DNA of 64,000 nt, taken from an uncultured virus (IMG/VR IMGVR_UViG_2882072473_000006) (taxonomy: Duplodnaviria > Heunggongvirae > Uroviricota > Caudoviricetes). Shown here in pieces: positions 1-64,000 of the stretch. The stretch is taken from the IMG/VR virus record IMGVR_UViG_2882072473_000006; one strand, given 5' to 3'. The notes under the pieces were generated by a model, which worked only from the letters and a program-made list of their open reading frames with translations, searched no databases and was not told the DNA's origin. Both the position numbers and the translations under genes were made by a program. The first letter of the stretch is position 1. Each line of letters begins with the position of its first letter.

Positions 1-987
1 TTATGATTTAGGACTTCTGCATTCCTGGGGTGCGTTCACCGGGAGGAAAGATTCGGCCCAGGCTTCATCCGTCTGGCTCATGTCAGGCGCGTTGTGCAGG
101 AGCCAAACCAGGTAGCGGTAGGGATTCAGGTCGTTCTCCTTTGCGGTCTCAATCAGGCTGTAGATCACAGCGCTGGACTGGGCGCCGGCCGGGGTGTTGG
201 AAAAGAGCCAGTTCTTCCGGCCCATGACGAATGGCTTAATGCTGCGCTCGGCACGGTTGTTGGAGAGTTCCAGCCTGCCGTCCTCCAGATAGCGTACCAG
301 ATAGGGCCACTGCTCCCGCAGATAGTGCAGTGCCTTGCCCAAGGCGGACTTGGGCGCCGTCTTGGCGCTGGTCTCATTTGCCCATGCCAACAGAGCGTCC
401 AGAACCGGTTTCTCCAGTTCCAGCCGCTTGGTATAGCGCTCTTCCGGCGTCAGTTCCACGAGAGCCTGCTCCAACTGAAACAGCCTGGTGCAGTAACACT
501 CGCCGGTGGCCGCCAGAGATTCCTGCCGTTTCTCTTTGGGCAGCGTTTGCAGCGCCTCGTCAAATTTTCGCCTGGCATGAGCCCAGCAGCCAACCACCCG
601 GATATTCTCGGGCAGCTTGTGGTAGCCCTGGTAGCCGTCCGCGTGCAGCCAGCCGGAAAAGTCCTTGAGGAAGGCCGCCGCGTGCTCCGCCTTCCGGCTG
701 GTCTGGTACTCATACAGGACAATGGGATACTCGGCGCAGCCGCTGGTCCGGTAGACCCACATGTAGGACTTGCTTGTAGAAGTCCTGTCCGGTTCCTTCA
801 GCACCTGTAGCGTGGTCTCATCCCCGTGCAGCACGGTTTCCCGGCACAGCTTCCGGTGCAGGGCGTCATACACCGGCCGCAGCCAGGTGTCTGAGGCCTG
901 CAGGATCCAGTTGGCCATCGTCTGCCGGGACAGCTTCAGCCCCTGCCGCTGGAACTCCTGCTCCAGACGGTACAGCGGCGCGTACAT
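1..987 (-). CDS. tnpC: IS66 transposase, C-terminal part
   Basis: IS66 motifs LHGDET, LHADGY, CWAHARRKF, NNRAERSIK, GRKNWLF. Confidence 0.93.
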   Translation of the reverse strand: MYAPLYRLEQEFQRQGLKLSRQTMANWILQASDTWLRPVYDALHRKLCRETVLHGDETTLQVLKEPDRTSTSKSYMWVYRTSGCAEYPIVLYEYQTSRKAEHAAAFLKDFSGWLHADGYQGYHKLPENIRVVGCWAHARRKFDEALQTLPKEKRQESLAATGECYCTRLFQLEQALVELTPEERYTKRLELEKPVLDALLAWANETSAKTAPKSALGKALHYLREQWPYLVRYLEDGRLELSNNRAERSIKPFVMGRKNWLFSNTPAGAQSSAVIYSLIETAKENDLNPYRYLVWLLHNAPDMSQTDEAWAESFLPVNAPQECRSPKS

Positions 988-993
988 GACGAN

Positions 994-1325
994 TCAACCA
1001 ATATTTTCAGCTGCTCCATCCCACACGACGGATAGATATCCATTCTCACATTCCCGACATACAGCGTAGCGGAATGTTCTGCTTCGTTGCGGCATTCCTG
1101 CCTTGGAATCGGCACTTTTGCAAAGGCAACCCTGTCCTGTCCTTCCTGCTGTGCCATGCTGCCAGCAACAGACAGTACTTCTCGCTCCCAGCGATAATAT
1201 GTAGTTGGTGTGATTCCCTGTTGCCTGCACCATTCCCGAACCGATCGCCCGCTGCTCCGGCATTCCTTGATTGCTGAAGCCCATTCCTGTAACTGTGCCT
1301 GGTGTTTCAACTCGATAGATGTCAC
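994..1325 (-). CDS. tnpA: IS66 accessory HTH protein, 3' end cut at the N
   Basis: W...I.ECRSSG.SVREWC.QQGI...TYYRW pattern next to the IS66 end. Confidence 0.8.
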
Positions 1326-1441
1326 TGCAAGACCCCCCGTACAAAATAGTGCTGGAACGTTCCGCTACGTTCCAGCACTATTATCTCATACATGTCTATC
1401 CGCCTGCTCCTTTGACGGTTACATTGTATTGTGCAGGATGT

Positions 1442-1485
1442 AGGAAAGGGGGCCTCTTACGAGTCGGTAAGAGGCCCCCTTTCCT
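1442..1485. terminator. Long hairpin, likely host intrinsic terminator
   Basis: AGGAAAGGGGGCCTCTTAC / GTAAGAGGCCCCCTTTCCT perfect inverted repeat. Confidence 0.65.
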
Positions 1486-1700
1486 TTGAGATAATGGTTT
1501 ACTCGTCACACCATGTGCGAACGAGTAAACCATTATCCACTTATTTTCCTGTGTATGTTGTTGACTTCTACTTAACTTTATCATAGCTTGTCCTGTCCAC
1601 TGAGGTGTTGGCACTTTCCAGTGGACAGGTTTGCAGAGAGTGACAGTAACGATTTTTGCAGCTGAGCTTGGCCGTGAACCTTCCGGCATTTTGAGGGTAG

Positions 1701-2015
1701 TTACACCCGACCCGAACATTTAGAAACGCTGCATGCCATCTTCATCAACAAATCCTTTTCAAAAAATCCGTCTATAACGAATTGAATGTGTGCTTCGTCA
1801 TCGTACCATGTTATACAACTACTCTGTTTCTCATCGGCTGAAATATATAAGTGTCCAGGACATCCATTAACCGTAACATTTTCGACTTCCATGTTTTCTG
1901 CATCGATTAAAATTGCAGATCCCTCTTCAACTCGCACATATTCAAATCGGAGTATATCTCCTTCTTCATTTTCATAATGGAAACTAACTACACTTTTACC
2001 TGCTTCTAAGTGCTG
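1701..2015 (-). pseudogene. 3' remnant of a host DUF4367-like gene, probably cut by prophage integration
   Basis: VENVTVNGCPGHLY...ITWYD...F.IDG...L.KMA.SV pattern; frame stays open to 2015 with no RBS or start and meets the integrase-proximal region. Confidence 0.55.
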
Positions 2016-2175
2016 TTAACTGCTGTAATGCCAATGGTTTTTAGAACAGATAAGAGTAGTTAAAAGTGGGTAAGTGTAGGTAATTCGTATATTATTTCTG
2101 TACCATTCATACAACCATATTCCTACACTTCTTGATGTGGTTGATTTTATTTCTACACCTATACTCCTACACTGA
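1985..2175. other. Putative prophage attachment region with integrase arm-type repeats
   Basis: Repeated CTACAC/GTGTAG near 1988, 2074, 2122, 2152 and 2166, just downstream of the integrase stop. Confidence 0.5.
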
Positions 2176-2193
2176 AAGCGAGCTTGGCAAGGT

Positions 2194-3426
2194 CTATTTT
2201 ATTTTCTCAATCTCCTCTCGAAGCCAAGTAAATTCGCGGCGCGTGTAGACCTTTTCTGTGATGTCGGAGATCTTGTGACCTACCATATATTTGATGGCAT
2301 ACTCATCCACCCCATAGCGTTTTGCCATGGTCACAAAGTGGGTGCGACCATCGTGAGGACGGTGCTCGGGGTTTAGTTTCAATTCATCACGGATACGCTC
2401 GAAGGCTTTCTGATACCGAGCATAGGTCAACTCAAAGTTCTTCTTGTTTCGGTTGTTGGGGTCTGCCCAGTTAAGCAGATACGGGCTTCCGATTGCTTCT
2501 GCTTCTCGATATTTTTTGAGTACCAGGTCCTGAATACGGGAATGAATGGGGACAACACGATTCTCACCGGCATCCGTCTTCATGCCGCCTTGAAATGTCC
2601 AGCTCTCTAAATCCACATCCTTTAGTTCCAGTAGTCCCAGTTCCTGAGGGCGCCAGCCGGAGTAGCACTGGATAAGCAGGATGTCGATACCATGTTTCTC
2701 ATCGATATTATTCCAGAGCAATTCCATTTCATCATCTGTAAAAGCGATATGCCCCTTCTTTACTTTCTGGATCTCTTTGACGGTTTCTTCCGTGAGGTTG
2801 AAGGTTCTGGAATAGTTTCGATCCACTAACTCATATTCCAACGCATAGTCCAGCATCATGTTAAACATGGATTTGATTTGGTTCTTCATGGTGGCTGTTG
2901 GATGCTGCTCTCTGCCTCGAACAGTGGCCACGCCCTCTTCCATGCAGCCTTTTACATGACGGGCTCGAATGTCCATAACTCGCATCTTGTAAACTGCCGA
3001 ACAGTAAGGCCAGGCACTGGTCACCGCCTTTGTACTCTTGACGGTCTTTTCGTATTCTGGAAGCCACTTGTCATAGAGCTCCTGCATGGTGATGGCTGTT
3101 CCAAGGTCATATGGATTCTTGTTATATTCCACCAGAGCGGCATAGGCATCGTTATAGGTGGCGAAGTATGATTCCGGCTTGAGCGGTTTGCAAATGGGTC
3201 TGCCATTAGAAGTTTTCCCCACAGTTACCATGGCTCGGAATGGATTTCTCAAATTACGATTTTTGATCTCACTGATCTGACCAAAGCCATTCGGCAATCG
3301 CCGTCGCTTGTTGGATTTGCGAGGTCTTTTTATTTTTTCAGAAGGTTTCAGAGGATATCCGCAATGAGGACAGGCATTTGCCTTATCGCTCACTGGCAAT
3401 TCGCACTCTGGGCATTGGGTCAGCAT
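2194..3426 (-). CDS. int: Tyrosine integrase with N-terminal zinc ribbon
   Basis: Catalytic R (SGWRPQE), K, HxxR (HDGRTH), VGH, VY; N-terminal CxxC...CxxC. Confidence 0.93.
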   Translation of the reverse strand: MLTQCPECELPVSDKANACPHCGYPLKPSEKIKRPRKSNKRRRLPNGFGQISEIKNRNLRNPFRAMVTVGKTSNGRPICKPLKPESYFATYNDAYAALVEYNKNPYDLGTAITMQELYDKWLPEYEKTVKSTKAVTSAWPYCSAVYKMRVMDIRARHVKGCMEEGVATVRGREQHPTATMKNQIKSMFNMMLDYALEYELVDRNYSRTFNLTEETVKEIQKVKKGHIAFTDDEMELLWNNIDEKHGIDILLIQCYSGWRPQELGLLELKDVDLESWTFQGGMKTDAGENRVVPIHSRIQDLVLKKYREAEAIGSPYLLNWADPNNRNKKNFELTYARYQKAFERIRDELKLNPEHRPHDGRTHFVTMAKRYGVDEYAIKYMVGHKISDITEKVYTRREFTWLREEIEKIK

Positions 3427-3629
3427 AGGTCATCCCTCTTTTTCAAGGCTTTAATTTCTCGGCGTTCGATTTTGTCAACGATACGGCCGCCTACCGCATG
3501 GAGTAGAAAAACGCTGCCCGCAAATAGTAGCGCACCCCAGGCTCGCTGATTTTTGTTGTACTCTTTTACGCCGCCCTGCATAGTATAGACTTCATGCAAA
3601 TGCTTGGCTGGGTTCACGTGTTTCTTCAT
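3420..3629 (-). CDS. Small membrane protein coupled to integrase
   Basis: GAAAGGAG RBS before ATG 3629; one hydrophobic segment; stop overlaps int start. Confidence 0.6.
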   Translation of the reverse strand: MKKHVNPAKHLHEVYTMQGGVKEYNKNQRAWGALLFAGSVFLLHAVGGRIVDKIERREIKALKKRDDLC

Positions 3630-3643
3630 TGGGTGTCTCCTTT

Positions 3644-3670
3644 CGCAAGATTTACAGTGGGTTTTATGGA
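3644..3670 (+). promoter_or_regulatory. Phage motif copy 1
   Basis: CGCAAGATTTACAGTGGGTTTTATGGA. Confidence 0.75.
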
Positions 3671-3680
3671 GGTGTTCTAT

Positions 3681-3881
3681 ATGAAATACATGACGAATGC
3701 ACAAATCGACGAGCTTAATTTGCTTTTGGATAAGCATGGGGCGGCTTTGACAGCATTTTATAACGAAGGAATGAGACAAGGCGCCAAAAATGTGATTCAT
3801 GGTATGATGATTGGCGCGGCGATTATTGCTGGCGTTCAGATCACAAGGGCAATCATCAGAGCACACAAGCAAAAGAACTAA
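3681..3881 (+). CDS. Small hypothetical membrane protein
   Basis: GGAGGTG RBS; followed by hairpin plus U-tract. Confidence 0.75.
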   Translation: MKYMTNAQIDELNLLLDKHGAALTAFYNEGMRQGAKNVIHGMMIGAAIIAGVQITRAIIRAHKQKN

Positions 3882-3945
3882 ATAGGAATTGGGGTCGCTT
3901 AATCAGCGGCTCCTTTTCTTTTTGCCCCTTGCGCCGCCCGCTCTA

Positions 3946-3975
3946 ATCATATATGATAAGTGTACGAATTGTCAA
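3946..3975 (-). promoter_or_regulatory. Sigma-A-type promoter facing the integrase
   Basis: TTGACA-N18-TATGAT on the minus strand. Confidence 0.55.
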
Positions 3976-4020
3976 GCATATTCCTACACAATATTTTTGA
4001 TTAAGATTTGAGGGCTGGAT

Positions 4021-4347
4021 ATGGTGATGAACGAGTGCTCCGCCTGTCCCCGGTGCGGCGGACGGTTGAAATACTACGACAGCGTGCCCAGACTGGTACG
4101 GACGAAAGGGCGGCAAACCTCCAGAGTTCCCATGCGCCGCCTGCGGTGCTCCGGCTGCGGGGCAATCCACCGGGAACTGGGCGGTCTGTTCTTCCCCTAC
4201 AAGCAGTACGAGGCCGAAGTGATATTCGGCGTACTGGAGGGGCTTATCACCTGCGAGACACTGGGGTTCGAGGATTACCCCTGCGAGATGACCATGCTCC
4301 GGTGGCTTTCGCAGAAAGCACAGCTCCTATTATGGAGAAATCCATAA
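4021..4347 (+). CDS. Zinc-finger protein (DUF6431-like)
   Basis: CPRCGG...RRLRCSGCG..HRELG..FFPYKQY. Confidence 0.7.
   Translation: MVMNECSACPRCGGRLKYYDSVPRLVRTKGRQTSRVPMRRLRCSGCGAIHRELGGLFFPYKQYEAEVIFGVLEGLITCETLGFEDYPCEMTMLRWLSQKAQLLLWRNP
4310..4336 (+). promoter_or_regulatory. Phage motif copy 2
   Basis: CGCAGAAAGCACAGCTCCTATTATGGA. Confidence 0.78.
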
Positions 4348-4360
4348 GCGAAAGGAGTAA

Positions 4361-4603
4361 ATGAGCATGAAACTGACACCTGTGGACCAGATACCGAAGA
4401 CGAACGGCTATCACAAGCTGCAAGAGCTGATCGAGGAGTTTACGAACGGCGACGCTAAAATCGTAAAGGTGGAATTTAGCGAGACCGATTATAAATCCCC
4501 GGCGGTCTGCCGGTCTTGTCTGGCCGCGGCCATCAAGCGGTCGAAGCGTCCGGTCAAGGTATGGCGTCGTGGAAATGAGATATTCCTGAGCAGGGATGTT
4601 TGA
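4361..4603 (+). CDS. Small hypothetical protein
   Basis: AAAGGAG RBS; terminator follows. Confidence 0.75.
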   Translation: MSMKLTPVDQIPKTNGYHKLQELIEEFTNGDAKIVKVEFSETDYKSPAVCRSCLAAAIKRSKRPVKVWRRGNEIFLSRDV

Positions 4604-4648
4604 CAAAGGATCGAGCCACCGTAACAGGCGGCTCTTTTCTTTTTCGGA

Positions 4649-4675
4649 CGCAGGAATTGCACAGCCCTTTATGGA
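4649..4675 (+). promoter_or_regulatory. Phage motif copy 3
   Basis: CGCAGGAATTGCACAGCCCTTTATGGA. Confidence 0.78.
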
Positions 4676-4685
4676 GGTGATTTCA

Positions 4686-4904
4686 ATGGACAAAATCAAA
4701 GCACTCAACACCAAAGTCATGGCAAAAGACTTCGGACGGGTAGGCTTGGGCACACTGGCCATTGTAGCCGGAGCATTTCTGTGGGGCAAGTTTTTGTACG
4801 GCAGAGGTGTGCGCGGCTGCCAACGCTGGATGTGCGAGACGTTTCCGGACGAATACGAAAGCATGACGGAAAAGGTCGCTGATATGCTGGAACAGGACCA
4901 TTGA
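4686..4904 (+). CDS. Small membrane protein
   Basis: GGAGGTG RBS; TM-like segment; terminator follows. Confidence 0.75.
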   Translation: MDKIKALNTKVMAKDFGRVGLGTLAIVAGAFLWGKFLYGRGVRGCQRWMCETFPDEYESMTEKVADMLEQDH

Positions 4905-4969
4905 ACAGGCCAAAACAGATTGAGCCGCTCTCGCGGCGGCTCTTTCTTTTGTCTCCGGCGGTTATATTT

Positions 4970-5003
4970 CTAATTTAGATTAGCCCGATTTAACCTAAGT
5001 TAG
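4970..5003. promoter_or_regulatory. Tandem 14-bp palindromic operator-like sites
   Basis: CTAATTTAGATTAG and TTAACCTAAGTTAG; a similar pair lies at 43415-43450. Confidence 0.5.
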
Positions 5004-5014
5004 AAAACGGGCCC

Positions 5015-5041
5015 CGCAGATTTTGCAATTCCTATTATGGA
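5015..5041 (+). promoter_or_regulatory. Phage motif copy 4
   Basis: CGCAGATTTTGCAATTCCTATTATGGA. Confidence 0.78.
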
Positions 5042-5175
5042 AAGGAAACGGATAGATGCTGGTGGAAATCCAGCGGTGAGACACGAAGGCGTGCCGCCAA
5101 GTAATAACTTAATCAAAGATGGCACCCACCGGGCAACGGTTTTCGTTGGGCCGACCCTGAAGTCGTTTCCTTTTC
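5039..5175 (+). ncRNA. Putative structured ncRNA
   Basis: 12-bp closing stem GGAAAGGAAACG/CGTTTCCTTTTC enclosing several hairpins; U-tract after; no RBS-led ORF. Confidence 0.6.
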
Positions 5176-5183
5176 TTTTTTCG

Positions 5184-5210
5184 CGCCGATTCAACAGGGG
5201 CCTTTATGGA
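5184..5210 (+). promoter_or_regulatory. Phage motif copy 5
   Basis: CGCCGATTCAACAGGGGCCTTTATGGA. Confidence 0.75.
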
Positions 5211-5220
5211 GGTGAAGGTT

Positions 5221-5409
5221 ATGAACACCAGGAAAATTCTTAGCGCGATCGGAACATTCGCGGTTGTGGGCGCGGTATCCACGGCAGGCGCGGCACTATG
5301 GACGAAGGTTCTGAACAGGAAGTTTCAAATGGTACAGCTCAAACTGACACACCCGAAGTCAGACAAAATCATATTCGTCGACTTCAAGAAGGCAAAGAGG
5401 GGCCGCTGA
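5221..5409 (+). CDS. Small membrane protein
   Basis: GGAGGTG RBS; N-terminal hydrophobic helix; terminator follows. Confidence 0.75.
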   Translation: MNTRKILSAIGTFAVVGAVSTAGAALWTKVLNRKFQMVQLKLTHPKSDKIIFVDFKKAKRGR

Positions 5410-5436
5410 CGCAGCGGCTCTTCTTTTTTTTTCATC

Positions 5437-5463
5437 CGCACAAAAGGCCGTCTCCTTTATGGA
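5437..5463 (+). promoter_or_regulatory. Phage motif copy 6
   Basis: CGCACAAAAGGCCGTCTCCTTTATGGA. Confidence 0.7.
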
Positions 5464-5491
5464 GACAAAACTTTTTAGGAGGTAATCAAGG

Positions 5492-5689
5492 ATGAACAAG
5501 CAGAAATGGACAGAGAAGCCGGTCACCTGGGGCGGATATCTCAAACTCAGCGGCATTGTGACAGTCATCGGCGCGATTTTCAGCGCGGTGTATATCATTG
5601 CCATGTTTGAGCCGGCCTGGTGGATCGGGATTCGGAAGACGGTTGGAAAGACGTTCAACCATTGGGCCCGGAAAAGGAATCGTTTCTAA
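5492..5689 (+). CDS. Small membrane protein
   Basis: AGGAGG RBS; TM segment; terminator follows. Confidence 0.78.
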   Translation: MNKQKWTEKPVTWGGYLKLSGIVTVIGAIFSAVYIIAMFEPAWWIGIRKTVGKTFNHWARKRNRF

Positions 5690-5802
5690 AGGGCGGGAGC
5701 CGCTGCAACAGGCGGCTCCTTTTCTTTTTCTTTCCACCGAGGTTGTTTTTACGAAAACGGGGCTGCGCCCTTAGAATAGCCGTTGAAAGGAGGCAGACGC
5801 CG

Positions 5803-6054
5803 ATGAATGAACAAGAGTTCCATCCGGGCTCCGTCCCTGTGGCGGTGGTGGCCCGTGTTTATGGAAAAGACGCGTCCTGGGTGAGGGCCGGAATTATCTC
5901 CGGCTGGCTGCCCATCGGCAAGGCGACCCGGAACGGCAATCTGGTGGCCAGCATTGAGGAGATGGATTCCCGGTATGGCCGGATCAATTTCTACATCTCG
6001 CCAAAACGATTGTACGAGGAAACCGGATATTTCTGGAGAGGAGAACGACGATGA
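5803..6054 (+). CDS. Small phage DNA-binding (excisionase/HTH-like) protein
   Basis: AAGGAGG RBS; VARVYGKDASWVRAGI HTH-like segment. Confidence 0.65.
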   Translation: MNEQEFHPGSVPVAVVARVYGKDASWVRAGIISGWLPIGKATRNGNLVASIEEMDSRYGRINFYISPKRLYEETGYFWRGERR

Positions 6055-6473
6055 GAAATGACATGCGCCCGGAGCTTTCGCAGAAGAACCCCTACTGGAT
6101 CGGCAAGCACCGCTACTACGAGCTGAAGCATTTCTGCCTGCAATACCCCATTTGGAAAAAGGCCCGACTGGCCCTGGATGGGCTGAGCAGGCGGCCGGCC
6201 GACCTCCAGGTCTTTGTGAGCTGCGGGCAGGCGAAGGGCGACCCAACAGAGCGGTGCGCCCAGTCCCGGATATTCTTCGGGGAGCGCATGGAGATGGTGG
6301 AGCAGGCGGCCATCGAGGCGGAGCCCGACCTCTACTCCTATCTGCTGCGGGGCGTGACCGAGGGGCTGTCCTACGATGCGCTGAAGATGAAGTATGATAT
6401 TCCCTGCTGCCGGGACGTCTATTACGCCGCGTACAGACGGTTCTTCTGGCTGCTGAGCAAGAGGAGGGATTGA
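6051..6473 (+). CDS. Hypothetical phage protein
   Basis: ATGA coupling; coding-like composition. Confidence 0.8.
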   Translation: MRNDMRPELSQKNPYWIGKHRYYELKHFCLQYPIWKKARLALDGLSRRPADLQVFVSCGQAKGDPTERCAQSRIFFGERMEMVEQAAIEAEPDLYSYLLRGVTEGLSYDALKMKYDIPCCRDVYYAAYRRFFWLLSKRRD

Positions 6474-6682
6474 GGTTGCGGGTTGTGGACGTGGCTGTCC
6501 GGCAATGCTACCGGTTCAACTGCCCGAACTGCGGGAGCAGGCTGGAGGCCGACTGCGGCGATCTGGTGGACATCGGCGGAAAGACAAGCCGGTTCTGGTG
6601 CCCGGTCTGCCGGAAGGAGCGGTATGTTCCATGGAGTGCCCTAAGGAAACGGGTTGTGTACGAGGACAAGTCCGCGGAATAG
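6470..6682 (+). CDS. Zinc-ribbon protein
   Basis: CPNCG...CPVC; coupled to upstream gene. Confidence 0.7.
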   Translation: MRLRVVDVAVRQCYRFNCPNCGSRLEADCGDLVDIGGKTSRFWCPVCRKERYVPWSALRKRVVYEDKSAE

Positions 6683-6699
6683 GCAGGCTCCTTTATGGA
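6673..6699 (+). promoter_or_regulatory. Phage motif copy 7
   Basis: CGCGGAATAGGCAGGCTCCTTTATGGA. Confidence 0.75.
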
Positions 6700-6710
6700 G
6701 GTGAAATGCC

Positions 6711-6923
6711 ATGAAGAAAACGATTTTGGAAAAGGTGGCGGACAACAAGTTCAATGCTGTGAAACAGTTAGTCCGATTCATTCGGGAAAATGACAAGAAC
6801 CCGGGTGGATTTGAAGACTTATGGGAAAACAGTTTTGCGCTTGAGGACGAATTAGATGAAATCATACTTCGGATAGCGCACATCATCGAATTGGAAAAAG
6901 CATTAGAAGAATACGAAGAGTAA
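6711..6923 (+). CDS. Small acidic protein
   Basis: GGAGGTG RBS; terminator follows. Confidence 0.78.
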   Translation: MKKTILEKVADNKFNAVKQLVRFIRENDKNPGGFEDLWENSFALEDELDEIILRIAHIIELEKALEEYEE

Positions 6924-6966
6924 GGATTGGGCCTGCGGAAACGCGGGCTCTTTCCTTTTTGTATTT

Positions 6967-6993
6967 CGCAGAAACGGCAGCGGCTATTATGGA
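6967..6993 (+). promoter_or_regulatory. Phage motif copy 8
   Basis: CGCAGAAACGGCAGCGGCTATTATGGA. Confidence 0.78.
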
Positions 6994-7005
6994 GGTGATA
7001 CCATT

Positions 7006-7179
7006 ATGACTTACAAGCAAATCGAGGCAAGCCGGGAGCTGAGGCTTTGGATCGGACAGGTGATCGTGTCCGCCGTTACGATGGCGGTCGCGTTGGCGTC
7101 CATTCCGGAGGTCAGGAACGCGGCTTCCACAAAGCTGGAACAGCTGAAATGGAAACTCAAATCCAGGAGCAAGGGCTGA
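7006..7179 (+). CDS. 57-aa membrane protein (below ORF-track cutoff)
   Basis: MTYKQIEASRELRLWIGQVIV...; GGAGGTG RBS; hairpin after. Confidence 0.72.
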   Translation: MTYKQIEASRELRLWIGQVIVSAVTMAVALASIPEVRNAASTKLEQLKWKLKSRSKG

Positions 7180-7291
7180 GCAGGCCCTTTGCTTTCTATT
7201 TTCCATACGCAGCCGGCCGGAAAGCGTGTTAGAGTGATATCCTGAAAAATTCCCGGGTGGAAAATTTGAGAAAACAGCATTAAAGGAGGAA

Positions 7292-7519
7292 TTGAATTTG
7301 GCGATTATTGCAGCGATCGCGGCGCTTTGCATTGGAATTTTGATTGGCATGTATCTGTTCCAGGATCGTCCGGTCGGCGACCTGCGGGTGGACCATTCCG
7401 ATTTCGCGGACGAAGGCCCTCATTTATATCTTGAGCTGGATACGGATATACGAACCGTTATGCGGAAGAAACGGGTGGTCTTCCGGGTCAAGGTGGAGGA
7501 CTTCCTGCCGCACGAATGA
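7292..7519 (+). CDS. Small membrane-anchored protein
   Basis: AAGGAGG RBS; N-terminal TM segment. Confidence 0.7.
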   Translation: MNLAIIAAIAALCIGILIGMYLFQDRPVGDLRVDHSDFADEGPHLYLELDTDIRTVMRKKRVVFRVKVEDFLPHE

Positions 7520-7535
7520 CATAGGCCTTTATGGA
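7509..7535 (+). promoter_or_regulatory. Phage motif copy 9
   Basis: CGCACGAATGACATAGGCCTTTATGGA. Confidence 0.75.
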
Positions 7536-7546
7536 GGTGTATTGTA

Positions 7547-7714
7547 ATGAAGAAATTGAAACTCTGGATGACACAGTGGCTGGTCGATATCGGCTCCTGC
7601 TTGACGGAACTGGGAGACCGTATGATTTGGAAAGGGGTCGATATGGGCGACGACCTTCTCAGAGATGACGATGAATTGTTGAAATACGCGAAAAAGAAGG
7701 GGATCGTCCGATAA
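7547..7714 (+). CDS. 55-aa hypothetical protein
   Basis: MKKLKLWMTQWLVDIG...; GGAGGTG RBS; terminator overlaps stop. Confidence 0.7.
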   Translation: MKKLKLWMTQWLVDIGSCLTELGDRMIWKGVDMGDDLLRDDDELLKYAKKKGIVR

Positions 7715-7731
7715 CGGACGCCCCTTTCTTT

Positions 7732-7956
7732 TCATTTCGATATATACTTGTGCAACCAATCCGGCAAATCAGGATCGTCAATGGTCCAGGAGGTCTTTCG
7801 CCGTTCGGAATGGACCCATTCGTTTTCCCGACCATCGAAAATCCTTTTCCGTCCACATCTGTAAAGGACAATTTGGCCATCTTCCAGGCGATACTCATTC
7901 CAATAATAACTATGCGTGACACAGCCAGGTCTCTCTTGCGTAGCATAAATCGTCAT
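7732..7956 (-). CDS. Antisense-oriented small gene (moron-like)
   Basis: GAAAGGA RBS; extended -10 TGCTATACT upstream near 8000. Confidence 0.65.
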   Translation of the reverse strand: MTIYATQERPGCVTHSYYWNEYRLEDGQIVLYRCGRKRIFDGRENEWVHSERRKTSWTIDDPDLPDWLHKYISK

Positions 7957-8048
7957 GGGTATAAGCCATCCTTTCCGAAGAATAATAGTTCTTTTTATGA
8001 GTATAGCACCACAGCCCTGCGGCCGCAAGAGACATCGAACGCCGGGTA

Positions 8049-8075
8049 CGCACGAATAACATCGGCTATTATGGA
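8049..8075 (+). promoter_or_regulatory. Phage motif copy 10
   Basis: CGCACGAATAACATCGGCTATTATGGA. Confidence 0.78.
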
Positions 8076-8108
8076 GCCAATTCTGATTTTTGAAAGGAGA
8101 AAAAGCAT

Positions 8109-8549
8109 ATGGCAGAGATTAAAACGTTGTTGGATGATGTGATCGAGACGGAGCTCGCGAATCTGCGGACCCTTCCGTCCGGAAACGAGGAGAGAGCGAA
8201 AGCGATCCGGGATCTGGCGGCGCTGCACAAGCTGCGTATCGAGGAGATCAGGGCCCAGGCCGACGTGGATGAGAAGTCCGAGCGGCGGGAGATGGACGGC
8301 AGACAGCGCAGGGAGGAGCTTGCCTGCAAAGATGCCGACCGCGCCCGCGAGGAGGAGCTTCAGAACCGTCAGCTTCGGGAGCAGAAGATCGACCGGTATA
8401 TGCGCATTGCGGTGGCCGGCGTGGAACTGGTGTTGCCGCTGATGTTCTATGGCATCTGGATGAGACGGGGATTCAAGTTTGAGGAGTCCGGAGTTTACTC
8501 GTCCACCACGTTCAGGAATCTGTTCAGCCGTTTTCGGCCGACAAAGTAA
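8109..8549 (+). CDS. Coiled-coil protein with C-terminal TM segment
   Basis: GAAAGGAG RBS; charged helix then hydrophobic segment. Confidence 0.8.
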   Translation: MAEIKTLLDDVIETELANLRTLPSGNEERAKAIRDLAALHKLRIEEIRAQADVDEKSERREMDGRQRREELACKDADRAREEELQNRQLREQKIDRYMRIAVAGVELVLPLMFYGIWMRRGFKFEESGVYSSTTFRNLFSRFRPTK

Positions 8550-8610
8550 CGAATAGGCTCGAAAAGAAAATGAAGAGGCCGTGCAGACAGCACAGTCTCT
8601 TCGTTTTATC

Positions 8611-8637
8611 CGCATATTCGGCATGGTGTTTTATGGA
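8611..8637 (+). promoter_or_regulatory. Phage motif copy 11
   Basis: CGCATATTCGGCATGGTGTTTTATGGA. Confidence 0.72.
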
Positions 8638-8665
8638 GAAATCTGAATTTAAGGAGGTTTCGCAA

Positions 8666-8854
8666 ATGAAAATGACAGAAGAATTGAAACGTTCAAAATT
8701 GATTCTACGCATTGGGCGTGCACGCCGCTTATATGACGCTGGGAAAAATGCAGAAGAAATTGCGGCGGTTATGCGAGAGCCCATCGCGTTGATGGAAAAA
8801 TGGATCAATAACTTCAAAATCATTGACGAGAAAAGACGCACTCCAAACGGATAA
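8666..8854 (+). CDS. Small HTH protein
   Basis: AAGGAGG RBS; LYDAGKNAEEIAAVM...MEKWI HTH pattern. Confidence 0.7.
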   Translation: MKMTEELKRSKLILRIGRARRLYDAGKNAEEIAAVMREPIALMEKWINNFKIIDEKRRTPNG

Positions 8855-8893
8855 CTCCGCAATAGCAAGGGTCTGACGAAGACTCTTGCTTTT

Positions 8894-9100
8894 TTAGTCA
8901 GGGTCCCAACCGGAGCCCATGTCTTTGATTTGGTCTTCTCCTGTCCCCCAACTGGCGCTGATGTCGGGAAGAGCGCAATCATAGCAAACATTGGCGTCTG
9001 GGTATTGATCGTCGTAAACACCCTTATAATATTCTCGACTGAGCTTTCGTCTCACGGCGGCAACATCAAACTCTTTGCCGCATTCTATACAAACAGCCAT
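8894..9100 (-). CDS. Antisense-oriented small Cys-containing protein (moron-like)
   Basis: GGAGG RBS; CIEC...CYDC; extended -10 TGGTAAAAT upstream. Confidence 0.65.
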   Translation of the reverse strand: MAVCIECGKEFDVAAVRRKLSREYYKGVYDDQYPDANVCYDCALPDISASWGTGEDQIKDMGSGWDPD

Positions 9101-9147
9101 ATTCGCCCCTCCATACATAAAGGATGTTTCCATTTTACCATAGTCCT

Positions 9148-9174
9148 CGCCAAATTTACAAGGCGTTTTATGAG
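9148..9174 (+). promoter_or_regulatory. Phage motif copy 12
   Basis: CGCCAAATTTACAAGGCGTTTTATGAG. Confidence 0.7.
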
Positions 9175-9242
9175 GAGAGAGCGCTCTTTACCTCAATATC
9201 AGCCGGAGCCGCAAGGCCCGGACGACTTAGGAGGTAATGCAA

Positions 9243-9578
9243 ATGCGTAAGAAGGGTAAAAAGGTCATTCGGCCGGCAGGAGACGAACTGATGGACTACC
9301 TGAACCGGGGGTTCGCGATCTGCAACCGGTGCGGGGCGGTGATGGACCGGAGAGAAGACCCAAGAGGAGGTTGTGATATTTACGCCTGCCCGTCCTGCGG
9401 ATGGGAGATTGACGAGATGGAGTACGAGTATGAGAGCGGAGATCCGATGGAGCTCGTACAGGATGAAAGAGGCGATGACTACCTGGTCTTCCGGAACGAC
9501 ATGCCGCCCGCCGGGTGCAGAGCGTGCGGAGGCCCATACCCCTACTGCAAGCCGTCGTGCAGAATGTTCGACGACTAA
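9243..9578 (+). CDS. Zinc-binding protein
   Basis: AGGAGG RBS; several CxxC motifs. Confidence 0.75.
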   Translation: MRKKGKKVIRPAGDELMDYLNRGFAICNRCGAVMDRREDPRGGCDIYACPSCGWEIDEMEYEYESGDPMELVQDERGDDYLVFRNDMPPAGCRACGGPYPYCKPSCRMFDD

Positions 9579-9644
9579 GCATGACCAACGTAGAGGAGGA
9601 GCCCTGTAACAGGGGCTTTTCCTCTTTTATATTTGGAGGCAGAC

Positions 9645-10004
9645 ATGCGCTATCACTACGAGAAGCCGCCCATTTATCTTTCCATGTACGGACAGCGCTA
9701 CTGCTGCGACCATCCGGTCTATAACCACTGCACCCTGTTCCTTGTCGGCGAACGGGGCCTGGCGGTGATTCAGCAGCGGTACGACCCGGAGACGAAGCAC
9801 ACCTTCTGGGCCGAGGTAGACGAGTGGCTGACGGACCCATTATATCTGCACCCCCGGTTTCGGGCGTTCTTTGACCGCCGGGCCGGGACGGGTACGGACG
9901 GCCTCTACCCCACCGTGACCATCCGGCAGATCATGTGGGCGCTGAAGATGAAGCCCCTGCCCAAGCAGCCCTGGGAGACGGTCTTCGACCATACGCCGAT
10001 TTGA
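9645..10004 (+). CDS. Hypothetical protein
   Basis: GGAGG RBS; coding-like codon use. Confidence 0.75.
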   Translation: MRYHYEKPPIYLSMYGQRYCCDHPVYNHCTLFLVGERGLAVIQQRYDPETKHTFWAEVDEWLTDPLYLHPRFRAFFDRRAGTGTDGLYPTVTIRQIMWALKMKPLPKQPWETVFDHTPI

Positions 10005-10020
10005 CAACCTCCTTTATGAG
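9994..10020 (+). promoter_or_regulatory. Phage motif copy 13
   Basis: CGCCGATTTGACAACCTCCTTTATGAG. Confidence 0.72.
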
Positions 10021-10052
10021 AAACCAACTGATTTTGAAAGGGGTTGCGGTTT

Positions 10053-10202
10053 ATGAAAACATTCAAGAACAAGCTGTACGCTGTGGGGCTGATGCTCTGC
10101 GGGAGTGTTCCGACATTCCTGGAGCAGGACGCCACGGCGCTGGTATTTATCGGGATGATTGCAGTTCCGCTGTTCTTTGCAAAAGAAAACTGGATTTATT
10201 AA
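10053..10202 (+). CDS. 49-aa two-TM protein
   Basis: MKTFKNKLYAVGLMLCG...AKENWIY; GAAAGGGG RBS; terminator follows. Confidence 0.68.
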   Translation: MKTFKNKLYAVGLMLCGSVPTFLEQDATALVFIGMIAVPLFFAKENWIY

Positions 10203-10241
10203 AGGGAACGGCCCAGACAAGGGCTTTTCCTTTTATTTTTG

Positions 10242-10268
10242 CGCTTATTTCGCAGCTCCTATTACGGA
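10242..10268 (+). promoter_or_regulatory. Phage motif copy 14 (ACG variant)
   Basis: CGCTTATTTCGCAGCTCCTATTACGGA. Confidence 0.68.
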
Positions 10269-10299
10269 GAACGATGCTCGTAAAAGGAGGTAAAGGGGC

Positions 10300-10515
10300 A
10301 TGGACGAAATGAGACTGGAATCGAAATTTACAACAGGACTTGTATCAAAAATCGCAAGGACCGTTGTGCGTAAGAAGCTGGGCTACGATATGGATATTCG
10401 GCTCAACCGGCTGCGGACAACGGTGGTTGATGAAAAGACACACGTACATCTGGACGTCGATCTGGAGCTCACAAAGGAAGAGCTTGACAAATTATTGAAG
10501 AGCATCGGGCTCTGA
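10300..10515 (+). CDS. Small hypothetical protein
   Basis: AAGGAGG RBS; terminator follows. Confidence 0.78.
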   Translation: MDEMRLESKFTTGLVSKIARTVVRKKLGYDMDIRLNRLRTTVVDEKTHVHLDVDLELTKEELDKLLKSIGL

Positions 10516-10552
10516 GGCAGAGGCCCCATAACAGGGGCTTTTGTCTTTCTTC

Positions 10553-10579
10553 CGCAGATTCCGCAGGTTCTATTGTGGA
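10553..10579 (+). promoter_or_regulatory. Phage motif copy 15 (GTG variant)
   Basis: CGCAGATTCCGCAGGTTCTATTGTGGA. Confidence 0.68.
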
Positions 10580-10648
10580 GAGGCATACAGCGAGCTACGA
10601 AGCGAGGGTGGTAGTAGGCAACGCAAGACGGAAACCCACCTGCCTCTC
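10578..10648 (+). ncRNA. Putative small structured RNA
   Basis: GAGAGGCA/TGCCTCTC closing stem plus GGTGG/CCACC; lies between two motif copies with no gene. Confidence 0.5.
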
Positions 10649-10657
10649 TTAGGTTTT

Positions 10658-10684
10658 CGCAGATTTTGCAATTCCTATTATGGA
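10658..10684 (+). promoter_or_regulatory. Phage motif copy 16 (identical to copy 4)
   Basis: CGCAGATTTTGCAATTCCTATTATGGA. Confidence 0.78.
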
Positions 10685-10685
10685 G

Positions 10686-10756
10686 AGGAAGTTAGCTCAA
10701 TGGTAGAGCGCAGGCTGAAATGCCTGAGGCCGCCGGTTCGAGTCCGGCACTTTCTC
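10686..10756 (+). tRNA. tRNA-like RNA (Phe/GAA-like, aberrant anticodon arm, no encoded CCA)
   Basis: Acceptor AGGAAGT/ACTTTCT, D-arm GCTC-AATGGTA-GAGC, T-arm GCCGG-TTCGAGT-CCGGC, anticodon arm CAGGC-TGAAAT-GCCTG. Confidence 0.72.
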
Positions 10757-10804
10757 TTTCGCTTTTGCATGGAGAAAAAAAACAAGTTTGGAAAGGAGTT
10801 TACC

Positions 10805-11368
10805 ATGGAGAAACGGCCGCTGGACACGGAGCTTGAAGTTCTTTGGAGCGAGCACCTCGAAGACGATGTGTTCTCAGTACGCGCTTACAATGTTCTGGCG
10901 CATCGTCTCGGTCTTCGCACGTTAGGGGATATTTTGAATTTGACCCGCGACGACATTGCAAAGGCGAGGGGCGCGGGGAAAAAGACCCTGGACGACATTG
11001 CGAAGCTGGTTCGGTCGTGCGGATACGAACTGAACGGATTCACGGACGCCGGTCCGAACTGCAAAAAGTGCAAACAGAGGGATTTCCTGCGGCCGGCGCA
11101 TCAGCACTTTCTCAAATTGGCAAGGGAGTTCAACCGCTCGTATCATCATCCCAAGGACCGCGCCTTTGTGTTTCCAAACCGGATTTCCGGAGAGACGGGC
11201 TGGGATATTGTAAAGCGGGCCATATTCGCCACCTATAACGTGTCGAGCATTGCCTCTCTGCCAGACGGGGCGCAGGCGAAAATCAATGAATTTGCGATGG
11301 GTCTCACGGATATTCTGTTCCAACAGCTGCGGGACCGGGCAAAAGAATACAAACGGAGCAATATTTGA
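10805..11368 (+). CDS. Protein with N-terminal RNA polymerase alpha-CTD-like domain
   Basis: FSVRAYNVL...GLRTLGDI...RGAGKKTLDDI matches the alpha-CTD consensus LSVRSYNCL..AGI.T..DL....NLGKKSLEEI. Confidence 0.75.
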   Translation: MEKRPLDTELEVLWSEHLEDDVFSVRAYNVLAHRLGLRTLGDILNLTRDDIAKARGAGKKTLDDIAKLVRSCGYELNGFTDAGPNCKKCKQRDFLRPAHQHFLKLAREFNRSYHHPKDRAFVFPNRISGETGWDIVKRAIFATYNVSSIASLPDGAQAKINEFAMGLTDILFQQLRDRAKEYKRSNI

Positions 11369-11377
11369 AAGGAGAAA

Positions 11378-11842
11378 ATGAGCATGGAAGTTAAAATTGT
11401 GGGCGAGATCAAGTTCAAGACCTGTACCCTCCCGGTGTATCGGGATTTGGACGAGCCCCTGTTCAAGGCGGGGGACGTCGCCGAGCTGATGGACTATGGG
11501 CCGAACAATATTTGGAACCTGACCAACCTTTGCGAAGAGGACGAGAGGCTGGTGCTGTCATCGGAAGTGGCGGGTCAACACCGGCGGGTGACGTTCCTCA
11601 CCGAGAGCGGACTCTACAGCGTCCTTGCCCAGAGTCGGAAGCCGGTTGCCAGGGCGTGGCGGCGGGTCATTGCCGAGGAGCTGATTGCCCTGCGGCGGTC
11701 CCGTGGCAAAAATATCTCGGAGCAGTTCGAGGACTGGGACCACATGGCGGACACCATCTACTTTGACGAGGTGACCGGGCGGCTGATGCGGTCGGTGACC
11801 GTTCCCGGCGGGGACGTGGAGCAGGTTCCCTACGAGCCCTGA
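11378..11842 (+). CDS. BRO-N domain antirepressor-like protein
   Basis: PLFKAGDVA...FLTESGLY..L..SRKP.A. Confidence 0.8.
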   Translation: MSMEVKIVGEIKFKTCTLPVYRDLDEPLFKAGDVAELMDYGPNNIWNLTNLCEEDERLVLSSEVAGQHRRVTFLTESGLYSVLAQSRKPVARAWRRVIAEELIALRRSRGKNISEQFEDWDHMADTIYFDEVTGRLMRSVTVPGGDVEQVPYEP

Positions 11843-11846
11843 CGCC

Positions 11847-12158
11847 ATGAAAGCGGAAATTGGATACCCCGATGTGGTCATGGGGGATTTTATACAGGAC
11901 CTTATCGGCGACATCGAGCATAACATGCGGCTTGCTCCGCCCAACGACCAGTATTTCGAGGAGCTCAGCATTCAGAAATTTACCCTGCAACAGCTGCTCC
12001 GGGAGATTGGCAGGCATGAAGGAGACTCTCCCACCGCCGTAGTAGCGAGATTTGTGGAGAGGATGTCTGCCACAGCAAAAGAGGACGACCCACGGTTCGT
12101 CTTTTCTATCTCCAGGGACGCGGCCCAGTCCATCCTGGACGGATTATATTTTGACTAA
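11847..12158 (+). CDS. Hypothetical protein
   Basis: Operonic ORF. Confidence 0.7.
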   Translation: MKAEIGYPDVVMGDFIQDLIGDIEHNMRLAPPNDQYFEELSIQKFTLQQLLREIGRHEGDSPTAVVARFVERMSATAKEDDPRFVFSISRDAAQSILDGLYFD

Positions 12159-12175
12159 ACAGAAAAGGAGAAACA

Positions 12176-12640
12176 ATGACTGGAGAAGTTTACATTCATT
12201 ATGGCGCGGACGCCTTCGACCCGAGCCATGGGTTTCCGGTGGTAAACACGAAATACTCCTGGGTAAAGCCCCACGGAGGTCTATGGGCATCGAGAAAACG
12301 TGCGTCCTACGGCTGGGCCAAATGGTGCGAGGAGAATTCCTTTCGGGATTGCGCCGCAGAACCCTCATTTCAGTTTATCATGCGAAATCCGGAAAAAGTA
12401 GCGGTCATTCATAATTTGAACGATCTGCGACAGCTTCCGATGGTGAGAGACGTTCCGCCCGGCATGTGGGAGGAAATTGACTTTGTGGAATGTCTGCGGC
12501 GAGGAATTGACGCTGTTGAACTCTGCTGGTATGGGGAGGAATACCAAGACCAGCGGGCCGATGATTTATATCTCGCTTTGTATGGGTGGGACTGTGACTC
12601 CATTGTGGTCCTCAACCCCGACGCAGTGATTCAGATTTAA
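12176..12640 (+). CDS. Hypothetical protein, possible ADP-ribosyltransferase-like fold
   Basis: AAAGGAG RBS; YIHYG...KPHGGLWAS...GIDAV...WDCDSIVVLN; fold is a guess. Confidence 0.65.
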   Translation: MTGEVYIHYGADAFDPSHGFPVVNTKYSWVKPHGGLWASRKRASYGWAKWCEENSFRDCAAEPSFQFIMRNPEKVAVIHNLNDLRQLPMVRDVPPGMWEEIDFVECLRRGIDAVELCWYGEEYQDQRADDLYLALYGWDCDSIVVLNPDAVIQI

Positions 12641-12661
12641 TACTCGAAAGGAGAAAACATC

Positions 12662-13235
12662 ATGGTTAAGACCTATCTTGATATTCTGAGCGAGCGCGGC
12701 ATCCGCCCCTTCCTGACCGACGAGGCTTTTGAGGAGCTCCAGAAGTTTGACTACAAGAGCCAGTACGCCATTCCCGGCCAGGTAATGCCGGTCTTCAAGC
12801 ACCCCAACCAGCACAAGATCGAGCTGGGCAAGACCACCAATCTGATCGGCGACATGTGCTGGTACGGAGCCAGCGTGGAGGAGCTGGTGCGGTCCATCAA
12901 GTATGGCATGGTGGTGCTCGACGCGGACAAACGCCATTTGGACTGGAAGAAGGCCGCCGAGGACTTCGGTATTCAGGAGCTTCTCAAGGAATACCGCCGG
13001 TTCCGCCGCAAGCCCAAGCTGACAGAGCGGGAAAAAGCTTGTCATTACCGCTTATACCGGCTATGTTCTGGAGGGTACGGCCGGAAAGGTAGTGGATTTC
13101 GTGGAACAGGAGCTGGGTCATTCCATTCAGACGCCGGAGCCGCCCGCAGTCCCGGTTGTTGTGGAGGTGCGCCGGGCTTTGCAGGAGGAATTCTGCGAGA
13201 TCTGCCGGAAGCACCACATCTTTGATTATATTTAA
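12662..13235 (+). pseudogene. Stand-alone paralog of an RNA polymerase segment, with an apparent +1 frameshift at 13032-13036
   Basis: N-terminal part aligns with 46084..48804; the +1 frame after GAAAAAG resembles 34260..34451 and stops at 13235. Confidence 0.6.
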
Positions 13236-13248
13236 GGAGGATACGGAC

Positions 13249-14079
13249 GTGAACGCAAAAACGACCCTGCTCCACGGAGCCGGGAAAGCGGTCAAAAAGG
13301 CGGCGCCGACGATATTGACCGTTGTCAGCGCGGCGGGGGTGGTGGCCACGGCGGCTCTGGCGGTCAGGGCCACACCCAAGGCCCTCAAGCGCATTGAGGC
13401 GGCAAAAGCGGTCAAAAAGGCGGAAAATGGCGGAAATTTGACCCGAATGGAGACGATAGGAGCCTGCTGGCAATGCTATGTACCGGCGGCGGCCACGGGA
13501 ATCGCTGTAATCGGGTGTATTTTCGGAGCAAATGCCCTCAACCGGCGTCAGCAGGCGGCTCTGGTCAGCGCCTACGCCCTGGTCAGCCGGTCCTACAACG
13601 ATTACCAGCGCAAGGTCAAGGAGCTCCACGGCGTAGACGCCCACCGGAGGATCATGGAAGCCTTGGCTGCCGAAAAGAGCAAAAAGCAGCCCATCTACGC
13701 GGGCACCCTGATCGGGTCGTCCTCTCTGGACTTTGAGGACGCCGGCGAGGAAGAGCGGCTATTCTACGACGCCATCTCGGAGCGGTATTTTCAGGCCACC
13801 ATCAGCCAGGTGCTCCAGGCCGAATACCACCTCAACCGGAACTTTGCCCTGGGCGGAGGATTCATTACCCTGAACCAGTTTTACGAGTTCCTGGGCATCG
13901 AGCCGGTACCCGGCGGGGACGAGGTGGGCTGGATGGTTTCGGACGGGCTCTACTGGGTGGACTTTGACCACCAAAAGACCGTGGTAGACGACGGGCTCAA
14001 CGGCGAGGTGGAGTGCTACATCATCGACGCACCCTTCCCGCCGGTAAGCGAGCGTGAATACGAGGACATGGAGCTCTGA
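13249..14079 (+). CDS. DUF6353-like membrane-associated phage protein, paralog 1
   Basis: P.ILT...A.GVV.TA.LAV.ATPKA...Y.PA...LN.FY..LG....GW. Confidence 0.8.
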   Translation: MNAKTTLLHGAGKAVKKAAPTILTVVSAAGVVATAALAVRATPKALKRIEAAKAVKKAENGGNLTRMETIGACWQCYVPAAATGIAVIGCIFGANALNRRQQAALVSAYALVSRSYNDYQRKVKELHGVDAHRRIMEALAAEKSKKQPIYAGTLIGSSSLDFEDAGEEERLFYDAISERYFQATISQVLQAEYHLNRNFALGGGFITLNQFYEFLGIEPVPGGDEVGWMVSDGLYWVDFDHQKTVVDDGLNGEVECYIIDAPFPPVSEREYEDMEL

Positions 14080-14085
14080 GGGCTC

Positions 14086-14112
14086 CGCAGAAATTGCATC
14101 TCCTATTATGGA
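14086..14112 (+). promoter_or_regulatory. Phage motif copy 17
   Basis: CGCAGAAATTGCATCTCCTATTATGGA. Confidence 0.8.
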
Positions 14113-14142
14113 GAATCTATATTTAACAGGAGGTTTGACTTT

Positions 14143-14319
14143 ATGGACTCGAAAACGATATTTAAGGTATTGTCCTTTGTAGGTATGGCCCTGGGCGGGA
14201 TCGGCACACTGCTGTCCGCCTGGGCTGACGGAAGGGAGCAGGACGCGATTATCGAGGAGAAAATAAATGAAGCACTGGCCGCCCGTGAACATGGAGAAAA
14301 GGAAAGCGAGGAGCCCTGA
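14143..14319 (+). CDS. 58-aa membrane protein
   Basis: MDSKTIFKVLSFVGMALGG...; AGGAGG RBS; terminator overlaps stop. Confidence 0.72.
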   Translation: MDSKTIFKVLSFVGMALGGIGTLLSAWADGREQDAIIEEKINEALAAREHGEKESEEP

Positions 14320-14353
14320 CCGGGGCTCTTTGCTTTTGCAGGAGCCGCTGTCC

Positions 14354-14656
14354 ATGAACGAACAGGCGATCCTCTTTCTCATGGAGGTCCTGAACGGCTT
14401 TGAGGAGCCGCCAAGGTCCGACTGGCCCAGGCACGAGGCGGAGGAAGTCAGCTTTTCCCGCTGGGCGGTGGAGGAGCTGCTGCAACAGGTCTGGGGCCAC
14501 CCGTGGACACTGGCCTCTGAGACGGTAGAGCGTTTCGCCGCGAAGCTGGGGCTATACGCCGAGACCTGCGTCACGGACCAGCAGCACCGGATCTTTCGGA
14601 TCGCGGCCGAAACCGTGAGGGGATTCCTCGATGAGATCGAGAAGCTGGAGCGATGA
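14354..14656 (+). CDS. Hypothetical protein
   Basis: AGGAG RBS; ATGA coupling downstream. Confidence 0.65.
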   Translation: MNEQAILFLMEVLNGFEEPPRSDWPRHEAEEVSFSRWAVEELLQQVWGHPWTLASETVERFAAKLGLYAETCVTDQQHRIFRIAAETVRGFLDEIEKLER

Positions 14657-15453
14657 AAACATTGATATTTATGAGAGGAGATGGCGTATTGAACAAACAA
14701 GCAATTTCAAACGCCCTGAAAGCGTTGCAGAAAACCGTGAAAAAGCACAGCCCGGAGATTTTGACGGGCATCGGCATCGCCGGGATGACCGCCGCCGCTG
14801 TGATGGCGGTCAAGGCCACCCCCAAGGCCCTGCGGATGGTGGACGAAAAGGAAATCCGGGACGGAAAGCGCCTGACCACCGGCGAGATCGTCAAGACCAC
14901 CTGGAAATGTTATATTCCCCCGGTCGTCACCGGCGTATGCTCCGCGGCCTGCATCATCGGGGCCAGTTCCATCAGCGCACGGCGCAACGCGGCCCTGGTC
15001 ACGGCCTACACCATTTCGGAGACCGCGTTGAAGGAGTACCGGGACAAGGCGGTTGAGGTGGTCGGCGTGAAGAAGGAGCAGGCCATCCGGGACGCGGTGG
15101 CCAAGGACAAGCTGGAGAAGGCCAATGTCAAAGAGCGGGAATTCATTTCCACCGGACGGGGCGAGACCCCCTGTTTCGACCCGCTGACCAACACCTGCTT
15201 CAAGTCGGACATCGAGAGCCTCCGCCGGGCGGAAAACACGCTGAACAAGCGGATGCGGGACGAGGTGAAGATCACCGTCAATGAGTTTCTGATGGAGATA
15301 GGCCTGGAGCCCTGCGACGACTCTATCGGAGAGACCATGGGGTGGGACATCGACAAGGGCTACATTGAGCTGGACTTCAGCTCCCAGCTGGTGGACGGCG
15401 TCCCTTATCTGGTGCTGGGGCACCGGGTCCCGCCGGTCTATCTGGGCTGGTGA
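14653..15453 (+). CDS. DUF6353-like protein, paralog 2
   Basis: KKHSPEILTGIGIAGM...AVKATPKA; same motifs as paralog 1. Confidence 0.8.
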   Translation: MKTLIFMRGDGVLNKQAISNALKALQKTVKKHSPEILTGIGIAGMTAAAVMAVKATPKALRMVDEKEIRDGKRLTTGEIVKTTWKCYIPPVVTGVCSAACIIGASSISARRNAALVTAYTISETALKEYRDKAVEVVGVKKEQAIRDAVAKDKLEKANVKEREFISTGRGETPCFDPLTNTCFKSDIESLRRAENTLNKRMRDEVKITVNEFLMEIGLEPCDDSIGETMGWDIDKGYIELDFSSQLVDGVPYLVLGHRVPPVYLGW

Positions 15454-15457
15454 CATC

Positions 15458-15484
15458 CGCAGAAATTGCATCTCCTATTATGGA
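15458..15484 (+). promoter_or_regulatory. Phage motif copy 18 (identical to copy 17)
   Basis: CGCAGAAATTGCATCTCCTATTATGGA. Confidence 0.8.
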
Positions 15485-15525
15485 GAACCATCCAATGAAC
15501 CTAACTTTATAAGGAGGAACTTGAC

Positions 15526-15813
15526 ATGGAAGAGATGAACGCAAGAGTGATGGAGAACGAGGTTATGGACGAGACCGTGGAGGTCGATGAGGCCGTTGAC
15601 AGCGGAAACGCTGGCGCGCTGGTCGCAGGAATCGTCGGAGGCTTCCTGGCTTACGCCGTGATTGGCGGGGCGAAGAAGCTCTGGGGGTTTGCGGGCGCCA
15701 AGCTGGCCGAGCGGAAGGCTGCCAGAAAGGCCGGGACCGACGCGGTAGACGTCGAGTACACCGATGTCGAAGAGACTGCGGAGGATTCCGACGAGGGGAA
15801 CTCTGAAAAGTAA
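15526..15813 (+). CDS. Acidic single-TM protein
   Basis: AAGGAGG RBS; terminator follows. Confidence 0.78.
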   Translation: MEEMNARVMENEVMDETVEVDEAVDSGNAGALVAGIVGGFLAYAVIGGAKKLWGFAGAKLAERKAARKAGTDAVDVEYTDVEETAEDSDEGNSEK

Positions 15814-15893
15814 GCAGAAGAGAGGTTCGCCGGGGGAGAGTACCTGTTTCAGGTGCTTTCCCTTTTTTGCTTTTGAAAGGAGAAAATTGCATC

Positions 15894-16259
15894 ATGAGAG
15901 GTATTTTGAAAAACACCCTGTTGTTATTGGGCGGTATGGCGCTGGGGAGCCTGGCGACACGGAGAGCGATCCGGTATGCCGTGGAAAACAGGTACGACCG
16001 TGTGAAGTACGAAGAGCCCATCTTTGGGACCGGGGAGGACGCCGAGCAGGTGCTGGACGGGCTCAAGACCCTCATCAGCACCTACGGCAACGCAACGGCG
16101 GCGGATTTGTATGAGCTGGCCGGCATCCACGATTTCAAATACGAGATGACAAGGATTGGCTGGACCTCCGTGGACGGGGTGGAGATCGTCCAGACGGACG
16201 ACGGCTATATCATCACACTCCCCCAGCCCAAGCCCATCACTTACAAGGAGGAACCGTAA
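15894..16259 (+). CDS. Hypothetical protein, paralog of the C-terminus of the next gene
   Basis: Shared DAE.VLD.L...I..YG.A..ADLY.LAG...GWT...GY...LP. Confidence 0.78.
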   Translation: MRGILKNTLLLLGGMALGSLATRRAIRYAVENRYDRVKYEEPIFGTGEDAEQVLDGLKTLISTYGNATAADLYELAGIHDFKYEMTRIGWTSVDGVEIVQTDDGYIITLPQPKPITYKEEP

Positions 16260-16873
16260 TGGCAGAGTATCCCAACAACTCCCACAGCGCAAGGGAGAGA
16301 ACGGATTCTACCGCACCGGGAAAAGCGGAAAAGAAGCTGGAAAAGGTGGTGACCGGAGCGGCCAAGACCCGGAAGAAGAGTGAGGCCCGGAAATTCGTCA
16401 ACATCTTTGTCCCGGAGGACGGGGAGAACGTCAAGTCCTATATCATGATGGACGTGATTATCCCCGGCATCAAGAACGCCATCGCCGACGTGATCAGCAT
16501 TGTGCTCTTCGGCGACTCCGGGCGCATCGGCGGAAGCAGGAGCAAGCGGGACGGACGCTCCCGGCTCACCTACTGGGACGACAGGCGGGATGACCGCAGA
16601 GAGTACGGACGGCCCAGAGCTGCCGCGGGCTTTGAATATGACGACATTATATTTGAGACCCGCGGGGACGCCGAGCTGGTGCTGGATCAGCTGGAATCGG
16701 CCATCGCCAACTACGGCATCGCGTCAGTGGCCGACCTCTACGACCTGGCGGGCATCACCTGCCGCAATTACACGGCCAACCGCTATGGCTGGACGGATAT
16801 TCAGTCGGCAAAGGTCATCCGGACCCGGGAAGGCTACACCTTGCAGCTTCCGAGGACGGTTCAGATCAACTAA
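16259..16873 (+). CDS. Hypothetical phage protein
   Basis: AAGGAGG RBS; paralogous domain as above. Confidence 0.82.
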   Translation: MAEYPNNSHSARERTDSTAPGKAEKKLEKVVTGAAKTRKKSEARKFVNIFVPEDGENVKSYIMMDVIIPGIKNAIADVISIVLFGDSGRIGGSRSKRDGRSRLTYWDDRRDDRREYGRPRAAAGFEYDDIIFETRGDAELVLDQLESAIANYGIASVADLYDLAGITCRNYTANRYGWTDIQSAKVIRTREGYTLQLPRTVQIN

Positions 16874-16888
16874 AAGGAGGCCACAGCC

Positions 16889-17014
16889 ATGTATGGATAT
16901 TTGACCTCCAGCGGCTACAAGGGTCTGGTATGCGGCCGGTGGATGCTGTTCGCCACGGACACCGAGTATTACGAGTACATGAGAGAGCATGAGGAGGAGC
17001 GCCATGCGGATTAA
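16889..17014 (+). CDS. 41-aa hypothetical protein
   Basis: MYGYLTSSGYKGLVCGRWMLFATDTEYYEY...; AAGGAGG RBS. Confidence 0.62.
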   Translation: MYGYLTSSGYKGLVCGRWMLFATDTEYYEYMREHEEERHAD

Positions 17015-17528
17015 CGCGGATTCATTTGTAGGCGTCGGCATCTGCATTTTGGGGCTTGTGGGCGTGGGCTACGCCATCGGCGTCCACTCCAAAATGAAGG
17101 TGATGTGCGACCGGCTGGACACCAGCATCGACAACCTGGCCAACAACACCGAAATCGATATTCCCGCAAAGGTCATCGACCAGGCGGTTCAGAAGGCCGT
17201 AGAGCGGGAGTCCTATTCTGCGGTCAAGCGGGCCACGGAGGAGGTCGTGGCCGACGCGAAGCGGGAGATCGAGAGCCGGGTGGGCACGGCGGTAAAGGCC
17301 CAGTATGACGCGATTTCGGACGGTGTGGCAGACCAGATCGCCAAGAACGTCGCCCGGATCGACGAGAGCAAGCTCAAGAAGGAGGTCGTGCAGAAGGCCA
17401 AGGAGCAGATCGCCGAGAAATTCGACGACAAGCTGGACGACCTGCTGGAGGAGTTCAACGGAAATCTCCAGAACGTGGGGAAAATCTATAAATCTATTGC
17501 GAGATCATTTTCTAAGGAGGATATTTGA
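17004..17528 (+). CDS. TM-anchored coiled-coil protein
   Basis: GAGGAGG RBS; N-terminal TM segment. Confidence 0.78.
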   Translation: MRINADSFVGVGICILGLVGVGYAIGVHSKMKVMCDRLDTSIDNLANNTEIDIPAKVIDQAVQKAVERESYSAVKRATEEVVADAKREIESRVGTAVKAQYDAISDGVADQIAKNVARIDESKLKKEVVQKAKEQIAEKFDDKLDDLLEEFNGNLQNVGKIYKSIARSFSKEDI

Positions 17529-17530
17529 CG

Positions 17531-18496
17531 ATGAAAACCAATGAAATCATGAAATCTGTGAGCCTGACCTTCAACAAGGTGGGGTTCCAGCTTCAGAAGA
17601 AGAGCCCTGAAATCCTGGTTGCCGCCGGCGTGGTCGGCGTGGTGGTGAGCGCCGTCATGGCCTGCCAAGCCACTCCCAAGGCCCTCAAGGTGGCAGAGAA
17701 GACCCAGGACGACGTCGAACGGATTCAGAGCGCCGAGGATTCCGGCGTTACCCAGGCCGGAGAGACCTACACCAAGGAGGACGCCCGCGGCGACCGTATG
17801 CAGGTCTACGCCCACACCGGCTTCCAGTACATCAGGCTGTATGCCCCCGCCGTTCTGCTGGGCGCGGCGTCCATCACCTGCATCCTCACCAGCCACAAGC
17901 TCATGAGAAAGCGCAACATGGCGCTGGCGGCGGCCTATGCCACCCTGGACAAACACTTTAAGGATTACCGCGGCCGTGTGCTGGAGCGGTTCGGCGAGCA
18001 GGTGGAGAAGGAGCTGCGCTACAATATCAAGGCCAAGGAGATCGAGACCACGGTGGTGGACGAGAATGGTAAGGAGAAGAAGGTCAAGGAGACGGTGGAC
18101 GTAGCCGCCGAGGGCTGGGACCCCTCCAAGTACAGCCCCTATGCCCGTATCTTTGACGAGGGCCACCCCGCCTACATGAAGGATGCCGAGCAGAACAAAT
18201 TTTACCTGCTGGCCCTTCAGGCCCAGGCCAACGACCGGCTCAAGTCCCGCGGCCACCTGTTCCTCAACGAGGTCTATGAGATGCTGGGCTTCCGCCTGAC
18301 CAAGGCCGGCGCCGTGGTGGGCTGGATCTATGACCCCAGAGAGCCCATGGGGGACAACTTTGTGGACTTCGGCATGTTCGAGGTGTGCCGCGAGAAGGCG
18401 GTGGACTTCGTGAACGGCTACGAGCGGTCCTTTATCCTGGACTTCAACGTGGTGGGCGACATCACCGACGCGCTGGCCACCCACCAGACGCTGTGA
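17531..18496 (+). CDS. DUF6353-like protein, paralog 3
   Basis: KKSPEIL...GHLFLNEVY.MLG...VGW...LDFNV.G. Confidence 0.82.
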   Translation: MKTNEIMKSVSLTFNKVGFQLQKKSPEILVAAGVVGVVVSAVMACQATPKALKVAEKTQDDVERIQSAEDSGVTQAGETYTKEDARGDRMQVYAHTGFQYIRLYAPAVLLGAASITCILTSHKLMRKRNMALAAAYATLDKHFKDYRGRVLERFGEQVEKELRYNIKAKEIETTVVDENGKEKKVKETVDVAAEGWDPSKYSPYARIFDEGHPAYMKDAEQNKFYLLALQAQANDRLKSRGHLFLNEVYEMLGFRLTKAGAVVGWIYDPREPMGDNFVDFGMFEVCREKAVDFVNGYERSFILDFNVVGDITDALATHQTL

Positions 18497-18506
18497 GGGC
18501 TGAGCC

Positions 18507-19085
18507 ATGAAGAAATTTTTGGCGACCCTGCTGCTTGCAGCCGTAATGCTCACCGGAGCGTCCTTCTGTGTGGAGTATGAGCCTGCCGCCGCTTTGGAGC
18601 CGGTTGCCACCCCGGTCCATGCGGTTGCGGAACAGGTCAACCTGACGGAGAAACGGGCTGATATTCCTCAGCCTGTGGTCTCCAAGGCCCCTGTCGTCCA
18701 GCCGGAGGAACCGATGGAAGAGCCCAACGCCGTCACGCTGACCCAGGAGGAGATCGACCTGATCGCCCTCTGCGTGATGGCGGAGGCGGAAGGCGAGCCG
18801 GAGGAGGGCCAGCGGCTGGTTATCGACACCATTTTGAACCGGGTGGACGACCCCCGGTTTCCCGGCAATGTCCACGACGTGATTTATCAGAAGAACCAGT
18901 TTGCCGGCATGTATGGAGAGCGTATCGAGCGCTGCTATGTGAAGGAAGAGCTGGTTCAGCTGGTCCGGGAGGAGCTGGAGAACCGCACGAACAGCGAGGT
19001 GGTCTTCTTCCGGACTGGCCACTATCATTCCTACGGCGTCCCCCTGTTCCAGGTGGGGGCGCATTATTTTTCCAGTTATGAGTAA
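18507..19085 (+). CDS. SleB-like cell wall hydrolase (Hydrolase_2)
   Basis: Signal peptide; AEAEGE...V...ILNRV...FP..V..VIYQ..QF...G.HYF. Confidence 0.85.
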   Translation: MKKFLATLLLAAVMLTGASFCVEYEPAAALEPVATPVHAVAEQVNLTEKRADIPQPVVSKAPVVQPEEPMEEPNAVTLTQEEIDLIALCVMAEAEGEPEEGQRLVIDTILNRVDDPRFPGNVHDVIYQKNQFAGMYGERIERCYVKEELVQLVREELENRTNSEVVFFRTGHYHSYGVPLFQVGAHYFSSYE

Positions 19086-19099
19086 AGGAGGCGCGCATT

Positions 19100-19195
19100 A
19101 TGAAAACCTGCATCAAAGCCCTGCTGTCCTACGCCCTGGCCACCGTATCGGGGCTCTGCCTGGTCGGCGGCGTCACCATTTTGTCCAGGAGGTAA
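19100..19195 (+). CDS. 31-aa hydrophobic peptide
   Basis: AAGGAGG RBS; MKTCIKALLSYALATVSGLCLVGGVTILSRR. Confidence 0.5.
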   Translation: MKTCIKALLSYALATVSGLCLVGGVTILSRR

Positions 19196-19200
19196 GCGGT

Positions 19201-19365
19201 ATGGAGGGATTTGCAAATCTGGTGTCCATGCTGGACTACGCGGTCAACACCAGAAGAAAACGCCACATCACCGGCGGGCTCCTGATCAGCGCGGCGCTGC
19301 TGTTCGGGGGCCTTGCCATTACCGTCATGAGCACTAAAGACGAAGAGGAGGACTACAATGAGTAA
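19201..19365 (+). CDS. Small membrane protein
   Basis: AGGAGG RBS; TM segment. Confidence 0.7.
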   Translation: MEGFANLVSMLDYAVNTRRKRHITGGLLISAALLFGGLAITVMSTKDEEEDYNE

Positions 19366-19969
19366 ACTTGGCACAGCGCTGGCCTTTCTCGCAGGCGCCG
19401 CACTGGGGGGCGTTTCCGCATGGTATGTCGCCAAGACGCGGTACGACGAGCTTTCCGAGCAGGAGATTGACTCCGCCAAGCAGGCCTTTTATGCCAGGGA
19501 GCAGCAGCTGAAGGAGGAGATCGCCGCTCTGAAGGAGCATCTGGCCAAAGAGGACGAGCCGGAGGAGGCGCCCAAAACCGTTTTGGCGGCCAACAAGAAC
19601 CAGGAGAAGGGCGACATCAACGACTACGCCAAGATGGTCAGCCGGGTTGGATATTCCCGCACCTCGGTGCCCCCGAAGCCGGAGCATGAGGTGGAGGCCC
19701 CCTATGTCATCTCCCCGAAGGAATTTGGGGAGATGGATGGCTACACCCAGATCAGCCTGACCTATTTTGACGACGGCATCCTCTCCGATGAGAATGGGGT
19801 CATCATCGACGAGCCGGAGGATATTGTTGGGGACGCCCTGAACCACTTCGGGGAGTACGAGGAGGATTCCGTCTTTGTCAGGAGCGACCCCAAGCGGTGC
19901 GACTACGAGATCCTGCGGGATCTGCGCAGCTACGCGGAGTTCCGCTCCACCCTTCCTCCGAAAATTTGA
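19358..19969 (+). CDS. TM-anchored hypothetical protein
   Basis: RBS; coupled to upstream gene. Confidence 0.8.
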   Translation: MSKLGTALAFLAGAALGGVSAWYVAKTRYDELSEQEIDSAKQAFYAREQQLKEEIAALKEHLAKEDEPEEAPKTVLAANKNQEKGDINDYAKMVSRVGYSRTSVPPKPEHEVEAPYVISPKEFGEMDGYTQISLTYFDDGILSDENGVIIDEPEDIVGDALNHFGEYEEDSVFVRSDPKRCDYEILRDLRSYAEFRSTLPPKI

Positions 19970-19985
19970 AAGGGAGGTCTGACGC

Positions 19986-20543
19986 TTGACCCGGGATGAA
20001 CTGATTGACCAGTATTTTGACTGGATGTATCAGCTCGTGGTCGACGACCGATATTCTAACAAGTCCTATCGCAAGCTGTTTGCGCGGCTTTACGATACGG
20101 AATTCACCTATACGATTCCGATGGACGGCAACCGGGCCGAAGACGGCATCGACCTTAGATATCGGTTCGGTCGCGAGCAACTATATTCTGACGCCATGGT
20201 CGCGTCCTGCCTGGACGACCGCCCGTGCAGCATTCTGGAAATGATGATCGCCCTCGCCATCCGCTGCGAGGAGCACATCATGGATGACCCCGACGCCGGA
20301 GACCGGACGGGGCAGTGGTTCTGGAGTATGCTGGTGAGCCTGGGGCTCGGCTCCATGGACGACCGGAAGTTTGACCGATATTTTGTTGATCAGACGCTGG
20401 AGCGGTTCCTGGAACGCGGGTACGGACGCAACGGCGAAGGCGGGCTCTTTACCGTGGACAACGGCCGCGACATGCGGAACACGGAAATCTGGTATCAGAT
20501 GAACTATTACCTGCGCGAAATCATCAGGGAGGGAGGCATTTAG
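19986..20543 (+). CDS. Hypothetical phage protein
   Basis: GGGAGG RBS; TTG start. Confidence 0.8.
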   Translation: MTRDELIDQYFDWMYQLVVDDRYSNKSYRKLFARLYDTEFTYTIPMDGNRAEDGIDLRYRFGREQLYSDAMVASCLDDRPCSILEMMIALAIRCEEHIMDDPDAGDRTGQWFWSMLVSLGLGSMDDRKFDRYFVDQTLERFLERGYGRNGEGGLFTVDNGRDMRNTEIWYQMNYYLREIIREGGI

Positions 20544-20544
20544 C

Positions 20545-20793
20545 ATGAGTAAAAAGGGAAAATTCGTGGATATCTGCACGCTGGAGGACTTGACGGCCCT
20601 GGTAAACCACAACTTCCAGGCCTTTGAGAAGCGGGTGGCCAAGCTGAGCCGTAAAAGCAGCATGTTGACCGTGCTCGCCGTTGCCGCAGTTGTGGGCGTT
20701 TACGCCCTGGCGGCGGAGAACCGGAAGCGGGAGGAACAGGTCTACCAGCTTTCGGTCCGTGTGAAAAAGCTGGAGTATGATAAAGGAGAGTAA
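20545..20793 (+). CDS. Small membrane protein
   Basis: GGAGG RBS; TM segment. Confidence 0.72.
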   Translation: MSKKGKFVDICTLEDLTALVNHNFQAFEKRVAKLSRKSSMLTVLAVAAVVGVYALAAENRKREEQVYQLSVRVKKLEYDKGE

Positions 20794-20801
20794 GTGACCC
20801 G

Positions 20802-23800
20802 ATGCTGGACTTCTTGATGATTTCAACGCGCAGCGGGAAACGCGGCATCATCGAGATCTATCCCAAGTTTATCATCAAGAAAAGTAGCGACCTCATGATC
20901 AGAGGCGGCGACTTCTATGCAATCTGGATTGACGAACGGGGTATGTGGTCGACTGATGAACAGGACGCGGTCGACTTGATCGACCGTGAGCTGGACCGAT
21001 ACGCAGAAGAAAACCGCACGCGCTTTGACGGCAACATTCGCGTCCTCCATATGTGGGACGCGGAAACTGGCATGATCGACACCTGGCACAAGTATTGCCA
21101 GAAGCAGATGAAAGACCAGTTCCATATGCTCGATGAAAAGCTGATATTCTCCAACACGAAAGTGACCAAGCGCGACTACGCCAGCAAGTCCCTCCCCTAC
21201 CCCCTGGAGCCGGGGGAGACTCCGGCGTGGGAGCGTCTGGTCTCCACATTATATTCTCCCGAGGAGCGGCACAAGATCGAGTGGTGCATCGGGGCTATCG
21301 TTACCGGGGAGTCCAAGAAGCTGCAAAAGTTTCTGGTCTTCTACGGAGCGGTGGGCACCGGAAAGAGCACCATCATCAATGTGATCATGCAGCTCTTCGA
21401 GGGATACCACACCAGCTTCAGCGCCAAGGACCTGGGCTCCTCCAGCAACGCCTTTGCTCTGGAGGCCTTCCGCGCCAATCCGCTGGTGGCCATTCAGCAT
21501 GACGGCGACCTCTCCCGCATCGAGGACAACACCCGCATCAATTCGCTGGTGTCCCACGAGATGATGACTGTCAACGAAAAGTTCCGCTCCGCCTACTCCA
21601 ACCGCTTTAAGACCTTCCTCATCATGGGAACCAACAAGCCGGTCAAGATTACGGACGCGAAATCCGGTGTCATCCGAAGGCTGATCGACGTGACGCCCAC
21701 CGGGGACAAGGTTCCGCCGGACGAGTACCGGAGGCTGACCCGGCAAATCCCCTTTGAGCTGGGCGGCATTGCCTATCACTGTCAGGAGGTCTATCTGGAG
21801 GACCCGGACTACTACAACGATTATATTCCCATCGCCATGATGGGGGCCTCCAATGACTTTTATAACTTCATCGTGGACTCCTATCATGTGTTCAAACGGG
21901 ACGATGGCGTGTCCCTGAAGTCGGCCTGGGAGATGTATAAGGTCTACTGCGAGGACGCCAAGGTGCCCTACCCCGTCTCCCGCATGATATTTAAGGAGGA
22001 GCTGAAGAACTACTTCCGGTGTTACGAGGAGCGGTTCAGCATGGGGGACGGGTCCCGCGTTCGGAACTATTACAGCGGGTTTCGGACGGAAAAATTTGAG
22101 GAACAGGCGCCGGAGGACAAGCCGGTGTCGCCCCCTCACCCCACCATCGACTTTGTGGAGGGGCAGGCTTCGGCGTTTGACAAGGACTGCGCCGACTGCC
22201 CCGCCCAGTATGCAGGCGGAGAAGGCACGCCCCGTAACAAATGGGAGCGTGTCCGGACAAAGCTGTCCGCCCTGGACACCAGCAAGCTGCACTACGTCAA
22301 GCTCCCGGAAAACCACATCGTCATCGACTTTGATATTCCGGACGAGCAGGGCCAGAAGTCCTTTGAGCGGAATCTGGCCGAGGCGAGCAAGTGGCCGGCC
22401 ACTTATGCGGAGGTAAGCAAGAGTGGCTGCGGCATCCACCTGCATTATATTTATTCCGGAGACCCGACGCGGCTCAGCCGGATTTACGACGACCACATCG
22501 AGGTCAAGGTCTTTACCGGCAACAGCTCCCTGCGCCGCAAGCTCTCCAAATGCAACAACCTGCCTATCGCTACGATAAGCTCTGGATTACCGTTGAAAGG
22601 AGAAAACAATGTGGTAAATTCCAAAGTCATTCAAAGCGAAAAAGGGCTTAGAGTTCAGATCAAGCGAAACCTCAATAAGGAAATCCATCCGGCTACTAAG
22701 CCCTCTATCGACTTTATCCACAAGATTCTGACGGACGCCTATGAGAGCGGTATGCCCTACGACGTCACCGATATGCGCAACGCGGTCCTGGCCTTCGCCG
22801 CCAACAGCACCAACCAGGCGGAATACTGCATCAAGCTGGTGAATAAGATGCCCTTCAAATCCGCCGAGGACGGGCAGGGGGTGAAAAACGACGAGGCCAA
22901 GCTGGTCTTTTATGATGTAGAGGTATTCCCCAATCTGTTCCTGGTGAACTGGAAGATCGAAGGCCCCGGTCAAACCGTGGTCCGGATGATCAACCCCAAG
23001 CCCACGGAGATCGAGGAGCTGATGAAGTTCCGTTTGGTGGGGTTCAACTGCCGCCGGTACGACAATCATATGTTGTACGCTCGGCTGATAGGTTACACCA
23101 ACGAGCAGCTCTACAACCTGTCCCAGAAGATCATCAACAGCGAGAAGAAGGCCCGAAGCACCAACTGCTTCTTTGGGGAGGCCTACAACGTCTCTTATAC
23201 GGACGTGTATGACTTCTGCTCGGTCAAGCAGAGCCTGAAGAAATGGGAGATCGAGCTGGGTCTTCATCACCAGGAGCTGGGTCTTCCCTGGGACCAGCCG
23301 GTTCCGGAGGAGATGTGGCAGAAGGTCGCGGAATACTGCGACAACGATGTCATTGCTACCGAGGCCGTCTTTAATGCCCGGAAAGCCGACTTTGTGGCCC
23401 GGGAGATCCTGGCGGACGTGGCCGGGATGACGGTGAATGACACCACCAACTCCCTCACCACCAGAATTATATTTGGCGGAAACAAGCGCCCCCAGGACCA
23501 GTTCAATTACCGGAATATGGGCGACACGACGCAGATCTATGACCCGAACCGGGACCTGCCCTTTACCATGGGAGAACCTGAGTTCGACGAGTTCACCGCC
23601 TTTGACAAAAAGGGACGCCCCATCTTCCCCGGATACAAATTCGAGGGCGGGAAGTCCCTCTATCGCGGTGAGGAGGTTGGCGAGGGCGGCTACGTCTATG
23701 CCGAGCCGGGTATGTACGGCGACATCGCCCTGCTGGACATTGCCTCCATGCACCCCTCCAGCATCATCGCGGAGGAGCTGTTCGGCCCCGAGTACACCAA

Positions 23801-24950
23801 GCGGTTCCAGGAGATCAAGGACGCCCGTGTGGAGATCAAGCACAAGAACTTTGAGAAGGCCCGGAAGATGCTGAACGGCGCACTGGCCAAGTATCTGACG
23901 GATGAGGGTTCGGCAGACGCTCTGGCCCAGGCACTGAAAATCGCCATCAACTCGGTCTATGGCCTGACCTCGGCCAACTTCGAGAATCCCTTCCGGGACA
24001 ACCGGAACAAAGACAATATCGTCGCCAAGCGCGGCGCCCTGTTTATGGTCAACCTCAAGCACGAGGTCCAGAAACGGGGCTTTACTGTTGCCCACATCAA
24101 GACGGACTCCATTAAAATCCCGGACGCAACGCCGGCCATCATCGACTTTGTGATGAAGTACGGTGAGAAGTACGGCTATACCTTTGAGCACGAGGCTACC
24201 TACGACCGGATGTGCCTGGTGAACAACGCCGTTTACATCGCCAAGTACGCCACGGCGGAGAAATGCCAGCTGGCTTACGGCTATGTGCCCGGTGATATTC
24301 GGAAACACCCCGGCGAATGGAACGCCACCGGCACCCAGTTCCAGATCCCCTACGTGTTCAAGAAGCTGTTCTCCAGGGAAGAGATCGTGTTCGAGGATAT
24401 GTGCGAGACCAAGTCGGTCACCACCGCACTGTACCTGGATACGAACGAGACCCTGCCGGATGTATCCGAGTATGAGAAAGAGCTTGAAACACTGCGGAAA
24501 AAATGGCCGGACAAAGAGGGACAGTACCCCATGGATTATGACGAGGTCGTTGCGGATCTGAAAGCCAAAATCGAACCGGGCCACAATTATATTTTCATCG
24601 GCAAGGTTGGCTCCTTTTGTCCTATGAAACCCGGCTGCAACGGCGGTCTGCTGCTGCGGGAGGTCGTGGACAAAAAGACCGGCGAAAAGAGCTATGCCTC
24701 TGCTGGCGGGGCCAAGGGCTACCGTTGGCTGGAGTCCGAGATGGTCAAGCATCTGGGTAAGGAAGACGGCATCGACCGGGGGTACTACGATGCCATGGTG
24801 GACGCCGCCGTTGCGGATATTTCCCAATACGGAGACTTCGAGTGGTTCGTATCCGACGACCCCTATGTGAAAGCGGACGATGACACGCCACCCTGGTTCG
24901 GCCCCGGGGAGCCCTATGGCGATGACGCTACCGCCTTTGATGTGAGGTGA
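20802..24950 (+). CDS. Fused SF3/D5-like helicase, primase-like domain and family B DNA polymerase
   Basis: Walker A GAVGTGKST; VIDFD...SKSG.GIHLHY; exonuclease FYDVEV; polymerase motifs DIASMHPS, KIAINSVYG, KTDS. Confidence 0.88.
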   Translation: MLDFLMISTRSGKRGIIEIYPKFIIKKSSDLMIRGGDFYAIWIDERGMWSTDEQDAVDLIDRELDRYAEENRTRFDGNIRVLHMWDAETGMIDTWHKYCQKQMKDQFHMLDEKLIFSNTKVTKRDYASKSLPYPLEPGETPAWERLVSTLYSPEERHKIEWCIGAIVTGESKKLQKFLVFYGAVGTGKSTIINVIMQLFEGYHTSFSAKDLGSSSNAFALEAFRANPLVAIQHDGDLSRIEDNTRINSLVSHEMMTVNEKFRSAYSNRFKTFLIMGTNKPVKITDAKSGVIRRLIDVTPTGDKVPPDEYRRLTRQIPFELGGIAYHCQEVYLEDPDYYNDYIPIAMMGASNDFYNFIVDSYHVFKRDDGVSLKSAWEMYKVYCEDAKVPYPVSRMIFKEELKNYFRCYEERFSMGDGSRVRNYYSGFRTEKFEEQAPEDKPVSPPHPTIDFVEGQASAFDKDCADCPAQYAGGEGTPRNKWERVRTKLSALDTSKLHYVKLPENHIVIDFDIPDEQGQKSFERNLAEASKWPATYAEVSKSGCGIHLHYIYSGDPTRLSRIYDDHIEVKVFTGNSSLRRKLSKCNNLPIATISSGLPLKGENNVVNSKVIQSEKGLRVQIKRNLNKEIHPATKPSIDFIHKILTDAYESGMPYDVTDMRNAVLAFAANSTNQAEYCIKLVNKMPFKSAEDGQGVKNDEAKLVFYDVEVFPNLFLVNWKIEGPGQTVVRMINPKPTEIEELMKFRLVGFNCRRYDNHMLYARLIGYTNEQLYNLSQKIINSEKKARSTNCFFGEAYNVSYTDVYDFCSVKQSLKKWEIELGLHHQELGLPWDQPVPEEMWQKVAEYCDNDVIATEAVFNARKADFVAREILADVAGMTVNDTTNSLTTRIIFGGNKRPQDQFNYRNMGDTTQIYDPNRDLPFTMGEPEFDEFTAFDKKGRPIFPGYKFEGGKSLYRGEEVGEGGYVYAEPGMYGDIALLDIASMHPSSIIAEELFGPEYTKRFQEIKDARVEIKHKNFEKARKMLNGALAKYLTDEGSADALAQALKIAINSVYGLTSANFENPFRDNRNKDNIVAKRGALFMVNLKHEVQKRGFTVAHIKTDSIKIPDATPAIIDFVMKYGEKYGYTFEHEATYDRMCLVNNAVYIAKYATAEKCQLAYGYVPGDIRKHPGEWNATGTQFQIPYVFKKLFSREEIVFEDMCETKSVTTALYLDTNETLPDVSEYEKELETLRKKWPDKEGQYPMDYDEVVADLKAKIEPGHNYIFIGKVGSFCPMKPGCNGGLLLREVVDKKTGEKSYASAGGAKGYRWLESEMVKHLGKEDGIDRGYYDAMVDAAVADISQYGDFEWFVSDDPYVKADDDTPPWFGPGEPYGDDATAFDVR

Positions 24951-25192
24951 AGACGATGAGCATCGTGCTGATTATATTCTGGTTCGACGTTCTGGCCGCG
25001 TTCATCTGCGCCGCCACCGAACGGTTCTTCCTATGCGGCGTCAATGTTGTGTTGGCGGTTTTGCTGGCTTTCATGGCCATGGTTTATGAGGGACGTCTGC
25101 TGAACCGCGTCAAGAAGCTGGAAGAGGAAGTCGCACTGCTCCGCAGGGGCACGATTATCTGCGAACACCTTTCCCAAATCAACGATAAATGA
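24947..25192 (+). CDS. Small membrane protein
   Basis: Coupled GTG start; two hydrophobic segments. Confidence 0.6.
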
Positions 25193-25206
25193 AGGAGAGT
25201 TTTATT

Positions 25207-25698
25207 ATGGCTAACCCCGGAGTGAATGAGAACCTTGTGATCGAGAACGCCCGCCTGCTCTTCCGGAACTTCTCCGGCAGAGAGAGCAAGTACAACCGCG
25301 CTGGACGGCGGAACTTCTGCGTCTACATCGAAGATGCCGCAGACGCCCAGAAGCTGATCGATGACGGCTGGAATGTCCGTGTTCGTCCGCCCCGTGAGGA
25401 TGGCGAGGAACCCCGCTATTATATTCAGGTGGCGGTCAGCTTTGAGAACATTCCGCCCACGGTCTACATGATTACCAAGCGCAAGAAGGTAAAGCTGGAT
25501 GAGGAGTCCATCGACACCCTCGACTTCGCGGAGATCCGCAATGTGGACCTGACCATCCGCCCCTACAACTGGGTGATTCAGGAGGGCACCAAGAACGAGA
25601 AGAGCGGCGTTAAGGCCTACCTGCGTTCGCTGTACGTGGTCATCGAAGAGGATGAGTTCGCCGAGAAGTACGCCGGCGACGAGTATCCGGAGGAGTAA
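25207..25698 (+). CDS. Phage single-stranded DNA-binding protein
   Basis: FRNFSG...YN..G.RNF; acidic C-terminal tail; next to the polymerase. Confidence 0.75.
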
Positions 25699-25816
25699 GA
25701 CCAATGTGGGGGCGTCGGTGAATAAGGAGATAGCCGGCGCCCTCTCCTATTTTTGAAAGGAGAAAAACCATGGCAAATGAGGTAAATTGCCGCATGATAT
25801 TTAAGGAGGGTGTGGA

Positions 25817-26782
25817 ATGAAGCCATTCTGGAAAAATTCCCGGAAGAAGAAAACGAAGAACCCTTCCACGCCTCCCCAGCAGAAACCGAGAACACGGGCA
25901 AAACCGAAGTCCATGGAGGAACCGTGGAAACCTCCCATGGCTGTTCCGCCCAAAGCGATGGGGCAAGAAAGAACACCCATCACACAGATGCTGGAATCGG
26001 CTCGTCCCGTCCGGAAAGAGTACATTCCAGCCAGGCCGTCGACGCGAAAGAGCGAGTATTATCACGAGTTTCGCTCCAATTTTCAGCAGCTGCTTTCTCC
26101 AAAATGTCGCCCGATTGATATTTGGAGGGATTTCATCGTCATGGTGGCCTGCGCAATGTCCAATACCGTGGATAAAGCCCATTATGATGAGCGGGAGAAA
26201 CGGTATCTGGAAATCATCAACAAATACGAAGAATCTCAGCAGCATATTTTCCCCAAACTCTATGCCGCTGTGGTCCTGGCTCTGGATGAAAACCCGGAAC
26301 AGGACTTTCTCGGCGAGATGTTTATGGATCTGCACCTCGACTATGAGGAGCTGAAACAGATATTTACGCCATACCACGTGTGCCAACTGATGGCGGACAT
26401 CACGATGGACGACCTTGTTGAGCAGATTGACAAGCAGGGCTATGTTTCCATCAATGACTGCTGCTGTGGAGCAGGAGCAAATCTAATTGCCGCAATCAAT
26501 TCCGCCCGACGCAAATTGGAAGATGCGGGCCTGAACTTTCAGAACCACATTCTGATCATCGGGCAGGACATCGAGGAACTGGTGGCGCTAATGTGTTATA
26601 TTCAGATCTCCCTGCTCGGGGTCGCTGGCTATATCAAGGTCGGAAACGCCCTTACGGAGCCAATGACCCCTGGCGACAGCATGGAAAATTACTGGTTCAC
26701 GCCTATGTATTTTTCTGACGTATGGCACACAAGAAGAACCATTCGGACGTTTATGGATTTATTTAAGGAGGATGCGACATGA
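25817..26782 (+). CDS. N-6 DNA methylase-like SAM-binding protein
   Basis: QIFTP.HV..LMA, NDCCCGAG, GQDI; no canonical NPPF seen. Confidence 0.7.
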   Translation: MKPFWKNSRKKKTKNPSTPPQQKPRTRAKPKSMEEPWKPPMAVPPKAMGQERTPITQMLESARPVRKEYIPARPSTRKSEYYHEFRSNFQQLLSPKCRPIDIWRDFIVMVACAMSNTVDKAHYDEREKRYLEIINKYEESQQHIFPKLYAAVVLALDENPEQDFLGEMFMDLHLDYEELKQIFTPYHVCQLMADITMDDLVEQIDKQGYVSINDCCCGAGANLIAAINSARRKLEDAGLNFQNHILIIGQDIEELVALMCYIQISLLGVAGYIKVGNALTEPMTPGDSMENYWFTPMYFSDVWHTRRTIRTFMDLFKEDAT

Positions 26783-27198
26783 ATAAATGGCCAAGATGCG
26801 AGGACTGCGTGCGCGACAATTACCTTAGAGCGCCCGTCTGTCAAACCTGCGTTGCCGGAAGCAATTTTTTGCCCCGGGGACGCAGCAAGATTTACTACGA
26901 GTCTGTCCAGGAGATGAATCAGCCGCCGGCAGCTTATCGCGCTATAGTTCAGGCCTTGCGGAGGTTTGACGATAGCGCTCTTGTTCCGGAGATTCTGGAC
27001 GTGATGTTCAACGAGCCAGCCACTATCGTCTTCTGGGCCGATGGCACCAAGACTGTGGTCAAAGCCGTTTACGACGAGTTCGATCCGGAGAAGGGGCTTG
27101 CTATGGCGATTGCGAAGAAAGCTCTCGGCAACAAGGGCAACTACTACAATGTCATTGCAAAGTGGACGGACGAGTATCTTGAGAAAGAGGACAAGTGA
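26779..27198 (+). CDS. Hypothetical phage protein
   Basis: PATIVFWADGTKTVVK...FDPEKGLAMAI. Confidence 0.78.
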   Translation: MNKWPRCEDCVRDNYLRAPVCQTCVAGSNFLPRGRSKIYYESVQEMNQPPAAYRAIVQALRRFDDSALVPEILDVMFNEPATIVFWADGTKTVVKAVYDEFDPEKGLAMAIAKKALGNKGNYYNVIAKWTDEYLEKEDK

Positions 27199-27204
27199 TG
27201 CCCC

Positions 27205-28479
27205 GTGGCCATTCAGTTATATGACTACCAGCTCGAAGCTCTGAATCGGATGAAAAACGGCTGTATCCTCTGCGGCGGGGTTGGTTCGGGGAAGTCCCGG
27301 ACCGGCCTCGCTTATTACTATGTGCAAGAGGGCGGCAAAGTGGGTACGGACGAGTATATTCCGATGAAGAATCCCAGAGACCTCTACATCATCACCACTG
27401 CACGAAAACGGGACACCTGTGAATGGCAGGGCGATTTGGCTCCGTTCCTGCTCTCCCCCACTCCGGAGGCCAACTACTACAAAAACAAAGTGGTCATCGA
27501 CTCCTGGAACAACATTGGTAAGTACGTTGACGTCAAGGACGCCTTCTTTATCTTTGATGAACAGCGGGTGGTGGGGTATGGCGCCTGGACCAAGGCATTC
27601 CTCAAAATCGTAAAGTCGAATGACTGGCTTCTGCTCTCGGCCACGCCTGGCGATACCTGGCAGGATTATATTCCGGTCTTCATCGCCAACGGGTTCTACC
27701 GCAACAAGACCGACTTTGTGGACCAGCATGTGATCTACGATTGGAGGGCCAAATACCCGAAGGTTGACGGCTACCGCAATACCGGAAGGCTAATCCGGCT
27801 TCGGGACAGGATTCTGGTCAACATGGATTTCAAGCGGCAGACAGTATCCCATCATGAGGACATCCGGGTTTCGTATGATATTTCCAGGTATAAGGACATC
27901 ATGCGGACGCGATGGAATCCCTGGGAGGACAGGCCCATTGAAACCGCAGCCGAACTCTGCATGGCGCTTCGCCGGGTGACCAATTCGGATGAATCCCGGT
28001 CTGTTGCGATACTGGAAATCATGGAGGACCATCCCAGGGCCATCATCTTTTATAGCTACGACTATGAGCTGGATATTTTGCGTTCACTGGGGTATCCGGA
28101 GGGTACGGAGGTTGCGGAGTGGAACGGTCACAAGCACCAGGAAATCCCTACCGGAAAAAAGTGGGTGTACCTCGTCCAGTACACCGCCGGCTGCGAGGGT
28201 TGGAACTGCATCACCACGGACACTATTATATTCTACTCGCAGCAGTATTCCTACAAGGTTGCTACGCAGGCGGCCGGACGGATTGACCGGCTGAATACGC
28301 CCTACCGGGATCTCAACTACTACCACCTGAAGAGCTTTTCCGGGATTGACCTCGCCATCAGCAAGGCTCTGTCCAAGAAGAAGAACTTCAACGAGGGCAA
28401 GTTTGTCGGTTGGGCCACAAAGCCGTTGGAGGTGAACCCCAAGAGTCATGAACAGGAAAGACGTCGCAGAGCTGCTTAA
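27205..28479 (+). CDS. SF2 DNA helicase
   Basis: YDYQ, GVGSGKS, FDE, SATP, QAAGRIDR. Confidence 0.88.
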   Translation: MAIQLYDYQLEALNRMKNGCILCGGVGSGKSRTGLAYYYVQEGGKVGTDEYIPMKNPRDLYIITTARKRDTCEWQGDLAPFLLSPTPEANYYKNKVVIDSWNNIGKYVDVKDAFFIFDEQRVVGYGAWTKAFLKIVKSNDWLLLSATPGDTWQDYIPVFIANGFYRNKTDFVDQHVIYDWRAKYPKVDGYRNTGRLIRLRDRILVNMDFKRQTVSHHEDIRVSYDISRYKDIMRTRWNPWEDRPIETAAELCMALRRVTNSDESRSVAILEIMEDHPRAIIFYSYDYELDILRSLGYPEGTEVAEWNGHKHQEIPTGKKWVYLVQYTAGCEGWNCITTDTIIFYSQQYSYKVATQAAGRIDRLNTPYRDLNYYHLKSFSGIDLAISKALSKKKNFNEGKFVGWATKPLEVNPKSHEQERRRRAA

Positions 28480-28774
28480 CCGCAGGCGGAGACAAATTCT
28501 CGTTCACAGCATCATCTATTACAAAATGGACGATAACCTCATTTCGGATAGCGCTTGGTCGGCATGGGCTACGGAACTGGAAGAGCTTCAGAAGAAGTAT
28601 CCCGACATCGCCGCCAAGGTTCCCTATGCAGAAGAATTCAAAGACTTCGACCACTCGACTGGTATGAACCTGCCTTTGGATGACCCCTGGGCCGTCAATA
28701 AGGCCCGACAGCTGCTTGCAATGAAGGACAGAGGATTCTGCATCCAATGTGAGCAGCTTGAAATTAAACTCTAA
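28448..28774 (+). CDS. Protein resembling the NAD-dependent ligase N-terminal (Ia) subdomain
   Basis: H...YY..D...ISD..W.....EL..L...YP. Confidence 0.6.
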   Translation: MNRKDVAELLNRRRRQILVHSIIYYKMDDNLISDSAWSAWATELEELQKKYPDIAAKVPYAEEFKDFDHSTGMNLPLDDPWAVNKARQLLAMKDRGFCIQCEQLEIKL

Positions 28775-28787
28775 AAGGAGAAAGACG

Positions 28788-29405
28788 ATGAATGACGAAA
28801 ATAAATTTGCGTCAGACCATAGCGATGTTGAAAGTCGCGTTTTCGCTTTTCGCAGTTGCATGGAGCCTGCTCTGCATCTGTTTCCGGAGAACATCGTTGA
28901 GAGGTTGAAAAGCGACGGCTTCTTTACGGCCCCGGCCAGCACCAAATACCATGGAGCATACGAGGGCGGTCTATTCGAGCACAGTCTGAATGTGACCAAC
29001 TCTCTGGTAGAACTCACAAAGCAGAATAGCCTGGCGTGGGGACGCCCGGAATCGCCTTACATCATCGGCATGTTCCATGATATTTGCAAGCAGGATCAAT
29101 ACCGGCATCCGGTTGACGCGACTTTCTATGGTGGCGGTGCCCCGATCCCTCTTGTTGATGAAAGCAAGTGGGAGTACGACCCCGATGCGGTTCTCAAAGG
29201 GCACGGGGAGAAGTCGGTGATGCTGCTTTCCCAGCATTTGTCCCTTACCATGGAAGAAATCCTGTGCATCCGTTATCACATGGGCGCCTTTGTAGACCAG
29301 AAAGAGTGGAACGACTACACAAGGGCAATTCATGCGTATCCGAACGTCCTCTGGACGCATACAGCAGACATGCTTGCGGCGCACATCCTGGAAGTTGACA
29401 AGTGA
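28788..29405 (+). CDS. HD-domain phosphohydrolase
   Basis: APAS..YH...GGL..HS, HDICK, GHG, YHMG, ADM. Confidence 0.85.
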   Translation: MNDENKFASDHSDVESRVFAFRSCMEPALHLFPENIVERLKSDGFFTAPASTKYHGAYEGGLFEHSLNVTNSLVELTKQNSLAWGRPESPYIIGMFHDICKQDQYRHPVDATFYGGGAPIPLVDESKWEYDPDAVLKGHGEKSVMLLSQHLSLTMEEILCIRYHMGAFVDQKEWNDYTRAIHAYPNVLWTHTADMLAAHILEVDK

Positions 29406-29445
29406 CCATACCTTATTATATTCTGTCTCGAAAGAGGTGAAAGGA

Positions 29446-30231
29446 ATGCTTGGTGCGATTATTGGGGACATTGTTGGCTCCAGATTTGAACGGCACAACC
29501 ACAAGTCCAAGGACTTTGATCTATTCACAGACCGGTGCCGGTTTACAGATGATACAGCCATGACGGTGGCGGTCGCCAAAGCTCTGCTGGAGTGCAAAGG
29601 CGACTATACCGAGCTCAGTGATCATACGGTTCGGTGTATGCAGGAGATTGGGCGAAAGTACCCCAATGCCGGGTACGGACAGATATTCTACCTCTGGCTC
29701 CACCATAAGAACCCGGGGCCCTACCGGAGCTACGGAAACGGCTCCGCCATGCGGGTAAGCCCGGTGGCTTATGTTGCCAAAACGGAAAAAGAATGTATCC
29801 AACTTGCCAAGGCAGTAACGCAGGTCAGTCACGATCATCCAGAGGGGATAAAAGGCGCGGAGGCTGCGGCTTTGGCTACTTGGGGTGCGATGCGTGGAAT
29901 TCCAAAAGGAGCAATCCGGGCGCACATCGAGGAGTGGTATTATATTTTGGATTTCACTATTGATGAGATCCGGCCTAAATACCGCTTTGACGCAAGCTGC
30001 CAGGGATCTGCCCCTCAAGCAATCGAGGCATTTTTGGAGTCGGAAAATTTTGAAGATACCATCCGCATCGCGGTCTCCCTCGGTGGGGACAGCGACACGA
30101 TTGCGGCCATTGCCGGCGGGATCGCGGGAGCCTATTACGGCGTCCCGAACGACCTTAGACTGAAAGCAATAGAGTATCTGCCGGCAGAGTTCATTGATAT
30201 TCTGGAAGACTTTGAGAAAAACTATTGTTGA
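29446..30231 (+). CDS. ADP-ribosylglycohydrolase (DraG/ARH family)
   Basis: GAIIGD..G, FTDDT.MT, GNGSAMR, GGDSDT.AAIAG. Confidence 0.92.
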   Translation: MLGAIIGDIVGSRFERHNHKSKDFDLFTDRCRFTDDTAMTVAVAKALLECKGDYTELSDHTVRCMQEIGRKYPNAGYGQIFYLWLHHKNPGPYRSYGNGSAMRVSPVAYVAKTEKECIQLAKAVTQVSHDHPEGIKGAEAAALATWGAMRGIPKGAIRAHIEEWYYILDFTIDEIRPKYRFDASCQGSAPQAIEAFLESENFEDTIRIAVSLGGDSDTIAAIAGGIAGAYYGVPNDLRLKAIEYLPAEFIDILEDFEKNYC

Positions 30232-30296
30232 AACGCAAATCGGGGCCACCCTCATCTTCGGAGGTGGCCTTTTCTTATTATTAGGAGGCACTGCCA

Positions 30297-30482
30297 ATGG
30301 ATAAAAAGCAGCTACAAGAGTTTATCAGCGCCATTGGGTCGATTGCGGAAACGGCCCTTCTCTTTTATCGGAGCACCCTGGCGGCGAAAGCAACCCCGGA
30401 AGAGGCTATGCGGTTGACCCAGGCCTTTATCGCGGCCATATTTTACGGCAACAAAAACAGCAGCTCCACTCCGGAGCAATGA
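30297..30482 (+). CDS. Small hypothetical protein
   Basis: AGGAGG RBS. Confidence 0.65.
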   Translation: MDKKQLQEFISAIGSIAETALLFYRSTLAAKATPEEAMRLTQAFIAAIFYGNKNSSSTPEQ

Positions 30483-30494
30483 AAGGAGAACATT

Positions 30495-30887
30495 ATGACG
30501 ATTCAGGGGTGGGTTTTCTTTGGGATTCTTGCTCTCTTTATTCTTTCGTTTGGCATCTTTGGCGCAATTATATTTGAAAAGATTGTCTGGAAGGTCCTCA
30601 GCGTTGTAGCAGCCATGCTCCTCATCATCGGACTCTTTGCCGGGATGCGCTGGTATTATCAGAATACCGCCAGCGGTCAACGGGCAATGACTGACCAGAA
30701 AAGTGAACTGGACAACGGGCTCGAACGGACGGTGACGATTTATACGGCAGATGGTGAGATCATTGCACAGTACACTGGGAAAATTGACATTGAGGGCAAT
30801 GACGGCGGCTACGTCCTCTTTGACTATGAGGGGAAGCGCTACACCTACTATAACTGCTTTGTGGAGTCTATTGCGGACATTAAGTAG
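30495..30887 (+). CDS. Membrane protein
   Basis: Two TM segments; GAAAGGAG RBS. Confidence 0.78.
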   Translation: MTIQGWVFFGILALFILSFGIFGAIIFEKIVWKVLSVVAAMLLIIGLFAGMRWYYQNTASGQRAMTDQKSELDNGLERTVTIYTADGEIIAQYTGKIDIEGNDGGYVLFDYEGKRYTYYNCFVESIADIK

Positions 30888-30923
30888 GGTACGGACGAAA
30901 AATTATATTTAAGAGGTAAGACT

Positions 30924-31208
30924 ATGGCTGGATTGAATTGTGAAATCAGATGGGAAACCCGGCTCTGTGAGGTAGATGGCGAGCTTGGATATTTCCATTG
31001 CTGGGAGCATTGGTCCAATGTGATAGATGCGAGTCCGCTGCGGGGTGGTCATCCCGGAGGCCAGATTGGGCAAGTCTATGGAATTGTCGAGTTTAAGGAC
31101 GGCGTCCGGCGGATCGACCCTGCAAAAATCAAGTTCTGCGACGACGAAAACGCTATTCTGGCGGAGATGGAGAAACACAATCGCGCCGGTAAATTGGAGG
31201 GTCAGTAA
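30924..31208 (+). CDS. Hypothetical protein
   Basis: GAGG RBS; operonic. Confidence 0.7.
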   Translation: MAGLNCEIRWETRLCEVDGELGYFHCWEHWSNVIDASPLRGGHPGGQIGQVYGIVEFKDGVRRIDPAKIKFCDDENAILAEMEKHNRAGKLEGQ

Positions 31209-31393
31209 TGAAAGTTTGTATTTTATCGAATGATGACCCCGCGGCCTTTCAAAGCTCGATCAATGCTTTTATCGCTGACAAAAAGGTCATCGACATCAAG
31301 TATCAGAGCATGAACCTGACGCTCAAGTTTACGAATGGGGTTCCTTCGGAATCAATCATCGTGGATCGTGCGCTCATCATCTATGAAGAATGA
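31208..31393 (+). CDS. Small hypothetical protein
   Basis: TAATG coupling. Confidence 0.65.
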   Translation: MKVCILSNDDPAAFQSSINAFIADKKVIDIKYQSMNLTLKFTNGVPSESIIVDRALIIYEE

Positions 31394-31574
31394 GCAGATA
31401 GCGGCAGTTCGTTGCAAATGCGGACGCCCGGCACATATTTGGCATTCACGGGATGGATATTTATGCGGGTGCATCAATCCGGACTGCGCCATCTCTTTAG
31501 AGAGGTCACAGAAGTCCAGAGCGGAATCGATCCAAAAGTGGAATGCAAAGATGAAAGGAGAATCTCATGAATAA
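31383..31574 (+). CDS. Small Cys-rich protein
   Basis: CKCG...C.NPDC...SIQKWN. Confidence 0.55.
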   Translation: MKNEQIAAVRCKCGRPAHIWHSRDGYLCGCINPDCAISLERSQKSRAESIQKWNAKMKGESHE

Positions 31575-31785
31575 CGAACGGCATCCCTGCCGGTATATCG
31601 ATTGTACGTTGGAACATGACGGCTCCTGGGTAGACGGAAAGTGGTATGAATGGGAAGATATTTACGGCAACCGTGAAGTCGCTCGAATGAAACTCGACGC
31701 CATGGACCACTTTTATCCTAATACCAAAATCATCAAGGAAGAAAATGTCCGTCGTTACAGAGAGATTATGGAAGGAGAAAACTGA
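31567..31785 (+). CDS. Hypothetical protein
   Basis: GAAAGGAG RBS. Confidence 0.7.
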   Translation: MNNERHPCRYIDCTLEHDGSWVDGKWYEWEDIYGNREVARMKLDAMDHFYPNTKIIKEENVRRYREIMEGEN

Positions 31786-32030
31786 TGTTCGTTGTGAGAG
31801 ACTGGACGCGAAACCCTTCTTACACCATGGTAAGCAACGACGTTAAAGACGTCCGCGATATTGTTATCGGCATTACCGGAGATGAAACGATTGGCGACCA
31901 TGTGCTTCTTCATCTTGGACATATGATTTTTGGACAATTTTTAGTATGGGGTCCGCTTGTCATCAGGTGCGTTCCGGATGAAGATGCTCAGTCATTATAT
32001 TTGAAAGGAGAAAACGATGCTGATCATTAA
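31785..32030 (+). CDS. Hypothetical protein
   Basis: TGATG coupling; RBS. Confidence 0.68.
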   Translation: MFVVRDWTRNPSYTMVSNDVKDVRDIVIGITGDETIGDHVLLHLGHMIFGQFLVWGPLVIRCVPDEDAQSLYLKGENDADH

Positions 32031-32193
32031 GACAGCGGAAGACCGAGAACGCTGCACGTCTTGTTATGGCAACATCATCGTTGAGTTGACCATGGAAGAA
32101 GTCGTTGCCCTGTTCTCAGGAGCAACGCTCGGCGATCCGAACTTTAATGAATATGGGATATTCATTCGATTAGAAGGCTCCACGCCTGTTTGA
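32017..32193 (+). CDS. 58-aa hypothetical protein
   Basis: GAAAGGAG RBS; fills the operon gap. Confidence 0.6.
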   Translation: MLIIKTAEDRERCTSCYGNIIVELTMEEVVALFSGATLGDPNFNEYGIFIRLEGSTPV

Positions 32194-32205
32194 AAGGAGA
32201 AACTA

Positions 32206-32589
32206 ATGGGTATTAAGTTTGAAGGTCAGGTCTTAAAATTTGGCACCGTGGATAAATGCAATAGAAAATTTGCCCCGGACTGCAAGATCACGTTCCCCGA
32301 GAAAATCCCGGTAGCCTACAACTTCGATATGGATGAAATAATCGGACATGCTGATATTTCCAAGGTGGAGGACGGACTCAAAGGCGTGGTATCATTGTTC
32401 GATACGAATATTCTCCCTGGAAACGAGTATTTCGTTGGCGGATATTATACCAGGATCAAGACGCATGTGGAGGATCGCATCACCGTCATCGATTCTGGTA
32501 GATTGGTCAGCATGAGTATCGTTCCAGAGCATAATGTCGCTGATGAAAATTTGAAAGTTAGGAGAGTTGGACCCAATGCTGAAAATTGA
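32206..32589 (+). CDS. Hypothetical protein, possible degenerate prohead-protease fold
   Basis: RBS; weak similarity to the N-terminus of 57388..59334. Confidence 0.65.
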   Translation: MGIKFEGQVLKFGTVDKCNRKFAPDCKITFPEKIPVAYNFDMDEIIGHADISKVEDGLKGVVSLFDTNILPGNEYFVGGYYTRIKTHVEDRITVIDSGRLVSMSIVPEHNVADENLKVRRVGPNAEN

Positions 32590-33415
32590 AAACACTGAGG
32601 TTCTGGGCTGGGAGCACGCCATTCGTGGAATGCGCAATCCTTTGAACAGTTGGGCAAAGAGTGATAGCGGCTCATGTGTGTCCACTCAGGCGGTGGAAGA
32701 AGGATGGTTTGAAGTCGGCCCGAACGACCTCGATTTGATGAAGCGCCTTCGTAACGCCGGCACAGACCACCGGAAGTTCATGCGGATGATAACGGTCTAT
32801 GTAGACATGATTGGCCCTTTGTACTGGTGGAAGGAGTTCGATACCTACAAGGTGGGGACGGTGGCCAATTCCTGCTCCACAATGCACAAGATTACATCAA
32901 AAGAGTTTACACTGGATGATTTCAGCTGCGAGCATCTTTTTGATTCGGTCAACGGAGAAGACACCGATTGCTGGATTCGTTCTGGAGATATATCCGGCGT
33001 ATTGGAGCCAATCAATGTTCTTGATGTCACCATTATGATGCTGAATAAAGCTCGAATTTTATATTTGTACTATCAAAAAAAGGCATTAAATGGGGATCAA
33101 TTTGCTAAAGATCATGTCAAAGAGTATTGGTGGCAGATGATCCAGCTCCTCCCCTCCTCCTACAACCAGCGGCGGACAGTCATGCTCAACTATGAGGTGC
33201 TGGCCAACATCTACAAGAGCCGGCGGAACCACAAGCTGGATGAGTGGCACACCTTCTGCGACTGGATCGAGGGTTTGCCGTACAGTGAGCTGATTACTGG
33301 CCCCAGCTTGAAAGATATCCCCATTAGTAATGAGATCATGGAAGAGGCGAAACGAAGAGTCCATGAGGAACTGAATGCACAGTTCGATCATTTCTGTAAA
33401 TTACATGAGGGTTGA
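32576..33415 (+). CDS. ThyX-like protein
   Basis: H.KF.R.I.V...PLYWW.EFD.Y......S.STMH...LP; remote resemblance only. Confidence 0.6.
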   Translation: MLKIENTEVLGWEHAIRGMRNPLNSWAKSDSGSCVSTQAVEEGWFEVGPNDLDLMKRLRNAGTDHRKFMRMITVYVDMIGPLYWWKEFDTYKVGTVANSCSTMHKITSKEFTLDDFSCEHLFDSVNGEDTDCWIRSGDISGVLEPINVLDVTIMMLNKARILYLYYQKKALNGDQFAKDHVKEYWWQMIQLLPSSYNQRRTVMLNYEVLANIYKSRRNHKLDEWHTFCDWIEGLPYSELITGPSLKDIPISNEIMEEAKRRVHEELNAQFDHFCKLHEG

Positions 33416-33550
33416 ATGATGAATAAGGAACAGAAGTGGGTCGAAAAGCACCCCATAACGTGGCTTTTGATGCAGAAAATAGGGGAGTTTCTGTGGTTCT
33501 TTGCCAAGTTCTCTGTCTGTATGCTTTTGTGGTGGGCGATACACCTCTGA
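33416..33550 (+). CDS. 44-aa membrane peptide
   Basis: GAGG RBS; hydrophobic C-terminus. Confidence 0.5.
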   Translation: MMNKEQKWVEKHPITWLLMQKIGEFLWFFAKFSVCMLLWWAIHL

Positions 33551-33580
33551 TTGACACTCTTCGGCCAAGCATGGTATGAT
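33551..33580 (+). promoter_or_regulatory. Sigma-A-type promoter
   Basis: TTGACA-N18-TATGAT with extended TG. Confidence 0.65.
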
Positions 33581-33607
33581 GAACTTGGATAAGCCAAATC
33601 GACTATG

Positions 33608-33634
33608 CGCAAAAAGTGCAGCTCCTATTATGGA
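33608..33634 (+). promoter_or_regulatory. Phage motif copy 19
   Basis: CGCAAAAAGTGCAGCTCCTATTATGGA. Confidence 0.78.
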
Positions 33635-33650
33635 AGGAGGTTGTTAAGTT

Positions 33651-33854
33651 ATGGCTGAACGCAACAATTCTCACCTTCTGGATGGTGGTGATGATCCCAT
33701 GGGCATGACAGACAACCAGTATAAGGGTATGCTTCTGGACCAGTTGGAAGACTGGCAGGAAGTCCTGGATCTGGCAATCAAGGCCGGGAACACCGAAATC
33801 CAGGAAAAGGTCGAGAAACAGATTCGCAAAATCAATGAAAAGCTGAAGTTCTAA
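33651..33854 (+). CDS. Small hypothetical protein
   Basis: AAGGAGG RBS; terminator follows. Confidence 0.75.
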   Translation: MAERNNSHLLDGGDDPMGMTDNQYKGMLLDQLEDWQEVLDLAIKAGNTEIQEKVEKQIRKINEKLKF

Positions 33855-33923
33855 ACCTCGACCAAAGGGAGAGCCTACGGAAATGTGGGCTCTCTTCTTT
33901 TATATTTGAAAGGGGTCGATCGG

Positions 33924-34091
33924 ATGGAAAAAATACTTCGACTAAACGAACAAGATATTATCCAGGCACTTGCAGACCACTTCAATGTGGATCGCGCCAA
34001 AGTAAACCTGACGGTCAAAATTAGGACAGAGGGATATGGCCCGACCGAGCATCAGTTTCCGGAAGTGAGCGCTGTTATCAAGGAGGGTTGA
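33924..34091 (+). CDS. Small hypothetical protein
   Basis: GAAAGGGG RBS. Confidence 0.62.
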   Translation: MEKILRLNEQDIIQALADHFNVDRAKVNLTVKIRTEGYGPTEHQFPEVSAVIKEG

Positions 34092-34273
34092 GCATGGACA
34101 TTCCAGGAATACGATGCTTGACCTGCATTCACATCAAAGTTTGCTCGCTGAAACCCACCCTGCTCATGTATGAAATGATGGCGAAAGAAATGGGCATATC
34201 TCTGCACTGTCCAAACTATATTGATATTTCACGGCTTCGCCCGGAGAAAGGACAAAAAGATGACGCTTCATGA
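34088..34273 (+). CDS. Small Cys-containing protein
   Basis: AGGAGG RBS; coupled. Confidence 0.58.
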   Translation: MSMDIPGIRCLTCIHIKVCSLKPTLLMYEMMAKEMGISLHCPNYIDISRLRPEKGQKDDAS

Positions 34274-34451
34274 AAAAGTAGTCCTATCGGCTTACACCGG
34301 CATTTTGATGTGCGACTTTTCCGAAGTGCACAAGTACATCGAAAAACTCCTCGGCAGGCCGGTCTGGACGCATGAACTGGCCAGCGAGGCTCTGTGGTCC
34401 GAAATTAAGGAGAAAGCGAAGCCTGATTTTCACAAAATCATCGAGCCATAG
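34260..34451 (+). CDS. Small hypothetical protein
   Basis: MTLHEKVVLSAYTG; similar to the shifted frame at 13037-13235. Confidence 0.68.
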   Translation: MTLHEKVVLSAYTGILMCDFSEVHKYIEKLLGRPVWTHELASEALWSEIKEKAKPDFHKIIEP

Positions 34452-34637
34452 GAGGGGTTCCAATGCGAAAGCTCTATGTTTGCGATCGTAAGCGATGCGG
34501 CGACCGGTGTCACTATCCTGATTGCCGGCATACCACTGATATTTCCCATGCACTCAATGCTCCAACCTTCCCCAACGGCTTTGAGAAGGTGAAGCACAAC
34601 GGCAACGTCTATTTTGTAGAGAGGGAGGATTGATATT

Positions 34638-35252
34638 TTGACCTTTAAGGAATTCACAGCCTGGTGCAATGAACGAGCCTGTGACGGACGGTGGGGCATG
34701 GTAGAGGCAATGGTCTGCATCGACCTGATGGCGGAAATCCGAAAACTATCCTTCTGGAAAAGGGAAAAATTTTGGCGGGAGCTGTATGAAAAGCGTATTT
34801 TGGATGAAATTGTCGAGCCAATCAACCAAAAGATCATCATCGACCAACTCGCCGCCAGAATACCGCATACTGACCAAGCAATCACACACGAAAAGGAGCA
34901 TTCTACCATGACAATCAATGAATACCAGGCGCTTGCGCTGCGCACGGAGTCACGCATCACCACCGACCCCGTCCCTTATATTCGCGTTCTGGAAGGGCTT
35001 ATGGGCCTGAACGGAGAGGCCGGCGAGGCCATTGACCTGATGAAGAAAGTGCAGTTCCAAGGCCACGAGTTCGACCGGGAGCACATGGCCAAAGAACTGG
35101 GCGACATTGCCTGGTATCTGGCTGTCAGCGCTGACGCCATTGGCTACGACCTGGAGAGCATCCTGCAAATGAATGTGGACAAACTCAGGACGCGGTATCC
35201 GGACGGTTTCAGCACGGAGCAGAGCCTGCATCGCAGCGCCAATGATATTTAG
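34638..35252 (+). CDS. MazG-like nucleotide pyrophosphohydrolase with N-terminal extension (internal RBS and ATG at 34908)
   Basis: GL.GEAGE..D..KK...KELGD..WY...N..KL..RYP.GF. Confidence 0.82.
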   Translation: MTFKEFTAWCNERACDGRWGMVEAMVCIDLMAEIRKLSFWKREKFWRELYEKRILDEIVEPINQKIIIDQLAARIPHTDQAITHEKEHSTMTINEYQALALRTESRITTDPVPYIRVLEGLMGLNGEAGEAIDLMKKVQFQGHEFDREHMAKELGDIAWYLAVSADAIGYDLESILQMNVDKLRTRYPDGFSTEQSLHRSANDI

Positions 35253-35263
35253 GAGGCACCGCC

Positions 35264-35428
35264 ATGAGCATCCAAGATGACTACCTGTTTGTCCGGTTTG
35301 ACAAATACTGCAAAACCTGCAAGCATGAGAAGCTGGAGGAAAACGAACCGCCCTGCGACGAGTGTCTGGAGCATCCAGTAAACCTGCACTCGCATAAACC
35401 CGTTTGCTACGAGGGTACGGATGAATGA
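35264..35428 (+). CDS. 54-aa Cys-rich protein
   Basis: AGGAGG RBS; CKTC...CDEC. Confidence 0.62.
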   Translation: MSIQDDYLFVRFDKYCKTCKHEKLEENEPPCDECLEHPVNLHSHKPVCYEGTDE

Positions 35429-35442
35429 GGAGGCTGTGCGCT

Positions 35443-35634
35443 ATGAAACTGCGATTCATTGGGGAAGATGGTTCCATGGGTCTGAAAAACGGCGAAGCCT
35501 ATGACGCCCGCATTTATATTCGAGGGAAGTTCCTTTGGGTGGAATGGAAGGTCGGGCGTTTCATGACTCGTTCCTGCCCTTACTCCTCTACGAAGGTATT
35601 TGCCCAGAATTGGGACCTGGCATACACCACTTAA
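35443..35634 (+). CDS. Small hypothetical protein
   Basis: GAGGAGG RBS. Confidence 0.65.
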   Translation: MKLRFIGEDGSMGLKNGEAYDARIYIRGKFLWVEWKVGRFMTRSCPYSSTKVFAQNWDLAYTT

Positions 35635-35650
35635 AACACAGGAGGGCAAT

Positions 35651-35851
35651 ATGGCACAAAAGCGAATCAGGATGGTTCAGCGTGATATTTTGAACGATCG
35701 GCTGCGGCTTCTCTACGACGACGGAACGCAAGGTGTTCTGGAGTATGGGGAAGCCGTTTCCCGTTCCAAGGCGCCTGCCATCATCAAACCGAACGACTTT
35801 GTTGGGCTGACGCTCAAGCAGGCCAAACTGAAACTTGGCATCAAGAATTGA
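35651..35851 (+). CDS. Small hypothetical protein
   Basis: AGGAGG RBS. Confidence 0.65.
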   Translation: MAQKRIRMVQRDILNDRLRLLYDDGTQGVLEYGEAVSRSKAPAIIKPNDFVGLTLKQAKLKLGIKN

Positions 35852-35861
35852 GGTGCGGCCC

Positions 35862-36758
35862 GTGAGTTACCAATACGATTTATATTTACAAAAGCACAAG
35901 GCCAACGTGAAAAAGGGTTTTGACTGGCTTCAGACTAACATGCCCTGGCTCTTTGAGGGGAAACCGGACGCTGCTTGGCAGACCGAGTTCGAGCATGATG
36001 CGTCCAAATCAAAGCCGGATGAGTACGAGGCCTATGACGCTTATTTCTATGGAGGCAACCGCTCCTATGCTGTTGTCCAGGCGTTCCAAAGAGCCTGGCT
36101 CCTGCACATCCACCGCAATCCCCATCACTGGCAGCACTGGGTTCTAATCAACGATGACCCCGGTGAAGGCGAAGTCCTGCTGGAGATGCCTTACAATTAT
36201 ATTATTGAGATGATCTGCGACTGGTGGGCCTTCAGCTGGGCGGAAGGTAATCTGAGCGAGATCTTCTCGTGGTATGATGAACATAAGGACTATATCAAAC
36301 TGAACCCGAAGACCCGCGAAACCGTGGAAGATATTCTCTGGGAACTCCGGGGCCGGCTTGGATTTAATGTCCTTGCTCATCATGGCGTCAAAGGTCAGAA
36401 GTGGGGCGTTCGTAATGGGCCGCCGTATCCGCTTGATAAAACCGGGAAGTCTGATACAATAGTGACAAAAACCATCAAAGGACACACTGCTCCTTCTAAG
36501 CGAGATGAACCGGACAGTGTTGTCGACCATGTTACTTCTGACAGTAGCGTTAAAACTCGTGCCTTTTATGACGGCGATGGTTGGAAAGTAAAGGAGATAC
36601 ACACAACCGATCACGGAAACCCAAAACACCATTCGTATGGAAGTCATGGCGAGCACATTCATTATTATGAGTGGGATCGTGAAACCGGAAAACGAATTAG
36701 TAGCACTCAGGAAGAGATACCGGAGGATTTAAGGAAGGAGAATGATGATATTTTATGA
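35862..36758 (+). CDS. HD-like (DUF5662-like) domain, HHGVKGQKWGVR tag and His-rich putative nuclease toxin domain
   Basis: HD.SK...H...NPHH...EM.CDW; internal tag at 36378; C-terminal DHGNPKHH..G.HGEHIH. Confidence 0.7.
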   Translation: MSYQYDLYLQKHKANVKKGFDWLQTNMPWLFEGKPDAAWQTEFEHDASKSKPDEYEAYDAYFYGGNRSYAVVQAFQRAWLLHIHRNPHHWQHWVLINDDPGEGEVLLEMPYNYIIEMICDWWAFSWAEGNLSEIFSWYDEHKDYIKLNPKTRETVEDILWELRGRLGFNVLAHHGVKGQKWGVRNGPPYPLDKTGKSDTIVTKTIKGHTAPSKRDEPDSVVDHVTSDSSVKTRAFYDGDGWKVKEIHTTDHGNPKHHSYGSHGEHIHYYEWDRETGKRISSTQEEIPEDLRKENDDIL

Positions 36759-36991
36759 CTTTAGAAGAGTTTGTAGCGATTCTGAGCGATGAGTATGCCA
36801 CGGCCGAGTTTGAGTATAATGGACAACAATGTGGCGTAGAGCCGCAAACTCAGGATTCAGAGACCACTTATACTATGTGGTATGGCGAGGTGTGGAAAGA
36901 CTACGACAACATTGACGATCTTCTTTCGGACGACTTCTTCGATGGACGCCCCCTTCGTGATATTTTCGATTCGGTTGACGTGCAGTTCTAA
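36755..36991 (+). CDS. Small acidic protein, putative immunity protein
   Basis: ATGA-coupled to the toxin-like gene; very acidic. Confidence 0.65.
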   Translation: MTLEEFVAILSDEYATAEFEYNGQQCGVEPQTQDSETTYTMWYGEVWKDYDNIDDLLSDDFFDGRPLRDIFDSVDVQF

Positions 36992-37042
36992 CTCATGATT
37001 TAACGAGCATTAGTCTGAACCGGAAGGTGAAAAGGAGTTCGC

Positions 37043-37201
37043 ATGGTTAAAAAGTATGACAAAGTCCGCCTGAAGGACGGAAGGACAGCAACCATTGTCG
37101 AGGTCTTGGAGGAAGGCGTTGCCTATCTGGCCGATATTGACTTACCCGGTCCTGATTGGGATACGGAGGAGATTCGCCAGGAAGACATCGAAGAGGATTG
37201 A
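37043..37201 (+). CDS. 52-aa protein, possible orphan immunity
   Basis: AAAGGAG RBS; MVKKYDKVRLKDGRTATIVEV... Confidence 0.6.
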   Translation: MVKKYDKVRLKDGRTATIVEVLEEGVAYLADIDLPGPDWDTEEIRQEDIEED

Positions 37202-37213
37202 TATTTGAACGCT

Positions 37214-37372
37214 ATGAAAGTACGCTGGAAAGGCGAAACCGAGTTCCTGATGCTTACACACGATAAAGTTTATACCGTTCTTGGCATGGAAAAGGGTTGG
37301 TATAGGCTGGTCGACGACAGCGGTGAAGATTATCTGTACCCTCCTGAGAACTTCGAGATCGTGGAAGAGTAA
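37214..37372 (+). CDS. 52-aa protein, possible orphan immunity
   Basis: MKVRWKG...WYRLVDDSGEDYLYPPENFEIV. Confidence 0.62.
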   Translation: MKVRWKGETEFLMLTHDKVYTVLGMEKGWYRLVDDSGEDYLYPPENFEIVEE

Positions 37373-37423
37373 TTATATTTATGAGCCTTTAGAGTTCTAA
37401 GCCCACAGGAAAGGAGAAAAACT

Positions 37424-38626
37424 GTGATAACAATTCAAGGGCAATACAACACTGCTATTTGCTACACCAATGAGCTGGAAGGAGCGGCTCGGGAGCAGAT
37501 TCAAGCTGTTTGTGACCGGCCTGAGTTTGCAGGCTGTAAAATCCGCATTATGCCCGATGTCCATGCGGGTAAAGGCTGTACCATCGGCACCACTATGACC
37601 ATTCAGGACAAGATCGTCCCCGGTATGGTAGGCGTGGATATTGGCTGTGGTATGGAAACTGTGGAACTGGCCGAACGCGAGATTGACTTCGCCAAGCTGG
37701 ATGCGCTGATTCGGGAGAAGATTCCCTACGGCCGAGAAATCCGCGATATTCCCCATCCTCTCAATTCGGAAATCGACTTGACCCAGCTCCGTTGTGCCGA
37801 CCAGGTCAATCTTGACCGAGCAGTTCACAGCATCGGCTCTTTGGGAGGCGGTAACCACTTTATTGAGGTAGACCAAGCCGGGGACGGGCGGCTGTTTCTC
37901 GTGATTCACTCCGGGAGCCGACATCTCGGAACGGAAGTGGCCGACTATTATCAAAACGAAGGCCGCCTGGCACTCTGGGGCGGAGCCCGTCATCAGATTC
38001 AGGAGACCATTGCCCAGTTGAAAGCGGAGGGGCGTTTCCAGGAAATTCAGAAGACCATTACGGCGCTGAAGAAAGAGCACGTGTTGGATATTCCGAAAGA
38101 CCTGGCCTATGTGGAGGGTAAGTTGTTCGACGACTACATCCACGACATGAAGTTGACCCAGCGCTTCGCCGTTCTGAACCGAAAAGCTATGGCGGACATC
38201 ATCGTGTCCGGGATGGGATTCACGATTACGGACGAATTCACCACCATCCATAATTATATTGATACGGACGCCATGATCCTTCGCAAAGGCTCCGTTTCTG
38301 CCAAAGCTGGCGAAAAGCTGCTCATCCCCATCAACATGCGTGACGGAAGCCTGATCTGCATTGGCAAGGGAAATGAAGAGTGGAACTGCTCCGCTCCGCA
38401 TGGCGCGGGAAGACTGATGAGCCGGCGAGCTGCGCTCAATACGTTGTCTATGGAAACCTTCCGGTCGGAAATGGAAGGCATCTATACGACCTGTGTGGTG
38501 CCGGATACGTTGGACGAATCTCCCATGGCGTATAAGGGCATGGATGAGATTATCGCACAAATCGGCCCCACAGCGGACATTGTGGAGCGTATTCGCCCGG
38601 TCTACAACTTCAAAGCCTCGGATTAA
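37424..38626 (+). CDS. rtcB: RtcB family RNA ligase
   Basis: MPDVH.G, VGVDIGCG, GGGNHFIE, HSGSR, HNY, HGAGR..SR, DESP.AYK. Confidence 0.95.
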   Translation: MITIQGQYNTAICYTNELEGAAREQIQAVCDRPEFAGCKIRIMPDVHAGKGCTIGTTMTIQDKIVPGMVGVDIGCGMETVELAEREIDFAKLDALIREKIPYGREIRDIPHPLNSEIDLTQLRCADQVNLDRAVHSIGSLGGGNHFIEVDQAGDGRLFLVIHSGSRHLGTEVADYYQNEGRLALWGGARHQIQETIAQLKAEGRFQEIQKTITALKKEHVLDIPKDLAYVEGKLFDDYIHDMKLTQRFAVLNRKAMADIIVSGMGFTITDEFTTIHNYIDTDAMILRKGSVSAKAGEKLLIPINMRDGSLICIGKGNEEWNCSAPHGAGRLMSRRAALNTLSMETFRSEMEGIYTTCVVPDTLDESPMAYKGMDEIIAQIGPTADIVERIRPVYNFKASD

Positions 38627-38704
38627 ACAAAATACGAAAAAAAAGAATGCCTCGAATTGTGTAACAGCAGTTCGGGGCATTTATATTTTCTGGAAAGGAG
38701 CGAC

Positions 38705-38929
38705 ATGAAAGGGATTTATCAGAGTGTGCCCGACTGCATCGCTTGTATGAATTTGGGGTGGGCTCCCGAAGGAGCCTGTTCGGGATGCCTCAGATTGGCA
38801 AAAGAGCGCGCCGAAGAGGTTGATATTTTACAGCTCGGCGTTGGTCTCTTCGCAGACAAGGCCGTTATCAAGAAAACGAACGGAGCACTGGCAACCGTTC
38901 CGATGAGTGAACTCACCATTATCGATTGA
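38705..38929 (+). CDS. Small hypothetical protein
   Basis: GAAAGGAG RBS. Confidence 0.62.
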   Translation: MKGIYQSVPDCIACMNLGWAPEGACSGCLRLAKERAEEVDILQLGVGLFADKAVIKKTNGALATVPMSELTIID

Positions 38930-38952
38930 TATTTTGAAAAGGAGAAAACACC

Positions 38953-39999
38953 ATGAACGAAATGAATGCAAATGCGGTCGAAACCAAGGAACCCGAGAAC
39001 GCTACGGCATCTACCCCTCCGAAGATCATTGCCGTGGACTTCGACGGCTGTCTTGCGGTCAACAAGTGGCCGGAGGTGGGAGAGCCCATCTGGAAGAACA
39101 TCAATCGGCTGAAAGAGGAGCAGGCCAACGGTACCAAGGTCATCCTCTGGACCAACCGTGTCGGCGAGCCCCTGGAGAAGGCTGTGGGCTTCTGCAAGGA
39201 GCATGATATTCACTTGGACGCAGTCAACGAGAACCTGCCTGAGATCGTCGAGGCCTTTGGCGGGGACTGCCGGAAGGTCTTTGCCAATGAGTATTGGGAT
39301 GACCGGGCGGTGCTGATGGACGAAGAGGAAAACCGCTGGGCCTCTCAGGAGGTCGAGATGGCCTGTCAGCGGGAAAAAGAGGCTTCGGAGGATACGGATG
39401 ACTGGGCCTATGGCGTGGCCTGCTACAAGAGCGCTCTGAGGGCCTACGAGTGCCTTTACAGGGATGGTCACAGCGGTTTCAGCATCCAGATCACCAAGAG
39501 CATTCTGAACCGTCTGATTGACGGCAAGTGCCTGACGCCCATTGAGGACACTCCTGATATTTGGAGCGACATCACCGGTGAGTGCAACTGGAAAGAAGGA
39601 TATCAGGAGTACCAGTGCAAGCGCATGTCCTCCCTGTTCAAGGAGGTTGCTCCGGATGGCACAGCCACCTATTCCGATGCCGAACGGGTCTGCGGCATAA
39701 ACATCAATGCTCCGAATGCGGCCTTTAGCAATGGCTTCATGACCCGGCTCGTGGATAAGATCTTCCCCATCACCATGCCCTATCTGCCTGCCGGCAAGAA
39801 GTATCGCGTGTTTTCGGAGGACTTCCTGGTCGATCCTAAGAACGGCGACTACGATACGGTTGGCTACCATTATATTCTTACGCCCGATGACAAGAAGGTG
39901 GAGCTTAACCGCTACTTCAAGGAAGAGGACGGAAAGATGGTCCAGATTGAAAAGGCCGAGTATGAGGAGCGGAAGGCGAAGCGGGTGACCAAGAAATGA
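38953..39999 (+). CDS. HAD-like phosphatase domain fused to an unknown domain
   Basis: IIAVDFDG, ILWT.R, RK..A..Y.DDR. Confidence 0.78.
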   Translation: MNEMNANAVETKEPENATASTPPKIIAVDFDGCLAVNKWPEVGEPIWKNINRLKEEQANGTKVILWTNRVGEPLEKAVGFCKEHDIHLDAVNENLPEIVEAFGGDCRKVFANEYWDDRAVLMDEEENRWASQEVEMACQREKEASEDTDDWAYGVACYKSALRAYECLYRDGHSGFSIQITKSILNRLIDGKCLTPIEDTPDIWSDITGECNWKEGYQEYQCKRMSSLFKEVAPDGTATYSDAERVCGININAPNAAFSNGFMTRLVDKIFPITMPYLPAGKKYRVFSEDFLVDPKNGDYDTVGYHYILTPDDKKVELNRYFKEEDGKMVQIEKAEYEERKAKRVTKK

Positions 40000-40102
40000 A
40001 AAATGGTTGGGATGATATTCTAAGGTTCATCTTCAACTCGGTCGCTGTTCTGGCCATCCTCGGCGTTCTATTCCTTGTAAAACTTCTGTTCGACTTTTTG
40101 AG

Positions 40103-40288
40103 GTGGATTATATGAAAAATTTCGACACTGTGCTGGTAGGATTCGACCACAGCCACGGCGACCCTGCGGTATTGATCGTTGGGAGAAAAGCTCCGGGCGA
40201 TAATGTCCGGATTATCAATCAGTTCCAAGGCAAAGAGGCGGAAGAGCTGTACCGGAAACTGGTCGGAGAGGAGGATAAAAATGATTGA
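40103..40288 (+). CDS. Small hypothetical protein
   Basis: Operonic ORF; exact start uncertain. Confidence 0.6.
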   Translation: MDYMKNFDTVLVGFDHSHGDPAVLIVGRKAPGDNVRIINQFQGKEAEELYRKLVGEEDKND

Positions 40289-40607
40289 GAAAAGACTGGG
40301 TAAAATTGACTTTGTCGAGTTTGGTAGTATGAAAGATTACCCGTTTCAGCTGGGGCTCCAACTCGGTTTCTCGATGTCTGGCAGTGGCGTCATGGATGGT
40401 GGCAAATACACTGTAAACATGTCTCCAGACTGCCACTGGGAAATTGGAACTCGTCATACCAATCTTGCGGAATCCCTCGACCGCGTGGCAAAAATCCTCA
40501 ATGATGCGAAGGTGAATTATATTTCCGAGCTGTTGGGGAAGCCCGTTGAAGTAACTTTGGAAGATGGTATGTTCAAGGAATTCCGGATTCTTACGGAGGT
40601 CCTTTGA
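40281..40607 (+). CDS. Hypothetical protein
   Basis: GAGGAGG RBS. Confidence 0.72.
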   Translation: MIEKRLGKIDFVEFGSMKDYPFQLGLQLGFSMSGSGVMDGGKYTVNMSPDCHWEIGTRHTNLAESLDRVAKILNDAKVNYISELLGKPVEVTLEDGMFKEFRILTEVL

Positions 40608-40626
40608 TATTTTGAAGGGAGGACAC

Positions 40627-40923
40627 ATGAAACGCATTTACGTTGGCACACTCTTGTGCATTATTTTGTCGTTGGGACTTTTGACCGGATGTGACCAAGG
40701 CGTCGCTCGCTCTCTCGGTGGCGATATGACATTAGAACTTGAACCCGGGCAAAAACTGGAGATGATCACTTGGAAAGAGGATTCCTTGTGGTATTTGACC
40801 AGACCCATGCGGGATGACGAGGAGCCTGAAACCCACACGTTTCAGCAATCGTCTGAATTCGGCGTGTTTGAGGGGACCGTAACCATCGTCGAATCTGTTG
40901 TCGAAGGAGAAAACGCATCATGA
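40627..40923 (+). CDS. Lipoprotein
   Basis: Signal peptide with LTGC lipobox. Confidence 0.75.
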   Translation: MKRIYVGTLLCIILSLGLLTGCDQGVARSLGGDMTLELEPGQKLEMITWKEDSLWYLTRPMRDDEEPETHTFQQSSEFGVFEGTVTIVESVVEGENAS

Positions 40924-41450
40924 CTATTTATGTTTCAGGAAGACAATCGGGCAAAACCACATTTCTGATTCGGCAATCCGCAGATACAGGCGCGGTCATT
41001 GTGGCGCCGACCTGCCAGATGGCGAGATACATCGATAGTATGGCTCGCGACCTTGGTTTGCAGATTCCTCCGCCCGTTACTGTCGCCGATTGGATTCGAG
41101 GCCTGGTTCGTCAGCCTAAAGACCATGACAAAACCTACCTGGTGGATGAGCTGCAAATGGCTCTACATCAACTGAATGTCAAAGCGGCAACGATTGATAG
41201 AAATTATGAGGAGATGGTTCGTATGTTTGGAGTAAAGGAAACCTGCTGCACCAGATGCAGCCATAGGGACGTGTGCCAGTACAAGTCGGAGTATCTGGCG
41301 GCACAAACTGCTGTGGATGAGGTGAGCGTCCGCCGGCCCTCGAAGGATGACGAGTCTATCAGGAGCATTCGCCTGCATGATATTCCCTGGATCGAGCCGG
41401 TGGAGCTGAAATGCAGGTACTTTCATCAGAACACAGGAGCAGTTCGATAA
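40920..41450 (+). CDS. P-loop-containing protein
   Basis: GRQSGKTT and LVDE. Confidence 0.68.
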   Translation: MTIYVSGRQSGKTTFLIRQSADTGAVIVAPTCQMARYIDSMARDLGLQIPPPVTVADWIRGLVRQPKDHDKTYLVDELQMALHQLNVKAATIDRNYEEMVRMFGVKETCCTRCSHRDVCQYKSEYLAAQTAVDEVSVRRPSKDDESIRSIRLHDIPWIEPVELKCRYFHQNTGAVR

Positions 41451-41473
41451 GCTGAATTTGGGAGGAAGACCCG

Positions 41474-41725
41474 ATGCTTGAGAAAACACTGATTGATCTT
41501 GCACATCGTCATTTTAAGATTATGTGGCGATATGAAGCGATGACCAACTCTATCATTATCCACGTGGAAAAACAATATGGTCAACAACGATATCAACAAA
41601 ATTACCGAATCACGTTTGAAGAGATCGGCTGTTCCGGTGGATTTGAGTTGTCTATGATCGTGCTTCTTAATCGCATGGCCGATACAATAAACCGGGCGAT
41701 CGAAGCAACGGACGATTCGGTTTGA
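41474..41725 (+). CDS. Hypothetical protein
   Basis: GGAGG RBS. Confidence 0.65.
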   Translation: MLEKTLIDLAHRHFKIMWRYEAMTNSIIIHVEKQYGQQRYQQNYRITFEEIGCSGGFELSMIVLLNRMADTINRAIEATDDSV

Positions 41726-41749
41726 TATTTTGAAAGGAGAAGCCAATTT

Positions 41750-42124
41750 ATGAACAAAAAAGTGATGCGCCATAAGGCGATCTGCGACGAGTTGAACAGC
41801 TTGTACGAAAGGAAGAACCATGACTACGGCGACAGCTTCCATCAGACCTTTGTAGAGGAGGGGCTGGCTATGACCCGTATCCGGTTGGGGGACAAGTTCT
41901 CCCGGTTTAAGACCCTCTCCCGCCTCTCTGCAAATGACGCCGGTCAGCAGCAGGTTACGGACGAATCCATTCGGGACACCCTGATGGATCTGGCCAACTA
42001 CGCCATCATGACCATTCTGGAGATGGATGAGGAGAAAGGGATGGAAACGCCCGATCCCAATGCTGCCTCTATGGCGATTGGTGCTTGCTCAGCCCGCAGT
42101 GATATTCGGGCCGGTCTTCGCTGA
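41750..42124 (+). CDS. Nucleotide-modification-associated (DUF1599-like) protein
   Basis: KNHDYGDSF...R..DK..R...DESI.DTL.DLANYAI. Confidence 0.78.
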   Translation: MNKKVMRHKAICDELNSLYERKNHDYGDSFHQTFVEEGLAMTRIRLGDKFSRFKTLSRLSANDAGQQQVTDESIRDTLMDLANYAIMTILEMDEEKGMETPDPNAASMAIGACSARSDIRAGLR

Positions 42125-42150
42125 AACCAACGGAATGATGGGAGACAGCT

Positions 42151-42489
42151 ATGCAGGTCAAGAAAGCCGGAGGAAAGGTGTACGGGGCCGTACTTACCGC
42201 AGCGGAGAAGAAAGCCATGGACTTGGAGATCCAGCGGGAGCTGGCAGAGTACGACCGAAAGCATATCGCCGAGATCGACGCGACTATTTTATGGGTGCTG
42301 CATGAGCAATTCGGGTTCGGGGCTCAGCGGCTCCGAACTTATTACGACGCCTTCCACGACCGTATCAAAGAATTGGTCAGCCGCTATGAGATGGAGGACC
42401 AGGATGATATTTGGCTCTGCACTCAGATGCTGAAGAGAATCGGCGTCGATGTGGAGGCGTGGCACAAGGAGAGTGAGCATGGGACTTGA
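42151..42489 (+). CDS. Hypothetical protein
   Basis: LH..FGFG..RL pattern; operonic. Confidence 0.75.
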   Translation: MQVKKAGGKVYGAVLTAAEKKAMDLEIQRELAEYDRKHIAEIDATILWVLHEQFGFGAQRLRTYYDAFHDRIKELVSRYEMEDQDDIWLCTQMLKRIGVDVEAWHKESEHGT

Positions 42490-42775
42490 TGATTTTGGAA
42501 GAACAGTACGGAACATCCGCTTAGTCAGGGCGCTCCTGCTCTATGACATGGCAAAGGACCTTGATATTTCACCGGCTGAGCTGTCTGCCATCGAGTGCGG
42601 GAGAAAACCTGTTCCCGATTGGTTCGTCTCCAAGCTGCAAGAAAAATACGGCATCAGCGACATGCACGCTCAATCGCTTATCAAATTTATGAAGGAACGG
42701 GGTGACAGTGATTGTCCTGGAACGACCGAAAAAACGCAGAGGGATATTCTGACCCGACCGCCTATCAGGCCCTGA
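42479..42775 (+). CDS. XRE-family HTH protein
   Basis: FG..VR.IR.....L.DMAK.L.IS.A.LS.IE.G. Confidence 0.75.
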   Translation: MGLDDFGRTVRNIRLVRALLLYDMAKDLDISPAELSAIECGRKPVPDWFVSKLQEKYGISDMHAQSLIKFMKERGDSDCPGTTEKTQRDILTRPPIRP

Positions 42776-42909
42776 AGAACATTGAGACCGAGGAGGAACG
42801 GTTCCACAAGCTGCTCCATATGATCTTTGATATTTGCGCTTTGTCGGACTTCGAGATCGAGGGGCGGATCGTTCTTGTGGATAAGCGTTCCGGAAAGGTT
42901 TGGAGGTGA
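42712..42909 (+). CDS. Small hypothetical protein
   Basis: KN.EGY.DPTAY.AL pattern. Confidence 0.65.
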   Translation: MSWNDRKNAEGYSDPTAYQALKNIETEEERFHKLLHMIFDICALSDFEIEGRIVLVDKRSGKVWR

Positions 42910-42914
42910 GTGGA

Positions 42915-43130
42915 ATGGGTCTATCAAGATTGGCGAAGAAATGCCAAGCGTGTCCGTACGTATCCACCTGCGACCATAAGCGAATGGAGGCGCTTGGATA
43001 TTTACCACTGCCGGAAGCAAATGTTGAAGTGAAGGTAGATTTGTCAGCCACACCAACAGCGGAACTGGTTGATCAGTTGAGTCGAGCCGTACAGATTCCA
43101 AAACACGCATTACGTGGAGGTCGAGTATGA
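42915..43130 (+). CDS. Small hypothetical protein
   Basis: GGAGGTG RBS. Confidence 0.62.
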   Translation: MGLSRLAKKCQACPYVSTCDHKRMEALGYLPLPEANVEVKVDLSATPTAELVDQLSRAVQIPKHALRGGRV

Positions 43131-43396
43131 CACTTGAACAGACTTTGGAAACGGTCGCCAAGATACAGAAGGCCTGGGACGCCTTGGCTCTATCGATATC
43201 GGATGCGGCCGAAGCATTTGCAAAGATGTGGGAGGAGGTCTTCTCCAGCCCTGATATTTGGCCCGGACGGAAGTCTGTCCCGCCGAAAAAGTACGGCATG
43301 TCTCTGCTCAAAAAGCGTCCGTACCAGGCGTTTCCGGCTTATCATTACCACCCCATTGCCCCTCGAAACAGGCCTTACCAGCGGCGTTCCTATTGA
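43127..43396 (+). CDS. Hypothetical protein
   Basis: GGAGG RBS; coupled. Confidence 0.65.
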   Translation: MTLEQTLETVAKIQKAWDALALSISDAAEAFAKMWEEVFSSPDIWPGRKSVPPKKYGMSLLKKRPYQAFPAYHYHPIAPRNRPYQRRSY

Positions 43397-43414
43397 GAAT
43401 GAGGCTGGATATTT

Positions 43415-43450
43415 CTAATCTAAGATAGAAAACAGGCTAACTTAGAATAG
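43415..43450. promoter_or_regulatory. Tandem 14-bp palindromic operator-like sites
   Basis: CTAATCTAAGATAG and CTAACTTAGAATAG. Confidence 0.5.
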
Positions 43451-43529
43451 AATTCGTCCGTACACGGCTTGAAAATCTCTGCCCAGATGGTCAAAAGCTG
43501 CTACTATTACTGTTAGTAGCAGGTCATTT

Positions 43530-43815
43530 TGCTGGCCACTTTTGGTCTGTAAAACTGGCCATTTGCCCACTTTGGGTTCGGATTTTGCGAAAATTTGGAG
43601 GTTGGATAGCCGTGTACGGACGGAAAATTGGTGAAAAACTGGCCATTTGCCCACTTTTTGCCCACTTTTATTTCAAAAGTGGCCAGGCTGAAACCCTTGC
43701 GCCCCAAGGGTTTGCGGGTTTTCTGGCCACTTGCCCACTTTTTTTCTTAATTAAATGCGAAAAAAATATTAAAAATTATATATAAGTGGAAGAAAAAAGT
43801 GGCCAACTGGCCAGC
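43530..43815. repeat. Iteron-like repeat cluster, putative phage replication origin
   Basis: Many (CTGG/TTGC)CCACTTT and inverted AAAGTGG(CCA) copies around an AT-rich tract at about 43740-43800; non-coding. Confidence 0.65.
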
Positions 43816-43922
43816 AAGGGCAAAATAGTGAGTTTTGAGGCTGTTTCGAGCCGTTTTCACAAGATGACGTGACTGCAAAGTTCACTCTTCCATTTCACGA
43901 TGCATTGTGATATACTGAATCC

Positions 43923-44074
43923 GCCACACAATCGTATAAAGAATTATTCGGCTACGGAGAACACATCTTGGCAACAAGTGTCTTCTCTCTATACTCATGC
44001 GCCCGTAGCCGGGTAACGAGATTGTGTGGCAACAATGAGAGATGCGCTTTAGTTGCAGAGTGCGTCTCTTCATT
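43923..44074 (+). ncRNA. Structured leader or ncRNA behind an extended -10 (TGATATACT, 43908-43916)
   Basis: GCCACACAATC/GATTGTGTGGC and nested CGGCTACGG/CCGTAGCCG stems, then a further long hairpin. Confidence 0.5.
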
Positions 44075-44114
44075 GGGGCGCACTCTTTTATTTTGCCCAA
44101 AGGAGGGAAGGTTG

Positions 44115-44696
44115 ATGGGAAGATCTAACAAACCGAATCCTAATATTGGCGGGAAGCTCGGACTTGTCGCCGGAATCGTTAGTGCTGTGACTCCAGTTGC
44201 GATTGAGTTTATAGACCGAATCCCCAGAAAAGACGAAACGGAGCCCTCTGAAGAATTGATATCCATGCCGGAGCTCTGTTCCAAAAAGTTCCCTTTGAAA
44301 CTGGACGAAGCTAAAGAACTTATAGAGGGCCACGGTCTGAAAGCGCTGCCTATCGAAGTTCGCATCAGAGATGCGCATGTTAGATACAAGGATTGTTTTG
44401 ACCTTCAGGTCGTTGCCTGCAATAAAAAGGCCAACTCAAAACTTAAGCCTGGAGAGGTTGTTATTATCCAGTATGTGACTCGTGAGGTAATCGATGAGAG
44501 TCTACGGATATTTGAAGAAGCTGAGCGGCAAAAAGCCACCTTGAAGCAAGAAAGAGCCGATAGGCGGGCCGAGAAATGGGAGCACATAAAAACCCATGCT
44601 GGTGATACTGCCGTCAAAGCAAAGGCCGGCGTTGAGAAGATCATTCGTCGCGACAACAAAAAGAAAGAGCTTGACAAGGAGGATTCTTATGAGTAG
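44115..44696 (+). CDS. Membrane-anchored protein, PASTA-like domain possible
   Basis: AAGGAGG RBS; N-terminal hydrophobic segment; MPEL....LDEAK.L....GL. Confidence 0.68.
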   Translation: MGRSNKPNPNIGGKLGLVAGIVSAVTPVAIEFIDRIPRKDETEPSEELISMPELCSKKFPLKLDEAKELIEGHGLKALPIEVRIRDAHVRYKDCFDLQVVACNKKANSKLKPGEVVIIQYVTREVIDESLRIFEEAERQKATLKQERADRRAEKWEHIKTHAGDTAVKAKAGVEKIIRRDNKKKELDKEDSYE

Positions 44697-44808
44697 TGGA
44701 AAGAAACGCAGCGGCGGCGGATTGCTGCTGGACCTTATCCTGACCATCTGCACGGGAGGTCTTTGGCTGATCTGGATTCTGATTCGGTATCTGCGGAACA
44801 ACAGCTGA
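44689..44808 (+). CDS. 39-aa membrane peptide
   Basis: AGGAGG RBS; LILTICTGGLWLIW; terminator follows. Confidence 0.68.
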   Translation: MSSGKKRSGGGLLLDLILTICTGGLWLIWILIRYLRNNS

Positions 44809-44874
44809 TGGAAAACAAATTGATATTCTGCGTTTAGCCGAGGTGCCTACGGGTGTCTCGGCTGTTTTTGTTTT

Positions 44875-44901
44875 CGCAGGAAAAACCGTCGCCTTTATGA
44901 G
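44875..44901 (+). promoter_or_regulatory. Phage motif copy 20
   Basis: CGCAGGAAAAACCGTCGCCTTTATGAG. Confidence 0.68.
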
Positions 44902-44912
44902 GAGGCGATGTT

Positions 44913-45092
44913 ATGAAACCGAACATGAATGACTCGACCCGACTACTGATAACGTTTACCACTTCGATGGCGGCGGCGATTGGATCATGCGCCGGAGCCA
45001 CGATCTGGCAATCGTTTGGCAAACCAAAGGTCGAGGAGATTGCCGAGAAGAATAGCAAGCCAAAACGGAAAATAGGATTTAGTATCGATTAA
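44913..45092 (+). CDS. 59-aa membrane protein
   Basis: GAGGAGG RBS; GCGGCTC-type terminator follows. Confidence 0.68.
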   Translation: MKPNMNDSTRLLITFTTSMAAAIGSCAGATIWQSFGKPKVEEIAEKNSKPKRKIGFSID

Positions 45093-45161
45093 AGATTAGA
45101 GCCGCCAGCCGCGGCTCTTTTCTTTTTGCCCAAATTGATATTTTAAGGCTGTTTTTCTTTC

Positions 45162-45188
45162 CGCGAAAAAAACAGACTCTTTTATGGA
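45162..45188 (+). promoter_or_regulatory. Phage motif copy 21, heading the nuclease-RNAP operon
   Basis: CGCGAAAAAAACAGACTCTTTTATGGA. Confidence 0.75.
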
Positions 45189-45254
45189 GAGGAGAGAGAT
45201 ATGTCGCGCATATCTTGTTCTTTCTATCACTTTTATCGGAAAGGAGGCCGTTCG

Positions 45255-45554
45255 ATGGCCCGAAGCGCAAGACTGGAAAGCGGTTTTCAAGACCGGCTCA
45301 TCAGCACGCTGAAAGCACGATTCCCTGGCTGCATGATATTTAAGATGGACCAGCGCCAGGGCATTCCCGACCTGTTGATTCTTTACGGCGAGAAATGGGC
45401 CTCCCTTGAATGCAAGAGATCTAACAAAGCCAAGAGACAGCCGAACCAGGAATATTACGTTGGGAAGATGAACGAGATGTCGTTCTCCAGATTCATCTCC
45501 CCGGAGAACAAGGAGGAAGTGTTGGATGAACTTTGTAAAGCATTCCAACCTTGA
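45255..45554 (+). CDS. VRR-NUC-like nuclease
   Basis: LES.FQ...GIPDL...LECK......PNQ. Confidence 0.78.
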   Translation: MARSARLESGFQDRLISTLKARFPGCMIFKMDQRQGIPDLLILYGEKWASLECKRSNKAKRQPNQEYYVGKMNEMSFSRFISPENKEEVLDELCKAFQP

Positions 45555-46080
45555 GGGTCAACATGCTTTTCTTGGCGCGAGCACCTATCACTGGATCAAC
45601 TACACGGAAGAGAAGGTGGCCGACGCCTACGCCAAGTATCGTGCGGCCCAGCGCGGCACAGTCCTTCACTCTTTTGCCGCCCAGTGCATCAAGCTGGGTC
45701 AGCGGCTACCCAAGTCGCAAAAGACATTGAACATGTATGTCAACGATGCAATCGGTTACAAGATGACGCCGGAACAGATCCTCTACTATTCCCCGAACTG
45801 CTTCGGCACCGCTGACGCGATTTCATTTCGAGGCGACATGCTCCGGATTCATGATTTGAAAACTGGAGAAAGTCCGACACACATGGAACAGCTGATGATT
45901 TATGCGGCGCTCTTTTGCTTGGAGTATAACTACAAGCCGAACGAGATTCAAATGGAGCTTCGTATTTATCAGAATGACGGAATCATTTGTCACCAGCCCA
46001 CGATCGAAGATATTTTCCCCATCATGGACCGGATCATAACCTTCGATAAAATCATCAACAGTATCAAAGAGGAGGAGTAA
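45526..46080 (+). CDS. PD-(D/E)XK exonuclease (Cas4/RecB-like)
   Basis: GT.LH, E..L, GTAD, I.DLKTG, QL.IY. Confidence 0.78.
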   Translation: MNFVKHSNLEGQHAFLGASTYHWINYTEEKVADAYAKYRAAQRGTVLHSFAAQCIKLGQRLPKSQKTLNMYVNDAIGYKMTPEQILYYSPNCFGTADAISFRGDMLRIHDLKTGESPTHMEQLMIYAALFCLEYNYKPNEIQMELRIYQNDGIICHQPTIEDIFPIMDRIITFDKIINSIKEEE

Positions 46081-46083
46081 GCC

Positions 46084-48804
46084 ATGAACCCCATCGCGGA
46101 AGATATTTTGATGCACTATGGCGTCAAGCGGCGCTCTGGGCGCTACCCCTGGGGTTCTGGTGAAAACCCCTATCAGCATGGCGGCGACTTTCTGGCCAGA
46201 GTGGAAGAACTCGAAGCCATGGGAAAGAGCCAAAAAGAAATTGCCGAAGAACTGAAGATGTCCACTACTGACCTTCGTATGCAGGTTCGGGTGGCAAAGC
46301 ATGAGCGACGGGCTCTCCAGGCGGAACGGGCCAAGTCCCTTCGTGAAGAAGGAAAGACTCTCGATGAGATTGCCAAAATCATGGGGTACAACAACGACTC
46401 CTCGGTTCGTGCGCTTCTCAATGAAAACACCGCCAGCAACAAGAACAAGGCCCTTGCTACCGCCGAGGCATTGAAGAAAGAGCTGGCAGTAAAAGGGGCT
46501 CTTGATGTTGGCGAGGGCGTAGAGCAGCAGCTTGGCGTCTCGAAAGGAGTTCTTCAGGAAGCTCTGTTCATTTTGGAAACAGAAGGTTATAACCGATATG
46601 GCGTTGGAGTCCCTCAGGTGAACGATCCCAAGAAGCGGACAATCACTCCGGTTATTTCGGTTCCCGACATCGAGCAGAGAGACGCCTACCAGAACCTCGA
46701 CATCATCAAGTCGGTGGGCGACTATCACTCTTCGGATGGAGGCGCATCCTGGGATAAGCGCGAGTATCCGGCAAGCATCGATTCAAGCCGAGTCAAGGTG
46801 CTCTATGGGGATGAGGGCGGCTCGAACAAGGACGGAGTCATTGAAATTCGTCGTGGCGTTGCAGACCTTGACCTGGGAAACGCTCACTATGCGCAGGTAC
46901 GCATTCTTGTGGATGGGACGCATTACCTCAAGGGCATGGCCATGTATTCTGATGACATGCCGGAGGGGTGTGACATCGTGTTTAACACGAACAAGCACTC
47001 CGGAACGCCCAAGATGGATGTATTCAAAAAGATTCAGGATGACCCAGACAATCCTTTCGGCGCATTCATCAAGGCCAACGGTCAGAGCTACTACCCCGAC
47101 CCGAATGGCAAGTACACAGACCCGATTACCGGCGAGAAAAAATCTTTGTCGGCCATCAATAAGCTGAAGGAGGAGGGTGACTGGGACAAGATGAGTAAGA
47201 ACTTGTCCTCCCAGTTCCTATCCAAGCAGCCCATCAAACTGATCCAGAAGCAGTTGGATTTGACCTATGCCGATGCGGCCGATGAATTCGCCGAGATTTG
47301 CTCTCTGAACAACCCGACTATCAAGCGGAAGCTTCTTATGGACTTTGCAGATGAATGTGATTCTGCCGTCGTCCATCTGAAAGCGGCCGCCCTCCCCCGG
47401 CAGAGCACACAGGTCATCCTGCCTATCACAGCAATGAAGGAAACGGAAATCTATGCCCCCAACTATCGTAACGGTGAGAAAGTTGTGCTGATCCGCTACC
47501 CTCATGGCGGAACCTTTGAAATTCCGGAGTTGACGGTCAACAACAAGAATCAGTCGGCCATCTCCGTTCTCGGCAAGAACATCAGGGATGCGGTCGGCAT
47601 CAACCCGAAGGTGGCGGAACGGCTGTCCGGCGCGGACTTTGATGGCGACCAGGTTGTTGTCATTCCTGTTGGCGGAAAGGTTTCTGTAAAATCTACCCCC
47701 GCCCTGGAGGGGTTGAAAGGTTTCGACCCTAAAACGGAATACTCCACCGAGGGGAAGACCGGTATCCGGCTTCTCTCAAAAGAAGCCACCCAGATCGAGA
47801 TGGGGAAGATTTCCAACCTCATCACCGATATGACCTTAAAAGGGGCCCCCACCGAGGACATCACGAAAGCTGTCAGACACAGCATGGTCGTCATCGATGC
47901 GGCAAAGCACAAACTCGACTACAAGCGTTCGGAGATTGAAAACGACATCCCCACCCTTCGTAAGCGGTGGCAGGGTTACACTGACCCCGAAACCGGCAAA
48001 GAGAAAGGTGGTGCCTCCACCCTGCTTTCCAGGCGCAAGCAGACCGTCGATGTTCCCGAGCGTCAGGGCAGTGGACGCATTGACCGGGAGACTGGCGAAG
48101 TCGTCTATAAGGAGTCTGGTCGAACCTATATAGACCCTAAGACTGGGAAAACAGTTCAGGCCACGACGAAGATCAAGTTGCTGGAGAAAACCAAGGATGT
48201 TCGCACCTTGTCCTCTGGCACCGTTCAGGAAGATGCCTATGCCGACTATGCCAATCGTATGAAAGCACTCGCCAACCAGGCGAGACTTGAGTATCTGGAT
48301 ACGCCGACATTGGTACGGAACGCCAGCGCAGCAAAAACATATGCGCCTGAAGTCGCAAGGCTGACCAGTGCACTGAAGACTGCGCAGCTTAACGCCCCTA
48401 AGGAACGTGAGGCCCAGCGCATCGCCAATGCTCAGGTAAAGGCCAAGGTTCAGGCGAACAATGTCACCGACAAAGACGAAATCTCTAAGATTCGTCGTGC
48501 AGCGATCAGTGACGCTCGCGTTTCCACTGGTGCAAGCGGAAAAGGAACGCGCATTACGATCTCCGATGGAGAATGGGAAGCAATCCAAGCTGGCGCGATC
48601 TCTGATACAACCTTGAAAGAGATTCTTCGTTACTCTGATCCCGATGTCGTCCGGGAGCGCGCAACCCCAAGAGCATCGACGCAGCTGTCTGAAGCTCGTG
48701 TCAATCGCATTAAAGCGATGGCCAATTCTGGAAGCACCAACTCCGAAATTGCAGATGCTTTGGGCATTTCGCCTTCTGTCGTTTCCAAGTATCTCAATGA
48801 GTAA
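46084..48804 (+). CDS. Putative single-chain double-psi beta-barrel RNA polymerase (YonO/RdRP-like) with HTH domains
   Basis: DGVIEI, QVR..KGM, LSSQ, IRYPH, LSGADFDGD, GKISN and VIDAAK in RdRP order; two N-terminal and one C-terminal HTH. Confidence 0.75.
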   Translation: MNPIAEDILMHYGVKRRSGRYPWGSGENPYQHGGDFLARVEELEAMGKSQKEIAEELKMSTTDLRMQVRVAKHERRALQAERAKSLREEGKTLDEIAKIMGYNNDSSVRALLNENTASNKNKALATAEALKKELAVKGALDVGEGVEQQLGVSKGVLQEALFILETEGYNRYGVGVPQVNDPKKRTITPVISVPDIEQRDAYQNLDIIKSVGDYHSSDGGASWDKREYPASIDSSRVKVLYGDEGGSNKDGVIEIRRGVADLDLGNAHYAQVRILVDGTHYLKGMAMYSDDMPEGCDIVFNTNKHSGTPKMDVFKKIQDDPDNPFGAFIKANGQSYYPDPNGKYTDPITGEKKSLSAINKLKEEGDWDKMSKNLSSQFLSKQPIKLIQKQLDLTYADAADEFAEICSLNNPTIKRKLLMDFADECDSAVVHLKAAALPRQSTQVILPITAMKETEIYAPNYRNGEKVVLIRYPHGGTFEIPELTVNNKNQSAISVLGKNIRDAVGINPKVAERLSGADFDGDQVVVIPVGGKVSVKSTPALEGLKGFDPKTEYSTEGKTGIRLLSKEATQIEMGKISNLITDMTLKGAPTEDITKAVRHSMVVIDAAKHKLDYKRSEIENDIPTLRKRWQGYTDPETGKEKGGASTLLSRRKQTVDVPERQGSGRIDRETGEVVYKESGRTYIDPKTGKTVQATTKIKLLEKTKDVRTLSSGTVQEDAYADYANRMKALANQARLEYLDTPTLVRNASAAKTYAPEVARLTSALKTAQLNAPKEREAQRIANAQVKAKVQANNVTDKDEISKIRRAAISDARVSTGASGKGTRITISDGEWEAIQAGAISDTTLKEILRYSDPDVVRERATPRASTQLSEARVNRIKAMANSGSTNSEIADALGISPSVVSKYLNE

Positions 48805-48822
48805 GAAAGGAAGTGAGAGCGA

Positions 48823-49086
48823 ATGGAAATGTGTATGCTTACTACTACCGATAACCCCTACGACCCTTTTACACAGTATGAAGCGTGGTATCGGTTCGAC
48901 GAAGACAACGGCTATCATTCCTGCGCTTTCTTAGCGCGCATCGCCCGTACTTCCGATCAGCTCTCTGACAAGGAGAACCAGGAAGAAATCGAGCGAGCAA
49001 TCAACGATATCATCAAGTACGACCCCCTGGGCATCTATAAAAAGGTCAAGAAGATTGTGCAATCCGAGCCTGCCGTGACCGCATGA
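48823..49086 (+). CDS. Hypothetical phage protein
   Basis: LTT.DNPYDPF; RBS. Confidence 0.75.
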   Translation: MEMCMLTTTDNPYDPFTQYEAWYRFDEDNGYHSCAFLARIARTSDQLSDKENQEEIERAINDIIKYDPLGIYKKVKKIVQSEPAVTA

Positions 49087-49209
49087 TGGTAAACCGATGG
49101 TAGCCATTGGGAAAGAAACGTTCTCTCATCAGGAGTGCGTTTCTTTTTGTCATTTATGGGACAAATTCAACCCACCGGCTGCGGATCACGGCCTCGAACT
49201 CATTCAAAG

Positions 49210-49290
49210 GGTATAGGGGGTCCCTCCGAAATGGCACCCCCTCTGCATCGCGTTGGTCTTTGAAAATTCTCCGGGGGATATTTTTGAAAA
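49210..49290. other. Putative cos/packaging-site region
   Basis: Intergenic GGGGG...CCCCC then CATCGCGTTGGTCT and AAAATTCTCCGGGGGATATTTT, upstream of the packaging genes. Confidence 0.4.
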
Positions 49291-49525
49291 ATGGGTTCGG
49301 TTTGGGGCGGCGTTTGAACAAGCCCGCAAGACGAGCACTCACTGGCAAGGACTCTTTTTATCTGGTTGGAACCTCCTTTTTCCTCCAGAGGCATTGCATT
49401 ACCTCCAATGTCATTTTTCTCCACTTGCCGGCGGATCGTTTGTGCGGGCTTCTTCAAATGCCGCCCTGAACTACCCATAAACACATGGAAAACAAAACAG
49501 AAGTTATGGAGAGGGGGCGTCAAGC

Positions 49526-49864
49526 GTGGCAAAACCCATCAAGTCTTCCGGCAGTCAGGCAGGGAAACGCCGCGCCGCCTTGACGCCGGAGGGCCGCGAG
49601 AACCAACTGATCGACCTGGCGGTATCTCTTGTGGAAAAGCGGCTGCTGGAAGGGACCGCCTCCTCTCAGGAGGTCACCACCATCCTGAAGCTGGGGACCA
49701 CGAGGGCCCGCCTTGAGAATGAGCGGCTGGCCAAGGAGGTGGAGCTGGTCCAGGCCAAGACCGAGGCTTATAAATCCGGAGTCCGGATGGATGAGCTTTA
49801 CGAGAAGGCCATGGCCGCGTTCAAGCGATACAGCGGACAGGAGGAGGACGAGGATGAGTATTAG
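49526..49864 (+). CDS. Hypothetical protein, candidate terminase small subunit
   Basis: First gene of the packaging module; helical, about 112 aa. Confidence 0.6.
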   Translation: MAKPIKSSGSQAGKRRAALTPEGRENQLIDLAVSLVEKRLLEGTASSQEVTTILKLGTTRARLENERLAKEVELVQAKTEAYKSGVRMDELYEKAMAAFKRYSGQEEDEDEY

Positions 49865-50270
49865 GTGCTACTCCGAGCTGATCCAACTCCCCACCTTCCT
49901 GGACCGCTATCAGTACCTCCGTCTGGATGGCGTTGTCGGAGAGGAGACCTTCGGCTTTGACCGGTATATGAATCAGGCTTTTTACAAGTCGCCGGAGTGG
50001 CGGCGGGTGCGTGACGCGGTGATCGCCCGGGACCTGGGGTGTGATTTGGGTGTGGCCGGACGGGAGATATTCCGCCGTCCCATCATTCACCACATGAACC
50101 CCATCAGTCCAAAGGACATCCGGGATCGGGTGGAGATGATCCTCGACCCGGAGTACCTGATCACCACCATCCACGAAACTCATCTGGCCATTCACTACGG
50201 CGATGAGAACCTGCTGCTTCCGGAGCCGGTCGTACGAAGGCCCAACGACACCTGCCTCTGGAAAATGTAG
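49854..50270 (+). CDS. HNH endonuclease
   Basis: FY.S.EW...R..VI.RD..C...IHH.NP...L.....TH..IH. Confidence 0.8.
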   Translation: MSIRCYSELIQLPTFLDRYQYLRLDGVVGEETFGFDRYMNQAFYKSPEWRRVRDAVIARDLGCDLGVAGREIFRRPIIHHMNPISPKDIRDRVEMILDPEYLITTIHETHLAIHYGDENLLLPEPVVRRPNDTCLWKM

Positions 50271-50540
50271 AAAAGAGGGACGACACTCCGCCCTTCTTTT
50301 CCGGCTTGCTAAGTCTTGATCTTGGCTTTCCCGTGACCGTTGTTCCGCTGGAAATGCGGACTGTGACAACCTTCACGCTTCCGGCCTGACTTTTGGACTT
50401 AGCAGCTTTTGCGCTTAACCGTTTCATGTCGTTTCTACCTCCTTTCGCAGGGATGAATCAATCATGTGGCCCAGGAGCGGCATGGAACGGGCGCACCTTA
50501 TGACAACACAACTTTTCGCTATAAGCAAGGAGGCGGCGCC

Positions 50541-50771
50541 ATGGAAGGTAATCCGGGAAGGGCACCCAGGCTCGTGGGAGTCGTGGTGAACTGCCTCGAC
50601 CTGACCATCCGTAAAAGCCCCGGCAATGAGGCGGAGGTCACAGGACATCTATCGGTCCTGACCGAAGTTCTGGTCGATATGGACAAGTCAACGGAGGACT
50701 TCTACCGGGTGCTCGCCAGAAACGGCGTCGCCGGGTTCTGTCCGAAGAAGTACGTGGCGATCCGCCGGTAA
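50541..50771 (+). CDS. SH3-like small protein
   Basis: L.IRK.P...A.V...FY.V....G..GF....YV. Confidence 0.65.
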   Translation: MEGNPGRAPRLVGVVVNCLDLTIRKSPGNEAEVTGHLSVLTEVLVDMDKSTEDFYRVLARNGVAGFCPKKYVAIRR

Positions 50772-50781
50772 GGAGAGTGCT

Positions 50782-51165
50782 ATGGAGATCACAGAAAGCG
50801 TCCTGACATCTGTCAAGAAACTGCTGGGGATCGACGAAGGCTACACGCACTTTGACGCCGACATTGTAATGCACATCAACAGCGTGTTTTCGATTCTGAC
50901 ACAGATGGGGGTCGGGCCGGCAAACGGATTCTCCATTACGGGGAAAGACGAAGGCTGGTCCGATTTCATTTCTGGCGGGGCCGTCCTGCCCCTGGTCAAA
51001 TCTTATGTCGGCCTGAAGGTGCGCCTGCTGTTTGACCCGCCCCTCAGCTCTGCGGCCGTCGAGTCTATGAACCGGCAGATCAGCGAGTTTGAGTGGCGGC
51101 TTTTCGTTGCGGCAGACCCAGTCGAACCCACCAGCGGGAAGGAGGAACTTCAAAATGGAGCATGA
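50782..51165 (+). CDS. Putative head-tail connector protein
   Basis: SVL.SVKK.LGI...FD.DI..HIN...FDPP; location in the virion module. Confidence 0.65.
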   Translation: MEITESVLTSVKKLLGIDEGYTHFDADIVMHINSVFSILTQMGVGPANGFSITGKDEGWSDFISGGAVLPLVKSYVGLKVRLLFDPPLSSAAVESMNRQISEFEWRLFVAADPVEPTSGKEELQNGA

Positions 51166-51670
51166 TGCATTACTGCACTACGGAATCAAAGGAATGAAGT
51201 GGGGCGTGCGCCGTTACCAGAACAAGGACGGTTCGCTGACCCCCAAAGGAGAGGCGCGCTACGACCGTGACAAGCGGGAGAACGCGGCCAAGAAGAAGGA
51301 AAACCGGATTGACCTCTCCCAGCCTGATCCGAAGCGCTGGGCAAAGGAGGACCTGGAGCGCACCAAGCGCACCGTGGACGCCAGCGCCAACCTGGCCAAG
51401 GAGCTGAAGAAGCTGGACGAGAGCACCACTTCCAAGCCGACACCAAAGCGGATGGACCTGTCCAAGATGAGCGACAAGGAGATGCGGGATCAGATTAACC
51501 GGGAGCTGCTGGAACGGCAGTATAACCAGCTGTTCGCGGAAGTGCCTGCCGCTCAGGTCTCCAAGGGCCGCGAAGCGCTCAAGACCACGCTGGAAGTTGC
51601 CGGCAGCGTTCTGGCCATTGGCAGCAGCGCACTGGGCATCGCGTTGGCCATCAAGGAACTGAAGGGCTGA
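51155..51670 (+). CDS. HYGxKGMKWGVRR-tagged protein
   Basis: N-terminal LLHYGIKGMKWGVRRYQN. Confidence 0.8.
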   Translation: MEHDALLHYGIKGMKWGVRRYQNKDGSLTPKGEARYDRDKRENAAKKKENRIDLSQPDPKRWAKEDLERTKRTVDASANLAKELKKLDESTTSKPTPKRMDLSKMSDKEMRDQINRELLERQYNQLFAEVPAAQVSKGREALKTTLEVAGSVLAIGSSALGIALAIKELKG

Positions 51671-51681
51671 GGTGAGTCGGT

Positions 51682-52566
51682 ATGGAGCTGCGCCACCACG
51701 GCATTTTGGGCCAGAAATGGGGCGTGCGCAACGGCCCGCCCTATCCATTGAGCGGCGGTGACTATACTCCGTCCCAGCGGAAGGCCATTTCCAACAAACG
51801 CAAAAGCGGCAACAGCATCTACAACAAGAAGCACTTCGATGAGGTGCTGAAGGTTGATAAGACCACGCTGAGCACGCTGTCCTATGATAAGGACCGGACC
51901 AAGAACGCCGATATGTTCTACGCCACCCACCATGCTCTGGATAAACACCAGTACAACGCCCTGTTCAACCGGCCGATTCCCCAGACGGTCTATGATAAGG
52001 ATGGAAAGGCGATCGGCACAGGTTCGTTCATGAAGTACCGGATCGACAATTCCCTCAAGACCGACCTGAAGGTGGCCAGCGAGGATTCCGGAGCCAAGGT
52101 CTTTATGGACCTCTATAAGAAGGACCGGGATTTCTACAACTTTGTCACTGACCGGGAGCGGATGCAGGGGTACTTTGTAAACGACAAGTACAAGTTCAAG
52201 GGCTACCGCGAAGCAGCGGCCGTCCTTGGGAAGATGCGGGAGCCGGACTACAAGCCGACCTCCGATGACCTTCAGACCGTGTACCGGATGTTCAACTACG
52301 TCATCCCCTATGACGGTCAGGGCGACAGCCGAAAGGGACGCGATATGTATAACCAGCGCACCAAGTTCTTCCATGCGTGCAAGGAGGCCGGTTATGGCGC
52401 AGTTCTGGACACGAACGACGCCATATACGGCGGGTTCAAGGCCAAGTCACCCATTATCGTGTTCGATATGGAGCAGGTGGTCCCGAAAGACGTCTACCGC
52501 ACAAATCTGACGGATCAGAAGTTTTCCACTCTGGTCCTGGTCGGCCGGAAGCTGCTGGGCTTGTAA
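51682..52566 (+). CDS. HHG-tagged protein with possible ART-like C-terminus
   Basis: N-terminal LRHHGILGQKWGVRNGPPYPL; C-terminal GYGAVLD.ND...SPIIVFD. Confidence 0.78.
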   Translation: MELRHHGILGQKWGVRNGPPYPLSGGDYTPSQRKAISNKRKSGNSIYNKKHFDEVLKVDKTTLSTLSYDKDRTKNADMFYATHHALDKHQYNALFNRPIPQTVYDKDGKAIGTGSFMKYRIDNSLKTDLKVASEDSGAKVFMDLYKKDRDFYNFVTDRERMQGYFVNDKYKFKGYREAAAVLGKMREPDYKPTSDDLQTVYRMFNYVIPYDGQGDSRKGRDMYNQRTKFFHACKEAGYGAVLDTNDAIYGGFKAKSPIIVFDMEQVVPKDVYRTNLTDQKFSTLVLVGRKLLGL

Positions 52567-52584
52567 CGGGAGGCGGGTGCGTAC

Positions 52585-54333
52585 ATGTTATCCAACACCG
52601 CCGTCCCCCGTTATTATGGAGCATTTCGGGACGCCGTTCTCCGAGGGGATATTCACGTCTGCAAGGAAGTGGCGATGGAGATGTGGCGGATCGACCGCCT
52701 GATCGAGTCACCGGGATATTACTACGATGACCGGGCGGTGGAGGGATGGATTGAGTTCTGCGAGAACGAGCTGACCCTAACTGATGGCTCCGACCTGCAT
52801 CTTCTGGATACCTTCAAGCTCTGGGGCGAACAGGTGTTTGGATGGTACTATTTCGACGACCGCTCTGTCTATGTGCCGAACCCGGATGGACGGGGCGGCC
52901 GGTATGTGACGAAGCGGGTCAAGCAGCGGCTGACCAAGAAGCAGTACCTCATTGTGGGAAGAGGCGCGGCCAAGTCCCTCTACGACTCCTGCATCCAGGC
53001 CTATTTCTGTGTGGTGGACGGCTCGACGACCCATCAGATCACGACGGCCCCCACCATGAAGCAGGCGGAGGAGATCGTCAACCCCATCAAGACCGCCATC
53101 ACCAGAGCGAGAGGCCCTGTGTTTCAGTTCATGACCGAGGGTTCCTTGCAGAACACCACCGGCTCCAGAGCCAACCGCGTCAAGCTGGCCTCTACAAAGA
53201 AGGGGATCGAGAACTTCATCTCCGGCTCCCTGGTGGAGGTCCGTCCCATGTCGGTGGACAAGCTCCAGGGACTCCGCTGCAAAGTGGCCACGGTGGATGA
53301 GTGGCTTTCTTCGGCGGACGCCCGGGAGGATGTCATCGGTGCCATTGAGCAGGGCGCATCCAAGCTGGACGACTACCTGATCATCGCCACCAGCTCCGAG
53401 GGCACGGTCCGAAACGGAGCGGGCGATACCATCAAAATGGAGCTGATGAACATTCTTCAGGGTATCGGCCCTCCCCAGGAGCACGTGTCCATCTGGTGGT
53501 ACAAGCTGGACTCCGTGGAAGAGGTCGCCTATCCGGGCATGTGGATCAAGGCAAACCCCAATCTGGGAAAGACCGTGACCTACGAGACCTACCAGAAGGA
53601 CGTTGACCGGGCAGAAACGGCCCCCGCCACCCGCAACGATATGCTGGCAAAGCGGTTCGGGCTGCCCATGGAGGGCTACACCTACTACTTCACCTATGAG
53701 GAGACTCTCCCCCATCGCCGGCAGAGATTTTGGCAGATGCCCTGCTCCCTGGGGGCAGACCTTTCCCAGGGCGACGACTTCTGCTCCTTTACCTTCCTGT
53801 TTCCTCTTCGGGATGGCTCCTTTGGCGTCAAGACCCGAAACTACATCACATCGCTGACCCTGCACAAGCTGCCGGCGGCCATGCGGGTGAAGTATGAGGA
53901 CTTCATGGCGGAGGGGAGCCTGATCGTCATGGAGGGTACTGTTCTGGACATGATGCAGGTCTACGATGACCTGGACGAGCACATCATCAACCGGGGCTAT
54001 GACGTGCGCTGCTTTGGCTACGACCCATACAACGCCCAGGAGTTCATCAAGCGGTGGACAGATGAAAACGGCCCCTTCGGCGTAGAAGTGGTCCGACAGG
54101 GTTCCCGGACGGAATCTGTCCCTCTGGGCGAGCTGAAAAAGCTGGCCGGAGAGCGTATGCTGCTCTTTGACGAGGAGCTGCTCACCTTCTCCATGGGAAA
54201 TTGCATCACCATGGAGGACACCAATGGAAACCGGAAGCTGCTGAAGAAACGGTCCGACCAGAAAATCGACGCTGTGGCGGCCATGATGGATGCGTATGTG
54301 GCCTATAAGCACAATCCAGAAGCATTTGAATAA
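52585..54333 (+). CDS. terL: Terminase large subunit
   Basis: GRGAAKS Walker A, VDE Walker B, GADLS and KID nuclease motifs. Confidence 0.92.
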   Translation: MLSNTAVPRYYGAFRDAVLRGDIHVCKEVAMEMWRIDRLIESPGYYYDDRAVEGWIEFCENELTLTDGSDLHLLDTFKLWGEQVFGWYYFDDRSVYVPNPDGRGGRYVTKRVKQRLTKKQYLIVGRGAAKSLYDSCIQAYFCVVDGSTTHQITTAPTMKQAEEIVNPIKTAITRARGPVFQFMTEGSLQNTTGSRANRVKLASTKKGIENFISGSLVEVRPMSVDKLQGLRCKVATVDEWLSSADAREDVIGAIEQGASKLDDYLIIATSSEGTVRNGAGDTIKMELMNILQGIGPPQEHVSIWWYKLDSVEEVAYPGMWIKANPNLGKTVTYETYQKDVDRAETAPATRNDMLAKRFGLPMEGYTYYFTYEETLPHRRQRFWQMPCSLGADLSQGDDFCSFTFLFPLRDGSFGVKTRNYITSLTLHKLPAAMRVKYEDFMAEGSLIVMEGTVLDMMQVYDDLDEHIINRGYDVRCFGYDPYNAQEFIKRWTDENGPFGVEVVRQGSRTESVPLGELKKLAGERMLLFDEELLTFSMGNCITMEDTNGNRKLLKKRSDQKIDAVAAMMDAYVAYKHNPEAFE

Positions 54334-54351
54334 AAAAGGGGGGGGGGTACT

Positions 54352-54909
54352 ATGAAGCCCTATGAAAAGCCTCTCTCCCCGCAGGAGTACCTGATGCACT
54401 ACGGTGTCAAGGGTATGAAATGGGGCGTAAGACGCTACCAGAACTACGACGGTTCTTACACCCGCAAGGGTCTGGAACGGTATCGCAAAGCGGAGTCGGA
54501 CTACGAAACCGCTAAGTCGAAAGCAGACGAAACCAGGGCCGCCTACAAATCCGGTCAAGCTACCCGTCAGCAGGTCAAGGATGCCAAGAGCGCTGTTAAG
54601 ACCGAGAAGCGTAAAATGGAAAACGCTTATGAAAAGCTGAAAACCGACAAACTGGCCGATGAAGGAAAGAAGCTTTACCAGAGTGGAAAAACTATTTCGG
54701 GAAACACCCAAGCGACCTATTTGGCCGAGGGCGTTATCATTGCTGGAAGCACCGTGGTGTCCAGACTTCTCGCGAACCAACTGAACAACCAGGAGGTTGC
54801 CAATATTGCCGCATCGACCATCGCGATCGGCGGAACGATTGTCAATGGTTTACTGGCGGCAAAGACGAGCAGGGAGAACAAACGGCTGAGAGCGTACTAC
54901 GCCCACTAA
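54352..54909 (+). CDS. HYG-tagged protein with C-terminal hydrophobic helices
   Basis: LMHYGVKGMKWGVRRYQN. Confidence 0.8.
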   Translation: MKPYEKPLSPQEYLMHYGVKGMKWGVRRYQNYDGSYTRKGLERYRKAESDYETAKSKADETRAAYKSGQATRQQVKDAKSAVKTEKRKMENAYEKLKTDKLADEGKKLYQSGKTISGNTQATYLAEGVIIAGSTVVSRLLANQLNNQEVANIAASTIAIGGTIVNGLLAAKTSRENKRLRAYYAH

Positions 54910-54925
54910 GCGAAGGAGGAAAAGT

Positions 54926-55807
54926 ATGGGTCCTTACGACAAACCTTTTTCTCCCCAAGAATACCTGATGCACTACGGCGTCAAGGGTATGAAATGGGGC
55001 GTACGTCGTTACCAGAACAAGGATGGTACATTGACAAAAGCCGGAAAAGAACGGTATAGTCAGAACCAGCAGGACGGGGTTGATTCTTTTCTGAAGAGTG
55101 TGGGTTCCAAAAAGGTTTCCGAATTGACCGGTTCTGTAAATGAAGATCTCGCAATCCAGGCGGTTACATATGTTTCCGCATTTGCCGCTGTTCTCGCCGT
55201 GAAAGCGGTACAAAACCGAATGCTGCGGAAAGGCCGGATGAAAGAGCTGGATAGGCTCAACCGGGAGAAGGATATTAAAGACTTTGACGAGTGCCCCCGC
55301 CTCCCCCGGAAGATGAAAGCGGAAGAGAGCGTCAAAGTAACCAATCCGGATTATCCTGATTTGGGCACCACCATGAATTGCACCTTCTGCACAACCGCCA
55401 TGGCCCTTCGAGAGAAGGGATATGACGTGCAGGCGACAAAAGTCAGTGATGGATTCTTTTCTGATGACTTTTTCAAAGCCACTTTCAATTCCCCTGAGGT
55501 CAAAATGGGAAGGAAAAAGTCGGGGCAAGCCGTTCTCGATACGCTTTCGCAGACCGGCGACGGGTCCTATGGCAATCTGACCGTGGCTTGGAAACTCGGG
55601 GGTAAGCATAGTCTTTTCTGGAAGAATGAGGGCGGCAGAACTCGAATCTATGACGGTCAGAGCGGAGAAGAGATTACTCAATCTCCGTCGAAAACCAGAT
55701 CGTTCATGGACTTTGTCAATCTGAAAACCATCACATATAACCGCCTTGATAATTGCGAGCCAACCACCTATGCCTTGGCCGCGGTTGAACGACCTAAAAA
55801 GATGTAA
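54926..55807 (+). CDS. HYG-tagged protein with papain-fold (Tox-PL/deamidase-like) toxin domain
   Basis: Tag plus NCTFC...R.KGYDV.A...GGKH......G.T.IYDGQ (C-H-D triad). Confidence 0.72.
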   Translation: MGPYDKPFSPQEYLMHYGVKGMKWGVRRYQNKDGTLTKAGKERYSQNQQDGVDSFLKSVGSKKVSELTGSVNEDLAIQAVTYVSAFAAVLAVKAVQNRMLRKGRMKELDRLNREKDIKDFDECPRLPRKMKAEESVKVTNPDYPDLGTTMNCTFCTTAMALREKGYDVQATKVSDGFFSDDFFKATFNSPEVKMGRKKSGQAVLDTLSQTGDGSYGNLTVAWKLGGKHSLFWKNEGGRTRIYDGQSGEEITQSPSKTRSFMDFVNLKTITYNRLDNCEPTTYALAAVERPKKM

Positions 55808-55822
55808 AGAGGGAGGATAAAC

Positions 55823-56041
55823 ATGACCGTAAAGGAAGCCATTGTTATTTTCGCAAAGCAGTTCCCCGATAAGGCGGTTGTCGGGTATTGGGACAAGCCG
55901 AATGGCATCGTTCTTAACACCCAGTCTATCACAGCGGGACTGACAGCCCCTGCCCAGTATCTCGTCACAGACGATGGACAGATTTATGGGACCAACCCCA
56001 TGAGAAGCAACCTCAGTCCTGGAGACATGAAGAAACTGTAA
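55823..56041 (+). CDS. Small protein, putative immunity protein
   Basis: GGAGG RBS; directly after the toxin-like gene; terminator follows. Confidence 0.65.
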   Translation: MTVKEAIVIFAKQFPDKAVVGYWDKPNGIVLNTQSITAGLTAPAQYLVTDDGQIYGTNPMRSNLSPGDMKKL

Positions 56042-56156
56042 TCCCATGGACCATGCCGCAGACTCTTAACCGGGTCTGCGGATTTTTTTATGCCCAAAAT
56101 TCAACACACAGAGCAACGACATAATTTCATCAAGCGCGGACTGGAGGTGAGAGATT

Positions 56157-57404
56157 ATGGAAATTGCATTTGGTTCCAGGCTGAAACATGCCTGGAACGC
56201 TTTTTTGGGTAACGAAACCTTTGGGTTCCGATACCCGCTTGGCCCAAGCTCCTCCTACCGTCCGGACCGGCCCATTTTCAGCCGGGGCAATGAGCGGTCC
56301 ATCATCACATCGGTCTACAACCGGATCGCGCTGGACGCGTCCTCCATCGCCATCCAGCACGCGAGGCTGGATGAGGACGGGCGGTTTACCGAGGTGATCG
56401 ACTCCTCGCTGAATTCCTGCTTGTCCCTGGAGGCGAATCTGGACCAGACCGGACGGGCCTTTATCCAGGACGTGGTCATGTCCATGCTGGACGAGGGCTG
56501 CGTGGCCATCGTGCCCACGGACACCGATATCGACCCGGAAAACGGCTCCTACAAAATCGAGAAGCTGCGGGTCGGCAAGGTCCTGGAATGGTATCCACAG
56601 CACGTAAAGCTGCGGGTCTATAACGAGCAGCGGGGTGAAAAGCAGGACATCATCCTGCCCAAGAGCACAGTGGCCCTGGTGGAGAACCCGTTCTTCGCAA
56701 TCATGAACGAGCCCAACTCCACCATGCAGCGGCTGATCCGGAAGCTGAACATTCTGGACGCCATCGACGAACAGAGCGGCTCCGGAAAGCTCAATCTGAT
56801 CATCCAGCTCCCCTACGTCATCAAGACGGAAGCGAGACGTCAACAGGCGGAAAAACGCCGTAGAGATATTGAGGAACAGTTGTCCGGCTCCAAGTATGGC
56901 GTCGCTTACACCGACGGCACGGAGCATGTGGTGCAGCTGAACCGGCCCATCGACAACAATCTGATGTCCCAGATTGAATACCTGACGAGTATGCTTTACA
57001 GCCAGTTGGGAATCACCCAGGGGATATTGGACGGCACTGCTGATGACCGGACGAAGCTGAACTACGACAACCGGACCATCGAACCCATCCTGTCCGCCAT
57101 TGTTGACGAAATGAAGAGGAAATTCCTCACCAAAACTGCTCGGTCACAGAAGCAGTCGATCCTGTTCTTCAGAGACCCGTTCAGGCTGGTGCCCATCAAC
57201 GACATCGCCGAAATCGCCGACAAGATGACTCGCAATGAGATCATGACCTCCAACGAGATCCGGCAGAAGATCGGTATGAAGCCGTCGAAGGACCCCAAGG
57301 CGGACGAGCTCCGGAACAGTAACCTAAGCGCCCCGAAAGGGGAGGGCGAACAGCCACCATCTGAATCCGAAGGAGGAAATGTTCAAAATGGATCTGAAGT
57401 TTGA
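56157..57404 (+). CDS. Portal protein
   Basis: Position between terminase and capsid; 415 aa; HK97-like T.NEIR...G C-terminus. Confidence 0.85.
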   Translation: MEIAFGSRLKHAWNAFLGNETFGFRYPLGPSSSYRPDRPIFSRGNERSIITSVYNRIALDASSIAIQHARLDEDGRFTEVIDSSLNSCLSLEANLDQTGRAFIQDVVMSMLDEGCVAIVPTDTDIDPENGSYKIEKLRVGKVLEWYPQHVKLRVYNEQRGEKQDIILPKSTVALVENPFFAIMNEPNSTMQRLIRKLNILDAIDEQSGSGKLNLIIQLPYVIKTEARRQQAEKRRRDIEEQLSGSKYGVAYTDGTEHVVQLNRPIDNNLMSQIEYLTSMLYSQLGITQGILDGTADDRTKLNYDNRTIEPILSAIVDEMKRKFLTKTARSQKQSILFFRDPFRLVPINDIAEIADKMTRNEIMTSNEIRQKIGMKPSKDPKADELRNSNLSAPKGEGEQPPSESEGGNVQNGSEV

Positions 57405-59334
57405 CTTTAGTGGCTGGGCTACCCGAAACGATCTTGTCTGCGCTGATGGGCGAACCATTCGCCACAACGCATTCGAGCATTGCGACGGGAAGACGGTTCC
57501 TCTTGTTTGGAACCACCAGCACAACGAACCCACCAACATCCTGGGCCACGCCCTCTTGGAGAACCGCAAGGACGGCGTCTATGCATACTGCACGTTCAAC
57601 GAGAGTGAGAGCGGCAAAGCGGCCAAGGAGCTGGTGCAGCACGGGGACATTGTGTCCCTCTCCATCTATGCCAATGGGCTCCAGCAGACGCCGAACAAGG
57701 ACGTCATGCACGGCGACATCCGCGAGGTCAGCCTGGTAGTGGCCGGTGCGAATCCCGGCGCCTTCATTGACTTCGTGGACATGGCTCATGGGGAAGGCGG
57801 TGAGCAGGAGATGATCCTGTCCGCTTACGAGCCTATTTCCCTGTACCGTCCCGATGAGAAGCCCCCGCTGATCCACAAGGCCGATACCAAGGAGAAGCCT
57901 GATGACAAGCCCAACGCGGGCGAAGACGGGGACAAACCTAAGGATGGCGATAAGTCCAAGGGCAAAGAGAAGCCCGAGGACGAGGAGACCATCGAGGATG
58001 TTGTCAACACCATGAACGAGAAGCAGAAGAAGGTCATGTACGCTTTGATTGCTGCCGCCGCGGAGCAGGTGAACGACAACGCCGAGGATGACGAGGAAGA
58101 GGACCCCGATGACCCCGACAACAAATCCGACAAATCTAAGGGAGGAAACAAGACCATGAAGCACAATGTGTTCGACACTGAAGACACTCAGGACACCGTT
58201 CTGAGCCACTCCGACTGCGCTGACATTCTTGCTCTGGCCAAGAGCAGCAGCGTGGGTAGCCTTCGGACTGCTCTGAAGATCTACGCTGATCAGAACGAAC
58301 TCAAGCACGGCATCGACAACATCGAGAGCCTGTTCCCCGACTACAAGGATCTGCGCCCCGGCGCTCCTGAGCGGGTCGCTCGTGACCAGGGCTGGGTGAG
58401 CGTTGTCATGCGCAAGGTTCACAAGAGCCCCATCAGCCGCATCCGCACCCGCCAGGCGGACACCCGCAAGGACAGTATCCGGGCCCACGGCTATCAGAAG
58501 GGCAAGCGTAAGCAGCTCTCCGGCAACATGAACGTCATCACCCGGACCACCGATCCCCAGACCGTGTACCGCACCGATGCCCTGCACCGGGACGACATCA
58601 TCGACATCACCGATTTCGATGTGGTGGAGTACCAGTACGCCGTTATGCGGGAGAACATCAATGAAGATGTCGCTACCGCCATCATGGTGGGCGATGGCCG
58701 TGAGCCGGATGATGAGATGAAGATTTCCGAGGATCACATCCGCTCCATTTGGAACGACAACGACCTCTACACCATCCACTACGACGTGGACATCGAGGCC
58801 GCCAAGGCCGAGCTCCAGGGCAGCAAGACCAGCATGAGCTTCGGCGAGAACTATATCTATGCTGAGGCAGTCATCGCCGCCGCCCTCTATGCCCGTGAGA
58901 AGTACAAGGGCACCGGCACCCCCGATTTCTTCTGCACGCCCCATATGGTCAACGTGATGCTGCTGGCCCGGGACATGAACGGCCGCCGCATTTACACCTC
59001 CAAGGCCGACCTGGCCGCCGCCCTGAATGTGGGCGAGCTCTACACTGCCGAGCAGTTTGAGGGTCTGGTGCGCATGGATGACGAGGGCCACAAGCACAAG
59101 CTGCTGGGCATCTTCGTCAACCTGACCGACTACACCGTGGGCTCCACCAAGGGCGGCGAGATCGCCCGGTTCGACCAGTTCGACATCGACTTCAACCAGC
59201 AGAAGTACCTGATCGAGACCCGGCTGTCCGGTGCTCTGACCCGCGTCTACTCCGCCATCGCTCTGGAGGAGCCCGTGGCTGCCTTCGCCTCCGGCGGTAC
59301 TGGCGGCGATGGCGGCGGGGCCGGCACTCCCTGA
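57388..59334 (+). CDS. Prohead protease-major capsid protein fusion
   Basis: N-terminal DFSGWA...VPLVWNH...EVSLV..GANP; acidic linker; capsid-sized C-terminal part. Confidence 0.85.
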   Translation: MDLKFDFSGWATRNDLVCADGRTIRHNAFEHCDGKTVPLVWNHQHNEPTNILGHALLENRKDGVYAYCTFNESESGKAAKELVQHGDIVSLSIYANGLQQTPNKDVMHGDIREVSLVVAGANPGAFIDFVDMAHGEGGEQEMILSAYEPISLYRPDEKPPLIHKADTKEKPDDKPNAGEDGDKPKDGDKSKGKEKPEDEETIEDVVNTMNEKQKKVMYALIAAAAEQVNDNAEDDEEEDPDDPDNKSDKSKGGNKTMKHNVFDTEDTQDTVLSHSDCADILALAKSSSVGSLRTALKIYADQNELKHGIDNIESLFPDYKDLRPGAPERVARDQGWVSVVMRKVHKSPISRIRTRQADTRKDSIRAHGYQKGKRKQLSGNMNVITRTTDPQTVYRTDALHRDDIIDITDFDVVEYQYAVMRENINEDVATAIMVGDGREPDDEMKISEDHIRSIWNDNDLYTIHYDVDIEAAKAELQGSKTSMSFGENYIYAEAVIAAALYAREKYKGTGTPDFFCTPHMVNVMLLARDMNGRRIYTSKADLAAALNVGELYTAEQFEGLVRMDDEGHKHKLLGIFVNLTDYTVGSTKGGEIARFDQFDIDFNQQKYLIETRLSGALTRVYSAIALEEPVAAFASGGTGGDGGGAGTP

Positions 59335-59348
59335 GGAGAAGATTCAAA

Positions 59349-59663
59349 ATGGCGAAATTTTATGGATCGGTAGGCTATGCTGAGACCATTCAGACCGCGC
59401 CTGGCGTGCATGAGGAGCAGATCGTTGAGTATCCGTACTACGGCGATTTGACCCGGAATGCACGCCAGCTTCAGTCTGGGGAGTCGCTCAACGATGACAT
59501 CAATGTCGCGAACGAGATCAGCATAGTCGCCGATCCGTTCGCCAGGGAGAATTTCCACAAAATGCGGTATGTGACGTTCATGGGGGCGAAGTGGAAAATT
59601 TCAAGGGTCGAGGTGGGTTATCCGCGGCTGATCCTGACCATCGGAGGGCTGTACTATGAATAG
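59349..59663 (+). CDS. Head-tail adaptor/closure protein
   Basis: Synteny and size. Confidence 0.7.
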   Translation: MAKFYGSVGYAETIQTAPGVHEEQIVEYPYYGDLTRNARQLQSGESLNDDINVANEISIVADPFARENFHKMRYVTFMGAKWKISRVEVGYPRLILTIGGLYYE

Positions 59664-59961
59664 GCGTTATGAGCTCCAGGCGGTTCTGGAGGGCATTCTC
59701 GGCTCCGGGAATGTGTATTTCCAGCCGCCGGAGAACCTGAAGATGCGGTATGACTGCATCGTCTATGAGCGGAGCGAAATCGAAACTGTCCATGCGGACA
59801 ACGCCCCTTATCGCCTGCTGGACCACTACCAGGTGACGGTCATCTACAAGAACCCGGACAGCGACCTCCCTCACCGCCTCGCCATGCTGCCCATGTGCAC
59901 CCATGACCGCCATTTTACAGCGGACAACCTGAACCACGATATTTTCAACCTGTACTATTAA
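59656..59961 (+). CDS. Tail terminator-like protein
   Basis: NVYFQPP...Y..IVY; synteny. Confidence 0.7.
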   Translation: MNRRYELQAVLEGILGSGNVYFQPPENLKMRYDCIVYERSEIETVHADNAPYRLLDHYQVTVIYKNPDSDLPHRLAMLPMCTHDRHFTADNLNHDIFNLYY

Positions 59962-59976
59962 AGGAGGAAATCCGAA

Positions 59977-61011
59977 ATGAGTAGAATCGTATGGGACAAG
60001 ACCGGTGAGCGTTTTTACGAAACCGGTGTTGATCGCGCTGTCCTTTACCCCATCAGCTCCGCCGGCCTTTACAACAAGGGCGTGCCCTGGAACGGCATCA
60101 CCGGCATCACCGAGAGCCCTTCCGGCGCGGAGCCCAACAACCTCTATGCCGACAACATCAAGTACCTGGTGCTGGTGGGCGCTGAGGACTTCGGCCTGAC
60201 CGTCGAGTGCTACACCTACCCCGATGAGTGGGAGGAGTGCGACGGCTCCGCCGAGATCGCCCCCGGTGTGGTCGCCGGCCAGCAGAACCGCAAGGTCTTC
60301 GGCCTGAGCTACCGCACCAAGCTGGGCAACGATGTGGACGGTCAGGACCACGGCTACAAGCTGCACCTGGTCTACGGCGGCCTGGCCTCTCCCTCTGAGC
60401 GGGGCTATCAGACTGTCAACGACTCCCCCGAGCCCATCAACCCCAGCTGGGAGATCACCACCACTCCCGTGGACGTTCCCGGCTACAAGCCCACTGCCCG
60501 CCTGATCATCACCTCCACCAAGGTCGATCCCGCCAAGCTGAAGGCCCTGGAGGACATCCTGTACGGCACCGAGGATCAGGACGCCCGCCTGCCTCTGCCT
60601 GAGGAGGTCATTCAGCTGCTCAAGCCTTCCGTGGCTGTGACCGCCTCTCCTGAGAGTGCCGACGCCACCCTGTTCGGCAAGAAGGTGTCCGACCTTCAGA
60701 CCAATGTCGCGGTGGGCGCGGACAGCATCACCGGTACGCTGAAGAACGTGACCGGCTACACCGAGTTCAGCAGCAAGCCCGCCGAGCAGTCCGGCCATTA
60801 CCTGGCCCTGAAGTTCGACGTGACTCCGACTGACGCCGTCACCACCGTGGAGCTGGTGGGCGGCACCAAGGGCCCCGTGACCCTGGACGCCGACAAGAAT
60901 ATCGTCCTGCTGATCAAGAACAACACCCAGAGCGTCAAGGTGACCTCCACCAAGGACGGTTCCTCCGTCACCAAGACCTACGCGCTGACCAACCTGACCC
61001 TGGAATCCTAA
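59977..61011 (+). CDS. Major tail protein with C-terminal beta-rich extension
   Basis: WD..GER.YETGVD.....W.G...YAD..KY; synteny. Confidence 0.85.
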   Translation: MSRIVWDKTGERFYETGVDRAVLYPISSAGLYNKGVPWNGITGITESPSGAEPNNLYADNIKYLVLVGAEDFGLTVECYTYPDEWEECDGSAEIAPGVVAGQQNRKVFGLSYRTKLGNDVDGQDHGYKLHLVYGGLASPSERGYQTVNDSPEPINPSWEITTTPVDVPGYKPTARLIITSTKVDPAKLKALEDILYGTEDQDARLPLPEEVIQLLKPSVAVTASPESADATLFGKKVSDLQTNVAVGADSITGTLKNVTGYTEFSSKPAEQSGHYLALKFDVTPTDAVTTVELVGGTKGPVTLDADKNIVLLIKNNTQSVKVTSTKDGSSVTKTYALTNLTLES

Positions 61012-61080
61012 CCACCCCAACCCAAAAGCGGGGCTCTCTTCTGATATGTACCCAGAATTCTGGACACATAAAAAATTGAA

Positions 61081-61899
61081 TTAGGTGCACATGGATGCCT
61101 CTCTGAATTTTGTAGGAGGCATCCATTTTGTTTTCTCTTGGATTCTTTCGTTGTTGTAGTAATTTATGTAGCCGTCAACAGCCTTGGCAAATGTTTCAAA
61201 AGAGGAATACTCTTTTTCATGCCCGTAGAACATCTCGTTTTTCATCCGTCCAAAGAAGGTCTCCATGATGCAATTGTCGTAACAGTTGCCCTTCCTTGAC
61301 ATGGATTGAATGATTTTGTGATCTTTAAGTGCCTGCCTGAAGTACACGTGCTGGTACTGCCACCCTTGATCAGAGTGAAAGATCAGGCCATCTACAGAGG
61401 GAAACTTCGTAAAGGCGCCGGCCAACATTCTCTGGATCTGTTCCATATTGGCACTTTGAGATAAATCATAAGAAATGATTTCGTTTGTGTTCATGTCGAG
61501 TATAGGAGAGAGATAACACTTCCCCCACGAAAAACCGAACTGAGATACATCGGTAGTCCATTTTTGCATAGGAGCTGTCGTGCTGAAATCCCGGTCAAGG
61601 ATATTCTCAGCAACCTTGCCGACCTCGCCCTTGTAGGAATGATACTTTTCCTTTGGGCGCTTTCCTGCCAACCCCATAGTGTGCATAAGCCGTTGTACCC
61701 GCTTATGATTGACCTTGTGGCCGCGCTTTATCAGTTCCTGATATACTCTTCGCACACCGTAGCGGCCTTTATGCTGTGAGAAAATGTCTTTGATTTCATC
61801 TGCCAAGCAATGGTTTCGAACAGCAACTTGATCGGCCTTGCTCAACTCAAAATAATAGGTAGACCGTGCCATCTGCATAGATTTCAACAGATATTTCAA
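61081..61899 (-). CDS. IS3 transposase OrfB (DDE)
   Basis: WTTDV, HSDQGWQY, SRKGNCYDN..ME.FF. Confidence 0.93.
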   Translation of the reverse strand: MKYLLKSMQMARSTYYFELSKADQVAVRNHCLADEIKDIFSQHKGRYGVRRVYQELIKRGHKVNHKRVQRLMHTMGLAGKRPKEKYHSYKGEVGKVAENILDRDFSTTAPMQKWTTDVSQFGFSWGKCYLSPILDMNTNEIISYDLSQSANMEQIQRMLAGAFTKFPSVDGLIFHSDQGWQYQHVYFRQALKDHKIIQSMSRKGNCYDNCIMETFFGRMKNEMFYGHEKEYSSFETFAKAVDGYINYYNNERIQEKTKWMPPTKFREASMCT

Positions 61900-62459
61900 T
61901 TGGTATCCTTTTTCACGCAGCTCTTTGATGATCGCTGCTTTCTCGCCTTGAGTTGCGCTGCGTGCCTCTCTTCTCTCAAGGCGATCTCTTTTTTTATAAC
62001 TTCATTCTCCGCCTTTATATACTCGTTTTCTGCCCGAAGCCGGATCAATTCTTCTCGTTCGGATTCATTCAGTGGCCTTGCTTCTTCCTTTTTCATTTGG
62101 GGTACCCCTTTACTTGGACGACCTTTTTTCATTTCTACCAGGCCATTATACCCCTTTGTTTTATAGTTTTGAACCCATTGATACAATAGTCTATCTTGAA
62201 TACCGGCCTCGATTGCCACTGACACACAGGATTTTCCGGACATTACTTGGGATACTAGTTCCAGCCGTTCTTCTGGTGTCCAGTTCCTGTTGAAATTTTT
62301 GTGTTTCAGTGCTTCTGGACCGCGGCTATCCTCTGCTCTTACCCATAGTCTCACTTTATCCCGAAAGGATTTATCGCTAACACCTTCCGGCGTTTCTGGC
62401 CATTTTCCTTCTCGATACAGTTCTACACATTTCCTTTTGTACTCATATGTGTACCGCAT
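61896..62459 (-). CDS. IS3 OrfA (HTH)
   Basis: HTH repeats and coiled coil ahead of the frameshift site. Confidence 0.85.
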   Translation of the reverse strand: MRYTYEYKRKCVELYREGKWPETPEGVSDKSFRDKVRLWVRAEDSRGPEALKHKNFNRNWTPEERLELVSQVMSGKSCVSVAIEAGIQDRLLYQWVQNYKTKGYNGLVEMKKGRPSKGVPQMKKEEARPLNESEREELIRLRAENEYIKAENEVIKKEIALREERHAAQLKARKQRSSKSCVKKDTN

Positions 62460-62554
62460 AATAATACCCCCTTTACTGGGTGTCCAGTAAAGGGGGTACA
62501 TATCATTCACCGAGGGCTCCGCTTTCTTTTTATTTTTGAAAGGAGAAAACTGCA

Positions 62555-62944
62555 ATGCTGAAGAAAACCATGACTTACGAGGACTACAACGGTGTTCCCC
62601 GCACCGAGGACTTTTACTTCAATCTGACCCCCGCTGAGGTGACGGAGATGGAGCTTTCCGTGGATGGCGGTCTGGTGGAGATGATCAACCGCGTGGTCGC
62701 GGCCCAGGACGGAAAGCAGATCATCAACGTGTTCAAGGACATCATCCTGCGGGCCTATGGCGAAAAGTCCCCCGACGGCAAGCGTTTCGTCAAGAATCAG
62801 GAGATCCGGGACGCCTTCGCCCAGACCAACGCGTACAGCGACCTGTTCATGGAGCTGGCCACCGACGCCAAAGCCGCGGCCGCATTCGTCAACGGCGTCA
62901 TCCAGCAGCCGAAGAAGGCCCCCGCGCCCGCCCCGCAGAACTGA
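62555..62944 (+). CDS. Putative tail assembly chaperone
   Basis: GAAAGGAG RBS; follows the major tail gene once the IS is removed. Confidence 0.72.
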   Translation: MLKKTMTYEDYNGVPRTEDFYFNLTPAEVTEMELSVDGGLVEMINRVVAAQDGKQIINVFKDIILRAYGEKSPDGKRFVKNQEIRDAFAQTNAYSDLFMELATDAKAAAAFVNGVIQQPKKAPAPAPQN

Positions 62945-62964
62945 GTTTGAACAGGGGGCCGGAG

Positions 62965-63507
62965 ATGCTGGAACTTGTGGTGCCTAAATCAGAGCAGTAT
63001 GACGACGACAGCGGCTGCTTTATTACGACCAAGGAACAGACCCTTCGTCTGGAGCACTCTCTGGTCTCCCTTTCAAAATGGGAGGCGAAGTGGCACAAGC
63101 CGTACCTGTCCACCAAGTCGAAGACGGTGGAGGAGCAGATCGACTACGTCCGCTGCATGACCCTGACCCAGAATGTTGACCCCAATGTCTATACCGCCAT
63201 TACACCCCAGCTGCTGGCGGTGGTCAAGGACTACATCGAGGACTCCATGACGGCCACCACCTTCTCGAAGGAACAGAGAGGCCGCCGGGGGAGGGAAATC
63301 GTGACGGCGGAGATCATCTACTACTGGATGATCTCCCACCAAATCCCCTTCGAGTGCCAGAAGTGGCATTTGAACCGGCTGATGACGCTCATCAACGTAT
63401 GCAGCGCCAAGACTGGCCCGCAGAAGAAGATGAGCCAGAAGGATATTTTCGCACAAAACCGCGCCCTGAACGCGGCGCGAAGGAAGAGAGGAAACACAAG
63501 GGGGTGA
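62965..63507 (+). CDS. Tail assembly protein (hypothetical)
   Basis: Synteny; EHSL.SLSKWE..W. Confidence 0.72.
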   Translation: MLELVVPKSEQYDDDSGCFITTKEQTLRLEHSLVSLSKWEAKWHKPYLSTKSKTVEEQIDYVRCMTLTQNVDPNVYTAITPQLLAVVKDYIEDSMTATTFSKEQRGRRGREIVTAEIIYYWMISHQIPFECQKWHLNRLMTLINVCSAKTGPQKKMSQKDIFAQNRALNAARRKRGNTRG

Positions 63508-63511
63508 CGCC

Positions 63512-64000
63512 ATGTATGAAGAACGGATCTGGAGATTCCTGAAGGGGAAGCTGCTTTCCGACTGCGGAGCCGCCGGACTGATGGGAAACCTCTACGCCGA
63601 AAGCGGGCTGAACCCCGTCAATCTCCAGAACACCCATGAGAGGAAGCTGGGGCTCTCGGACAAGGAATACACCCAGCAGGTGGATTTCGGACTTTACGCC
63701 GACTTTGTCCATGACGGAGCGGGTTACGGCCTTGCCCAGTGGACCTTCTGGAGCCGGAAGCAGAACCTGCTGGCCTTTGCCAAAAGCAGGGAGAAGAGCA
63801 TCGGCGATCTGGAGACGCAGCTGGAGTTCCTGTGGAAGGAGCTGACGGAAAGCTACGCCTCCCTGGCGCAGATGCTGATGTCTGCCAGTTCTGTCCGGGC
63901 TGCCTCCGACGCGGTCCTGCTCCAGTTTGAACGCCCGGCCGACCAGAGTGAGACGGCCAAAGCCCGCCGGGCTGCCTACGGGCAGAAGTATTACGACCAA
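63512..64000 (+). CDS. Phage tail-type lysozyme domain protein, partial
   Basis: AAGLMGNL.AES.LNP...GYGLAQWT...RK..L....Q..FL..EL; open at window end. Confidence 0.82.
   Translation, partial: MYEERIWRFLKGKLLSDCGAAGLMGNLYAESGLNPVNLQNTHERKLGLSDKEYTQQVDFGLYADFVHDGAGYGLAQWTFWSRKQNLLAFAKSREKSIGDLETQLEFLWKELTESYASLAQMLMSASSVRAASDAVLLQFERPADQSETAKARRAAYGQKYYDQ

Follow-up and report, generated by a model that had tools for sequence, protein, structure and literature searches.

Within the 64,000-nt stretch of DNA analyzed here (the window), which belongs to a prophage in a gut bacterium, a short element recurs many times, raising the question of which RNA polymerase, if any, reads it. The initial annotation had given 21 starts, and all 21 carry the motif on the + strand as listed below, where copies are named by their first position. 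The motif is 28 bp long and has three conserved blocks, each a helical turn from the next, in the layout CGC (positions 1-3), TTnACA/GCA (8-13), 5 bp, a TATAAT-like block (19-24) and then a purine-rich start. The 11-bp separation claimed for the CGC, CA and ATG blocks holds across the 21 sites, as does the variation claimed for the ATG, which is ACG in copy 10242 and GTG in copy 10553. C1, G2, C3, R11, C12, T21, T22 and G25 are each present in 21/21 copies and A23 and T24 in 20/21 each; position 13 is A in 19/21 and C in 2/21, and position 18 is C in 18/21 and G in 3/21.

The pattern CGCNNRWWNNRCMNNNNSYWTTRYGRRR with at most one mismatch recovers precisely the 21 sites in the window, each of them on the + strand, whereas the expected number is 0.04, and none of 100 shuffles attains 21 matches. 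A position weight matrix (PWM) derived from the sites scores them at 27.4-45.6 bits, with copy 9148 the weakest; this matrix is circular for its own 21 sites and informative on the absence of further copies, and on both strands of the window it finds no further sequence of at least 10 bits and thus no additional copies. When five phages are pooled into one PWM, it gives 21 matches of at least 14 bits on the + strand and 0 on the - strand, together with three weak extra + strand matches of about 10-13 bits at 20758, 36255 and 59935. The reported absence of the motif from the virion genes stands in that no copy of at least 14 bits lies downstream of 45162, but the match at 59935 (13.2 bits) precedes the major tail gene. 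The features are as follows:

3644..3671, + strand: motif copy; start codon 13 nt after G25; motif GGAGG is the ribosome-binding site
4310..4337, + strand: motif copy; pattern match
4649..4676, + strand: motif copy; start codon 13 nt after G25
5015..5042, + strand: motif copy; precedes candidate RNA of ~137 nt
5039..5175, + strand: candidate non-coding RNA; 13-bp terminal stem from motif position 25; T-run after
5184..5211, + strand: motif copy; start codon 13 nt after G25
5437..5464, + strand: motif copy; immediately 3' of terminator 5394-5426
6673..6700, + strand: motif copy; start codon 14 nt after G25
6967..6994, + strand: motif copy; follows terminator 6929-6950; start codon 15 nt after G25
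7509..7536, + strand: motif copy; start codon 14 nt after G25
8049..8076, + strand: motif copy; pattern match
8611..8638, + strand: motif copy; pattern match
9148..9175, + strand: motif copy; weakest, 27.4 bits
9994..10021, + strand: motif copy; pattern match
10242..10269, + strand: motif copy, ACG variant; follows terminator 10210-10225
10553..10580, + strand: motif copy, GTG variant; precedes candidate RNA of ~73 nt
10577..10649, + strand: candidate non-coding RNA; 9-bp terminal stem from G25
10658..10685, + strand: motif copy; precedes tRNA
10685..10757, + strand: tRNA with unusual anticodon loop; begins 4-5 nt after the TATTAT block
14086..14113, + strand: motif copy; pattern match
15458..15485, + strand: motif copy; all 28 nt the same as copy 14086
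33608..33635, + strand: motif copy, middle region; pattern match
44875..44902, + strand: motif copy; follows terminator 44835-44864; start codon 14 nt after G25
45162..45189, + strand: motif copy; heads endonuclease-exonuclease-polymerase operon; follows terminator 45098-45118
45201..45554, + strand: endonuclease gene, first of the operon; phrog_93
45526..46080, + strand: exonuclease gene; phrog_3953, DUF2800/PD-(D/E)XK
46084..48804, + strand: gene of a 906-aa predicted single-chain two-barrel RNA polymerase; HTH motifs at residues 47, 90 and 883; conserved N-terminal peptide

Motif copies lie directly 3' of terminator hairpins or T-runs and 5' of genes or RNA genes. Eighteen of them are in the cluster of small early genes adjoining the integrase, and of the remaining three, copy 33608 occupies the middle region, copy 44875 lies a short way upstream of the polymerase operon and copy 45162 heads this operon. 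Transcription had been proposed to start right after the ATG, and this agrees with the tRNA starts and with ribosome-binding sites inside the motif. The tRNA after copy 10658 is called at 10685-10757 by ARAGORN and at 10686-10756 by Rfam (58.5 bits), and tRNA 5' ends follow the TATAAT-like block by 4-5 nt in the window, 2 nt in both FP_oengus and L103, and 6 nt in L093. In 9/21 copies a start codon is found 13-15 nt past G25 and the motif GGAGG is used as the ribosome-binding site, which implies that transcription starts at or before G25. In total, the tRNA 5' ends 2-6 nt past the block and the ribosome-binding sites within the motif point to a start at G25, which would exclude sigma-70 geometry. 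As for the three copies said to precede non-coding RNAs, the tRNA is confirmed and stems begin at position 25 after copies 5015 and 10553, but the whole-fold z-scores of the latter two RNAs are weak (-2.0 and -0.8, respectively); the candidate RNA at 5039..5175 has no Rfam match.

Based on a sequence motif and the predicted fold, the 906-aa protein is predicted to be a single-polypeptide two-barrel (YonO/QDE-1-like) RNA polymerase. It matches phrog_4291 over its full length (residues 4-905, E 0, 1207 bits). The catalytic metal-binding loop of two-barrel RNAPs is DxDGD, in the cellular beta' subunit NADFDGD, and the protein contains a SGADFDGD loop in which S515, G516, A517, D518, D520, G521 and D522 never vary among 84 aligned relatives and F519 almost never does. 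The best Foldseek match of the AF2 model (pLDDT 84.7, pTM 0.73) is QDE-1 (7y7p_A, E 2e-9, prob 1.00), and further matches are Thermus phage P32 gp64, P74 gp62, RDR2, P23-45 gp96 and the largest cellular RNAP subunits, with TM-scores that are low (about 0.3) despite the probability of 1.0. The protein has three HTH motifs of the type G-x-S/T-x-x-E-I-A, two N-terminal (residues 47 and 90) and one C-terminal (883), and Pfam HTH families match at residues 867-906 and about 40-114. It is 55% identical to FP_oengus gp55 and 37-50% identical to homologues in Arthrobacter, Streptomyces, Gordonia and Lactococcus phages. The family comprises 2520 clusters at 50% identity (E up to 0.001) with Faecalibacterium-type gut bacteria, Lactococcus, Arthrobacter, Streptomyces, Gordonia and Rhodococcus as hosts. 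A T7-type identity was rejected, the protein having no Pfam RNA_pol match at E <=0.01 and a two-barrel fold.

When prophage and chromosome were compared, as the initial annotation had proposed, 20/20 motif matches in a 3.1-Mb genome fell inside a near-identical prophage, and the reversed-pattern control gave 0 matches in that genome. Identical blocks and spacing, on one strand only, are found in FP_oengus, Arthrobacter phage Circum, Streptomyces phage Scap1 and Lactococcus phage 1706, all of which encode the polymerase homologue. The claimed copy at the RNAP operon is likewise borne out: copy 45162 heads the operon, and in 70/70 related viral loci a + strand match lies at most 2500 nt, mostly about 900-1000 nt, upstream of the polymerase gene, a count over those of the best 80 of 451 loci whose upstream sequence reaches 1500 nt or more, which overstates independence because these 80 include near-duplicates. 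In a survey of 112 genomes of the genus, 3 have the full-length polymerase and all 3 have 9-20 motif copies. The co-occurrence of motif and RNAP thus holds in the 70 loci and these 3 genomes, but three other genomes (G038, G039 and G049) hold 3-6 motif copies without a full polymerase gene. These exceptions look like assembly breaks or decay: in G038 the motif cluster ends at the contig end, the G049 assembly consists of 540 contigs, and G039 is a remnant in which polymerase residues 1-74 alone remain. The co-occurrence tracks the whole phage group, and the polymerase is inseparable from other signature genes that co-occur equally, i.e. a DNA polymerase, an exonuclease and unknown small proteins.

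Combining the sequence data on the motif with those on the protein, we consider it probable that the 28-bp element is a promoter of the prophage's own RNA polymerase, and every computational test points the same way as the dedicated polymerase-promoter pair claimed at the outset. We suggest that (i) the polymerase binds the element without a sigma factor, probably by means of its HTH modules, which we infer, purely, to read the three blocks, (ii) it would melt the TATAAT-like block and initiate RNA at the following G (position 25), with the consequence that many early mRNAs would begin right at the ribosome-binding site and that the tRNA and small RNAs would be nearly leaderless, (iii) the 18 copies would drive the small early genes beside the integrase, and (iv) the enzyme would amplify its own synthesis because copy 45162 heads the polymerase operon. 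Positive feedback is supported by the presence of the motif ahead of this operon in the 70/70 related loci.

The motif shares TTGACA-like and TATAAT-like hexamers with sigma-70 promoters, in which the -35 and -10 hexamers are 16-18 bp apart and transcription starts about 7 nt after the -10. A sigma-70-type promoter was rejected on the spacing of 5 bp, on tRNAs that begin 2-6 nt after the second hexamer and on the used ribosome-binding site at 25-29; the transcription start proposed for the motif lies 1-2 nt after the second hexamer as opposed to about 7. The sigma-54 consensus has GG (-24) and GC (-12) elements about 10 bp apart, and this class was rejected on CGC at 1-3 in 21/21 copies, the lack of a conserved GG in these copies and a GCA-to-GCA distance of 9. 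Host RNAP could still read the motif if the TATAAT-like block served as the -10 for the housekeeping sigma and a phage protein on CGC/ACA replaced -35 recognition, as in the MotA/AsiA middle promoters of T4, where a phage protein substitutes for -35 recognition; the 906-aa protein would then be just that activator, or unrelated. We regard this as unlikely. At positions 19-24 Circum has TATAAT and both 1706 and Scap1 have TATAGT, most actinophage records label the homologues merely as HTH DNA-binding protein, and a domain resembling the RNA polymerase alpha-CTD occurs in an early phage protein (10700-11368), all as this alternative would have it; against it, a sigma-70 start would fall inside the tRNAs and would remove the ribosome-binding site of 9/21 genes, the hexamer-like blocks have the short spacing given above, the 906-aa protein has the catalytic loop and the two-barrel fold of a polymerase, and the scan of ORFs (82 against PHROGs, 46 against Pfam) turned up no sigma factor gene.

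Alternatively, the motif could be a non-promoter protein-binding site, either an operator set that silences the early genes of the lysogen or a site used in replication, recombination or packaging. HTH binding on one face of the DNA predicts blocks spaced by a helical turn, like the three seen here, and a prophage must silence its early genes, with no CI-like repressor recognized in the scanned ORFs. Nevertheless, we find this very unlikely given the strictly one-stranded orientation in the direction of the genes, the position of the copies between a terminator and the following gene or RNA gene, the alignment of position 25 with RNA 5' stems and tRNA starts, and the presence of the motif in the strictly lytic relatives Circum, Scap1 and 1706. 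Action at the RNA level, as a processing site or as a CUCC-UAUUAU-GGAG hairpin hiding the ribosome-binding site, is suggested by bases 5' of TATTAT that complement GGAG in several copies (e.g. 14099-14114 and 5450-5466). There is no covariation, however, and the four variable pairs around TATTAT (17-26, 16-27, 15-28 and 14-29) are not above shuffles (P 0.06-0.79), while the 5' half of the motif directly follows terminator T-runs, the tRNA and untranslated RNAs are also preceded by the motif, and GGAG is not the used ribosome-binding site in 12/21 copies; this explanation therefore seems highly improbable. The hairpin promoters of the N4 virion RNAP contain an inverted repeat kept by compensating changes, and a promoter of this type was rejected on the same four pairs.

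For the dedicated promoter, the self-promoter in 70/70 loci and in lytic relatives creates a chicken-and-egg problem unless the enzyme is delivered. We tentatively raise the possibility, new here and in our view rather doubtful, that the virion carries the polymerase and injects it together with the DNA, in which case the 18 early promoters would fire without host transcription. The N-terminal peptide DiLmHYGvkRrSGRYPWGSG would then be a capsid-loading signal, common to a family of variable 'cargo' proteins (DUF7211) whose genes lie among those for terminase and portal, recognition of the three promoter blocks would fall to the three HTH modules, the early genes of the lysogen would be silent simply through absence of the polymerase, and the self-promoter would turn induction into an all-or-none switch. 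The sole Pfam match of the peptide is DUF7211 with an E of 0.0014, which is below the cut-off, and a profile-profile comparison gives a probability of 73% and an E of 3e-5 over 13 columns. The polymerase gene lies at the head of the late module, and the GenBank annotation of the phage 1706 homologue is 'structural protein'.

The very large polymerase family thus has a candidate promoter of 28 bp that is sharply defined and conserved across phyla, along with DNA-binding modules built into the enzyme. Sigma-free promoter recognition by a two-barrel polymerase can therefore be tested directly using a single protein and a short DNA. If it works, it would provide Gram-positive hosts with a compact orthogonal system for expression, and it would also account for host-independent expression of the early genes in these phages and for the way a temperate member keeps those genes off.

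T7 and SP6 combine a single-polypeptide RNAP with a promoter of ~25 bp next to the start site and a purine start. The pair proposed here is alike in its one polypeptide, a promoter abutting the start and a purine start, whereas the 906-aa enzyme is unrelated, being two-barrel and without Pfam RNA_pol. The protein family has already been predicted in print by Koert et al. (bioRxiv 10.1101/842583) as an HTH-flanked 'putative RNA polymerase' in the 1706/FP_oengus/actinophage supercluster, with the DxDGD motif and HTH domains at both ends as found here. In the part of that preprint available to us the word 'promoter' occurs 0 times and the prediction is of the enzyme alone; relative to this part, the promoter set, the conserved spacing, the start-site constraint and the self-promoter are additions, and we found no published promoter for this polymerase family in the literature. 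Thermus phage P23-45 (Chaban et al. 2024, PMC10770324) has a virion RNAP, gp96, and a non-virion RNAP, gp64, which are also two-barrel single-chain phage RNAPs with promoter motifs of their own. According to the accessible portion of that article, each has a conserved motif, one AT-rich and one GC-rich, mapped by ONT-cappable-seq and ChIP-seq, and the virion RNAP transcribes the first genes, including that of the second polymerase. Relatives of these RNAPs are among the Foldseek matches listed (8f72_B and 8f5m_B, E 3-5e-7; 8h2m, E 2.6e-4), with no sequence-level relation between them and the 906-aa protein. The P23-45 virion RNAP differs in being fused to the tape measure protein, and 'Helix-turn-helix' occurs 0 times in the same portion of the article. 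By description, YonO of the Bacillus prophage SPbeta (Forrest et al. 2017, PMC5467207) is similar in being a single-chain two-barrel RNAP of a Firmicutes prophage that transcribes phage genes. In the sections of that paper available to us, the YonO promoter sequence and the need for other factors are stated as still to be determined, which leaves open how YonO-like single-chain RNAPs find promoters; here, in contrast, 21 copies of a defined element are present, mostly at early genes.

The window is a prophage in which the integrase is followed downstream by about 110 genes on the + strand; open reading frames were picked by a crude longest-ORF rule, and the gene calls are crude.

Main features of the prophage
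1-1325, - strand: transposase of the IS66 family with its HTH partner, at the left margin and immediately beyond the integrase end
2194-3426, - strand: tyrosine integrase
3.6-16 kb, + strand: cluster of small genes, function not recognised
20802-24950, + strand: 1382-aa primase-polymerase, among the replication and nucleotide-metabolism genes
45.2-48.8 kb, + strand: endonuclease-exonuclease-906-aa protein operon
After this operon, + strand: terminase, portal, capsid-protease fusion and tail genes

No separate sigma factor or CI-like repressor was recognised among 82 ORFs compared with PHROGs and 46 compared with Pfam. LexA boxes, sought with GAACNNNNGTTC as a link to induction, matched twice (0.86 expected), both times away from the polymerase operon. 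Two further observations concern the early and middle genes: three paralogous genes of the DUF6353/phrog_2152 family lie at 13156-14079, 14653-15453 and 17525-18496 (+), and a 222-aa protein beside the tRNA gene (10700-11368, +) has a domain that resembles the alpha-subunit C-terminal domain of bacterial RNA polymerase (Pfam RNA_pol_A_CTD, E 7.7e-9).

The initial annotation described an element in 21 copies on the + strand and read it as the candidate promoter of the phage polymerase. All 21 starts are present, and the proposed consensus agrees with the column counts: C1, G2, C3, R11, C12, T21, T22 and G25 occur in 21/21 sites each, A23 and T24 in 20/21 each, and position 13 is A in 19 sites and C in two. 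With at most one mismatch, the pattern CGCNNRWWNNRCMNNNNSYWTTRYGRRR finds precisely these sites in the window and none on the - strand (0.04 expected), and 21 matches were reached in none of 100 dinucleotide shuffles. The element is restricted to the phage. In G001, the nearest genome (3.1 Mb, 98% complete), which carries a near-identical prophage and stands in for the host genome of the window, all 20 pattern matches lie within 41.5 kb on one strand of one contig, and a reversed-pattern control gave none.

Eighteen copies lie within the small-gene cluster, and the remaining three start at 33608, 44875 and 45162, the last of these 5' of the endonuclease-exonuclease-polymerase genes, as had been claimed. 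Many copies have a terminator hairpin or T-run directly 5' of them. Sequence identity over all 28 nt between the motifs at 14086 and 15458 hints at a recent local duplication. As to the remark that no copy was seen in the virion genes, a position weight matrix (PWM) of the 21 sites finds no additional site of at least 10 bits on either strand of the window, and a PWM pooled over five phages gives one weak match (13.2 bits) at 59935-59966 (+), directly 5' of the major tail gene and the sole candidate copy in the virion module.

The 906-aa protein belongs to the two-barrel RNA polymerases. It has no T7-type Pfam match, and a match to phrog_4291 ('RNA-dependent RNA polymerase') spans its whole length. 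It contains the residues SGADFDGD, the catalytic loop known from cellular RNA polymerases, and S515, G516, A517, D518, D520, G521 and D522 are invariant in an 84-member alignment. The structure nearest to its AlphaFold model (pLDDT 84.7, pTM 0.73) in Foldseek is QDE-1 (E 2e-9, probability 1.00), followed by Thermus phage P32 gp64 and P74 gp62, plant RDR2, P23-45 gp96 and the largest subunits of cellular polymerases, with low TM-scores of about 0.3. Pfam finds HTH families only, at residues 867-906 and about 40-114, and the HTH signature G-x-S/T-x-x-E-I-A starts at residues 47, 90 and 883. At 50% identity the family comprises 2520 clusters when E values up to 0.001 are admitted, and 923 at a limit of 1e-30. 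An early protein of 187 aa (12662-13225, +) is a stand-alone paralogue of polymerase residues 540-632, the helical region just C-terminal of the catalytic loop (34% identity, E 3e-16); it retains the conserved residues G, N, D, K and H, is also found in G001 and in the genome G053, and could act on the polymerase as a regulator or as a decoy.

A tblastn search with the 906-aa protein returned 251 phage records, from phages of Arthrobacter, Gordonia, Streptomyces, Lactococcus, Curtobacterium, Rhodococcus, Microbacterium and Faecalibacterium, and the motif was examined in four of them.

Form of the motif in four phages with the polymerase
FP_oengus (55% identity): at least 14 copies of GACGCGAAAAATnCA-N5-CTTTATGGARG, + strand
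Arthrobacter phage Circum: CGCGTAAATTACA-nGGGC-TATAAT
Lactococcus phage 1706: CACATGTTTTACA-N4-C-TATAGTAGAAAG
Streptomyces phage Scap1: CGCAAGTTTTACA-N4-C-TATAGTGAGACCCC

In all five genomes the blocks share columns, with CGC at 1-3, ACA at 11-13 and the TATAAT-like block at 19-24, and the copies concentrate in the small-gene region after the structural and lysis genes. The pooled PWM, in which each of the five phages has equal weight, gives 22, 15, 13, 9 and 7 matches of at least 12 bits on the + strand and none on the - strand. A copy lies 5' of the endonuclease-exonuclease-polymerase operon in the window (45162), FP_oengus (27684), Circum (46054 of locus L003) and Scap1 (38772 of locus L004).

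The proposed co-occurrence of motif and polymerase gene holds among viral contigs. Of the best 80 of 451 loci by polymerase alignment (52-100% identity, near-duplicates included), 70 extend at least 1500 nt upstream of the polymerase gene, and all 70 have a + match within 2500 nt upstream of it, mostly at about 900-1000 nt; the best 80 together have 171 matches on the + strand and 18 on the - strand. These comparative sets contain related sequences. In the genus to which G001 belongs, three of 112 genomes have a full-length polymerase gene, with 20, 19 and 9 pattern matches; four more have 2-6 matches and seven have single matches, a control pattern being similar with six singles. The initial annotation had held that the motif in relatives lacking the polymerase would point to an activator or recombination site, and no intact element of that kind was found. 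Three polymerase-less genomes have 3-6 matches: (i) G039 holds a deleted remnant, with polymerase residues 1-74 left and the DNA polymerase in broken pieces with a stop codon, (ii) G049 is in 540 contigs, with a DNA polymerase fragment on a contig other than that of the motif cluster, and (iii) in G038 the cluster stops about 500 nt short of a contig end, and the DNA polymerase is absent. In the G039 remnant (L087, G039:C51:50000-68000) the 74 residues are fused into a 477-aa frame, and an early-type motif is about 7 kb from the polymerase-operon motif, compared with about 41 kb in the window.

Three kinds of sequence evidence, namely the position of ribosome-binding sites, tRNA 5' ends and terminal stems, lead us to place the probable transcription start at or just before G25. 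Nine of the 21 copies have a start codon 13-15 nt 3' of G25, with the GGAGG of the motif itself (positions 25-29) as the sole ribosome-binding site. Genes for tRNAs begin shortly after T24, by 4-5 nt in the window, 2 nt in FP_oengus, 2 nt in one viral contig and 6 nt in another; the last two are the only tRNAs that the collection scan found after the motif among 161 sites. The initial annotation also claimed three RNAs with closing stems beginning just after the ATG, and the stems at 5015, at 10553 and of the tRNA precursor do begin at G25 or G26 and finish just 5' of a T-run; the support from folding energy is modest, with whole-molecule z-scores of -2.0, -0.8 and -2.3, respectively.

These start positions also bear on the alternatives. 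Despite its look, the element is not a sigma-70 promoter, because a sigma-70 holoenzyme using positions 19-24 as its -10 hexamer would start about 7 nt further downstream, that is, inside the tRNAs and past the ribosome-binding sites, and because 5 bp separate the -35-like hexamer from the -10-like hexamer. The invariance of CGC and the spacing rule out a sigma-54 promoter. A hairpin-type promoter was rejected because the inverted repeat around TATTAT lacks covariation. We retain the reading of the element as a probable promoter of the phage polymerase.

The phage tRNA (10685-10757) has an abnormal anticodon loop in which ARAGORN reads a 4-base anticodon, and in the FP_oengus tRNA (L001 2935-3006) it reads a 2-base anticodon. 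The window also contains an RtcB-type RNA ligase gene (37424-38626), and tRNA and ligase together could serve as a decoy or in repair against host anticodon nucleases.

A second motif, W-T-K-ATATTT, is limited to the middle (replication) region, with 37 copies on the + strand and none on the - strand between 9626 and 45333; for the hexamer ATATTT alone the window has 76 copies on the + strand and three on the - strand, and the best 80 of 451 related viral loci have 511 copies of the full motif on the + strand versus 48 on the - strand. It often contains the TGA stop of the upstream gene and adjoins the next ribosome-binding site. For eleven of the 37 copies a called start follows within 30 nt, compared with 6% of random positions, and the 25 intragenic copies are spread over all three reading frames. 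The motif could represent a second class of promoters or a signal acting at the RNA level.

If the polymerase gene depends on a promoter read by its own product, also in strictly lytic relatives, the first molecules would have to come from host read-through or from the virion. Several observations are suggestive of virion delivery, which we entertain only tentatively. The homologue in phage 1706 (orf75) is annotated in GenBank as 'structural protein', and the polymerase gene is directly 5' of the genes for packaging and the head. The N-terminal 35 residues of the polymerase are poorly modelled yet conserved (H11, G13, S18, G19 and R20 are invariant in the 84-member alignment), and this peptide is detectable in all five phages (E 5e-21 to 6e-12). 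Its sole Pfam match is DUF7211 (E 0.0014), with a score of 18.4 bits that falls short of the 27-bit cut-off.

DUF7211-headed variable proteins around the terminase gene (Pfam)
51089-51670, + strand
51682-52566, + strand
54352-54909, + strand
54926-55807, + strand

These four proteins differ in their C-terminal parts and have in common the N-terminal peptide LxHYGIKGMKWGVRRYQN.DG. An HMM built from the four N-termini gave 100 matches in 45 of 85 sequences scanned, and profile-profile comparison of the polymerase and DUF7211 N-terminal alignments gave a probability of 73% (E 3e-5) over 13 columns. The DUF7211 proteins look like a family of capsid-loaded cargo proteins. Relatives have 2-5 such genes each, and the C-terminal part of one protein has a weak match, slightly short of the cut-off, to a toxin domain of the papain-fold glutamine deamidase kind (E 1e-4). 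The literature searched makes no mention of DUF7211.

In the mechanism that we propose, the polymerase would recognise the element unaided and initiate at G25 and, more speculatively, its three HTH modules would touch the three blocks, which share one face at a spacing of 11 bp. Positive feedback would follow from the copy at the polymerase's own operon. Koert et al. (bioRxiv 10.1101/842583) had predicted the family earlier, as polymerases of the YonO/crAss type that carry an HTH domain at each end; the word 'promoter' occurs neither in that text nor in the Arthrobacter phage paper PMC5513430. A promoter role for the motif was not found in the literature searched, outside of which lay Garneau et al. 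2008 and the Koert et al. supplements, and as literature text the motif strings matched only unrelated primers. For YonO, Forrest et al. (PMC5467207) mapped one start site and left the promoter undetermined, whereas here a 21-copy candidate promoter element is defined from sequence. For the two P23-45 polymerases, Chaban et al. (PMC10770324) mapped one AT-rich and one GC-rich promoter class.

What the first reader, a model, noticed from the sequence alone, without database searches (positions are those of the whole stretch)
35862..59334. Shared LxH-(H/Y)G tag on six proteins including the RNAP: possible capsid-loading and maturation signal
Seen: LAHHGVKGQKWGVR (internal, 36378), LMHYGVKRRSGRYPWG (RNAP N-terminus), LLHYGIKGMKWGVRR (51155), LRHHGILGQKWGVR (51682) and LMHYGVKGMKWGVRR (54352 and 54926), each followed by an unrelated C-terminal domain. 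Four flank the terminase. The protease-capsid fusion has similar LxH sites (LIHK, LSHS, LKHG) near its domain boundaries. Inference: the tag targets cargo into the head and LxH is the prohead protease site, so the RNAP and effectors would be injected with the DNA.
Basis: partly seen in the sequence, partly recalled or inferred. Interest (0 to 1): 0.8.

Follow-up and report, generated by a model that had tools for sequence, protein, structure and literature searches.

The report
Shared cargo tag on phage proteins
A prophage of a gut Clostridiales bacterium puts one short peptide on five otherwise different small proteins and a variant of it on its own RNA polymerase; evidence from relatives suggests that this undescribed tag marks proteins that are loaded into the virus head and delivered with the DNA.

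Summary
Six + strand ORFs carry L-x-H-[HY]-G-[VI]-x-G-x-K-W-G-V-R, which is Pfam DUF7211 (function unknown). The RNA polymerase (RNAP) carries a longer variant. Four tagged genes flank the terminase gene.

The tag belongs to one phage lineage of Actinobacteria and Firmicutes, defined by a protease-capsid fusion gene and a YonO-like RNAP. When contigs were picked by the tag alone, 33 of 34 with enough sequence held the fusion.

The capsid precursor has five conserved hydrophobic-x-His sites in its acidic, disordered spacer. Tagged proteins are basic (median pI 9.9). The known domains they carry (ADP-ribosyltransferase, GNAT, papain-like deamidase, 2H phosphoesterase) are the kinds other phages fuse to MuF or portal proteins.

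In the depositors' record of Lactococcus phage 1706, the only two tag-bearing proteins, orf7 and the RNAP orthologue orf75, are both labelled "structural protein".

Head loading and delivery is therefore the best reading (about 0.5). Cleavage after L-x-H is plausible but not shown: the flanks differ, the conserved part lies after the putative cut, and cargo does not avoid L-x-H.

No paper found names the motif, although 52,315 protein clusters carry it. This scan noted the same idea four times before on other DNA.

The parts
35835..36758 (+). DUF5662 domain protein with an internal tag (LAHHGVKGQKWGVR, nt 36372-36413, residues 180-193) followed by a 114-residue tail. It lies in the early/middle region, not the head module.
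   Evidence: Pfam DUF5662 E 1.5e-36 and DUF7211 28.5 bits; coordinates
46084..48804 (+). YonO-like two-barrel RNA polymerase, 906 aa, catalytic GADFDGD at residues 516-522. It carries an N-terminal tag variant LMHYGVKRRSGRYPWGSG (nt 46108-46161).
   Evidence: phrog_4291 E=0. The motif is conserved in 17 of 17 distinct RNAP N-termini. Residues 1-34 have pLDDT<50 although invariant. The 1706 orthologue orf75 is labelled structural protein.
49713..50270 (+). HNH endonuclease of the packaging module
   Evidence: phrog_4321 E 3e-61
50782..51165 (+). Head-tail connector protein (like 1706 orf6)
   Evidence: phrog_4247 'virion structural protein' E 4e-46. The 1706 and Pepy6 counterparts hit Pfam Phage_connect_2.
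51155..51670 (+). Tagged protein, 171 aa (tag nt 51170-51211). It is basic, has the conserved MSDKEMRDQINRELLERQY helix and a hydrophobic C-terminus. It belongs to the near-universal tagged family found upstream of TerL.
   Evidence: DUF7211 41.9 bits; family comparison
51682..52566 (+). Tagged protein, 294 aa, tag subtype LRHHGILGQKWGVRNGPPYPL (nt 51688-51729). It ends 19 nt before TerL.
   Evidence: DUF7211 17.9 bits, below cut-off; tag HMM iE 3.9e-6; phrog_7502
52585..54333 (+). Terminase large subunit
   Evidence: Pfam TerL_nuclease E 1.8e-33 and TerL_ATPase
54352..54909 (+). Tagged protein, 185 aa (tag nt 54391-54432), with hydrophobic C-terminal segments
   Evidence: DUF7211 49.0 bits
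54926..55807 (+). Tagged protein, 293 aa (tag nt 54965-55006), with a papain-fold glutamine-deamidase-like domain at residues 151-247
   Evidence: DUF7211 47.5 bits; Gln_amidase 23.6 bits, just under the 24.1 cut-off. Its C-domain is homologous to parts of proteins annotated MuF-like or VIP2-like toxin in actinophages.
56157..57404 (+). Portal protein
   Evidence: Pfam Phage_portal E 2.7e-17
57379..59334 (+). Protease-spacer-capsid precursor, 651 aa. S78 protease is about residues 10-121. An acidic disordered spacer (123-273) contains a scaffold-like helix (205-233). The HK97-fold capsid domain is about 315-632. Conserved hydrophobic-x-His sites: MAH137, LIH166, MKH262, LSH277, LKH310 (nt 57781-57789, 57868-57876, 58156-58164, 58201-58209, 58300-58308).
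   Evidence: Peptidase_S78 25.7 bits; phrog_3270; AF2 model; Foldseek hits to HK97-fold capsids, HK97 1ohg TM 0.72; site conservation

Best explanation
DUF7211 is most likely an address tag for proteins that travel inside the phage head.

Shown:
- A 24-residue motif (L-x-H-[HY]-G-[VI]-x-G-[MQ]-K-W-G-[VI]-R-[RK], often continued by Y-Q-N-x-D-G-[ST]-L-T) heads small, very basic proteins encoded around the terminase and portal genes.
- A variant of the motif heads the phage's YonO-like RNA polymerase.
- The motif is confined to the phage lineage whose capsid is made as a protease-spacer-capsid fusion.

Inferred:
- During procapsid assembly the basic tag and cargo dock on the strongly acidic spacer/scaffold part, or on the protease domain, that every capsid subunit carries.
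- The S78 prohead protease then cuts the spacer, and probably the leader of each cargo module, after hydrophobic-x-His. This parallels T4 gp21 cutting after L/I-x-E.
- The acidic fragments leave and DNA enters. The basic cargo stays and is ejected with the DNA. That cargo comprises a near-universal membrane-type protein, variable effectors (deamidase-like, GNAT, ADP-ribosyltransferase, 2H phosphoesterase) and the RNA polymerase.

My odds:
- Tagged proteins are virion components: about 0.75.
- The tag is the loading signal: about 0.55.
- L-x-H is the cleavage site in the tags: about 0.4.
- The RNAP is delivered and transcribes early genes: about 0.45.
For: (1) Position. In 63 of 73 loci that hold the TerL start with 700 nt or more upstream, a tagged ORF ends within 200 nt of TerL. 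Further tagged ORFs lie between TerL and portal.

(2) Lineage specificity. A tag-first DNA scan gave 51 distinct contig groups. Fifty have a TerL, portal, fusion or RNAP homologue. Of the 34 groups with 6 kb or more downstream, 33 have the fusion. In cultured phages the fusion (244 records) and the RNAP (251 records) occur in the same genera.

(3) Virion evidence. In GenBank EU081845.1 the depositors label 11 of 76 CDS 'structural protein'. Predicted functions there carry 'putative' and the rest are 'unknown'. Phage 1706 has two tag-bearing proteins: orf7 with two DUF7211 tags (Pfam E 6.9e-11) and orf75, the RNAP orthologue (38% identity over 984 columns; phrog_4291 E=0). Both are among the 11.

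(4) Cargo types. Of 115 non-redundant tagged ORFs scanned, 3 carry GNAT, 4 a Gln_amidase(-like) domain, 1 ADPrib_exo_Tox, 1 a 2H phosphoesterase and 1 a portal plus GNAT. These are the effector types reported fused to MuF or portal (PMC5512222, passages). Arthrobacter phage Prairie gp4, annotated MuF-like and encoded next to the portal gene, has the same Gln_amidase domain.

(5) Charge match. Of 126 tagged proteins, 115 have pI above 9. The spacer from H137 to H277 has negative net charge in 61 of 61 sequences, median -24.

(6) L-x-H in the precursor. Five of 27 conserved columns in the spacer are His, against 5 of 191 elsewhere (Fisher p 0.003). [LIM]xH occurs 258 times in the spacer against 45 expected from shuffles, while [LIM]x(E/K/Q/N) are at or below expectation. 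The sites lie in or at the edges of low-pLDDT segments.

(7) The tag behaves as a free linear motif. RNAP residues 1-34 are invariant across 16 sequences yet have pLDDT 31-38.

(8) Polyproteins. The 150 best of 52,315 matching clusters carry 2 to 5 tags. The first tag is N-terminal in 135 of 150, and the spacing (median 222 aa) equals the size of single-tag proteins. This is what processing at each tag would allow.
Against: - No experiment on the tag was seen. The 1706 paper could not be read, so the method behind 'structural protein' is only recalled (SDS-PAGE plus mass spectrometry).
- Beyond L and H, the capsid sites do not share the tag's flanks. Flank-only PSSM scores are H310 -11.7 and H277 -13.3, against controls -18.4 +/- 4.8, and all are negative.
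- The conserved part of the tag lies C-terminal to the putative cut, unlike the T4 targeting sequence, which is removed.
- Cargo outside the tags shows no avoidance of [LIM]xH: 52 observed, 48 expected.
- Conserved [LIM]xH also occurs in folded parts of the portal and the protease domain.
- The DUF5662-tag gene (35835-36758) lies among early/middle genes.
- Contig L143 has a tag in another gene context.
- Two loci with 7 kb or more upstream show no tag (L049, L061).
- 1706 orf62 and orf71 are labelled structural without a tag.
- The shuffle z-scores are inflated because the sequences are related.
Confidence: 0.5

Rival explanations
1. The tag is only a processing site or module delimiter. The prohead (or another) protease cuts polyproteins and leaders at each tag. 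Loading into the head depends on something else, for example the bulk positive charge of the cargo against the acidic spacer.
For: Multi-tag proteins have regular spacing. Tags sit between domains in the DUF5662, 2H-phosphoesterase and portal-GNAT proteins. L078:1338-2231 looks like a run-on of two neighbouring tagged genes. Cargo is basic and the spacer acidic.
Against: A cut site does not need 20 or more conserved residues on the P' side. Single-tag proteins carry the tag at the very N-terminus, where a cut would remove only 5 to 25 unconserved residues. The flanks of the capsid sites differ from the tag.
Confidence: 0.15
2. The tag is a docking peptide for another virion part (portal, tape measure or tail channel, or the DNA itself) that orders proteins for ejection. 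The L-x-H is part of that binding motif and is never cut.
For: G, W, G and H are invariant in the style of a folded or binding motif. Crude transmembrane-like segments occur in 49 of 126 tagged proteins, as expected of channel-forming ejection proteins. One contig fuses the portal to tag-GNAT. Cargo does not avoid L-x-H.
Against: It does not explain the near-perfect link with the protease-capsid fusion (33 of 34). It also does not explain why the same hydrophobic-x-His is the recurrent conserved element of the capsid spacer. The portal fusion is a single contig.
Confidence: 0.15
3. The tag acts in the infected cell rather than in the virion. It could be a short motif that binds a common host or phage partner, such as a membrane insertion factor, a chaperone or a protease adaptor. 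In that case virion detection in 1706 would be incidental.
For: One tagged gene lies outside the late module (35835-36758). L143 has a tag among cell-wall hydrolase genes. The hosts are all Gram-positive.
Against: Both tag-bearing 1706 proteins are labelled structural. The genes are embedded between connector, terminase, portal and capsid genes in about 100 loci. The same effector domain is found in a protein annotated MuF-like in another phage.
Confidence: 0.1
4. This rival concerns the RNAP only. The polymerase is an ordinary early enzyme made after infection. Its N-terminal L-x-H-Y-G...W-G is a functional part of the enzyme, or a motif for meeting the tagged proteins, and not a loading tag.
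For: Pfam does not call DUF7211 on the RNAP, and the variant has a 4-residue-longer loop. In linear actinophage genomes the gene lies at the extreme right end, a place that could enter the cell first. The window's phage is temperate, with an integrase at 2197-3426.
Against: 1706 orf75 is labelled structural protein. The motif is invariant but predicted disordered and not packed on the enzyme. The gene is on the same strand directly upstream of the head module.
Confidence: 0.3

Closest known systems
Phage T4 capsid targeting sequences on IPI-III and Alt, removed by prohead protease gp21 at L/I-x-E (PMC9026906, passages read)
   Same: A short N-terminal leader sits on unrelated, basic head-internal proteins, which include an ADP-ribosyltransferase. 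The leader contains the same hydrophobic-x-X motif that recurs in the scaffold or capsid precursor. The cargo set varies between relatives.
   Different: There is no sequence similarity. The protease family is S78 (HK97 type), not T4 gp21. P1 would be His, not Glu. The conserved part lies after the putative cut and would stay on the cargo. The hosts are Gram-positive and the phages siphoviruses. Nothing has been shown experimentally.
MuF- or portal-fused effectors and polyvalent proteins (Iyer et al. 2017, PMC5512222, passages read)
   Same: The effector repertoire is the same (ART, GNAT, 2H phosphoesterase, papain-like peptidase or deamidase). The genes lie beside the portal and terminase genes. 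Multi-module proteins occur. Delivery with the DNA is inferred in both.
   Different: No MuF domain was found in the window's tagged proteins. The common element is a 24-residue peptide rather than a folded head protein. Modules are each preceded by the peptide.
Virion RNA polymerases: N4 vRNAP; tape-measure-fused RNAP of Thermus phage P23-45 (PMC10770324, search listing and abstract only); crAss-like phage virion RNAP (recalled)
   Same: A phage-encoded RNAP is carried in the particle. Here that rests on the 1706 orf75 annotation. It has the two-barrel DxDGD catalytic motif, as in the YonO and crAss types.
   Different: It is a 906-aa stand-alone enzyme with HTH domains, in a partly temperate siphovirus lineage. 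It is proposed to be loaded through a peptide tag shared with other cargo. Its activity and role in early transcription are untested.
Encapsulin cargo-loading peptides and the HK97 protease C-terminal tail that binds the capsid delta domain (both recalled)
   Same: A short peptide directs cargo to the inside of an HK97-fold shell during assembly.
   Different: Those peptides are C-terminal and unrelated in sequence. The receptor for DUF7211 is unknown.
Pfam PF23847 (DUF7211), function unknown
   Same: It is the same motif. Four of the six window copies pass the curated cut-off.
   Different: Pfam gives no function. The RNAP variant and the 51682 copy fall below the cut-off.

Membership tests
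Pfam DUF7211 (PF23847) | HMM score at or above the gathering cut-off of 27 bits | tested here: met
   Scores are 49.0, 47.5, 41.9 and 28.5 bits for ORFs 54352, 54926, 51155 and 35835. ORF 51682 scores 17.9 bits and the RNAP has no hit, so those two are variants below the cut-off.
T4-type capsid targeting sequence system | Short N-terminal leader shared by otherwise unrelated head-module proteins | tested here: met
   In 176 of 193 tags the His lies within 40 residues of the upstream in-frame stop. The genes flank TerL and portal.
T4-type capsid targeting sequence system | The leader carries the prohead protease cleavage motif that also cuts the scaffold or capsid precursor | tested here: inconclusive
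   Hydrophobic-x-His is shared and strongly enriched in the spacer. However, the flanks differ, and no cleavage data exist.
T4-type capsid targeting sequence system | Tagged proteins are present in purified virions | tested here: inconclusive
   1706 orf7 and orf75 are labelled 'structural protein' by the depositors. The paper was not readable.
T4-type capsid targeting sequence system | The leader is sufficient to package a foreign protein | not testable with these tools
   This needs a tag-reporter packaging assay.
T4-type capsid targeting sequence system | Homology to the T4 leader and to the gp21 protease | tested here: not met
   The protease domain hits Peptidase_S78, the HK97 type. The tag's consensus is unlike the T4 leader as described in PMC9026906.
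MuF-fused effector / polymorphic toxin systems | MuF (SPP1 gp7-like) head domain in the same protein | tested here: not met
   No MuF family appears among the Pfam hits of the six window proteins or of 115 tagged ORFs.
MuF-fused effector / polymorphic toxin systems | C-terminal effector domains of the ART, GNAT, 2H or papain-like kinds, encoded beside the portal gene | tested here: met
   The same Gln_amidase domain is present in Prairie gp4, annotated MuF-like.
Virion-packaged RNA polymerases | RNAP catalytic two-barrel motif DxDGD | tested here: met
   GADFDGD is at residues 516-522. phrog_4291 E=0. The motif was reported for this group in bioRxiv 10.1101/842583 (passages).
Virion-packaged RNA polymerases | The enzyme is found in the particle and transcribes early genes | tested here: inconclusive
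   The only evidence is the 'structural protein' label of the 1706 orthologue. There are no activity data.
HK97-type capsid assembly (S78 protease + HK97-fold capsid protein) | S78 protease domain and HK97 fold | tested here: met
   Peptidase_S78 scores 25.7 bits against a cut-off of 21. Foldseek top hits are HK97-fold capsids, E about 1e-11 to 1e-9.

The most novel reading that the evidence does not exclude
DUF7211 is a portable 'load and inject' address used by a very large group of siphoviruses of Gram-positive bacteria. Each capsid subunit brings its own receptor, namely the fused protease domain and acidic spacer, and the tag docks there as a (pseudo)substrate. Cutting after His frees a basic G-x-K-G-M-K-W-G-x-R-R N-terminus. 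That N-terminus stays with the DNA and leads the proteins out through the tail. One of these proteins is a YonO-type RNA polymerase that starts phage transcription independently of the host enzyme. If so, N4-like virion transcription would be common in actinophages and gut Firmicutes phages.
Probability: 0.2. Interest if true: 0.85.

Novelty: new variant of a known kind. Interest (0 to 1): 0.7.

Why it matters
Loading of proteins into phage heads through a short leader is well worked out only for T4 and its giant relatives. Here a different, unrelated tag appears to serve an HK97-type lineage. That lineage includes hundreds of cultured actinophages, Lactococcus 1706-like phages and gut Firmicutes prophages.

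The motif is very common: 52,315 clusters at 50% identity match it at E<=0.001. Yet no paper in the held library names it.

If the reading holds, it would do four things:
- Name the function of a large family of 'hypothetical' head-module genes.
- Point to a set of injected effectors and a virion RNA polymerase in siphoviruses.
- Give a His-specific cleavage rule for an S78 protease.
- Offer a compact tag for packing foreign proteins into phages of Gram-positive hosts.

It is cheap to test, because many members are in culture collections.

Tried and rejected
- Flank similarity between tag and capsid sites: not found.
- Avoidance of [LIM]xH in mature proteins: the capsid domain shows 35 against 54 expected, but other motifs deviate as much. 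Cargo shows no avoidance (52 against 48). So this test is not informative.
- Portal N-terminal R-L-K-H-A-W-N as a cleavage site: the His is kept in only 39 of 57 sequences, so it was rejected as evidence.
- Portal-tag-GNAT fusion (L092): it is a single contig, and an internal Met lies 12 residues before the tag. It is treated as an anecdote.
- Sequence search of PDB with the fusion profile, the DUF5662 protein and the 294-aa protein: nothing found.
- Literature: 'DUF7211' gave 0 papers. The motif strings and PF23847 gave one unrelated paper. Searches for virion proteomics of Pepy6 or 1706 found nothing usable. Summer et al. 2011 and Garneau et al. 2008 are not held.
- Promoter and terminator scan of 43-57 kb: counts were near shuffle expectation and were not used.
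- Chance or low complexity as the explanation of the motif: rejected.
- Type VII secretion WXG-type signal: considered from memory and rejected, because the tag has W-G, not W-x-G, and the genes sit in the head module.

Full report
**What is there.**
The window is a prophage of a gut Clostridiales bacterium. A 100% identical capsid gene lies in 'Clostridiales bacterium CCNA10' and in a human-gut MAG. The gene order is as follows.

| Feature | Position |
|---|---|
| Integrase | 2197-3426, minus strand |
| Replication genes | about 20-46 kb |
| YonO-like RNA polymerase | 46084-48804 |
| HNH endonuclease | 49713-50270 |
| Connector protein | 50782-51165 |
| Two tagged genes | 51155-51670 and 51682-52566 |
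| Terminase large subunit | 52585-54333 |
| Two tagged genes | 54352-54909 and 54926-55807 |
| Portal | 56157-57404 |
| Protease-spacer-capsid fusion | 57379-59334 |
| Tail genes | after 59334 |

**The motif is a catalogued family of unknown function.**
Pfam calls it DUF7211 (PF23847). Four copies pass the cut-off and the 51682 copy is below it. The RNAP copy is not called. It has a four-residue-longer loop (LMHYGVKRRSGRYPWGSG).

From 163 distinct copies the consensus is [DN]-[EYF]-L-x-H-[HY]-G-[VI]-x-G-[MQ]-K-W-G-[VI]-R-[RK]-[YF]-Q-N-x-D-G-[ST]-L-T. L is present in 149, H in 162, both G and W in 162-163.

A tag HMM built from 14 copies was run over the six-frame translation of 106 sources (1.67 Mb). 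It gave 198 strong and 19 weak hits, every one on the strand of the capsid gene. The motif is not a chance or composition effect.

**It belongs to one phage lineage.**
Relatives of the capsid fusion occur in 244 cultured-phage records and relatives of the RNAP in 251. The genera are the same: Arthrobacter 95, Gordonia 55, Streptomyces 54, Lactococcus 13, Curtobacterium 7, Rhodococcus 4, Microbacterium 4, Faecalibacterium 2. This is the Actinobacteria/Firmicutes supercluster described in bioRxiv 10.1101/842583. I read passages of that preprint: it identifies the RNAP-like protein but says nothing on a tag or on packaging.

Rhodococcus phage ReqiPepy6 has eight tagged ORFs around TerL. FP_oengus has one plus the RNAP variant. 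Perkunas, Truckee and LibertyBell have 3 to 5.

It gave 51 distinct contig groups of 3 kb or more.
- Fifty hold a homologue of the window's TerL, portal, fusion or RNAP.
- Of the 34 groups with at least 6 kb downstream of the last tag, 33 hold the fusion.
- The exceptions are L169 (rearranged) and L143, where an internal tag sits among DUF6353 and cell-wall hydrolase genes.

**Where the tag sits.**
In 176 of 193 copies the His lies within 40 residues of the upstream in-frame stop, so the tag must be N-terminal. About ten copies are internal.

In 63 of 73 loci that hold the TerL start, a tagged ORF ends within 200 nt of it. This near-universal member has three parts: the tag, a conserved helix (S-x-x-E-L-R-x-R-x-N-R-L-x-x-E-x-Q-Y) and a hydrophobic C-terminus. 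The window's 51155 ORF is of this type.

**What the tag is fused to.**
Tagged proteins are small (median 186 aa) and very basic (median pI 9.9; 115 of 126 above 9). By a crude test, 49 of 126 have a transmembrane-like segment.

I scanned 115 of the 126 non-redundant tagged ORFs with Pfam. Nine of the other eleven were scanned, and two short ones were not scanned. Most have no family besides DUF7211. The rest carry the following:
- GNAT acetyltransferase (3)
- Gln_amidase or Gln_amidase_like (4)
- ADP-ribosyltransferase exoenzyme (1)
- 2H phosphoesterase N-terminal to the tag (1 here, plus Pepy6 gp013)
- DUF6883 (1)
- a portal-tag-GNAT fusion in one contig

The window adds a deamidase-like domain (23.6 bits, just under the cut-off) and DUF5662.

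These are the effector kinds that Iyer et al. report fused to MuF or portal domains and interpret as deployed from the capsid (PMC5512222, passages). The C-domain of the window's 293-aa protein finds proteins annotated MuF-like minor capsid protein or VIP2-like toxin in Arthrobacter and Mycobacterium phages. Prairie gp4, annotated MuF-like and encoded just after the portal gene, has Gln_amidase at 392-491. So the same payload rides on MuF in some phages and on DUF7211 here.

**The capsid precursor.**
AlphaFold (56-sequence alignment, mean pLDDT 73.7) gives this layout:
- a confident protease domain, residues 10-121
- a disordered stretch, 123-203
- a helix pair, 205-233
- disorder, 232-273
- two helices, 277-305
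- a capsid domain, about 315-632

Foldseek matches the capsid domain to HK97-fold capsids.

In 61 non-redundant homologues the spacer is otherwise poorly conserved. It nevertheless keeps hydrophobic-x-His at five places:

| Site | Kept in |
|---|---|
| H137 | 61 of 61 |
| [LI]-x-H-[SA] near residue 157 | 56 of 61 |
| M-K-H262 | 48 of 61 |
| [LI]-x-H277 | 59 of 61 |
| [LI]-x-H310 | 61 of 61 |

- Five of 27 conserved spacer columns are His, against 5 of 191 elsewhere (Fisher p 0.003).
- [LIM]xH occurs 258 times in the spacers against 45 expected from shuffles, while [LIM]x(E, K, Q, N) are at or below expectation.
- These z-scores are inflated by relatedness, but the direction is clear.
- The spacer is acidic in all 61 sequences (median net charge -24).
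- In some relatives the protease and the scaffold-plus-capsid part are separate ORFs, which is the HK97 arrangement.

**Evidence that tagged proteins are in the particle.**
The depositors' record of Lactococcus phage 1706 (EU081845.1) labels 11 of 76 CDS 'structural protein'. Predicted functions there carry 'putative' and the rest are 'unknown'.

orf7 has two DUF7211 copies. orf75 is the RNAP orthologue: 38% identity over 984 columns, phrog_4291 E=0, N-terminus ...SLQHYGTKRHSGRYPWGSG. These are the only tag-bearing proteins of 1706, and both are among the 11. If the labels fell at random the chance would be about 0.02 (my arithmetic: 11/76 x 10/75).

I could not read the paper. That the labels rest on gel bands and mass spectrometry is my recollection. 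The two other labelled proteins outside the late module (orf62, orf71) have no tag, so a tag is not needed for the label.

**The RNAP tag.**
All 17 distinct RNAP N-termini in my loci keep [DE]-[IV]-L-x-H-Y-G-x-[KP]-R-x-S-G-R-Y-P-W-G-S-G. In a 16-sequence alignment L9, H11, Y12, G13, S18-R20, P22 and G24-G26 are invariant. Yet AlphaFold gives residues 1-34 pLDDT 31-38 with no packing on the enzyme. High conservation with predicted disorder is typical of a peptide that binds a partner.

**Scale and polyproteins.**
A profile of 90 tag copies was run against 1.84 billion representative proteins. It matches 52,315 at E<=0.001, 22,428 at 1e-10 and 254 at 1e-30.

The best 150 carry 2 tags (81), 3 (41), 4 (26) or 5 (2). 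The first tag is N-terminal in 135. Spacing has median 222 aa (interquartile range 181-280). P3 is Leu in 377 of 390. Of 58 scanned with Pfam, two end in Gln_amidase and three hold GNAT.

In my own loci read with table 11, L078:1338-2231 is a run-on of two neighbouring tagged genes that keeps the second gene's Met and leader. Tags at the head of every module fit processing at each tag.

**How it most likely works.**
By analogy with T4, basic tagged proteins would join the acidic scaffold/spacer inside the procapsid. In T4 a 10-residue leader targets basic internal proteins and the ADP-ribosyltransferase Alt to the scaffold core, and gp21 cuts after L/I-x-E (PMC9026906, passages). Here the S78 protease would cut spacer and leaders after hydrophobic-x-His, and the cargo would leave with the DNA.

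What is shown: motif, position, lineage link, charge pattern, conserved His sites, payload types, and the 1706 labels. What is inferred: docking, cleavage and ejection.

**What speaks against it.**
- Flank-only scoring shows that the capsid sites share nothing with the tag beyond L and H.
- The conserved K-W-G-x-R-R part would remain on the cargo after the cut, unlike T4.
- Cargo does not avoid [LIM]xH.
- Conserved [LIM]xH also occurs in folded portal and protease regions.
- One tagged gene lies outside the late module.
- Two loci with ample upstream sequence lack a tag (L049, L061).
- The docking test could not be run.

**Novelty.**
The principle (leader-directed head cargo, MuF- or portal-borne effectors, virion RNAPs) is known. 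This tag, its link to a protease-capsid fusion lineage, a possible His-specific S78 cleavage rule and a tagged YonO-type RNAP are not in any paper I could find.

Four earlier notes of this scan reached the same idea on other DNA. I tested their central claim about L-x-H in the spacer independently. I add the tag-first co-occurrence test, the 1706 annotation, the polyprotein survey and the negative controls.

Noticed in passing
window:12662-13222 (+): A 187-aa ORF in the early region is 34% identical over 93 residues to RNAP residues 540-632, the segment just after the catalytic DFDGD (phrog_4291 E 1e-19). It is a stand-alone copy of one RNAP sub-domain. Its role is unknown.
   Followed up: partly
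window:51155-51670 and the ORF just upstream of TerL in 63 of 73 loci: This near-universal tagged family has a conserved S-x-x-E-L-R-x-R-x-N-R-L-x-x-E-x-Q-Y helix and a hydrophobic C-terminus. It occupies the slot where a small terminase gene is usually found. No small terminase was recognised in the window.
   Followed up: partly
L092:1536-3323: One viral contig encodes the portal, a DUF7211 tag and a GNAT acetyltransferase as one open frame. About 100 other portals end before the tag. It could be a real fusion or a lost stop codon.
   Followed up: partly
P0003 (1335 aa), P0005 (1569 aa) and 148 other representatives: These proteins have 2 to 5 DUF7211 tags spaced about 220 residues apart, like beads on a string. 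I did not check whether all are real under table 11.
   Followed up: partly
L143:9314-10264: An internal DUF7211 tag sits in a 317-aa protein among DUF6353 and cell-wall hydrolase genes. No TerL, portal, fusion or RNAP homologue lies in the 13.6 kb held.
   Followed up: partly
L124/L125, L151/L152, L158, L167: In these relatives the protease part and the scaffold-plus-capsid part match as two separate stretches or frames instead of one fusion. This could be a gene split or a frameshift.
   Followed up: no
window:48600-48801 (RNAP C-terminus): The C-terminal helix-turn-helix of the RNAP gives weak hits to small-terminase-type HTH families (phrog_7067 E 1.2e-5; in FP_oengus Pfam Terminase_5 E 0.012).
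   Followed up: no
window:13156-14076, 14653-15450, 17525-18493; 15867-16256, 16259-16870: There are three paralogues of phrog_2152 and two of phrog_4079, both of unknown function, in the early region.
   Followed up: no
window:29332-30228, 37424-38623, 34638-35252: ADP-ribosylglycohydrolase, RtcB-type RNA ligase and MazG-like genes are present. They look like an RNA and ADP-ribose repair set of the kind phages use against host defence.
   Followed up: no
window:56157-56200 (portal N-terminus): The portal N-terminus has a conserved R-L-K-H-A-W-N motif. The His is kept in only 39 of 57 homologues, so it is probably structural rather than a cleavage site.
   Followed up: yes
window:1-3426 (-): A transposase (4-987) and a tyrosine integrase (2197-3426) mark the left edge of the prophage, so this member of the lineage is temperate.
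   Followed up: no

Follow-up and report, generated by a model that had tools for sequence, protein, structure and literature searches.

Our analyses suggest that the plus-strand gene at 46084..48804 of the window (the whole 64,000-nucleotide stretch of viral DNA analysed here) codes for a DNA-dependent RNA polymerase of the two-barrel type that consists of one polypeptide and belongs to the Lactococcus phage 1706 ORF75 / FP_oengus gp55 family. We put the probability at about 0.6 that this enzyme would work in such a way, starting transcription free of a sigma factor on a private promoter of ~27 nt. Judged by its profile match, the gene is a full-length member of this family, PHROG 4291 (phrog_4291, E=0, 1207 bits, with residues 4-905 aligned to profile positions 7-906 of 909). 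The gene and its predicted parts, all on the plus strand, are:

46084..48804: gene for the single-chain two-barrel RNA polymerase (PHROG 4291 family; 906 aa, ATG start), assigned from phrog_4291, the structure model and fold matches
46084..46185 (aa 1-34): N-terminal tag (..LMHYGVKRRSGRYPWGSG..), predicted disordered, with pLDDT <50 for residues 1-19 and 22-34
46186..46494 (aa 35-137): two N-terminal HTH units, from profile matches and modelled helices
46498..46659 (aa 139-192): winged-helix-like unit, a probable assignment from the model
46765..48303 (aa 228-740): catalytic core with two double-psi beta-barrels, from VIA-align matches
47635-47649 (aa 518-522): DFDGD metal-binding loop (D518, D520, D522)
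48682..48801 (aa 867-906): C-terminal sigma-region-4-like HTH, from HTH_38 and Sigma70_r4_2

The seven motifs that the first-pass annotation had quoted were each found once in the 906-aa ORF and in the order it gave: DGVIEI (aa 250-255), AQVRILVDGTHYLKGM (270-285), LSSQFL (374-379), VLIRYPH (468-474), AERLSGADFDGD (511-522), MGKISNL (573-579) and SMVVIDAAKH (600-609). Its coordinates for DFDGD also checked out. As read from the sequence, this motif set in ORF 46084-48804 is well beyond chance. Conservation was examined in an alignment that combined the query and 83 of the 150 cluster representatives (50% identity) listed; a single near-full-length matched stretch was required of each row, and 67 rows were left out. 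The 83 representatives are 45-56% identical to the query. Columns invariant in all 84 sequences are D250, G251, Q271, R273, K283, G284, Q377, R471, P473, H474, S515, G516, A517, D518, D520, G521, D522, G574, N578, D605 and K608. They include the three aspartates on whose conservation among homologues the first-pass annotation had staked its claim (84/84), and they cover the beta'-like barrel in both its R-x-P motif (R471 and P473, also 84/84) and its metal-binding D-x-D-x-D loop. We take D250, R273 and K283 to be the catalytic-site residues of the beta-like barrel, an assumption made from their order, not from residue-level superposition. In that barrel, one acidic and two basic invariant residues are represented by D837, K979 and K987 of Rpb2 (PMC2919709). 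The order of the three invariant residues in the window protein agrees with this.

By its modelled fold, the 906-aa protein is a two-barrel (double-psi beta-barrel) RNA polymerase. The AlphaFold (AF2) model has a pLDDT of 84.7, and its 500-residue core is modelled with high confidence. VIA-align matched it to ZmRDR2 (RDR2; Z 15.0, aa 229-853, 444 residues), QDE-1 (Z 13.7, aa 228-738, 374 residues) and the Thermus phage nvRNAP P74 gp62 (Z 11.1, aa 229-724, 350 residues); other phage enzymes followed (gp96, Z 7.8; gp66, Z 6.7), and isolated DPBB chains aligned to aa 434-542 with Z 8-9.4. The comparison of the model with QDE-1 by Foldseek, which had been proposed as a check, recovered the double-psi-barrel fold at E 2e-9; Thermus phage P32 gp64 (3e-7), RDR2 (5.6e-7) and P23-45 gp96 (2.6e-4) were matched as well. 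The largest subunits of cellular RNAPs were also among the Foldseek and VIA-align matches. The Pfam RdRP family PF05183 is absent from the query protein at E<=1 and is matched by 33/50 homologues at the same threshold (best 2.9e-6), while PDB sequence searches gave HTH matches only, with non-significant hits to the catalytic loop (8h2n, E 0.92; 7s01_d, E 1.4). Taken together, the fold matches, the invariant catalytic residues and the PF05183 matches in homologues bear out the earlier proposal of an HTH-flanked, single-chain polymerase of the RdRP-like two-barrel class.

Two N-terminal HTHs and one C-terminal HTH had been described from the sequence. The C-terminal one is solid: Pfam HTH_38 matches aa 867-902 with E 4.2e-8, several more HTH families exceed their cut-offs, and Sigma70_r4_2 reaches 26.6 bits in the query (cut-off 25.7) and was found in 50/50 homologues. 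The N-terminal pair (~aa 47-68 and 90-112) is weaker by sequence, with Sigma70_r4 at aa 82-101 (E 4.2e-4, below the Pfam cut-off), HTH_18 at 56-111, NCBIfam Cbp1 at aa 39-128 (below cut-off) and the designed HTH repeat 8vd6 on aa 40-114 (E 8.2e-5); in the model both units are helical pairs with pLDDT of ~80-88. The winged-helix-like unit at aa 139-192 was missing from the first list of domains. Its model has helices at 146-149 and 154-166 and, after these, strands at 170-178 and 181-192, and it carries a weak Pfam GntR match at aa 147-168.

The polymerase had been called hidden. It is true, as had been expected, that HMM annotation sees only the HTHs: in addition to the Pfam result, NCBIfam found nothing above cut-off in the query protein, and 24 of the best 30 phage records label the homologue an HTH or DNA-binding protein. 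The word itself goes too far, since PHROG 4291 names the family, 4 of the same 30 records say RNA polymerase, and the family was described computationally in 2010 and 2021 (PMC2919709; bioRxiv 10.1101/842583), including its HTHs at both ends and its DxDGD loop. In Ruprich-Robert & Thuriaux 2010 (PMC2919709) it is the "1706" group among the YonO-like proteins, and Koert et al. obtained an HHpred value of 95.68% for the family alignment against RdRP (bioRxiv 10.1101/842583). Our literature search found no bench work on the PHROG 4291 family. The identification of a polymerase in the window is correct but already published, and a gut prophage has here yielded a further, new member of the family.

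The family comprises 923 clusters (50% identity, E<=1e-30) and 251 cultured-phage records, and its range covers phages of Firmicutes and Actinobacteria. Full-length homologues are FP_oengus gp55 of a Faecalibacterium phage (54.8% identity), proteins of Arthrobacter phages that stand among the actinobacteriophage "HTH DNA-binding" proteins (49.7%) and 1706 ORF75 (37.5%). Profiles and the model place HTH domains at both ends of the window protein, as in the rest of the family; these homologues share its HTH-core-HTH layout, its N-terminal HYG..SGRYPWGSG motif and its gene neighbourhood, and we see no difference in kind between them and the window lineage. In the window, a small early gene at 12662-13225 copies polymerase residues 540-632; no such fragment gene was seen in FP_oengus 1-50000, Mudcat 10000-59443 or the whole of 1706.

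Assignment to a "YonO class" stands at the level of the superfamily and fails by sequence. YonO of the Bacillus prophage SPbeta is also a phage-encoded, single-chain, two-barrel enzyme with a D-x-D-G-D loop, and is reported to be a DNA-dependent RNAP (PMC5467207). No sequence relation that would place the window protein in YonO's own family was detected (hhalign of the 84-sequence profile, probability 0.2%; BLASTP E 3), in a comparison of limited sensitivity because the YonO side is a single sequence. The top structural matches, QDE-1 (2J7N, 7Y7P) and RDR2 (7W84), extend over both barrels and the helices that come next (Z 13.7-15.0) and have the ordered motifs and the DxDGD loop in common with the window protein. 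In contrast, they are only ~10-14% identical to it and are eukaryotic enzymes of RNA silencing that lack flanking HTHs. Among phages, P23-45 gp64 (non-virion), P23-45 gp96 (virion, fused to the tape measure) and gp66 of the crAss-like phage phi14:2 are two-barrel single-chain polymerases as well. Their sequence families differ from PHROG 4291, and we noticed no HTH modules in them. The P23-45 enzymes are described as using private promoters (PMC10770324), and two of the three are described as virion-delivered (PMC10770324; bioRxiv 10.1101/2020.03.07.982082).

The polymerase gene lies third in a putative operon, again on the plus strand:

45162..45188: promoter-motif copy heading the endonuclease-exonuclease-RNAP operon, from a pattern match
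45201-45554: endonuclease gene (phrog_93), upstream of the polymerase gene
45526-46080: exonuclease gene (phrog_3953), upstream of the polymerase gene
48823..49086: conserved small gene after the polymerase gene (phrog_4303)

A terminator (45098-45118) is found directly upstream of the motif copy. The endonuclease-exonuclease-polymerase order is repeated in FP_oengus gp53-55 and Mudcat gp92-94, and the small gene has counterparts in FP_oengus gp56, Mudcat gp95 and 1706 orf76. In the window, FP_oengus (gp53-56), Mudcat (gp92-95) and ReqiPepy6 (gp105-107), the polymerase gene follows the exonuclease gene as the last of the replication block, and the packaging genes come after it. Motif copies precede the equivalent operon at 27684 in FP_oengus and 45498 in Mudcat; in phage 1706, none lies directly before the polymerase gene. 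No strong plus-strand terminator was found between 48804 and 53000, so transcription of the operon probably continues through the packaging and head genes.

The motif at the head of this operon, CGC-N8-CA-N5-TWTTATGGA with fixed spacing (in full, over ~27 nt, CGC-N8-CA-N5-T(A/T)TTATGGAG), occurs in 17-19 same-strand copies ahead of non-structural genes. Apart from the operon copy, they are located on the plus strand as follows:

3644..15484: early region with 17/19 motif copies, from pattern and repeat matches
Copy starts, first part of the early region: 3644, 4310, 4649, 5015, 5184, 6673, 6967, 7509, 8049
Copy starts, second part of the early region: 8611, 9148, 9994, 10242, 10553, 10658, 14086, 15458
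10685..10757: tRNA gene (ARAGORN; Rfam tRNA, 58.5 bits)
33608..33634: isolated motif copy, ahead of the gene for a 67-aa product (33651-33854)

Each early-region copy precedes a small plus-strand gene or tRNA, and many follow directly on a terminator; the general arrangement is terminators before the copies and RBS-led genes after them. A pattern search of the window allowing <=1 mismatch gave 17 matches, all on the plus strand, against a mean and a maximum of 0 in 100 shuffles. The nearest host genome examined (3.1 Mb) held 18 matches, 17 of them in the prophage on the polymerase strand and 1 elsewhere, and the reversed-pattern control on that genome gave 1+1. With one fixed-spacing regex, the plus/minus counts were 18/0 in the window, 11/1 in FP_oengus, 7/0 in 1706 and 7/0 in Arthrobacter phage Mudcat and, unlike the window, 0/0 in the 40 kb of SPbeta around yonO; simulated sequence gave 0.03-0.3 matches. 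These cross-phage counts are descriptive because the regex was derived from the same four phages. When FP_oengus was searched with the window's exact motif core, matches were scattered (6 plus, 2 minus), and the related motif emerged only through de novo repeat finding. The architecture of the motif recurs in the three relatives, whose hosts belong to other classes. A conserved CGC/CA upstream half with fixed spacing is found in phages of Clostridia, Bacilli and Actinobacteria. The motif does not resemble the promoters of the Thermus and crAss-like phage polymerases, which are AT-rich or GC-rich. The existence of the motif, its strand bias, its placement and its privacy to phages are established, and the ~19 copies look like the polymerase's own promoter.

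The start site appears to adjoin the TATTAT box, which would be a poor fit to sigma-70. The tRNA gene begins 4 nt past the TATTAT of motif copy 10658-10684, and in at least 5 copies the GGAGG of the motif is the sole Shine-Dalgarno, 6-9 nt ahead of the ATG. In two metatranscriptome runs, the RNA-library contig of highest abundance begins at 9172 / 9176, the G after the TTTTAT of copy 9148. The RNA evidence consists of assembled contigs (two RNA runs of one study and one run of unrecorded type), which cannot prove starts, strand or level. Assembly also tends to break contigs where the motif is repeated (14084-14115 is one such place), and for this reason we used just one boundary, that at the weak copy 9148, as a hint.

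Based on these observations, we infer that the protein is an active enzyme, that its template is DNA, that it reads the motif and that it starts there; DNA dependence and the replacement of sigma are made more plausible by the private promoter motif. Catalysis would involve the DFDGD loop of the second barrel, the R-x-P motif and the D/R/K residues of both barrels. A sigma factor would be dispensable if the polymerase's own HTHs, two or three N-terminal and one sigma-4-like C-terminal, dock it on the promoter. Transcription would begin at the G directly after the TATTAT box, in a T7-like geometry. The ~19 promoters would serve small early genes, a tRNA and the polymerase-containing operon, from which transcription probably continues downstream. 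Several points count against the sigma-free model. The motif's upstream half might be recognised by some other factor of the phage, phage 1706 lacks a copy directly before its polymerase gene, and YonO, the only tested prokaryotic relative, serves late and not early genes.

A further point is that the phage, which has an integrase, is temperate; at induction the first polymerase molecules must be made by something other than the phage enzyme. One could envisage a division of labour as with YonO, in which host RNAP with its primary sigma, perhaps helped by an activator from the phage, recognises the motif as a -10-type promoter for early and middle transcripts including the polymerase mRNA, and the phage enzyme, not carried in the virion, transcribes the late operon only, from another signal. 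YonO is reported to transcribe the SPbeta late genes as one operon (PMC5467207), and the window gene lies directly upstream of the packaging/head module with no strong terminator in between. The TATTAT box also resembles the sigma-70 -10 element, being exactly TATAAT in Mudcat, and sigma-70-like consensus matches are enriched in the early region (19 versus 7.2 +/- 2.6), which means that the host enzyme may contribute; around the polymerase gene the same scan gave no enrichment (7 versus 5.3 +/- 2.5). Nevertheless, we regard this arrangement as unlikely. A -35 element at 16-18 nt is missing from the motif, which instead keeps its fixed-spacing CGC/CA half across phages of three host classes; the tRNA 5' end, the overlapping Shine-Dalgarnos and the RNA contig boundary put the start too near the hexamer for sigma-70; the motif is essentially missing from the host chromosome; and a second repeated motif ahead of late genes was not seen.

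The nearest folds, RDR2 and QDE-1, together with the Pfam RdRP matches in homologues, could also be read as signs of a polymerase that copies RNA, in keeping with the database name "RNA-dependent RNA polymerase", or of one that makes replication primers in place of transcripts. This seems very improbable in a dsDNA phage whose DNA polymerase gene (20802-24950) already has a primase-like region (phrog_864, 1829, 1156), and several HTHs of the sequence-specific type along with a private DNA motif favour promoter-directed transcription. QDE-1 itself is reported to accept DNA templates (PMC9508822). Least credible of all is a catalytically dead relic that now serves only as an HTH DNA-binding regulator. 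Most database records do say HTH protein and Pfam sees the HTHs alone, but the catalytic-site residues are all invariant among sequences as diverged as those aligned here, and the core is modelled with high confidence.

The N-terminal HYG..WG tag hints at packaging in the virion, as does the label of the phage 1706 homologue given below; N4 gp50, crAss gp66 and P23-45 gp96 are phage RNA polymerases that are packaged in this way. H11, G13, S18, G19 and R20 of the tag are invariant in the 84-sequence alignment. Searched against 2484 ORF segments, an HMM of the tag segment picks out two DUF7211 proteins, one at 54334-54906 (E 0.005) and one at 54890-55804 (E 0.012), and Pfam DUF7211 matches the polymerase itself weakly (E 0.11). 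The tagged head-module genes, on the plus strand, are:

51155..52566: two head-module genes with products that start with the DUF7211 motif (HYGIKGMKWG; HHGILGQKWG; Pfam E 6.3e-11 and 2.1e-3)
54352..55807: two more DUF7211-tagged genes, in the terminase-portal interval (E 3.7e-13 and 1.1e-12)

The second gene of the latter pair encodes a weak glutamine-deamidase-like domain (Gln_amidase, E 1.1e-4, below cut-off). In the protein atlas, DUF7211 clusters are viral; our literature search on GMKWG / DUF7211 found nothing relevant. The product of 1706 orf75 is labelled "structural protein" in EU081845.1, a label that reportedly rests on mass spectrometry; a review that cites this phage makes no mention of virion proteins. 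With the HYG..WG tag common to the polymerase and four head-module proteins, one of them with a deamidase-like effector domain, we tentatively raise the possibility that the polymerase forms the centre of a transcription system that is self-contained and sigma-free, being loaded into the capsid by its tag and injected with the DNA, its HTHs then starting transcription at the ~19 private promoters. Were this so, silencing the polymerase gene in the prophage would keep the whole lytic programme off, and in cos-ended relatives, whose linear map ends with the polymerase operon, transcription would arrive at the late genes only once the genome ends join.

In conclusion, single-chain two-barrel polymerases serve as models of the enzyme from which all cellular RNA polymerases descend, and the PHROG 4291 family adds HTH modules fused to the core and, now, a precise candidate promoter. 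Sigma-independent initiation, if true, would also make this enzyme a compact orthogonal transcription module.

Our analysis confirmed that the open reading frame at 46084..48804 (+ strand, ATG start) is real and encodes a 906-aa protein. A first-pass annotation had read this protein as an RNA polymerase from sequence alone, and each of the seven strings quoted in its support occurs once in the ORF, in the order claimed, with DFDGD at aa 518-522 (nt 47635-47649). Among 50%-identity cluster representatives, 2520 relatives were found at E<=1e-3, 1661 at <=1e-10 and 923 at <=1e-30. An alignment of 84 sequences was made from the query and 83 of the best 150 listed representatives (45-56% identity to the query); rows with a single near-full-length matched stretch were kept, and the remaining 67 of the 150 were left out. 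All of the key residues proposed earlier are invariant in this alignment (D250 G251, Q271 R273, K283 G284, Q377, R471 P473 H474, S515-D518, D520-D522, G574 N578 and D605 K608). The C-terminal HTH stands out clearly (HTH_38 at 867-902, E 4.2e-8, with Sigma70_r4_2 also over the Pfam cut-off), while the two N-terminal HTH units have weaker sequence support and confidently modelled helix pairs. When 50 homologues were scanned one by one with Pfam, all 50 matched Sigma70_r4_2 and 33 matched the RdRP family PF05183 at E<=1 (best 2.9e-6).

An AlphaFold2 model built from the 84-sequence alignment had a mean pLDDT of 84.7 and a pTM of 0.73, with unreliable modelling confined to residues 1-34 and a loop near 216-227. 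Foldseek against the PDB returned QDE-1 as the top match (E 2e-9), followed by Thermus phage P32 gp64 and P74 gp62 (3e-7 and 5e-7), RDR2 (5.6e-7) and P23-45 gp96 (2.6e-4). Multisubunit polymerases of cells and viruses matched through their largest subunits at ~1e-3. TM-scores were low (~0.3), as expected with large multidomain chains. A second structural aligner, independent of Foldseek, gave Z scores of 15.0 for ZmRDR2 (444 residues, rmsd 5.7, model 229-853), 13.7 for QDE-1 (374 residues, model 228-738), 11.1 for P74 gp62 (350 residues), 9.7-10.3 for the largest subunits of Pol I, Pol II and ASFV (over 399-643) and 6.7 for crAss-like gp66 (375 residues). Isolated double-psi barrels matched model 434-542 at Z 8-9. 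Based on the matches from both aligners, the core as modelled (aa 228-740) is that of a two-barrel polymerase nearest to the eukaryotic RdRP branch. The proposed class of YonO and eukaryotic RdRPs holds at superfamily level, but the protein falls outside the sequence family of YonO from the prophage SPbeta: hhalign of the family profile gave a probability of 0.2% and BLASTP an E of 3, a comparison of limited reach because the YonO side is one sequence. The identification as a polymerase was correct, and enzymatic activity is predicted.

The enzyme had also been described as hidden; this did not hold, since the protein had already been identified in published work and in PHROGs, where phrog_4291 ("RNA-dependent RNA polymerase") matches end to end (E=0, 1207 bits, residues 4-905). 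The phage-1706 group was one of five YonO-like groups with eight invariant two-barrel residues (Ruprich-Robert & Thuriaux 2010, PMC2919709). Koert et al. (bioRxiv 10.1101/842583) reported the same protein in FP_oengus, Lactococcus phages and an actinobacteriophage supercluster, with an HHpred match to PF05183 (95.68%), HTHs at both ends and a DxDGD loop, and regarded it as a signature gene of the phage group; the words "promoter" and "intergenic" are absent from the text of that preprint. A literature search for bench work on the phrog_4291 family found none. By tblastn, homologues occur in 251 phage records (coverage >=80% in 249), with hosts in Arthrobacter (95), Gordonia (55), Streptomyces (54), Lactococcus (13) and others, and Faecalibacterium phage FP_oengus is the top match (54.8% identity). 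The expectation that automated annotation would report only an HTH protein was fair. Pfam matched HTH families only, NCBIfam gave nothing over cut-off, and 24 of the best 30 records are named HTH/DNA-binding; PHROGs and four of those 30, however, say polymerase, and the other two read "hypothetical protein".

The window is a prophage of FP_oengus type, with many small genes on the + strand and a gene order like that of FP_oengus and Arthrobacter phage Mudcat.

Landmark genes of the prophage
2194-3426, - strand: integrase
20802-24950: primase-polymerase, then helicase, endonuclease and exonuclease
46084..48804, + strand: RNA polymerase, then a conserved small gene
52585-54333: terminase, in the packaging/head genes that follow (HNH, connector, terminase, portal, protease-capsid fusion)

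In the nearest genome compared (G001, a bacterial assembly of 3.1 Mb), the same prophage is embedded in a contig and its polymerase is 98% identical. The copy in the window may be interrupted because it holds an IS66-family transposase at its left edge (1-987, -; N at 993) and, directly after the protease-capsid gene within the late operon, an unassigned 480-aa ORF (59578-61020, -) and an IS3-family orfA and orfB pair (61081-62555, -). Two opposite-strand ORFs of 427 and 383 aa (37397-39870, -) form an island in an otherwise one-directional genome, and PHROG and Pfam searches assigned them no family. At 43548-43741 (+), in a stretch without a called gene, a 26-nt sequence occurs three times at a spacing of exactly 84 nt (two copies are 96% and 73% identical to the reference one); these repeats may be iterons or an origin. 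A small early gene (12662-13225, +) is 34% identical over its first ~115 residues to polymerase residues 540-632 (tblastn E 4.6e-13) and retains the LGxxxNL and VxDAxK motifs. Its reading frame in the window is noise-like past about residue 123, and the absence of one base at 13032, common to all three sequencing runs compared, would shift it into a frame ending at 13235. This paralogue is also present in G001 and was not found in FP_oengus 1-50000, whole 1706 or Mudcat 10000-59443. Another early protein (10700-11368, +) contains a domain resembling the C-terminal one of bacterial RNA polymerase alpha (PF03118, E 1.1e-8) and may act on the host polymerase as a decoy or an adaptor; its true start lies further downstream because the long ORF version overlaps a tRNA.

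Repeat finding uncovered a 30-nt, promoter-like family of at least 13 copies, on the + strand only. The pattern CGC-N8-CA-N5-TWTTATGGA (<=1 mismatch) matched the window 17 times, each on the + strand, against a mean and maximum of 0 in 100 dinucleotide-preserving shuffles, and a slightly looser fixed-spacing regex gave 18 plus and 0 minus matches. Together they define 19 sites, of which 17 fall within 3644-15484 and the other two are at 33608 and 45162. Copies are found directly 3' of intrinsic terminators (29 terminator-like sites vs 13.7 +/- 4.5 in shuffles) and directly 5' of small genes with an RBS, and one directly precedes a tRNA gene. Copy 45162 heads the endonuclease-exonuclease-polymerase operon, after which no strong + strand terminator was found up to 53000. 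The pattern matched G001 18 times, 17 of them within the prophage (C28:86086-127620), on the same strand as the polymerase, and one elsewhere; a reversed-pattern control gave 1+1. Motif architecture and spacing are common to the window, FP_oengus (CGCGAAAAAnnCAGnnnnCTTTATGGA; plus 11, minus 1), Lactococcus phage 1706 (CACAnGTTTTACAnnnnCTATAGTAGA; regex 7, core 11, plus strand only) and Mudcat (CGCGTAAAnTACAnGGGCTATAATGA; plus 7, minus 0), and in three of the four the polymerase operon has a copy upstream of it, the exception being 1706. The regex found none in 40 kb around yonO in SPbeta and 0.03-0.3 matches in simulated sequences; because it was written after these phages had been viewed, the cross-phage counts describe the pattern and do not test it.

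Three sequence-level clues suggest that transcription would start at or directly after the TATTAT box. With a sigma-70 -10 element, the start would fall 6-8 nt downstream. The 5' end of the tRNA gene at 10685-10757 (+; Rfam 58.5 bits) lies 4 nt past TATTAT, and in at least five copies (3644, 5184, 6673, 6967, 7509) the GGAGG of the motif is the sole Shine-Dalgarno, 6-9 nt from ATG. The third clue is only a hint and comes from assembled contigs of two metatranscriptome runs (mouse gut, one study), with possible DNA carry-over, although depth is very uneven (0 to 99). The early-region contig of greatest depth spans 9172-9585 in one run (depth 99) and 9176-9589 in the other (depth 59); it corresponds to gene 9237-9578 and begins at the G past TTTTAT of the weak copy 9148. 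Sigma-70-like consensus matches are, however, enriched in the early region (19 vs 7.2 +/- 2.6), which counts against a start at the box. The best of these, TTGACA-18-TATGAT (3975-3946, -; 11/12 positions), faces the integrase; it is a candidate lysogeny promoter read by the host. ARAGORN reported a four-base anticodon ('gaaa') for the tRNA without assigning an amino acid, and a seven-base anticodon loop could not be drawn. Gene 9237-9578 (+) encodes a cysteine-rich, zinc-ribbon-like protein of 113 aa, and was by far the deepest early-region piece in both RNA-library runs.

With regard to what reads the motif, its upstream half is conserved among phages whose hosts belong to three bacterial classes. 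G001 has a single match outside the prophage. A separate phage factor acting on the host polymerase could read such a motif. Since the conserved upstream half is host-absent and these phages share a signature gene with sigma-4-like HTHs, the simplest reading is that the polymerase itself would recognise the motif directly, its HTHs in place of sigma, as the first-pass annotation had proposed.

Residues 1-34 of the polymerase are disordered in the model, yet H11, G13, S18, G19 and R20 are invariant, and the homologues from FP_oengus, 1706 and ReqiPepy6 carry LxHYG[VTI][KR]RxSGRYPWGSG. Four packaging/head-module proteins begin with a related Pfam DUF7211 motif (HYGVKGMKWGVRRYQ), and 35835-36758 holds a fifth copy at an internal position.

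Proteins beginning with the DUF7211 motif (Pfam)
51155-51670, + strand: DUF7211-motif protein
51682-52566, + strand: DUF7211-motif protein
54352-54909, + strand: DUF7211-motif protein
54926-55807, + strand: DUF7211-motif protein with a weak Gln_amidase match (E 1.1e-4, just under cut-off)

Gln_amidase is a papain-fold glutamine deamidase of polymorphic-toxin type, and the match suggests that the DUF7211 tag may carry effector cargo. When an HMM of the polymerase N-terminus was run on 2484 ORF segments, two of these four DUF7211 proteins ranked next after the polymerases (E 0.005 and 0.012), and three more DUF7211-type proteins appeared only at E 0.7-1.9, among random matches. In the phage 1706 record (EU081845.1), "structural protein" is the label given to orf75, the polymerase homologue, and also to orf7, which is of DUF7211 type. 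The label of ReqiPepy6 gp106 is a copy of the 1706 label. Mass spectrometry was reportedly used in the phage 1706 paper. Virion two-barrel polymerases are known in crAss-like phages (bioRxiv 10.1101/2020.03.07.982082) and P23-45 (PMC10770324). Residues 1-34 are a possible virion-packaging tag, although packaging would not be the sole source of the enzyme because the phage is temperate and induction cannot rely on injected enzyme.

In conclusion, the promoter-like motif, the geometry of the putative start site and the N-terminal tag would add an inferred, testable mechanism to the known identification of this polymerase.
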